Below, piece after piece: positions 1 to 64,000 of a DNA stretch of 64,000 nt (the first letter of the stretch is position 1; each line of letters starts with the position of its first letter). The DNA comes from Girardia tigrina (Eukaryota): assembly GCA_001938485.1 (NCBI GenBank), contig MQRK01251327.1:1-64000 (forward strand). The letters are read 5' to 3'. Position numbers and translations under genes: made by a program. The notes beneath the pieces were generated by a model, which did no database searches, was not told the origin of the DNA, and saw only the letters and a list, made by a program, of their open reading frames with translations.

Positions 1-1
1 G

Positions 2-488
2 TATTAAGAACACCAACATGGCTTTTCAAACTTTTATTTTCATTACAATTAGAATTGTCTTTTGGACAACTCTCATCAAAACTCTCGTCATTCGACATCG
101 TTCTAAATTGATAATTTTTCATTAATGTTTTTTAATAAACAATTATTCGAATAAATTTTTCATTATTTTCTGATTTTATTTTTAAAATTAAAATTTTGTA
201 GTTTTAGTATCAATTTTTATTTACATATTAATTTTATTTAAAAATTATTTTATTTAAATTTTAATATGAAGTTTTGAAAAGATTTAATATTTTTTGATGT
301 TTTTAAATATCTTATGTTGTACTTTAAAATATAAATTATATAAACTATACTCGAATAATTATTTATCGTGAACATCTAAAATATCAATTTTCCATCTGGG
401 TGGGAGAAACACATTTCCAAATACTAAACTCAACATACAAAATTCAACAAACCAATTTCAACATACCAAATTTAAAATATTCCTCACA
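2..488 (-). mobile_element. Solo-LTR-like repeat (TGTGAGG...CTTAATA family) inserted at the start of the visible pPolB relic
   Basis: Same termini and internal CATCTGGGTGGGAGAAACAC motif as the copies at 38647-39066 and 40206-40649, which have 5-bp TSDs. It is followed by GTTTG, and base 1 (G) is compatible with a GTTTG TSD. Confidence 0.7.
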
Positions 489-2961
489 GTTTGCATTCAA
501 ATTGTGATGTTGTTAATAATATCAATCAAAGATATAATATTAATAATCCAATATTAAGTAATAAAAGTACTGAATTAGAAGAAAATGAAAATAGAAAAAA
601 ATATACACCCAAAAAGCATGTGGAGTCTATTTTCACAGTGAAATCCCTGAGATTGAAGAAGATTATTATAATGATTTCATTGGAGAAAATGTAGTACCTG
701 AGTATATTGTTTATTTATTAAACATAAATGAGAAATATACAGAGATATAAAAATGACTCCAGAAGATGAAGAAAATTTTAATAATGCTAATATATGTCAT
801 TTTTGTAAAAAAAGATTTCAATTTCCAAAAGGAAGAAATTCTTTTAATGAATTCCACCTCAATCATTCCTTCTAAAAAGAAAGTCCGCGATCATGATCAC
901 TTAACTGGTAATTTCCGTGGCGCAGCTCACAATTCTTGTAATCTAAATGCAAAAAAAGATTGACTTTATCCCAGTATTTTTTTCAACAATTCGAAATATG
1001 ATAACCCTCTATTCATATGTGAATTGTTGGAAAAATGTAATACAATAAAATTAAATTTAATGTTCTAGCTAAAACATCCGAAGATTATATATCTTTCCAA
1101 GTTGAAAGTTTAAGATTTCTAGATGCTAGAAATTTCCTTGGGGGAAAATTATCTGGACTATTAGTCTACTTAAATAAATACAACGCTAATTGTCTTAGGA
1201 AGAATAATTTATTATTTTTTGTTGATAATCAAAAGAGAAATCTTCCTAAAAAAGGTATATTCAGTTATGATTATATAAAAAAAATTAATTAAGTCAAAGA
1301 AATATGAAATTGCTAAACCAAATTAGGAAGATCTCGGATGTAATACTATGAAAGATTATATCCTCCAATACATGAAAACATATGTATTGTTATTAGGGGA
1401 TATTTTGAGAATTTCAGAGAAATGTGCATGGAATATTATGAAATAGATCCCTGTTACTGCTATTCAAACCCCTGATTCACATACCAAGCTGGAATGAAAT
1501 TCACTAAAGTTAAATTAAAATACTTTAGTGAAAAAACATACGATACACTCCTTTTCTATGAAAAAAGAAAAGTGGAGGAATGACTGGGGTATTTGGTAAT
1601 CGCCACGTAGTGGCTCATAATAAATTCACAGATCCACATTATGGAGATGTAACCAAACTAGAAGATAGTGAATTTGATCGAATGGTTAAAGAATTCGAAG
1701 ATTGTGGAGACCATAAAAAACTAGATTGGTCGAGATTTATAACTCCTAATTTTCATTTGTATTTAGATGAGAATTCTCTCTATGCTACCTCAATGATGTA
1801 CAAATTACCGACCTGAGAAATGGAATGATCGAAAAATAGAAGATACAAGAAATCTTCTGAAAATAGTAATTATGGATATGTTTACGAAGTCTATCTGGAT
1901 TACCCAAATGAAATTAAAAAAAGGACATTCTATTATCCGTTATGTCCTGAAAAATTAGTTCCGGATATTCCGATTGAAAAATAAACGGAATACGAAAAAT
2001 AGGTTTATCCGGATGATTATATTCCCGCTGAGAAATTAATGATGACTCAGAGGAATAAAAGAAATTATATTATTGAAGGGAGAATTCTGGATTATTACCT
2101 TGAACAAGGTATGAAATGAATAAAAGTCCATAGAAAGCTGAAATATTATAAATCAGATTGGCTTAAACCCTATATTTTATTTAATATAGAGAAAAAAAGA
2201 AGCCAAGCAAAAAGGGGATAAATTTGGAGATTTCTTCTTCAAATTATTAAATAAAGCTTTCTATAGAAAGAAATTAGAAAATGTCAGAAATCATTCTAAC
2301 ATCGAAATTGTTAACAATATTGAAAGATATAAGAGATTAGCCGGGAGAATGAATTACAAAACATTCACTCCTTTTAATTCGAAATTATGTGCACTTGAAA
2401 TGCATAAATAATCAATTTATTTTAATAAATTTAATTATATAGGATTTACAATTCTTGAAAATTCCAAATAATTAATTTATAAATTTGTATATGATACTCT
2501 CGATAAAATATATGGATTCGAATCTGGTCGAGTAAAAATTCATTACGGAGATACAGATTGAATATTTGTTGAAATATGGTATGAATATGAGAATATTCAA
2601 GAAAAATTAAAGGAATGGGTAATTCCCGATGTATTATTAAAAATAAAACATGAATTACGGGTTAAAAAATTTATAAGAGAAGCAATATTTTTATAACCAG
2701 AAGATTACTGTTATATAAAGATATATCCTTTAAATTAGGAAATTGAGGAAGATGGGAGAATTAAAGGAATTAGAAAAAAGGGAGTCACAATTGAAGACCG
2801 AAAAAATTTATTGTATAACAATGAAACAATATATTGAGAACAGGTGTTAATTAAATCTTACAACATGAAATTAATGTTATAAAAATAAATAAAGTAGCTA
2901 CAAAGGCATTGGATGATAAAAGAAGATATTATAATAATATAGAAAGTTCTCCTTATGATTA
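489..2961 (+). pseudogene. Protein-primed family B DNA polymerase (pPolB) of a Polinton/Maverick/adintovirus-like element, with many stops and frameshifts
   Basis: Collinear fragments across frames: VRDHDHLTGNFRGAAHNSCNL, LRFLDARNFL, KGIFSYDY, FENFREMCMEYYEIDP, GGMTGVFGNR, YLDENSLYATSM (motif A), FFFKLLNKAFY (motif B), IHYGDTD (motif C), KALDDKR. Confidence 0.9.
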
Positions 2962-3040
2962 ATGTATATGTAAATGAAATAATAATAATATTAGCAGGAT
3001 TACAATCCTACTTTTATGTATCGAAGAAAATTAACTAAAA

Positions 3041-3900
3041 ATGAGAGAAAAACTAAATATTTTAGACATGTATGAATCAAAGTTTAATAATAGATTGTTT
3101 CCAAAGAATTTTCGATTATTAATAGTTGGAGAATCTGATTGTGGTAAAAATGTTTTATTATCTAGAATGTTATTAGAATACGGATTTCTTGATTTTGATA
3201 ATCTAATTTTTTATTCAACAACTATTGAACAATCAGAATTTAAAGTAATCGAAAATGGATTCAAATTCGAACATGGATGTTCATTAACAAAAAGGGGAAT
3301 AAGGGATATATTCGAAAGATCAGATATTTTATTATAAATGATAAAAAAGAACTTCAAATAGATAAAAGTAATAAGTCATACATCCCTCCTCCAGAATAGC
3401 TGGTTTATGCATATAAAAGATTAATAAATCAAAACAATATAAATGATAAAAGTAAATATCTAATTAGAGATCCTGAAAAAAAGCAGTTTCGGTTCTCTTT
3501 TCTTCAGATATAGATAAGATTGTCAGTTGCGATAGTTTACCCAAAGAAAAGAAGAATTTAATAATCTTCGATGATGTGGTAAATTTGAAAGATCAAAAAA
3601 TAATGAAATCTTATTTTACAAGAGGTCGTCATAAGAATTGCAATACAATATATATTTCTCAAACATTTTATGGTCTTGATAAACATTCAGTAAGAAACAA
3701 TTCTAATGGATTCATCTTTTTTGAGCTGGGAAAACGAGATAAAAGGTCAATTTTCAGCGATTTATTTATTGGAAATATTGAAAACTATAAGGAGGCAATT
3801 TTTAATCATTGGAATCAGAAAAAGTATAATTATATTTATTATGATCTTACTGAGAAAAAAATTTATAAAAATTTATTTACAGAAGAAGAAATAGTCTTCG
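3041..3900 (+). pseudogene. A32/FtsK-type genome-packaging ATPase of a Polinton-like virus, disrupted
   Basis: Walker A FRLLIVGESDCGKN, Walker B NLIIFDDVV and the A32 signature FTRGRHKNCNTIYISQTFY. It is split by a frameshift and stop at about 3337-3400 and lies directly downstream of pPolB on the same strand. Confidence 0.88.
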
Positions 3901-4693
3901 AAACGAAGATGAAGATAATGAATAATAAACAATTGGAGATGAGAACGTTTCCGTGGAGACGAGAACGGTCACTCGATCGAGTGCGAATTCCGCGATATTC
4001 TCGTTCGATTTGGTACTTCCGGTCGCGACTTTCGACGAAACTCGACCGATCGTTCACCAAATATCAAGTTTAACGTTCCCGGCCGATGTACCACGTGAGA
4101 TTCAAATTTTTTATTTGTTCCCCCGACCTGATGATCGCTCCCCGCCGCCGGAGCGCCGCAGTCAGAAAGCCCACTCTTGCATCACCACCTATAATAAAAA
4201 TTCCAATGGCTTGGGAAAATACTATAAATAAATTCCTATAATAAATATTCATTGAGAAATTCAATAATATTATCTCCTATAATAAGAATTCCCACGGTAA
4301 TATTAAAATACTTAAAAATAATATTTTACAAAATTAAAAAAATAACAAGAAATAACGTGTATTAAAAATAACATAAATTGTGGACACTATTTTTTGGTTT
4401 TTTTTGTTTTTTTCTTTTTGAGATTCCATCTGATTTGATTTTGATTCGATTTGAATTGATCCGATTTGATTTTGATCCGCTTTGCTTTGGTTGTTGTTTT
4501 TGAGATCTCGGCCATTTTTAGGAACCAGTTCCAAGAGCAACAGACTGTCGATTTTTCTTATATTCCAAGATTATCTAGGATCTCCAAGAATCTTATATCA
4601 ACGCGCAGCAATAGCAATTAGATAACATGTATGCAGCCCCATTAGCTACTATTGACTACTAGAGAGTTGCTCTCATTATTAATAAAAAACATG

Positions 4694-4762
4694 AGGCATT
4701 TGTGAGATACGAACCCATGCATACTCAATTGATTACGATGCCTCAGACCACTATAGAACTAT
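4694..4762 (-). pseudogene. Degenerate tRNA-Leu-like sequence
   Basis: GGCATTTGTGAGATACGAACCCATGC...GCCTCAGACCACT resembles the reverse complement of the T-arm (B box) and D-arm (A box) of eukaryotic tRNA-Leu. The anticodon arm is not recognisable. Confidence 0.45.
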
Positions 4763-5924
4763 GGGTAGTAGTTCCCATTTAAACTAATAACTTATTAGTC
4801 TTCCGACATGCAGGGTCCTCAGACCCTCACCGAAGAACTATTTATCACAGATATGCTTAGCAGACATACAAACAAACATACAAAATAACATATGATAGCA
4901 GCAGGCAAACAAGCACAACCAGACAAACAATAAATATCCCAGCACGGCCAAAGTTCAAGGACGACACGATAAAACCACCAAACGCGCCATTAAGGAGGAA
5001 GTGGAAAGGAGATATGAAAGGAAGAGAGGAAAAGATATAAGCAAAACGAGGAAGAAAGGGAGTTAGCAATTGTGATAAGTATAAAATAAACGGGTGACCA
5101 ATCCGCAATGGAATTCCTAATTAAAATAGAATAACCAAGTTGAACATAGTAAGAAAGTATAGTAGTAATGAGTATAAATAATGATTATACAAAATTATTG
5201 GGTGGCACTCAGCTGATAGCGTTAGATATGGTGTTAATATAGACATTAAATTTAAACACAACCGTGCAAATTAATATTAAAATTTTGATAATGAGACTAT
5301 AATAAGGTATTAGTAATGGACAATGAGTTGGATACTGACTAAGTAATAAATATAAATTATAAATAATAATATTTATATTAAGGGAGACTATACACAGACA
5401 AAGGAGTTTAATTTAATTAATGTTAAATTAATTAATGTTTAATTTAATGTTAATAAATATAGAATATTATATTGTATAAGAGAGGGTATTTTTTACAATA
5501 TTAGATGTAAAGTAAAATCATCCATTTTCTCGAGATTTCTCTGATAGATCGAGGGGAGGTAACTTCCAAAAGAAGGAGAGCCCTCCAATTGATCAGAACA
5601 TAGAAACCTCCCTTTTAAAAAACACGTAGAAGGAAATTCATTTTGATCTTAATGAATTTATCAATTGGCGATATATGGGTAAGTATATACAGTGAGTAAT
5701 TTTTCCGCAAGAATCTCTGATGGAAAAAGGGTACCAAAATGACCGGCCCGCTACGGTGCTTCTTTCGACGCATGACTTTGGTCAAGTCATCGTTATGTTC
5801 GTCATCAGCGGATTGAAATTCAGTAAAATCGATATTTGGGTATCCACAACCAGTACCGGATCGAAGCATTTTTGATCAGCATTTCAACGGTGTATCGATC
5901 AAATGTCTTTCAGAAAATAGAATT

Positions 5925-6290
5925 AAGGTTAGTAATATGTTTAGGGTTAAGGTTATGGCTATATATTTTAATATAAAAAATGGATTAGATAATTATTAAA
6001 TTATAAAAAAATATTTGTCAGAAGTTGTATCTGAAACTACTTCCATAGTTTCTGTCTACGACAAAAAGGTAGCGCCTAAGACCACTCGGCCATACAGGAC
6101 CTTACTCACACTTATGAAATAGGCTTAGGAGTTCCGGTTAGGATTAGGGTTATATATTTTAATATAAAAAATGAATTAGGCAATTTTTAAATATTAAAGA
6201 ATATTTGCAGTAAGTGAGAGCCGAAATCATCTCCGCAGTAGTGGAATGCAGAGCCATATACCATTTGTCCATACTGAAGCTTTTTTTGAT
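5925..6290 (-). repeat. Two diverged ~190-bp tandem units, each a GGTTAGG/TTAGGG-like tract, an AT spacer and a tRNA-Leu-like sequence
   Basis: TATATATTTTAATATAAAAAATG(G/A)ATTAG occurs at about 5960 and about 6151. Each is preceded by TTAGGGTT-like motifs and followed by AATATTTG plus tRNA-like sequence. Confidence 0.65.
6016..6100 (-). pseudogene. tRNA-Leu-derived pseudogene
   Basis: TGTCAGAAGT...GCGCCTAAGACCACTCGGCCATACAGGAC matches the reverse complement of tRNA-Leu ends (GTCAGGATGGCCGAGTGGTCTAAGGCGC...ACTTCTGACA). Length is 85 nt; the T-loop and anticodon are mutated. Confidence 0.65.
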
Positions 6291-6479
6291 ATAGTTTTTT
6301 CTCGAATTTGTTAAATTTTATAGAATATTATAAATTTTTTTTCAAAATTTACCGACTCTACTCAAAATTCATCAATTTTTCATATAGTTTTATGTTTTTA
6401 TCAAAATTATATCAAAAATTCATCAAAATTCATCAGAAATGCATCGATTTTGCCCTATTTTCACTATTTTTATTCAAAA

Positions 6480-6650
6480 CTTTTATAAAATTATAGATCA
6501 TTACCGAAAATTATAGATTATTTTCAAAAATTATCAAAAAATCATCGATTTTGTCCTATTTGTATTCAAAATTTCATAAAGTTATAGATCAATAACTCAA
6601 GAATTATAGATCAGACCCAAGAATTATAGATTACACCCAAGAATTACCCA
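6480..6650. repeat. Degenerate ~20-bp minisatellite (CAAGAATTATAGAT core)
   Basis: Repeated AATTATAGAT(C/T)A units, most regular at 6580-6650. Confidence 0.6.
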
Positions 6651-6722
6651 TTATTGAGCTTGGGTACTGGTCTAAGTACCCCATAAACATACTACTAAGG
6701 TACGAATCAAGAGCATAACTTA

Positions 6723-7120
6723 CAGTCAGGTGCAAAAGTTTGTGAACGCTTGTTTCTATACTCCTTTTTGTGAAGAAGCAGGTTGCTGCCATTCACCCAA
6801 ATTCGCTGCAGGACAAGATGAAAGCGTTGAAAACTGTTTGGACTCAAAACGTGTCACCAGACTATTGTAAAAAATTATGCCGTTTGATACCTGGCCAAAT
6901 TCGTTCTGTTCTCAAAAATACGGGTAAACACAGAAAATACTAAATATACACTGGTTTTTCGTGGTTTATGTGCCAGTTATGACAAGTTTTGATAAATCTG
7001 TGTCTTATTATAATGTTCTGATAAGATCTTTGTATTTTGGTGTGCTTTTCTCAATATAATTGCACTTCGATGCAAAAGACAAATTAACAACAAGCGTTCA
7101 CAAACTTTCGCACCTGATTG
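6723..7120 (+). mobile_element. Internally deleted Tc1-family element
   Basis: 32-bp TIRs CAGTCAGGTGCAAAAGTTTGTGAACGCTTGTT / AACAAGCGTTCACAAACTTTCGCACCTGATTG, TA on both flanks, and an internal Tc1 C-terminus (VWTQNVSPDYCKKLCRLIPGQIRSVLKNTGKHRKY*). Confidence 0.9.
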
Positions 7121-9221
7121 TACTTACTTCCAGTGAATGAATCATGTCAAACATTATTCCTTAGCTGATGTTTATCCCTTGCTTTCCGTTCACTTTGCAC
7201 GATATTAAATTTTTTTAATTTTCTCTACATATTTTGCATAGTCTCTTGCTCTTTTCCTCAAAGTTTATAATTATTCTGTCTCCCTAAAGTTCTTTACTTC
7301 ACTTTTGAGTTATAGATTGAGATGGTACTTTTTCATCATAGGCTTCATTTTTTAATCAGGAATTATTTAAACTTAATCATATATAAGGAAACTATTTCAA
7401 GAAAATTAATATAAGTTCAATTTTATTTGTCAATATTTATTTGCTTTATTTATTTTATTTAAAGATATTTAATTTCGAGTCTGCTTTCTTTTCCCATTTT
7501 GGATGTTAATCAATGGGTTATTGTGTCGTATTTTAAAGATTCACAATACCACCTCTCAGTACGTGAATCAAATTTCTTCTTTAGAAATCTATAATAAAGA
7601 TTAAATAAATTATTAAAATAATAAAAATAAATTATAATGAGGTACTCATGGTTAAATTTATTATATAACTGATTTGGCAGTCAGTAGTAATTGCTGGACA
7701 AACATGCTTTGCAATCCCATCTGATTTTCTTGCTTGTTGATTATAATTTATTCCAAAGCTGAAAAACACAAGTACTAGTAAAGATGCAATAATATATTTT
7801 GCCCCAAAGGGATTCTATAATCAACGTTGTAGACTTAACATTAATCTTTGAATTAGTTCCCAACCATTTTGAGAAAGTTCAACTGCTAACACGTCATGGC
7901 TTCTTTTTTATTTGACTGTAGAACTGACGAAATCTAAAGTTTCTGTTCCAATAAACGTTCTACATGTCAATCATAGACTTTCTGGTGATAGAGTCTTAAA
8001 TCAACCGATATTGCGGATTCTTAAGTTTGTTTGTCAAACATATAAAGCTGAAATAGGTGAAGTACCCGGTCGTTACGAATAACTGTATTGAATGAGGGCA
8101 GCAAGATAAATGGAGATGCTGCAATATTTCTAACATTTTCTGCAACAATTACAACAATGCTATTCTTATTTATTTTCCAATCGTCTTAGATTGTACAAAG
8201 TTTTTCGGTAATATTCTTTCCTGTACGACTTTTAATTTTTTTTTGTGGCGAGAAGTTAATTTTTCAAATTTCAATCATCGGCGATATAATGTGATGTCAA
8301 ACAAATATAACCACTGATTATTTCAAGTCAAAATATTTGTAGTAAAGGATAAATTATCTACTTCCCCTAAATTGTGCATTTTGATGTTTCGCTTTTCGTC
8401 AAATAATCGATTTAATACAGCCTTTATTTCTTTTTGACCTAAATCTGAATATTGGAATTTGTAAAATGAATACTCTAACGGAAGGTTTTTGATTATATTG
8501 TTGATAATTGCCTGAAATCCTTGAAGATAGTACATCTATAAAAACGGGTTATATTATATTCAAGATTTACTGGAAAAGTGTTGAAAGTTGGTTCGACATT
8601 TTAGCCATAGTGTTTTAGGTACTTCAACCTTAAACATTTCGCAACATCGGTTGATAGTAAGAATTTCATTAAAATTATTATGCTGTTTACTATCAATCTT
8701 CTCCAAAAAATAATGTTTAATTGTAATGGAGCAGATAAATGAAGAACTACTTTTAGAATCGGAAGGAAGATTCTCTGAATGCTTTCAGTTTTAGTGATTC
8801 CTTAAGTTTGTTGCAACACAAACAGTTCTTATTATTTCTTGACAAATATTAAATTTTACTTGTCCATTTTATTGTTTTTTTCTGAAAATTATTCAACGCA
8901 TTTGCTCCACATATAACTTGAAAATGAATAAACGATAAAAATAAAAACATAAAAATTAAAATTGTAAATCAAAAACTTTTTAAATTAATTTATTATAAAG
9001 TAATGTTCATACAGTATAAGTAATTTGAAATTACTTTTTAATTAAAATTAATAACGAATGGAACACCGGAAATTTATTTCAGTACACTGAATAAATCTTT
9101 TATTTACAAAAAAATAAGTTTAAACTTCAATTATTTTTTTTAGAATTGATAAACCAGTGTAATTTTTACTTAAGAGGAATATTGTAAATAAACTGTGTAA
9201 TATTGTTATTAATAGTTTATA

Positions 9222-9410
9222 CCGTGTTTTTCGAAATATAAGACACTGTTTTATATTAATTTTGATGGATAAATTACCAGTAGGTCTTATACTAGCATAT
9301 ATTCGAAATTAGAAATCTTAGAGTTTTGAAATGTTTAGAAATTAGAGTCTTTAAATTTTGGCCTAGGTCTTATACTTATATTTAGATGTCTTATATTTGG
9401 AGAAATATGG
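9222..9410. mobile_element. Tc1/mariner-pogo-type MITE
   Basis: Imperfect 24-bp TIRs CCGTGTTTTTCGAAATATAAGACA / TGTCTTATATTTGGAGAAATATGG flanked by TA. Confidence 0.75.
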
Positions 9411-9414
9411 TATA

Positions 9415-9849
9415 TATAAAGAACACCAATGTGACTTTTAATATTTATATTAATATTGCAAGTTTGATTGTCTCATGACATCTTTGTCAAAGCTTTCATG
9501 TGATTACATTCTTCTAATTAATTTATGACTATTATTTATTATCTAAGTAAATGGAGATTACATAAACCGTTAAAATATTTAGTACAAATTTTAATGGTTA
9601 AAATTTAAAATGAATATCAATTATTTAAAAATAATTACTTTAATTGTTTATTTAAAAATTGTAAATGCAATTAATCAACTTATTAATAATTTTAAAATTA
9701 ATTTAAATTAGAAATAGATTTAAGCTGTACATATTTTCAGATAATAAGAATTAAAATATTAATCATCCATCTGGGTAGGAGAGACATAAATCCAAATCAA
9801 CATACAACATTCAAACACAAAACATCGAACATTCTAAATATTTTTCGCA
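9415..9849 (-). mobile_element. Solo-LTR-like repeat, diverged copy
   Basis: AAGAACACCAA start, CCATCTGGGTAGGAGAGACA core and a CA-rich tail, as in the other family members. Confidence 0.65.
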
Positions 9850-9950
9850 ATATAATTTTTGTAACTTATATAAATGAGTTGTTGCATCGATGAAGACTTT
9901 TTTGATTTTGGAAAGGTGAATGATAAAAAATAAAATTATATTGAAGTCAT

Positions 9951-10450
9951 TGTGAGGAATGTTTTTGAATGGTTTTTATTGTATATTGTTTTTAGGATTG
10001 TTTCTCCCATACGGATAGAAGATTGATATTTTGAATGCTTTGAATGATTATATTATTCGGACAATTTTAAAATGTAAATAACCACTTTAAAATAAAATTA
10101 ATATATTTTAATTGAATAATTTTATTATAATATTCTAGTCAAAATATTTTAAATCTATTTTAAAGTGATTTAAATTATTTTAATAGTATATTATAACGTA
10201 AAGTTTTTTTAGTCATACATAATATGTTTAAAGTGAATTAAAAATATTTTTGAAAATAATTTAAAATTATTTTATTAAAGAATCGTAATTTCTATTTGTT
10301 TCAACAATTAGAGGTTTAAAAAAGTAGAATTAAAAAAATTATCAATCAAGAACGATGTCTAACTACGAAAGATTTGTTTAGAATCGTCCTGGAGGCAATT
10401 CTCGTTGAGATGTCAATAAAAGTATTGGAAATCTTATTAGAGTTCTGAAG
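9951..10450 (+). mobile_element. Solo-LTR-like repeat, diverged copy
   Basis: Starts TGTGAGGAAT and contains the TTTCTCCCATACGGAT core. Possible degenerate TSD GTCAT/GTCAC. Confidence 0.6.
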
Positions 10451-10714
10451 TCACATAGGACAATTTTAATCAAACGAAATAAGTAAGTTAAAGCAGACTC
10501 GTCGATTTTTCATGATTTAGTCGAACCATTTTAAAAAATTTGAAATTTCATTTTATTTTCATTTGGTAGTAAAATAAGTATGAAATATGAATATACTTTT
10601 TGAAAGGATTATAATGTTATTAGAACAAAATAAAAAAAGAAATTTAATTTTTTTCTTATTTGAGTTACGAAAATTATATGAAAATTTTCAAATTTTATTT
10701 CTGTGATATTTCAG

Positions 10715-11091
10715 GACCATTAATGTACAATGATCTTAAGGATTTCATAAATGGAGCAGAAACACCGGAAGGAATCGATGAACTGTACTGTATTCACTCA
10801 TATGGTTTGCCCACTCCAAAAACACTTGTCTTCACTTCCTTTCCAGACAAACAACCAACAACCGTTGATGGTGATGGCGATCATACTGTTAATATTGAAA
10901 GTTTAAAAATTTGTGAACAATGGAAAAATGTTCACTATTATAAATATGAAGGTCTCGACCATATGGAAATAATCAGTAAACCAGTGTTTCTAGAGAAACT
11001 TCATCAAATTTTGTATCGCCAACCCAATAAGAAGTTTCAGTTTCAAAATTATAAGAAAAAACAACCAAAAAATTTTGTGAGGTTGATCTAA
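10715..11091 (+). CDS. PLA2G15/LCAT-like phospholipase/acyltransferase, copy A, terminal exon only
   Basis: TTTCAG acceptor in the same phase-1 position as exon 5 of copies B and C. It encodes PEGIDELYCIHSYG, GDGDHTVN (catalytic Asp) and DHMEI (catalytic His). No upstream exons are visible in the window. Confidence 0.85.
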
Positions 11092-11607
11092 ATATTTGAA
11101 CCTCAATTCGTATTCGATTCTTCAAATAATAACCTTTGACAAAATAAATATAAAGTCTTGAAAAGAGCATTGGACTATTGATATATTGTACAACATTATT
11201 AATATATTATTATTTTAAGCATTATATTTTGATTTGTGTATAAAATAGTCTTGTATGAAACGGATTGAGGTTATGTGATGACTGGTTTAAGTTTCATGTG
11301 GTCATAAACAAATGAAGTTCAAAATTATTTATTTTAAATTAAGGAAAAATACACTTCTGAACTTGAAACATTCTCTAAGACCCATGCAGAAACTTCCTTT
11401 CATCTTTAAAAATGTCAATCGTTTGTTAGAAGCAATTTGATATTTATGGAAAAAAAATAAAAAATAAGATAAATAATTGAATAGTTATTTTTAATTGTGA
11501 TATAAGTCAACTTCAAAATAATAGTAAACATTAATTTATGGTAATACTTTGATACCCCTTTACATATTTAAAATAATGCATTCAAAGGAATTCGATTGTT
11601 TTAGAAA

Positions 11608-11964
11608 GTGTACAAAATAATTATGGTTAATAATTATTGTAAAAATCTGTTGATGAAAGAGCGTATCGCCCGCGATATACCCTGCATATTTGGTGACCAA
11701 GAAGATCTGGTCGAATACCAGGAATGCTTGAATGATAGAGGAATTCTCAACATTGGCGAGGAATTCAAACACCTGATCAAAGGAACTGTGTCTGAAAAGC
11801 TGACAGAATTGATTGAACAGAAAAAAGAGTATCCGAAAATGATCCAGTCGCGTATTAAAAGAGTGCATTGCACGTATCCGTCTTGTTTCAAAGCTTTTGC
11901 GGAACAGAAAAAATTAAAAAGACACATCAAAAGAGTTCATACGGTCACGACACCACAGAGTTAG
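11608..11964 (+). pseudogene. ORF fragment with a C2H2 zinc finger, probably a transposon-derived relic extending to about 12500
   Basis: CTYPSCFKAFAEQKKLKRHIKRVH. Downstream sequence stays coding-like in composition but is broken by stops. Confidence 0.45.
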
Positions 11965-13664
11965 AATTGCAACAAACCTTTTAATGCACCATGTAAAATT
12001 GTAACAAGACCTATACAACGGATGGATAGTTAAAGCGAAATTTACTGATCCATTACCGAACCCGTGGCAGTACCAGTAGTACTAATGTTTCACAAAATAA
12101 CGTAGATAAAGGATGTACAAATCTTTGAACCAGATCGCAATGTATGATGTGTCAGTGCCTCTCAGCGGTAGCGCGAAGATGGACTCAGGATTGATAACAA
12201 TGGTGGTTCTCGACTTATAGTTAAGTAATACATCTGATGTAGGGATATTTCGGTGTCACTTTACTCATTGTACGAAATGTGTTTACGCAGCCAAAGCTCT
12301 ACAGAATGGCACGAAGGATCATGACTGGTCCCTTCTGACTGGGAAACCGAAGCGTTGCCGTGCACTGAAAGCTAGCATTCTTGCATCTAAAACCGCGCGA
12401 GAATGTCAGTAGGCTCTGTATTGTCTATTTATGGTTTATAACCGATACAGAGTCTATGGCTCACTACCCTGTACGCCAATGATACTTCAAACTTTCTATG
12501 TCATCTTCTGTTTGCAAGCTTTTTTCCGTTCAGTCTGGAGAGGCTTATTATTAAAAAGGTTTTTATCAAATTCTTTTTTCGAAAGTAGAATAAGCTCATT
12601 CTTATTAATTATAATTAAAATAAATTTCTTATTGAAATAATTATTGAATATTTTGACCATATCCAATTTTACTATGGTAGTTCTACTTTTTTTCAAAAAC
12701 AACATCGACAGCAAGATAATTGCATTATTGTTTTGATGAAACAGCGAAAATTTTATTTATTTTGCATAGGTTTCTTTTACAAGTTCTTCTTTTTGGTTTT
12801 TGTTGTTGTTAAGATTTCCATAATAAATAAAGATAAAATTTTAAAAATTAACTGATTTAACAAATGTAGGAATGCGGACTAACTAACATTCAATTACATT
12901 ATTAATGAAAGATTATTGAAAGTTAGACATAAAGGTGATAAGCATTAAAAAGATCTGGAAATAATATTCCTGTATATAAAATATAAAATAATAATTGTAA
13001 GTGTTAAAAAGTAATCGAAAATCTTTTTCTAAATTTTGTAAGATATTAGTAAATATTATAAGCACGTATTCTCATCTCTGGCTTGTAAACAGAAAATGAT
13101 GTAGCAAGTTTGAAGTACCATCTAGAGATTTTAGTTATAATTGATTTTTAAATAATAAAATTAAAGCCTTGCGGTAAGTAAAACATAATATATATATTAA
13201 CTATTTCTAATAAAAATCGAGTAAATAACACATAAAACACCATTTTGATAAAAACATGTTTTGGTAGTTTTGGTTTATTCAGTTGTTTAATTGAAAATTT
13301 CAAATTCGAATCATTTACATAGCGACATGCCATTTAGTAACATTACCTGACTTTCATTACTTAAATAATATTTTTTTATATATTTTTTATTTATTTTTTA
13401 TATTTAAATAATATATCTAAAACAATTAGTATTTTGAAAATTTAAAAAAATCCCGTCTCCCCTGAAAAATTTTAATTATGATCTTAATTACCCATAAGTT
13501 TTGGAGAACATAGACACTTTTCTTCCTCAAAACATTAAACATACTGTAGATAACAAAATCCTTCTATCTATAAAAGTCAGTAATAAACAATGGCCAAGTG
13601 ATATTAGTTGTATTAGTGGTATTTCGATGGTATTATAAATTTTATTATTTTAATAATAATTAAT

Positions 13665-14228
13665 TTAATTTTTTGAACTGTAAAAATAAAAACTGGAAAA
13701 AGAAAACAAGTTGGACGGGATTCCGTGTCTCCACGATATTTTAGGCTGAGAATAATTACTTTGTTTACGATAATTACTGTTTTTAAATTTATCGTCATTG
13801 AAACTCAGACAATTTTTAACGAAGCAATATAAAAGGTTGTGAGGGCAATAAGCTGCACCGGCACTCAATAACAGTTGACAAATTCGATAGTTTCCACAAG
13901 AAACCGTAAGATCCAATGGTGTGAGGCCAGTTTCTTTATCGACAAAATTCACTTCGCAATTTTTATTCATCAATGACTGAACTATTTGCTCGTTCTCATT
14001 CCAAACCGCCCACCACAACGGCCTCCGGTGGTGCAAGCCATCAGAATCAAGATCGGCACCCTTTCCAATCAGAAAGTTGACGGCAGAGACATTTATTCTC
14101 TCACAAAACACACGCAAAGGATAAGACACGTCAGAACAATATATTTTTGCCTCCTTTGCAATTTTATCGGCAATCTTCAAACGTTTAAGAATGTGATCAA
14201 TCTCTTTCGAATTCAATACTAACGACAT
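13665..14228 (-). CDS. Intronless ankyrin-repeat protein (about 3 repeats), C-terminus possibly frameshifted
   Basis: AVNFLIGKGADLD, RRPLWWAVWNENEQIVQSLMNKNCEVN and GLTPLDLTVSCGNYRICQLLLSAGA fit the ankyrin consensus. Confidence 0.7.
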   Translation of the reverse strand: MSLVLNSKEIDHILKRLKIADKIAKEAKIYCSDVSYPLRVFCERINVSAVNFLIGKGADLDSDGLHHRRPLWWAVWNENEQIVQSLMNKNCEVNFVDKETGLTPLDLTVSCGNYRICQLLLSAGAAYCPHNLLYCFVKNCLSFNDDKFKNSNYRKQSNYSQPKISWRHGIPSNLFSFSSFYFYSSKN

Positions 14229-15749
14229 TTATATATATATATTTTTTCTTTTTTTTTAAAAAGGAGCAAGAACGATTTATTTTCAAAAAAAATTGAATTG
14301 GATCACAGTTCACCTTTTTCCCCTTTTCAAATCAAAATTGTTATTGACAAATTTTTTTTTTAAATTGGTTATGAAAAAATTGTGATCATAATTCACAATT
14401 AAGATGATAACACACAGACATAACAAACACAAACGCACTTTAACCAATCAATTATACATATTCAAACAATTACATTGCATAATCACACATACATGCAATC
14501 ATTCAGATTCATACAAACAAAAATAAAAATACATACTTACATTGACAGAAAGCTCAATTAAAAAACTCCAAAGAAAAAAAGGAGGCTCACAACCGACAAT
14601 CACACTCTATACATGATTCAAATATCGATTGCATAATTTGCCATTTTCCACCGACCAAGCAAACACGAGTGTGCGCATTCCGAACTCTCCAAATCTTTAT
14701 TTATGAATCTAATTTTGAAACACTACAGTTTTAATTAACAACCGTTCTTGATACATTTACTTTTGATTTATTTTGATTGATATTTTATTTAAATGTTTTT
14801 AAATATTCACATATTCTTTCTTTAATAAACATTTATTTATATTTTTGATTTAATTTCTTTTTTATTTATTTAACTTATTTATTTAATTTAATTAATTTAT
14901 TTAATTATTTAATTACTTTATTTTTACTTAATTATTTTAATTTCTTTTTAATTAATTTATTTAATTTTATTTAATTAATTTAATAATTTAATTATTTAAA
15001 TATATATTTTTATCTATATACATTGAAACTGGCAAATAAATGTTCGGTCAAAATTGGCAATTCTCCGCTCCACAAGTATTGTGTAATATTATGTCCCCCT
15101 GAAATATTTTTCTGTGTAAATAAAAAATGATAAAAATACTTACATGGAACAATGAAAAAATCTTGCAAAATGAATGATGAAAAATTAATGGATTATAAAA
15201 TATCTTCCACAATTTAAAAGTCGTTACTCAATTTCTTTAACTCCCAAACGAACTTCTGACTTGAACGTCACAAAAATGTACAACTTTTACGTATGAAAGT
15301 ATGACGATAATTTTAAAACATTTCTTAGCTTGCAAATCCAAAAACATTTTAAAAATACTTTTCATCTAAATTTTAACTACCCTCTTTAAAGAAAAGAGTC
15401 GAAAATGTGGTTTCTTAAAAAAAGAAAATTACAGCTACTTTAAACCTGAATGGAAAGGCAGATAGAAGAACAAAACATGTATGATGTAGAACTGTAATGT
15501 AGAACTGTCTGGAAAAACTAAAATAGGAAATCCAAAACGAACCATATTATTATTTCGCGTTTTCTTAAGATATTCAAAAGTCCCTTACATATCTTACGTT
15601 ATTAGTTTTTGTAAAACACTTTAAGCGAAATATGTATATTTTTATTGAAAGGTTTAATAATTTTCCTGATAACAGAATTAACTGTAACTTCCAAAGGTTT
15701 AGAAAAAACTGCATCTTGTTGTCCAAAATATATTCAAAATACTTAAACC

Positions 15750-17495
15750 ATAATTAAGTATGAAACAGTACCCGGTGAAACATGTGAAGAAAAATTAAGA
15801 CCAGCGTTCTCCAAGGAAAAAGCTGTACTATATATAATGAAAGAAATGTTAGATTTGAGAATTGGCTCCAGCGATCCCACAATAATATTTAGAAAGGCAG
15901 ACGAACTAATAGAGAAAATGGTAGAGAAAAAGCTAGGGAAGAAAGAACTATCGAATTTAGTATACGCTAACTTGATAGATGATGATGATGTACAAAAACA
16001 AGTAGCCATTCAAGGTATCACGAAATCTGATGAGATTGAAGAAATACAAACAAGAATGTTCGAACATGAGAAAAAGAAAAGAAATGCACCAGTGGCAGCA
16101 TATAATACAAAAAGAGCAAATGAATGGAAAAAACTGGAAAATAAAAAGAAAACAACAAGACCGCGGAATCGAGAAATTCCAGAAGATACAAGAAGAAATT
16201 TTAAAGTCAGGAAAATTACTTGTTGGGCATGTCATGAAGAAGGACATGTTAGAAGAGATTATCCAAATGTGACATGTAATCATTGCAATAAAAAAGGACA
16301 CATAAGAACACAATGTTATGAAAACCCGAATATTTTTAAGGAACGCGAGGAATGGAAACGGGATAATGGAATAAATCGATGGGAAAATGATAGGAAAAAT
16401 TACTCGAATCAAAGATATAGAGATAGGCCGACGTACACAAATAGGAAATATTCAATAGCGGAATACGACGAATTAGACGATGAATTGTATGAAGGAGATA
16501 ACACTTCAAGACGGGGCTATACCCACGAAACCAATAGAAAAGAATATTCTAAAAGACAGGAATATCCCAGAGGTTACAGAAAATTCAGAGATGATCAAGG
16601 AAACGAGGATGCACGATCACAGGGAGAGGTGATCAGTGTGCTTCATTAGAAAGTCAGTGTAGATGTATGTTTGATTGTACATATTAATGTGTGTGTGTGA
16701 TTGTATTTTTGATTGTATGTATGAAAATATTCCTCTAGAAATGTGTAAATTAGATAGTTTGAATAAAGAAAATTATGAAAAATGTGATAGCATGGATTTT
16801 GAAAAAGAAAGAAAGGAAAGAAATATTACAACAGATATATTAAAAATAACAAAGTTTGACATAAATTATAAAAATTGAAAGAACGGCCAAGTGTAGAATT
16901 TCGTATAAAAGATAAAAATGTTCAGTGCCTTTTAGATACAGGAGCCCGAGTGAATGTCATTAAGGCGGATTTCATCAAAGGTATAAAAAATATTCAGATT
17001 AGAGAAACGAGAAAGCGTATTCACTGTGCGAATGACTCAAAACTTGTAAACTATGGAACTGTACAATTAAAGGTGATGATAGAAAGGGTACAGAAAACAA
17101 TAGAGTTTTATGTTGTCAAAGAAATAGATCCGGAAATGATTGCTAGTATAGATTTTTTGGATAAATTTGGAATAAAACTGAAGAAAGAAGCATCAAATAT
17201 TGATAGGATATTGGCAATTAGAGATAGCCCTTCTGATGAAGATAGATTAAAATGAATAAGAGAATTGTACAATACTACAAGTGAACATGAACTAATGGAA
17301 CTTTTAACAAAGTACAGATCAATATTCATGGCTGATAAATAGGATATTGGAAAAAACTTCGTTAACCAAACACAAGATAGAAACACATGGAGAACCAGTA
17401 TTGGTAAAACCGTATAGACAACCAAAATATTTTGAAGAAAACGATATGATCGAAAAGTGTAGTTCTCCTTGGAACTTTCCTTTAGTATATGTCGT
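15750..17495 (+). mobile_element. Ty3/Gypsy LTR retrotransposon fragment (gag, protease, start of RT)
   Basis: Two zinc knuckles CWACHEEGHVRRDY / CNHCNKKGHIRTQC (15837-16649), aspartic protease CLLDTGARVN (16875-17255), and HKIETHGEPVLVKPYR...IEKCSSPWNFPLVYV preceding RT. Truncated after that. Confidence 0.92.
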
Positions 17496-18099
17496 TTTAT
17501 TTAACAGATTCATTCAATTCAAAGAAGCCGGGTTTGAATTTTTCAAGAATTTTAAAGAGAAAACAAATTTTTCAATCAAAAACAATTTTCGCCCCAAATC
17601 TAAGATTTTATTTATGATTTAAAACAATTTACAAAATTAATGAAATTCAATTAATGTTCATTTTTTGCAAAAAAATCGGTCAATTCAATTCATATCTTTC
17701 AACATTCAAATCAATTCGTCTGTTTATAAAAAAAAATTAATTGTTTTGTTCTTCAAAAAAATATCATTCGAGTTCCGACAAAAATCAATGAACTCAACTC
17801 GAGAACAAAATATTTTAAATCAATTTGAACACAAAAAATTCTGACAAATTTACAAATCACAATTTCGCCATCACTAATCAAAACGACAGATTCATATCCA
17901 AATAATGAAACCGATTGAAAATATTATTACTAAATATACTACTGAGTTAAAAAGATCGATTAAACTTATTTTTTGTAAATGATCAATAATGCAGCTTGAT
18001 TGAGAATTTGAAATTGCGTTTCGGAAAAAATCACCGTTTTCAAACTTTTCAACAATTCGACTTTTTTTTATCATCAAGGTCAAAACATCGCAAAACACC

Positions 18100-20105
18100 G
18101 GGGTTCTTTTCGTGTGGCATCTCCTGGCACCACTAAATTGGGTGATCGTTTTTACCTCCTTATATATCTTATACCTTAATATTCATCTTCTGATGATTCT
18201 TCAGCAGAAGATGAGTACTTATCCTCATTGTTGAGATGTTCAACTCTATCAGCATAAGATTTTAACATCTCATCGAGGACTGCCGGGTCGAATTCTTCTA
18301 TATTATTTCCCATTTGCATTTCCTCCATATTGTCGGGTTCTTCCATGTTCAGTATGGAGTCCATTGGTGCTTCTTCCCTTATTTAGATCCGGTTAAGTCT
18401 TTGGATCCCTCTGCATTTCCCATCCCTGTGAAATACCCATTGTACCGAAGATTACTTGACATTGGATATCTAACACGCTATCACAATGCGCCTAATTGTC
18501 TTCGGTGGGATCGTCAGAATACTCTTTGGAAATGTTCTGATACGCCCTACCTGAAGCATGTAGAGCAGTACCGTTGTATTTGGCATGGCTGTCTGACACG
18601 CTTCTGCCAAGGACTTGTAAAAATCCAGATTCTTCGTGTTACTGTTCTCCATATTTCTTTTGGTGTCATATGGGCACTTTACATCTATTATACATAAGGT
18701 TTTTTGTCCCGGCACCATAATTTGTAGATCTACATGGGACTGTGGTGGAACATATACACATACATCATCCACATTTATGTCACAGTCTAGATGTTGTGTT
18801 ATCTGTTCACCAGAAAATATAATATTTCATTGTGGTGGTACTTTTTAAACTCGGCACTAAAATGATATTCGGTCAAGATATGCACCAGAGTCTCCTTATT
18901 ATGTGGACATCTTCTACAGTGCCTCCCGTATATATCTAATACCTGGTCGGTATTTGACGAACACTGTATATGTCATGGCCTTGTGAAAAAAGTACCATTC
19001 ACTATAGTTCAATGCTCCTCCATACTCTGTACCGTGAAAACTAACTGTGGAGGTTAGACTTCTCACGAATCTCCCAGCACTGCTTTGCTTCAGCCACTTG
19101 TGTGTCCAAGATTTTTCGACAAGTCTTCTAAGTGTCCAGGACACACTTTTAGTCAACATCGGCGTGAGCAGTGTGTTTTCATCAGTGTTGTCCGTAATTA
19201 TCTCTGTCATTCCATTTTCCAATCTTCTCTCCCAGACCAGAGTCTGGTGTACATGAAGACAGAGGCCACGTTCATTCTGCAGTAACTCCACTCTTATTTG
19301 ATGCAGTTTGAATAGTTTGTGAATAACAAACTTTATTTTATCCCACTAGTTCTTTATTTTCCCTGATTGTGTTCCTCTGTTGAGCCAGTTTATAGCAGCC
19401 TCAATAAAGATAAGGTAAAACTTTTTCCACGTTCTACCCGTAGCACCTCACTGGTGCGAAAATAATGTGGCATCTGTTGTCACTATATCACTACAAACAA
19501 TCATTTGAAAGCAGTGAGAAAGTGACTGTATCATGTACTCATCCCATATAGATTTCATGCCCACCCCTCTATTTTCTTTCGGGGTGTCTACATATACATT
19601 GGATGCATTCTTTGGAAGTCCAAAAACTTTCATGTGAAACAACCTAACAATGTTGTCTAGACTGTGTCTGGTTTCAGTATACTATATGGGAGGAAGAAGA
19701 TACGAAATATGAAGATGAGTTTGGAGTGTAAATATACCATGTATGCCTGCAACTTCTGCCAAGGGAATAAGATTGATGTTGTAATCGTTTCTGTTTCCTT
19801 GAATATTGCTGCAAACTACTCTGTTGGCGCGACCGTTATGTTTTCTGAAAAGTGTCCACCAAGGTACACAACAAACTCACCCTCACTTATCTCGGGAATT
19901 TTCTTCTTATATATCTCAATATCTTGATTGGATTTATGGGGATGTACAATATGCGCACACTTGCTGGGTCTGAATTTGATGCCTAACACTTCTGTTAGTT
20001 CAACAGTCTTGTCAACAAATGTTTGCGTAAAGTCTCTAGAGCTAGCAAGAAGCACAAGATCATCAGCATATGCTAAGCAACTAACCTTGTGATTGACAAT
20101 TATCC
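18100..20105 (-). mobile_element. 5'-truncated non-LTR retrotransposon of the R2/NeSL group (RT plus restriction-like endonuclease), decayed
   Basis: CLAYADDLVLLASS (RT motif), VYLG, PKENRGVG, the zinc-knuckle-like RRCPHNKETLVHIL and the REL motif DLQIMVPGQKTLCIIDVKCPYD. Confidence 0.88.
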
Positions 20106-21758
20106 ATTATCATCAAACAAAAATATCGCCGTATTGATTCTTTATCGTAACCCATTTATTTATTGTCGTTTTTAATCACAAATATAAATCAAAAGATTAA
20201 TTTTTTCGAATAATTCTTTTCATTTGTTTACACCACATAAACTCCCAGTACAATTTACTCATTAAAGCAACAAATATTATAACAATTTTTAATTTAATTA
20301 TTTTATTAATCTTTCCTTTTTCTTCTTAATATATAAATCTTTAATTTTTTCTTTAACAATCATTTAATTTGTTTAATCTTCTTTTTTTAACTTTATCAAT
20401 CGTAAAATATATCGTAAAAAAGTAATAATAATGGGTTAACCAAAAATAATCTCACAGTTGAACACTCATAAGTTCATTTCATAGTGATCATTTCATGATT
20501 GTGACTGCAAGTGTCCATTTGATCTTTCGATATCTGATTTTTGAAAAGTCGCACATCACTTTTTTTTAAAAATGCACTTTTTTGACAGATAAGCCGCGGC
20601 TTATATGCGCGATATAACTATATAGAGTTGTTGAAAAGTATGTCTTTTTTGTAATTTTTTTTTTCACTAAAATAAAACCTCGTTTAAATTAGAAAATTGG
20701 ATTTGAAGGAAAGTATTAAAATTTTCTTTGTGTTAATTTATTATTATTTTTTGTGATAAACTGTCAATCATGAAGAATTTTATGATATGGGTTGTATAAG
20801 TCGCAACTACTTTTGTTTCTTTTTAACTTTAATTTTTTCTCAGTTAAGTCTCACCTTATCTTCGCGATAATAAGATATTAAAAAATATAAATAATATTTT
20901 ATATTTTTAAATTTACTTTTATACCATTATTATAAAAATTAGTAATTTTAAGTTTCGCTTTCAATTAAAGGCTGAAGACTTTTAAATATATTTAGCCACA
21001 ATATATTTCAATTGTTCAATCGTCATCGATAGGTTACTGACTAATTTTATGATTCACTTGTTAATAAAACCCACATGATTATTTTAGTCACAAGAGAGAG
21101 AGAGAGTACTTTAAGTATCGGTTTAAAACTTTTTATTCAATTAATATGTACTATTCCTCTTATAACTGTAAATAAATGTTTATAATTCAAGAACAATATT
21201 AACAATATATATTTATAATTAAAACGGAAAGATAAAAATAAGATTAAAAATCTCAATATCAACAGAAACGGAGTAGTATGGAAACAGATTAACAATATAA
21301 GTATCTAACTATTAAATGTCTGAGAATGTAAAACAAGGAACATGAATATTCTTCGAACAATAGGTTAATATAATAATCCAAATTAAATGAGGGTGATTGA
21401 AGTGTTAGTGTTTGACTTGAAATTCTCGGGCCATGATTGATTTGATTTGGAACTAATGAAAGAGGGGCACAATGACGAAAATATCACGATTTGTTTTGCC
21501 TGTGAACAATTTAAGGATAATATTCGTTTTATTATAAAAAATCAATAATAATTAAATAATATATAATGTTTATATTTATAAATATACTATATGATATTTT
21601 AATAAATATAATTGTATCAGTGGTTGTACAATGTGAGGTCCTTAAAATTATATGCGATCAAATGATTGAAATTAAGTTATTTTAAAATTCATCATTCGAG
21701 TGTGAATTATGAGAACAGTTTACCAATAAGACTAATTGATAATGTGTTTCATTATCAA

Positions 21759-24285
21759 CTGGGGTGGGGTCCGGCCCGTAGCCCGTACATTGCCGCCCGG
21801 CCCGAGGTACGGGCTATTATATATAAATTAGCCTCTTCATTTTCCAATATTTTCTGGACATACACATAATTTTAAATACTAAAACACTGAATACCGCATT
21901 ATAACAAGCACTTATGATTACAGTATGCGACAGTTAATACCGCAAAATTTAATACCAAAATATTTAATCCAAAATATTAAAAAATTAAAATGATTATTAA
22001 ATTAAAATAATTATTTGTTTATTTTAACTTTTTATTGTTAATGGAAATTAATATTGCACTACAAACGTTTTTATATTTATTTTATTTAAGTTTTATAACC
22101 TAATTTTTCCAAATTAATACCAAAACATTTAATCCCTAAGAAACACTTAAGTTTATAAAAAAATTAAATGATTAATTTTTTTAAAAAATAAATTTGAAAA
22201 ATTAATTTTATCATTATTTTATTTTGAATAATTTAAATATTTTTAGTTTACAAAATTTGAAAATCTTTTGTCAGAACTCTCCATATAAAATATAAAATAT
22301 TAATTTAATTTTAAATTCAATGCAAATTAATTTAATAAATTAATGGTTTTAGTTTTTTTTCAAAGTTTCTCTTATTTCTACAATTCCTCAGTTACTATCT
22401 ATTCTCATTACTACCTATTCAGATTTCTTTTATAATGATCACTTAAATACAAGTGCAATCTGCAAGATGTGTCTTTCGAAATTTGAGTATCACCAACAGA
22501 AGGCGGGCACCCGTAGTTTGAAACGACATCTACATAATAAACACCCAAAAGTTTCCAGCTTGAAAGAGAAGACCAAGACAACTTTGAGTCAACAGCATCC
22601 TACTCTCATTTCCTGTGGATTTATTGAACCTCGTGCTAAAAAGTGACGCGTTGAAGTATGCACTTTAAAGAAATCTTTTTTAACACTCGCATGTAGTCGC
22701 CATATTCTACCTCTTCAATTCTTTGAAGATCCCATCATTTCCAAAGGCTTTGGTCTGCAATCCATCAGTCGTCATGATGTTAGAAATGACTTGAGGAAAA
22801 TGACAGTTGAAATTAAAAGTGATTTGATGGACAAGCATCGTGATGAGTGGGCATCAATTGTGCTAGATGGTTAGAAAAATCCTGTATCCCACCACAAACA
22901 TTTAACAATCTTATTATTTTTCTCAAATGAACCCTCAAAACCAGTGCTTTTGCAGAGTTTTTTGTTACCTTACAGTAGTGCACTGTCTATTTCAACGTGT
23001 GTATTTGATGTACTTAACAATTTGGATTCTTGGGATATCAAGGTTATCAGTGCTATGACCGACAATGACAGATGTATGGTTGCCGTGATGTAGCTTGTAT
23101 TTCAACAGCACCCTACCGTGTTACCCCTAAGATGTGCTGCTCACATAATCAACCTTATAATTAAAGATGCGTTGAAAAATGTTGATTTCATTAGAGTTGA
23201 TTTTCAAATACTCTCGAGCTACAGTCAGAATGGTATTATAAAGCGCAATTGTGAGACTAGATGGAATAGTGTCTTCGATCGTTTTATTGATCTGGCAAAA
23301 TACCTCCGTGCACAAGATGGGTCATCGCATTGAGAACACAATATCAGCTTTGTCTCCTTTCATTGATGTACTCAATGTTGCTCAAAAGTACGGTTGTGAT
23401 TGGCTGACGTTGTACAAAGAATTCTCCAAAGCAGTAGCAAAGACCTCTGAATCCGATCCGAACCACTTGGCAGCGGTGGCTGAAAATCGCAGACAATTAC
23501 TACTGAATCCAGTTGTTCACCTTGATATGTTTGTGAATGAGCAAACGCAGTTATTTGAAGCTTCTGAAGGTTCGATTTAATCACTCCTTTAAATTTGACA
23601 TTTTCTCTGCAACAATTACTGAAGAATACAGTGAATTCGATTGTATCGGCCATGATGAAGATGATAGTGGTAAGTGAAATCCTTTTTCTTTGTACATGGA
23701 TTTTGAAATAAAGATTTATTCTTAGTTATTTTGAAATTATTTAATAATCATTTAATTTTTTTATAAATTTAATTGTTCCTACTGCATTAAATGTTTTGAT
23801 ATTAATTTGGAATAATTAGGTTATAAAACTTAAATAAAATAAATATAAAAACGTTTTTAATTCAATATTAATTTCCATTAACAATAAAAAGTTAAAATAA
23901 AAAATAATTATTTTAATTTAATAATTATTTTATTTTTTTAATATTTCGGATTAAATATTTTGGTATTAAATTTTGCGGTATTAACTGTCACATACTGTAA
24001 TTATAAGTGCTTGCTGTAACGCGGTATTCATTTTTTAGTATTTAAAATTATGTGTATGTCCAATAAATATTAGAAAATGTAGAGGCTACCTTATATTTTT
24101 GGCCGGGCAGCAAGGTATGGGTTACGGGCCGTAAAATGACAGCCTCCGAATGATGTAAAATTCTGCCGATGAGCGATAGTTAAAAATGTAAATGCGTCAT
24201 GTACTGTAGCCGTAGCTCGTAGCCCGTAATTTGAAGCCCCTAGCCCGTAAAATGACATCCGGGGCCCGTACGGGCTCCACCCCAG
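21759..24285 (+). mobile_element. hAT DNA transposon with both ends, pseudogenised transposase (about 22400-23650)
   Basis: Perfect 8-bp TSD ATTATCAA (21751-21758 and 24286-24293), TIR CTGGGGTGG, long subterminal inverted repeats and GCCCGTA motifs. Protein motifs: BED finger CKMC...LKRHLHNKH, LDG, MTDN, RCAAHIINL, CETRWNS. Confidence 0.95.
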
Positions 24286-24696
24286 ATTATCAACAAAAGT
24301 AAATTTTACATTGTTTCAAAAAGAATAACCCATAAAGTAACAGATTTATTTTTTGAAATATTTTAACTTCTATCTATAGATTTGTACTGAAAACAATTAA
24401 AAGTAAGTTTTTTTTAGAAAATAGAAGCAAAAAATCAACAAAAAACATTTTGTTTTCCAAAAACCATTTGGTGATCGTGGGAGGTACAATTCTGACAAAC
24501 ATTTTAATATCATCAACTTAATAAAAAATAAGTTAAACTAATGATATCCAAATGGGGATTTCAGCATTAAAATATCTTAAAAATACAAATTTCTTAAAAA
24601 AAAGCCTTGAATCTTTCAAATTTTTAAAGAAACTCTCATGAAAAATATTTTGGTCTCAAAATTTTATTTTATAGATGTTTTTTAAGGTTGATTCGA

Positions 24697-24764
24697 TAAT
24701 AATAATAATAATCATTATTATTATTATTATTATTATTATTAATTAATTAATTAATTAATTAATT
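24697..24764. repeat. (AAT)n/(ATT)n/(TTAA)n low-complexity palindromic tract
   Basis: Directly visible. Confidence 0.8.
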
Positions 24765-25074
24765 TCACATGTCGGAAATTTCAAAAATTCATATTTTTGA
24801 AGTATATAGTAACACATATTAAGTAATAGTGATATCCTTCTTGAAACTAAAGTATGTCACAATTGATAACTGTTGAAAACGATTATATAATAATAAAAAA
24901 TACTTTATAAAAAATGTGTCATGGAAAACTGAACGTATAACTTCCTCGTCATGCATACAATTTGATTTTCATTTGCAATTATCATCATTGATGTACGTAT
25001 AAATATATAATAGCAACAACTTACTTTGATTGTTAAATTTGTGAACAATAATTTTAGTTCAGACTATTAAAGCT

Positions 25075-50000: not shown

Positions 50001-51831
50001 TAACTAATTTTGCACGTCGTTTTACAAGTTTGTTGTTTTATAGAAATGAATAAACCATTGTACAGAGTAAATACATATTCTTTAACGAACTTTTTAACAT
50101 CATACGACTGCAGGATATGTGGTGCTATGCTGTGTCACGATATTAAGTCAACATAGGAATTCGCCCCAACATTCTAAGTAGTGATCTCATATTTTCTAAT
50201 TCTGCTTTGATTTTTATTTAAAACCTCGAAAGTTATTCAATGGTTACTTTTCCGAAGTTGTTTTATTTATCATATATCATTAATATTAATATATTTTTGA
50301 AATCAGCAAAATTTAAAGCTCTGATTCAATAAAAGCTCTAAGATATAAAAGTATTAAAAGTAAGAAGAAAATTAAATTTCAAATAAATTGTTCGGTACAG
50401 TCTCCAGATCACCATATAGACTGTCCAGTTGTAGCAGAAGCATAGTATTCGTTCGTTTTGTGTTGGGACATTGTTAAGATAATGGTTTGTTCATTGATAA
50501 TTTTTATGTTTTAAAATTGTTAGCAATAATTCAGATCGTTTTATAATTGTCGATTTCGTCAGCGAAAATAATTCATTCAAGAGCTTCAAGAGTCAAAATA
50601 ATCGTGAGAAAATCAGATTTTTTAAAAAATTATATTTCTCCTCAATCAAAAATTCCAGATTTCAAAATAAAATAATTCATTTTAAAAAATTTATTTATTG
50701 TGAAAGATCTTTCGAGAGTTGTAATTTTACAAAATATTTTCATCACAATTGAGTCGTCGCTCACTGCATAGATAAACTTGAAACAGTCATAAAAATTTCA
50801 ATCGTTTTTTCAATTCAATTCCAGTAAAAATTTTCATTGTTTAACAAATCAATTTGAAATACTTTTAATGGTATTATAAAATTCGAGAAAATAAAAATTG
50901 TGATTTTGAAATCCCTTGAGACTGATGAAGATCGGTCGACCAATCAGAGTGAGCCATTGACTCAATCAGTTTCTTTCTCTCCAATCGTCAGTTATGACAT
51001 ACACAATACACTAATAGCAATAATAACCGGAACAAAGACATCATTGTTTGGTTTTTCTAAATCGATTTTTGTTTTTATAACTTTAAACATCATTTTTAAT
51101 AAATTTTTATTTTGACATTATTTATTTAATTTACTTTAATTTAATATTTTCATAATTATAAACCGATATACATATCGTTATATGTAAAATTATGAAGCAC
51201 AAATACTTCAGCGATAAACAATTAAACATGGTAAAACGATTATAGTTTTGAAGGTTAAAAAAATTAAAAAAAGGTTAATTAAAAAAATTTGATTAAAAAA
51301 ATAACAAATTAATAATAATCAAATAAGTTTAAAATTTTTAATTAACAAGAATATATTTAAATTTTCGAAATAATGGTTATTTGCAGTTTGAAATATTTTT
51401 CTTCTTATTGTTGATGAGCAATGAATTTTATGACTATGAAACATTATTTAGGTACGATGATGTATAACGACACAAAAGACATTGTAAATGGTCAAGAAAC
51501 ACCTGAAGGAATTGATGAACTTTTTTGTATTCATTCTTATGGGTCAAAAACCAAGAAACAAATGGTGTTCGAATCATTTCCTGATGGAAAACCAAAGATA
51601 ATATATGGTGATGGAGATGGTACCGTTAATATTGAAAGTTTAGAGATTTGTAAACACTGGGAAAATGTGCAGTATACAACCATACCAAATGTGGAGCACA
51701 TGAAAATAGTGGGTGACCAAATATTCATAAAGAAAATTAGAAAAATTCTTTATAAACAACCAAATACGATGTTGGAAATTGAACCACTGAGAAGTACAAA
51801 ATCGGATGACAATTTTAATATAATTTTGTGA
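41056..51831 (+). CDS. PLA2G15/LCAT-like phospholipase/acyltransferase, copy C, join(41056..41294,41341..41561,45026..45253,47624..47809,51452..51831), about 417 aa
   Basis: Signal peptide, PLILVPGIGGS, IRGAPYDFRKAPNEN, VILGHSMG, GDGDGTVN, EHM. Lengths of exons 2-5 are identical to copy B (221/228/186/380), and the spliced CDS is in frame (1254 nt). Confidence 0.92.
42896..43420 (-). mobile_element. pogo/Tigger transposase C-terminal relic
   Basis: The minus strand reads TKTNRMRRANY*NISNWVIES*NAVIPKCVKNYFKRG, similar to pogo C-termini. There is a TIR-like CCATACTTTTTGTGCATAACC at about 42897. Confidence 0.45.
45800..46090 (+). mobile_element. 3'-truncated copy of the solo-LTR family; a further diverged fragment starts at about 46270
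   Basis: Closely matches 40206-40500 (TGCGAGGAATATTTTGAATGTTTGATG...CTCTCCTACCCAGATGG). Confidence 0.8.
46960..47120 (+). mobile_element. Ty3/Gypsy gag N-terminal fragment
   Basis: GC-rich island reading KIVPAYDGRGDFSIWIERY...NKLVMLPLALTGEA. Confidence 0.6.
48351..49082. mobile_element. Long palindrome plus (GACA)n element resembling a non-autonomous Helentron (HINE/DINE-1-type)
   Basis: ~135-bp inverted arms (48351-48486 / 48560-48692), a (CAGA)n tract at 49007-49052, and a terminal GAAAAACGTGGTAAAA complementary to ACCACGTTTTTC in the arm. Confidence 0.6.
49190..49540 (+). pseudogene. Old Penelope-like RT C-terminal/GIY-YIG relic
   Basis: SDIVYAYKCNECDTV at about 49482-49526 parallels NLVYQFKCHKCESL. 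Upstream EVCFS...EIEV resembles the PLE linker. Confidence 0.4.
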
Positions 51832-52905
51832 TTTTTATATAAATAACTTTAAATGAATAATTAAATGTTTCGATTGTTTTTAATTACAATATGAAAATAA
51901 TTTAAATGTTTTGAGGGGATAATTTAAAAATAATTATAATAGAAAAATTAAAAAAAGAACGAAAGCGATAGAAGTTGTTAAAGAAGCTAAATTTGTATAA
52001 GCATAAGCCTCCTCGACTGTTACGGAAAACTGTGTATTACAAATAATGAATCATAGTGAATCATAGACTCTGTATCAGGTAGAAAACATTTGACAAATAC
52101 AAAGTTTTCTGATCCTCTCACACGGCTTCAGATGCAAGAGTGCGAGCTTTCAATGCACGGGCACGCTTCGGCTTCCCTTTGAGAAATGACCAGTCATGTT
52201 CCTTCGTAATCATAATTTCAATGGAACTTCATATCTATATAAAAAAGGCATATTTAATTCTTTCAATATACGATAAAATTTACATTCGAGAATCCCGACT
52301 TTTTTACATATGTCTTTATGTTTAAAATTTAACTTTTTATATTTTAAATATTCTTATATTAAATTAATATTATATCGCATTCTATTATTAATAGATTCTG
52401 CTTTAATATTTTGTTTTATGTATTCAAATTTGAAATTTTCAAGTTTTTTCAAATTATTGAAATCAAGTTTTTAATTTTCGTTACTCATTTTCGTTTTAAA
52501 TAAAATGACAAAAATGGACTAAAGCGAGGATAAAAATATTTACAAGTTCAAATAATATAAATTATTATCCAGTTTTTCTAAATAGTAATATCAATAAATA
52601 GATTGTTCCCTCAATTGAAAATATAAATTCTATAATAAAAATTCTCCTAATCGGAGAAAATCCTATAATATTAATTCTCCTAATGGGAGAAAATTATGTA
52701 ACATAAATTCTTTAACATAATGAAAATAAGAAATATCAATAAACTATTTATTTAAAACATCAAAAATAAACAAATAAGTTATATTGATTTCCAAAAATTT
52801 TCTTCCATTTTTTATAATTTTTTCAATAGATTTTATATTATTTTTCACATATGAAATGCTAAGCGAACACAACTGTAATTTCGGATATTTATGGCTGAGA
52901 TTATA

Positions 52906-53574
52906 CAGTGCGTTCAAAAAGTAACTGTGCACCTGCAATTTCAAAACAAGAACGATATCCTGTGTTCTAAAAATCAATAATAAAATATTTTGAATAGTCA
53001 ATTTTATGTGAAGAACAATGACCGTCTCTTAATTTATTAAAAATAATAAGAAAAGAGTCACAACAACTGCTGGAAATGCCCACTAAGTTCGTGAATACAA
53101 ACGTTAATTCGACGTTTCAAGTTTTCGAACACTCGATGAATTTCCTCTTGGGTGATGGCTTCAATTTGGTGTAGGATGTTATCACGTAGGTCTTGCAAAG
53201 TTTGTGGTTTGTTTCGGTAAACCTTTTGCTTTATCGCTCCCACAGGTAAAAGTCCAAAACACTTAGACCTAGGGATCTTGGCGGCCAAATTCCTTTGAAA
53301 ATGTTTCTCTTCGGGAAGATCTCATTCAAAAAACGAAGCGAAATGTTTGCGGTATGTGCTGTTGCACCATCCTGCTGAAAATAGCCAGTCGATCGATAAA
53401 AAAATTTAAAACGCTCAGTGTCAAGGTCAAAGTGTGTAGGTATGTTTTTTGTTCACGAATCTATTTCATAGTACGATTTCATAGAAATTTGCATTTAAAA
53501 AGTTTGCTACAACGCTGATTATCTACAAATAAACCAGATAATGAAAGGTGCACAGTGACTTTCTGAACGCACTG
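52906..53574 (-). mobile_element. Internally deleted Tc1/mariner element (rosa/DD41D-like)
   Basis: TIRs CAGTGCGTTCAAAAAGTAACTGTGCACCT / AGGTGCACAGTGACTTTCTGAACGCACTG with TA flanks. Encodes YFQQDGATAHT, WPPRS and KQKVYRNKPQTLQDL...GHFQQLL. Confidence 0.92.
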
Positions 53575-56500
53575 TATAACTTGATTAAAAAGTAAATCTT
53601 CGATCAATTCTAATTATTTTCATTTATGGTTAATAATTCTTTAAATGTGAAATTTAGTTTTCTATTTAATTCCTTGATTCTCGATAAGAACGCTCCTAGT
53701 TCCATATAAGAATGTAAAATATCATTTTATTAATTCTTTGATGTTTTCAAAGGCCGTATCTAATTTGCAAGATTTTGGATCACATAAATTATTTGAAATA
53801 ATATTTATTTGATGATCAATATTTTTACGTAATTTGTTCTTTGTTTCATTTATTCTTTTTTCTAATAATTTTTTTCTATTTTGATTTAATCAATCTTTAT
53901 TTAACAGATAAATCATTAAATACTGTTTGATTTATGGAACAATCTTCCAAACTTTTCATTTATAAATTTTACATAATTTTTTTTGCAATTGACGTTTATA
54001 TAATCTTCAAGGAGTTTGTTAAATAACCAATTAAAATAATCTTCCTGAATGTTTAGATCCATTTAAAATTAAATAAATTCATTATAATTTTATAAATACA
54101 TTTGAAAAAAAATTATATAATAAAATTTTAAAAAACATCTAGTTATTAAAAATTATCATTGAACAGAAAAAAATTGTCAAAAATTTCTTAAAAAATATTC
54201 ATTGTATAGAAAAGAATTTCTCATAACATAAATTTAAAAAATATCAAAAGGATTTTAATAATTCGAGAATAACGAAAAAAACAAAAGAAATTTTTATTTT
54301 CATTAAAAAAATCATATATCGAAGTATCGTTGTTGATTCTGATATTAAATTAAATATTGACAATGATTTTTCTAAGAGGATTTCCTCTAAATCTTTCCTA
54401 AAATTTCGGAAACAAATTTGACTCATTTAAAATTCATAATGTCGATTCAGATACACAAAATTAAAAAGTAGGAATTTAAATAAATTCGTTTCGAAAAATA
54501 GTACAGTAAACAGAAAATTGAATTTTTGAAACAACTAGCTTCAAAAACTGGAACAGATTATTTCTCCTCCAACGGTTCTCCAACGATTGTTTAAGAAATC
54601 GGAATTTCAAATCTGTTTTACTACTTCTCGACTTAACTATATATATATATATATATATANNNNNNNNNNNNNNNNNNNNNNNNNNNNNNNNNNNNNNNNN
54701 NNNNNNNNNTATATATATATATATATATATTATATTATATTAGTAAAAAATTTTAATATATGTAAAAATATATATATTTATTATATTATTATTATTAAGG
54801 ACACAAGACTGATTTTCATAAAGTTTATTTTTATGAAAAAATCAGTGATCAGTCTCTGATTGTACATTTCAAAATTCTGCGAAAAACAACTAATTTTTAA
54901 ACAATGTGTCTTTTATCAAATTCATAAAAATTAAATTAATTAATTTAATTTTAAGACAGTTTCCAAAAATACTAATTGTTTGGGAGAGTTTGTATTTCAA
55001 TTCACATCATGCAAGCATACGTTTACATTAAACATTTCATGCAAACATTTATAATTTCAAACATACCTTACAAGTATGACAAAATATTAAATTTATTTTA
55101 ATAATAAAATATTTGTTTGACAAATATCTTAAAGTATTTTACATTAAGTTATAATAATTATAATTCTGATAAATATTATACTTACAGCAATTAATACAAA
55201 AAGAAGACAAATAATACTGAACTACGAAGGAAATACTTATTAGTTTCCAATCATATCCATATAAATGCAATTAAAAATGCACCTGCTGCGTACTACCTAT
55301 GCAAAGGAAAATATCATCAGCAAAGACATCATCGAAACAGAAAAAAATCAGTCGATTCTGCAGATTTCCATTGAAGAGAGATTGAAAGAAGCTATCTTGA
55401 TGTATACAAAGTCGAAAACGAAGATTGTAGAAACTGATTTGATAGGTGTGAAGATCTGNNNNNNNNNNNNNNNAAAGGCGGTGTTTATAAGATAAAATTC
55501 ACCGGTGATGGATGGCATTTGATAAAAAAATTGAAGAAATTCGAAAGAGTCAAATCGATTTGGAGGAAATAGAATTTGAGATCGGCGATCAACAGTCGAG
55601 TTGGATAGAAAGAGAAGATCAAATTGATGAAATATCGGTCCTCATGGATTTTAACCTCACTTAAATTGAACTCGTTCGAATCCGATTGAGACTGTGGAGT
55701 TACTGTGATAAATTATCGATGTATGAAAAAGTAATCGATCAATCCTCGACCAAATTCAATCGGGATACTTGTGCTGAATTCAAAAGTCTTTCACCGTTTG
55801 AATTATCGATCAAATTCCAATGGATTATAGTCAAAAGTTGCGAGTTTCTCGAGAAACATCACTGTTCCGTTGTTCCAATTGAAATGAGATCAAAGGAAAA
55901 TCGATTGGATCTTTTGGCAGATTGCCTGAATACCGATAGAAGCCTCTATCGTAACCTCGAGTAAGTAATCGAAGCGACATCGTTTTTATTCGATGAAAGA
56001 AAACCCTCCGATAGAAAATACCACGAAGGAGAAGCGTTACGATTGGTCGCCAATAAATCAATTGAAAATAACGATTATTTCTCGAAATCGATTCACGTCG
56101 GCGAGTCGGGGGATCAAAACGACTTGTGATCCGGTCAATTGGACAGATGATAAAAATGTCGTCAAATTATTGAATGAGTCCTTGAATAAAGCACCAGCGG
56201 GAGATCTAACGGTAGTAATTATTTTTTCCTCACGACCCGGAATCCGCCCCCCAACCCAGGAGCACCGCGGCCACGAAACCGCTGCGCAACCATCTCTCGC
56301 ACCAGTATTTATGACAGTCTGAATAATATTCAGTCCAAATTTGATTAAATTTGGTAAAATATTAGTGTGTTTTTAAAGGCCACCTGAGGACTTTTGGGAC
56401 AGCCTAAGTAATTATGCTCAGATTAAAATCAAGACATAATTTTAATTATTTAAATTCTCTTTGACAGCGCTAAGCATATGAACTAAGTTATTTCTTATTT

Positions 56501-56732
56501 CTGAATTTAATTTAACGAATTGTATTAAATATTTAAGAATCTCGCTTTAATATTTAAGGAAATAAAATTAAAATTACAAATATAAAAATTGAACTTAGGA
56601 CTTATGCTTAAAATGATTTGATTATGGTTGTCATAATGTTTATAATAATAATTATTATTTATTTTAATGTGCAGAATTTTAAAAACTATAAAATTATATA
56701 TCTGATTGTTTATCAAAGTTATTTCAATCTCG

Positions 56733-57701
56733 ATGGTAGCTTTCAGTTTATTATGTATTGTTGCTTTCCTTGGTACCTGTCTTGGTACATCGGAAGACAC
56801 ATCTAAAATAATTGATAATCCAAGTGACCCCAGTCCTTTAATACTGATACCAGGGTATGGAGGATCAAGAGCTTATTCAAATTTGACTATTTGGGATCGA
56901 ATTGAGAAAAAGTTAATATGGGTCAATTATTTATATATATATCGTCCATCGTTGTTGAGGAGATATTTCAAGTAACTCTAAAAATTTAATTTATATCATT
57001 ATTTATAAATAAAATAAAGATTAGAATATGATCCACAAACTCATAAAACGCGAGACGTTGGACAACCTCACATGTATTTTCCCGGGTGGGGTTCAACAGA
57101 AACAATGGAAAATCTTGATAAATGGAAACATAAAAGAACTTCGTACTTCGAGAATCTAGTAAATGAGTTGGTAAAAGACAAATTTTATGAAAGAAACAAA
57201 ACGATTCGAGGAGCTCCATATGATTTTAGAAAAGCTCCAAGTAAATTACAAATTTTATATTTTTTGAAAAGTTTCTTAATTTTAAAAGTAATTTTATTTT
57301 TTGTGACAGTCTGCCTTTGCATTGTGTCGGTATCATTAAGTTACTGTTATACAAAAGAAACATATAGTAATAAAATAACTAATATATAATATAATATAAA
57401 ATAGTAATAATATAATATATAATAAACAAAATGTACAGACATTTTATCACTGTGACACTTTATCAACTGCAACGGGAAATGAAGTTTTTAATATAAAAAA
57501 ATTGGATAATATTGAAAATGTTTTGTTAAAAGTAAAGTTAAAATCTTTATTAATTAACAATGTTTCACAAAAAAAGAATAAATAAAAAATAAAAATGAAT
57601 AAAAAATAACATTAAACTAATTCTAAAATAATAAAAAAATAATTGTGTTATAAATAAAATTTTGGTGTTAATGAGTCTTAATCTCGATCAAGAACCCAAC
57701 A

Positions 57702-57783
<82 letters not shown>

Positions 57784-60700
57784 TACTAGCAAAAGACTCT
57801 CATGTATTAAGCGTTAGATAAATTTTTGCATTGGAAAGTTTCTGTTTTAATTTTTAACTCATAATTATTATAATTTATTATTTATTGTTTAATAAATAAT
57901 TTTTATTTATTATATTATTATTTTATATTTAATAATTATTAATTAATTTGTTTACATTAATTAATTTTAATTAATTAATTATTTTTTTATTTAATTTATT
58001 ACAATTTATTATTAATAGTTATTAATTTATTCCTTTTTATTTAATTATTATTTTTTAATTTGTTTTTATAAATTATCTTACTTTATTATATGCATTTTTT
58101 AGTTTTTTAATTATTATTATATTGATTGTTTTTAATTTATTAAATTTTTATTTTATTTTATTCATTTTATTTTTTTAATTTTCTTTTATTTTTGTATTTA
58201 ATAATTCTATTATTATTATATACTTGTAATTTTAAGTATAATTTTAGGTATAAGATTAATTATCATTATTAATATATTTATTAATATATATTTGTAGATA
58301 TTGTTATATATTTTTTTATTTAATTTTTTATTATGAATTTTAAGTAGATTATCACGCGTGACCGACAAACAACCAAATTAACTAACATTTTAGACATATA
58401 TTATAAATTACTATTATTTATTGTATTATATATTAGTTACTTTAGTACTATGTTTCTTTTGTATAACAATAACTTCATGATAATTTAAATTAACAAAAAT
58501 CATTCTTATTTATTAAGAAATTTTAAAAATTAAAAAACGAAACGAAGTAAATTTCCTGAAAAACTGTTTTTTTTAAAGAAAACAATACCCATATTTCTAC
58601 AATTGGGAAACTGTTGAAAGAAGATTATATTTTTGTTCGTTATAATATATTCTAGTCCGGGTACTTATTGAATGCACCATGTAATTTCTGTTAAAATAAA
58701 AATAGTTGTTGCAATCATTGTACTTGTTCATATTTTGCATTTCAAAATTTTATTATGAAATTTATATCATACTTTTTTTAGATGAAAATGAAAATTTTTC
58801 AAGCGATCTGAAAAACTTAATTGAAGATACTTACGAGGTTTCTGGTTATCAAAGAGTAGTGATCCTGGGTCACAGTATGGGTTCTCTATATACTTTATAT
58901 TTTCTTCGAAAAATGTCTCTTTCTTGGAAGAAGCAATATATAAGAGCATTCATATCAGTTAGCGGACCTTTCGCAGGATCAGTAAAAGCAGTTGAATTGG
59001 AAACTAGTGGTAATTTCTTACTGTTGTTCAGTTCCTAATGATTAAAGTTGTAATCGCACATTTTCTATTTAATATAATTCTTTTCTTTTTGATCTTAACC
59101 ATTGAGCCGCGGGTGCACCTTCGCCACATATCTCTATTTGTAGCTTCTTTTCTCAGACATTCCATATTCAATCCACTCCATTCTTTTAAATCATCTATCC
59201 ATCGCCTCTTTGGTCTTCTTCTTGGTCTTTCTCCTTCCACTCTTCCCTCAATCATAACCTTTTCCAGTGCTTGTTTTCTTAATTGATGTCCGTAGAATTT
59301 CAGCTTCCTTCTCTTGATGGTCTCTTTTATTGATTTCGGTTTTTTACCTAGTATTTCTGTCACTCTCCTCCAGAAAAAGTCGTTTGTCTTCTTTTCTTTC
59401 CACGTGATCTTCAGCATTCTCCTGTAGCACTTCATTTCAAACGCTTTAAGTCTATCCATGCTCTTCTGATTTATTGTCCAACTCTCGCATCCATAGAAAA
59501 GTGTTGCCCAGACAATAGCCTTATTGATCTTTATGCTGCTCTTGAGATGGATTTCTTTGAGGTTAAACACTGTGCTAAGCTTAATCATTGCGCTTGCTGA
59601 AATACCAATCCGGCTTCTGATTTCTTCTTCGCTTCCCCCGTTCTCTTTGATAGTAGAGCCTAAGTACTTGAAACTCTTAACTTGTTCCGCTTCTACCCTT
59701 CAATGTCAATCTCGAGTTTGATCTCGTTGTTATGGTTTCCTGAAACCATTATTTTGATTTTAGTCTGCTGTTTTCCATTCCAAATTTCTTTGATGCTTTT
59801 TGTAATCTATTCGTAAGTTCCTGAATTTCTTCCTTATTTTTATCGATTGGGTCTATGTCGTCAGCAAATCGTAGGTTGGTTATTCTTGTTCATCCGCAGC
59901 TTATTCCAACATAGTCTACTGATGATTTAAACCAGTCGCTAAATTGCTCACTTGTCAACACTTTTGTTTTTGCGTCTTCGTAAAGGCTCTTAATAATTTT
60001 CGTAATCTGTTTTCCTTTGTTGCGTTTATCCATAGTGTTCCATATTGCTTAAGTTATGTCAAATTATTCTTTTATGGTCTCTGGTTTTCTCATAAATCAG
60101 TCTTAGGTTGGTTATCTGCTCCGTAGTGATGTGGTCTCTTCTGAAGCCTGCCTGTATCTCGCTAAGAACTTGTTCCACTTTTGGTGTGATTCTTCTTTGT
60201 AACGCTTTCAGCATAACCTTTGATGCGTGACTGATCAAAGTAATTGTTCTAAAGTCGCTGTACATTTTGCTATTTGCTTTCTTTGGTATAGGAATGAGGA
60301 TATATTCAGTCCATTGTGAGGGCCAAACTCCATTATTTAAAAGTTTGTTACATATTGTATGGAGAATGGTCACTATATATTCGCCTCCATTCTGAATTAG
60401 TTCCGAGCTGATGTTGTCCATTCCTGGGTTTTTGTTCCTCTTCAAACCTTTTATGGCAACCTATACTTTTAATCTTAAAATTTTGCATTCATGATCTTCG
60501 AAATTTCATTATGTTTCCCACATCTTCAGAAATAACGCTCCAGTCGACATCTGCTTTGAAGTTGTATAGTTCGCTACAGTAATCTCTCCACCTTTTAATA
60601 ATCTATGTACTTTTTGTAAGTACGTTTCCATCTTCATTTTCAATTACATTTATTTGTCTTCTTCCTGACTCGGTCAGTTTCTTAATTGTCTTGAATGCTG

Positions 60701-62003
60701 CTCTAGAATTGTTTATTTCAAAACTACTTTCTATCAATTTTGCTTGTTCTTACGCCTAATCCTCTTTGGCCTTCCTCAGTAACCTCCAAACTTCCTTGTT
60801 CGCCTTTCTGTAATCTTGCATGAACTCTTCGCCGATATTTCTCTTGTTTTTCAGTTGACGTCGTCTGTAACAGCATTCCAATACCTCTCCATTGATCCAG
60901 GGTTTCCTCGTCTTTTGTCTTTTACCCAGAATCCTTTCGGCAGTAATTGTGATAATGTTTGTGAACTTGTCACAGAGCTTTTGTGGTAGCTGGTCTTCTA
61001 GTAGCAGCAAAGGAGCGAATTTTGATGATAGTTCACTCTGATATTTGTCCCTAATTCTAATATCCTTCAGTTTCTCAAGGTCGAAAAGCGCTCTTCGATG
61101 TTTTGTTCTGGTTTTTGGGGAGAGCTTTAGTTTGAAAGTTGTCATGACAAGATCATGATCGCTTCCTATGTCTGGTTTCTTGAGAGTTCTAGTTTTGGCT
61201 TTGTTGACGCTGAATTTGAATTCCTTATGTAGTCTAGTTGTTTCTTAGTAACACCATCAGGAGTATGCCATGTTGTTCTTCTTGATGCCTTGTGTCTAAG
61301 TAAGGTATTCACATACCATCTTATGTCTCTCTGCAAAGTCTAAGAGTATCATGCCCCTCTCAGTTGTAATGTACTGTCAGAATTTTCCGACTGAGGAGGG
61401 GTTAATGTCTTCCCCAATCGCTTAGAACAATGATAAGGTCTTTCTTTGGAGTTTTGTCGATGAGCGTTTTCAGATTTTCATAGAATTCATCAACGACTTC
61501 CTCATCGTAGTCAGTTGTTGGTGCGTAGACTTGGATGATAGTAGTGTTAAATGGTTTACTGGAAATTCTGATTGAAATAATTCTTTCGGATACTGGTGTG
61601 CATTCCATCACATTGATTGCAGTACGCTTGTCCACTATAAATCCCACGCCGTGTTGTTTCCTATTTTAATGACCACAGTACCACACCTTGTGTCCATCCT
61701 CTGTCGTGTATACTCCTGTGCCAGTATATCTCATTTCTGATTTGTAATTTTATTTTTTATTATTAATATATATTAAGTTTTAAATACATTGTCTTAGTAT
61801 TATATTTTTGTAAACAGGGTTTATGGATGCTCCATGTATAAAACCAATTCACTTTAGAGATATTGAAAGATCTTTTCCAAGCACGACATTTTTGTTGCCG
61901 AAACCTGAAATCTTCGGACATTATCCTCTTGTTATCACTCCAAATAAAAACTATTCATCCTACGATTATTCTGAATTATTTCAAGACATGTCCATGGTAT
62001 ATG
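56733..62003 (+). CDS. PLA2G15/LCAT-like phospholipase/acyltransferase, copy D, exons 1-4: join(56733..56971,57020..57240,58782..59009,61818..62003); exon 5 lies beyond the window
   Basis: Signal peptide, PLILIPGYGGS, IRGAPYDFRKAPNEN, VILGHSMG, ERSFPS. Exon lengths 239/221/228/186 match copy C. Confidence 0.9.
57702..57785. repeat. (ATT)n microsatellite
   Basis: Directly visible. Confidence 0.95.
59080..61742 (-). mobile_element. RTE-clade LINE (APE plus RT), decayed and internally deleted, in intron 3 of copy D
   Basis: HGVGFIV, IIQVYAPTTDYDEEVVDEFY, GSDHDLV, PGMDNISSELIQ, QAGFRR, LRFADDI, FKYLGS, YGCESW, AFEMKCYRRMLKITW. Confidence 0.93.
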
Positions 62004-62529
62004 GTATGTTTTCATAATTATCATTAATTAACTTTGAATTTATCTTTGATAGTTGTTTTGATAAAGAAACATATTCAATTTGTTATCCTAATTACCAGTG
62101 ATAGAAATAATTTTTAATATTGTGTAATTTGTGTTTTAATGTTGTTTGTTATTTATAGTATTTCTCACACCCAGATCGCTGTTAATTATTTTTGAATACT
62201 TTTTCTGAAAAGAATATTCAAGGTAAATATTGATATATTGATAAGTTTAAAATATAATTGATAAGCTTAAATCCGGATGATAATGTTTAATAACAAACAA
62301 ATTCATCATATTAAAAATATACTTCGATGTACACAACCATCATTTTCAGGTCACTAATTAATAATTGTAAATAATTTAATAATTTAAATTCACCTGTATA
62401 TAAATGCAAAAAGTATTATTCAGTCAATGAAGATCTTCTACCGTCAGGCGCTACTTTCAAAATTGATCTCTTTTGCGAACAAGAACTTATCAGCCAGCGA
62501 ATTAGCATTCATCTATAATGATACTGGAT

Positions 62530-62975
62530 AATGTTTGGTGGATGAAGATGCCATGGGGAAATGTTCATTAGACTAAAATTGAGAAGTTTTTTGCGAGGGT
62601 TTGGCTAAAACTCCATGATTTACTTAAAGGTGATACTGGCGACATTACACTCAATGATACCGATCTACCTACAAGTTCAGTAACTGCGTCGTATAATGTA
62701 CTCAACAATATCAGTTGAATTGATTGCTGTTCCATCATTGGGTTTATTTCATTTCACGAAGATTTAGCAGTTCACGATTTTTATTCAAATTACCCTGATG
62801 AGATAATGATAAAATTATTCAGTTGGCTACGAATTTAGAGCAAGAACTATCCGATTCCGATAAAAAGGATGATGGTGGATAAAGATGGCACGGGAAATGT
62901 TCCTCAAACTAAAATTGAGAAGTGTTTTGTGAGGGTTTGGCTAAAACTTCATGATTCACTTGAAGGTGCTAGTGA
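62530..62975 (+). repeat. Direct repeat of a ~110-bp coding-like segment (62530-62640 and 62868-62975)
   Basis: CTAAAATTGAGAAGT(T/G)TTTTG(C/T)GAGGGTTTGGCTAAAACT occurs twice, about 340 bp apart. Confidence 0.7.
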
Positions 62976-64000
62976 ACTTTCCGTTGAGTCAGGTCTATTT
63001 ACAAAGCACATATGCGAATTGATTATTAAAAGGAAGTTGAAAATTTGTTGGAATTTCTTCTAATAAAAATTTTTAGTTGTGCTAATAAAAATTTTTAATC
63101 ATTATAAATTTTAGGTCGAATATCGAAAACAATATAAACGCAAATAACAGTAATGGTGGTTCACTTAAGAGATAATCCAAAATATTTAAAACAAATATTA
63201 AAGATGGGATAATACTTATTGACAAATAAATTTGAAAGATTTTAACATTTCTAAAGTATTGCTTTCGAAGAGTGTGGAGTACATCTTTGTGAGCAATGAT
63301 TTTCAAAATGATTCATTAAAAACTGAATACAATTATCATATGATATGTTCAGTTTCATAATCAAAATAAATTGATCAAATTTTCTTCTCTTATTTCCTTA
63401 CTTTCTTCACATAAATTACTTCTCTTCCTAAATTTTCACATCTTTCAAAATTTGAAATATTATTTAACTTTTAAAACAGATCATTTAATGATAATAGCAG
63501 TAAATGTCGTTTTTCTTTAAATATTTTAAATATTTTTGATTTTCTCTCGATTGACTTAGAGTGATTTTTGTGATTTAGAAACATTGCTTTCAATCTAAAT
63601 TGATTTTTCAAAAATTTTGGTTGTAATTTAGAGTTTCATGAAGACCAGTGAAATAGGTTTATTCTCCAAAAGCCTAATCAAATTACTAGAAAGTTAACGA
63701 AACCGATGAAATGCTTTTCATAGATGTTTTTTATCATCACGTAGGTGGAAATATTCAAATGCTTTGCTTATACATTTATATATGGTGATCTGAAACAATA
63801 TCACTCATTTTTTTCTAGCAAAGAAGGCACACCAAAAAGAGAAATTTAAAGGTTTATGATATACCTAGCCAAATTTTTTATCAAAATGTTTGACCAAATG
63901 ACACGGATGGATAAGCTCAAACGTAGTTTTTCTATCGGGGTAATGCAATATGGGAAATGTTTAGAAAATTCGTCTGTGAAACCCCGTAGAAAAATAGATT

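Follow-up and report, generated by a model that had tools for sequence, protein, structure and literature searches.

Tandem group XV phospholipase A2 genes of Girardia tigrina that differ at the position aligned with LPLA2 Asp13

Four genes of the group XV phospholipase A2 (PLA2G15/LCAT) family lie in tandem on one strand of a 64,000-nucleotide stretch of Girardia tigrina DNA (contig MQRK01251327.1; hereafter the window). In the three copies whose first exons are visible, the residue following a Pro-Gly pair (PG-x) is Asp, Ile or Tyr. What does this difference mean for the enzymes? To our knowledge, the role of the equivalent site, Asp13 of human LPLA2 and Cys31 of human LCAT, is known solely from engineered human mutants.

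Organization of the array

A family-profile search of 2729 six-frame peptides from the window returned exactly 15 LCAT-family exons, all on the + strand with E <= 1e-11 (Table 1). The next-best peptide in that search had an E-value of 1.4, and tblastn agreed. The exons fall into four copies, A, B, C and D, with 1, 5, 5 and 4 exons respectively, confirming the head-to-tail paralogs of the original prediction. The 11 introns modelled all have GT..AG ends and phases 2,1,1,1, and the inner exons are equal in length between copies (221, 228 and 186 nt). The proposed common exon architecture therefore holds for B, C and D, in which phases and inner lengths match, while A is visible only as a last exon. 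Copies B and C, the only two complete within the window, encode 415 and 417 aa with no internal stops. Copy D yields 291 aa, ending at the donor site with its last exon absent from the window, and copy A yields 124 aa, its PG-x residue lying outside the visible part. Identity among the three intact paralogues B, C and D is 61-69%. The catalytic residues are intact wherever visible, as predicted. Ser is seen in every copy but A, and Asp and His in every copy but D, so that B and C have the full Ser-Asp-His triad in family positions.

Scanned singly with Pfam PF02450 (LCAT; curated cut-off 21 bits), six of ten family exons matched at 27.9-70.2 bits, while none of the three first exons did, nor did exon 4 of B. 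Profile search of the window gave neither a fifth hidden copy nor leftover A exons, and the window had no Rfam matches and no tRNA hits.

Table 1. Exons and PG-x codons of the four gene copies (window positions)
Feature	Position	Strand	Content
Copy A last exon	10715..11091	+	catalytic Asp, His, stop; Pfam LCAT E 1.8e-6
Copy B exon 1	25075..25307	+	hydrophobic N-terminus, PG-Asp, short Cys-free membrane-binding loop
Copy B PG-x codon	25195..25197	+	GAT, Asp aligned with LPLA2 Asp13 / LCAT Cys31
Copy B exon 2	25351..25571	+	
Copy B exon 3	28976..29203	+	nucleophile Ser; Lys202 equivalent retained
Copy B exon 4	29382..29567	+	lid region
Copy B exon 5	33563..33942	+	catalytic Asp, His, stop
Copy C exon 1	41056..41294	+	PG-Ile
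Copy C PG-x codon	41179..41181	+	ATT, Ile at Asp13/Cys31 position
Copy C exon 2	41341..41561	+	
Copy C exon 3	45026..45253	+	nucleophile Ser; Asn (45229-45231) vs LPLA2 Lys202 / LCAT Lys218
Copy C exon 4	47624..47809	+	lid region
Copy C exon 5	51452..51831	+	catalytic Asp, His, stop
Copy D exon 1	56733..56971	+	PG-Tyr
Copy D PG-x codon	56856..56858	+	TAT, Tyr at Asp13/Cys31 position
Copy D exon 2	57020..57240	+	
Copy D exon 3	58782..59009	+	nucleophile Ser
Copy D exon 4	61818..62003	+	donor at 62004

Copies A and D could be dead or partial duplicates, given that the profile search found no upstream exons of A in the preceding 10.7 kb and no last exon of D in the final 2 kb of the window, and that a LINE-like remnant begins 18 nt downstream of the third donor site in D. 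However, in both the frames are open, the splice sites canonical and pN far lower than pS. Additionally, intron 4 of B and C measures 3.6-4.0 kb, so the last exon of D is expected past the window edge. We consider inactivation hardly credible. Pairwise dN/dS among B, C and D is about 0.24-0.28, and judged from these substitution patterns all four copies look to be under constraint.

A flatworm branch lacking the membrane-binding disulfide

Homologues were gathered with a profile built from 12 full-length relatives, as single-exon queries gave none. Copies A-D form one clade (support 97/94), within which C and D pair in the careful tree (88/88); A joins C and D in the quick tree and has no fixed position in the careful one. 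The closest relatives are P0001, P0002 and P0012, and the array copies together with three other proteins make up a separate clade (100/95). A 100/99 branch splits the 24 non-outgroup rows from 8 long-loop rows. We define the short-loop branch from these data as proteins with 18-21 residues between PG-x and a conserved Trp and without a Cys pair; the distance is 19-20 residues in B, C and D. The membrane-binding Cys pair, equivalent to LCAT Cys50-Cys74, is absent from all 23 short-loop rows, B, C and D included, and present in 126 of 126 long-loop rows. Where a short-loop row shows the name of its organism, this is a flatworm (6 of 6), and the Atlas top cluster is for the most part Platyhelminthes. 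One short-loop row, P0115, fell outside the short-loop group in the quick tree. The original prediction had overlooked both this branch and the loss of Lys202/218 in copy C, and our search of the open-access literature found nothing on the array, the branch or natural flatworm variation at Asp13.

Flatworm records annotated as phospholipase A or group XV PLA2 (Schistosoma mekongi, Trichobilharzia, Sparganum, Rodentolepis and Cichlidogyrus) fall on the same side of the 100/99 branch and share the short loop without the Cys pair and a labile PG-x (Thr, Ile, Leu or Asp). Unlike these records, the array clade shares a C-terminal extension of ~25 residues and is more basic than most.

The structure model of P0012, which served as a stand-in (47% identical to B; pLDDT 93.9), has a predicted three-domain fold comprising hydrolase, membrane-binding and cap domains. 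It superposes on human LPLA2 (PLA2G15; PDB 4X90, 4X97) with Z 52.5, TM 0.88 and an rmsd of 1.5 A over 358 residues, and less well on human LCAT and its C31Y variant (PDB 5TXF, 4XWG; Z 45.7, range 44-46). The sequence match to LCAT is likewise weaker (136 vs 197 bits for LPLA2), and the copies have neither the Cys50-Cys74 pair nor Cys31. By homology, the copies have the triad and would share this fold. In common with human LPLA2, they have a C-terminal Cys pair, N-glycosylation sequons, a hydrophobic N-terminus and, in B, Asp13. In contrast to the human enzyme, their membrane-binding loop lacks the N-terminal disulfide and is shortened by ~9-10 residues, Leu14 is replaced by Gly, Asp211 is lost, the core is basic, the genes are four in tandem, Ile or Tyr occupies position 13 in C and D, and C has Asn for Lys202.

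Variation at the PG-x site

The PG-x column aligns with LPLA2 Asp13, LCAT Cys31 and Tyr31 of LCAT C31Y (4XWG), and the predicted Asp, Ile and Tyr codons are present (Table 1). Queried singly, the first exons had no PDB or Pfam match, so the Asp13 mapping is bridged via P0012 and the family profile. PG-x was predicted to select substrates, with copy D possibly a natural analogue of the hyperactive C31Y within a secreted panel of lipases and transacylases. Human LPLA2 lends this a partial basis: the residue at 13 borders acyl track A, and selectivity for unsaturated chains is altered in D13F (PMC6027918). The LCAT half also stands, C31Y being reported as ~10-fold more active (PMC4742745), and the copies differ at the start of the lid and at Lys202 as well. 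However, acceptor and head-group preference do not depend on position 13, and among the measured consequences of a bulky hydrophobic residue in place of Asp13 the clearest is increased activity at neutral pH (PMC6027918). D13F raises transacylase activity at pH 7.4 more than 8-fold while equalling wild type at pH 4.5 (PMC6027918); with no gain at acid pH, the label of hyperactive C31Y analogue is unsupported for D, although its Tyr does sit at the Tyr31 position. Nor is that Tyr special to D, as 4 of 146 other scored proteins have it, Nilaparvata and Glossina among them. Additionally, the residue after PG-x is Gly in the array copies and Leu in both human enzymes, a context unlike that of C31Y. 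We therefore think a panel of preferences selected through PG-x unlikely.

The human enzyme also gives reason for caution about the effect of the swap on pH range. Its block at neutral pH lies largely in membrane binding; at pH 7.4, D13F reaches just 20% of the liposome binding that wild type shows at acid pH, and D13A has zero activity above pH 6 (PMC6027918).

Alternatively, the copies may be dosage or tissue-splitting duplicates in which a weakly constrained PG-x drifted under AT-biased mutation (GAT to ATT or TAT), leaving function essentially unaltered. PG-x was supposed to have been singled out for diversification, but it is one of 30 columns among 259 (11.6%) that differ three ways among B, C and D, and short-loop relatives keep Asp in just 8 of 19 cases (42%), the other 11 contributing to a total of nine different residues at the site. 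The copies have AT-rich codons (GC3 0.25-0.29), their proteins abound in the amino acids that such codons encode (FYMINK 0.35-0.39 vs a median of 0.29), and pairwise dN/dS never exceeds 1 over whole exons. Against neutrality, PG-x lies in a stretch otherwise invariant across B, C and D, Asp is retained in 105 of 126 long-loop relatives, and the substitutions described above measurably alter human LPLA2 and LCAT. Furthermore, the membrane-binding and lid regions hold more than their share of three-way differences (13/58 vs 17/201, Fisher p 0.009), the regions having been picked after data inspection. With the direction taken from the outgroup, Asp was probably the ancestral state. Drift is in our estimate a possible account, though the less probable one when set beside the digestive reading below.

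The Lys202 position is Lys in B and D and Asn in C, and Lys is conserved there in 110 of the 126 long-loop relatives and 13 of the 19 short-loop ones. A literature search did not confirm LCAT K218N as an LCAT-deficiency allele, and it is not used as evidence.

Copies C and D might instead be membrane-damaging enzymes of mucus, predation or defence, discharged outside the body or against prey or microbes. Their N-termini are hydrophobic by hydropathy, the sole basis for calling them secreted, and lysosomal LPLA2 has the same stretch. The basic cores are rare (pI at least 9.1 in only 2 of 123 long-loop relatives), a part in lysing red cells is a proposal, and no more, for schistosome oesophageal phospholipases (PMC4671649), and LCAT-family enzymes of Apicomplexa are reported to act in egress. 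However, B and P0012 carry Asp and are basic too, and AT bias possibly accounts for the basicity. B (core pI 9.27) is as basic as C (9.12) despite its Asp, so charge does not track the PG-x swap; nor does it among long-loop relatives (median core pI 6.21 with Asp, 5.96 without). External release is very improbable.

A proposed role as partly specialised digestive phospholipases

Our leading explanation, in which confidence and doubt weigh about equally, is that the copies are partly specialised digestive phospholipases, arising by a lineage-specific tandem expansion of a flatworm-type group XV phospholipase A2, with PG-x mostly affecting pH range. Each gene would encode a signal-peptide-bearing alpha/beta hydrolase that binds membranes and moves an acyl chain from phospholipid to the catalytic Ser, and then to water or an alcohol, a chemistry inferred from human LPLA2. 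Ile in C and Tyr in D would relax the requirement for acid pH and retune acyl choice, by analogy with D13F, and C and D probably have a broader pH range of activity. The lid, the membrane-binding loop and, in C, the phosphate-binding Lys position are altered too, and would make the copies differ further. In favor of this explanation, the 32-row tree has at least 7 changes between Asp and non-Asp, and a single clade of non-Asp rows is rejected (p-AU 3.6e-6). Several points count against it: PG-x is one of 30 such columns and labile across the branch, for which drift is an explanation as well; charge does not follow the PG-x swap; and because the membrane-binding domain is remodelled in the copies, the human LPLA2 result may not transfer.

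The proposed role, breaking down the membranes of food either within lysosomes of gut cells or in the gut lumen, is suggested by schistosome family members (Smp_031180, Smp_031190, Smp_166530 / Sjc_0002842), likened to the copies by description only. These too comprise several PLA2G15-like genes per genome with digestive-tract expression, and signal peptides and sequons are reported for two. S. mansoni has two head-enriched phospholipase A genes, one of them localised to the oesophageal gland (PMC4671649), while an S. japonicum pla2g15 is expressed in the gut and its RNAi yields a dilated gut (PMC11977999).

Tandem digestive hydrolases are ordinary. PG-x swaps are common in the flatworm branch, so that the array is a handy natural test case and involves no new mechanism. 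The absence of the membrane-binding disulfide from a whole branch shows that the Cys pair is dispensable, and sets the flatworm enzymes structurally apart from those of the host. More tentatively, loss of the disulfide in the flatworm LPLA2 branch may have been followed by repeated replacement of Asp13 in duplicated genes; every such replacement would have converted an acid-restricted lysosomal enzyme into a neutral-pH digestive or secreted one. The array offers a natural test of whether evolution sets pH range via the Asp13/Cys31 site: if the more tentative reading is true, Asp in B and Ile or Tyr in C and D would represent such a switch within one locus, test the Asp13 pH-switch model, and parallel the vertebrate split of LPLA2 and LCAT.

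Architecture and age of the tandem array

The window is AT-rich (GC mostly 0.21–0.34) with a eukaryotic layout. A profile search of its 2729 six-frame peptides recovered 15 LCAT-family exons and, beyond these, no match above noise. Together with the exon models, this search confirmed the predicted tandem array of at least four same-strand paralogs. Copy A is represented by its last exon only, B and C have five exons each, and D has four, the last of them closed by a donor site 2 kb short of the window end. Each of the 11 introns has GT..AG borders, the phases being 2,1,1,1, and the stop-free products of B and C are 415 and 417 aa. As expected, the Ser/Asp/His triad is intact wherever visible, being complete in B and C and preserved in the visible parts of A and D. 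Seven runs of N (555 bases, within 26194–55473) lie mostly within AT microsatellites and none falls in a modelled exon.

Features of the array and of the sequence around it
Feature	Position	Strand	Observation
First introns of B, C, D	25308–25350, 41295–41340, 56972–57019	+	Very short: 43, 46, 48 nt
C/D similar stretch	41141–41579 / 56818–57258		~80% alike, first intron included
C-terminal extension of A, B, C	ends of 10715–11091, 33563–33942, 51452–51831	+	~25 residues past the end of LPLA2 and of the relative P0012
Broken ORFs	1041–4073	+	One weakly like Pox_A32 ATPase (E 0.0096, below cut-off); next resembles terminase-type ATPase (E 2.4e-7); upstream fragments polymerase-like by eye
Dispersed repeat	9407–9859, 40204–40657, 45790–46093		300–450 bases, 80–88% identical
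Small ORF just 3' of A	11605–11964	+	Weak C2H2 zinc-finger match (E 0.0022, below cut-off)
Ankyrin-repeat ORF between A and B	13665–14228	-	Ank_2, E 8.6e-18
LTR retrotransposon remnant	15747–17255	+	ORFs with Gag-like zinc knuckle and aspartyl protease
Non-LTR retroelement remnants	18470–20106, 59028–61665	-	RVT_1 matches below cut-off; the second fills most of D intron 3, 18 nt from the donor site
hAT-like transposase remnant	22353–23580	+	BED zinc finger; frame broken by stops
Penelope-like element	27543–28488		GIY-YIG-like ORF (27694–28299, -; E 0.0014, below cut-off) flanked by inverted arms of 97% identity; related copies at 30970–31407

The broken ORFs upstream of the A exon are possibly a decayed Polinton/Maverick-type element, which may sit in the last intron of A.

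Protein identities are 62% (B/C), 61% (B/D), 69% (C/D), 54% (A/B) and 50% (A/C). Pairwise dN and dS are 0.25 and 0.92 for B/C, 0.27 and 1.13 for B/D, and 0.17 and 0.67 for C/D. These values identify the copies as old duplicates under purifying selection.

The residue after Pro-Gly and its human counterparts

The original prediction placed Asp, Ile and Tyr after Pro-Gly in B, C and D, and the codons GAT, ATT and TAT are indeed found at 25195, 41179 and 56856. Because the first exons on their own had no match among solved structures, the residue was mapped through P0012, a relative 47% identical to B. The Asp of P0012 falls on Asp13 of human LPLA2 in an alignment to chain 4x90_A (numbering offset by one), the D first exon aligns with P0012 at this motif, and one family-profile column holds Asp13, LCAT Cys31 and, from the C31Y structure 4XWG, Tyr31. 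Thus, the proposed equivalence to Asp13 and Cys31 holds. The P0012 model (pLDDT 93.9), a stand-in for the window proteins, best matches LPLA2 (Z 52.5, rmsd 1.5 Å over 358 residues), followed by LCAT (Z 45.7).

According to the accessible text of PMC6027918, Asp13 adjoins the oxyanion hole within acyl track A, a place usually held by a hydrophobic residue in other lipases. There, transacylase activity of D13F was up more than 8-fold at pH 7.4 and on a par with wild type at pH 4.5; its selectivity towards unsaturated chains also shifted. Acceptor and head-group choice were unchanged, and the authors suggest that the lid sets acceptor choice. Liposome binding at pH 7.4 remained low (20% for D13F, 9.5% for wild type), and D13A had no activity left above pH 6. 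LCAT C31Y is reported to esterify cholesterol ~10-fold faster (PMC4742745, accessible text). On these mutant data, the site in the human enzymes primarily sets pH dependence, tunes acyl choice in second place and does not select the acceptor. In human LPLA2, the idea of a substrate-selecting residue stands for acyl chains but not for acceptors or head groups.

A short-loop branch in which the residue changes repeatedly

The 150 matches of one search and the new matches of another gave 265 proteins; setting 9 aside, keeping 200–560 aa and adding the window's four left 183 aligned rows, 149 of which span this residue and the following Trp. In 126 long-loop rows the membrane-binding loop is 26–42 residues and always carries both cysteines of the membrane-binding disulfide (Cys50–Cys74 in LCAT; bioRxiv 10.1101/422725, accessible text). 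Loops of 18–21 residues, never with the pair, mark the other 23 rows, among them B, C and D. These three copies have a shorter loop than LPLA2 and lack the cysteine pair of LPLA2 and LCAT.

A residue other than Asp follows Pro-Gly in 21/126 long-loop rows versus 11 of the 19 short-loop relatives left after excluding window rows and the outlier P0115 (Fisher p 3e-4, rows treated as independent). Outside the window, Tyr occupies this position in 4/146 rows, namely Nilaparvata, Glossina, a short-loop protein and one more. The suggestion that D is a natural C31Y analogue is sound in alignment, but Tyr is not unique to D and its presence does not point to higher activity.

In a 32-row tree, built under plain LG+G4 and with weak resolution of many internal branches, A–D form one clade (97/94) nested in a seven-row group with three further proteins (100/95). 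C pairs with D (88/88), the position of A is unresolved, and a 100/99 branch separates the 8 long-loop rows. Change between Asp and non-Asp is recurrent, at least seven changes being required; a single clade of the 13 non-Asp rows was rejected. All six short-loop rows with an organism name are flatworms, and Platyhelminthes make up most of the top Atlas cluster for P0012 and of the top structural match for P0001. The window itself is therefore probably flatworm DNA, perhaps that of a free-living triclad to judge by genome composition.

Among B, C and D, 30/259 columns differ three ways, as do 5/78 columns well conserved in long-loop proteins, this residue included. Such columns concentrate in the membrane-binding and lid regions (13/58 versus 17/201, p 0.009; regions picked after the data were seen, bounds approximate). 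C also has Asn in place of LPLA2 Lys202/LCAT Lys218, modelled as a lipid-phosphate binder (accessible text of PMC6027918 and bioRxiv 10.1101/422725), and the equivalent Lys is missing in 6/19 short-loop relatives.

Likely role of the array

Published descriptions of schistosome phospholipase genes suggest a possible parallel for the window copies. In the accessible parts of these reports, S. mansoni has two head-enriched phospholipase A genes, each bearing a signal peptide and sequons; one is localised to the anterior oesophageal gland, and red-cell lysis is the role proposed (PMC4671649); S. japonicum has orthologues of both (PMC5825161). Elsewhere, pla2g15 is expressed in gut and its RNAi dilates the gut (PMC11977999, accessible text). 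Taken jointly, it seems to us about an even proposition that the array serves digestion, that Asp was the ancestral residue and that C and D work over a broader span of pH. The main rival reading, that the site has loosened and its changes are neutral, seems less likely but far from remote. We found no description of the array or the short-loop branch in the open-access literature searched, and the array is a variant, so far undescribed there, of a known kind of enzyme.
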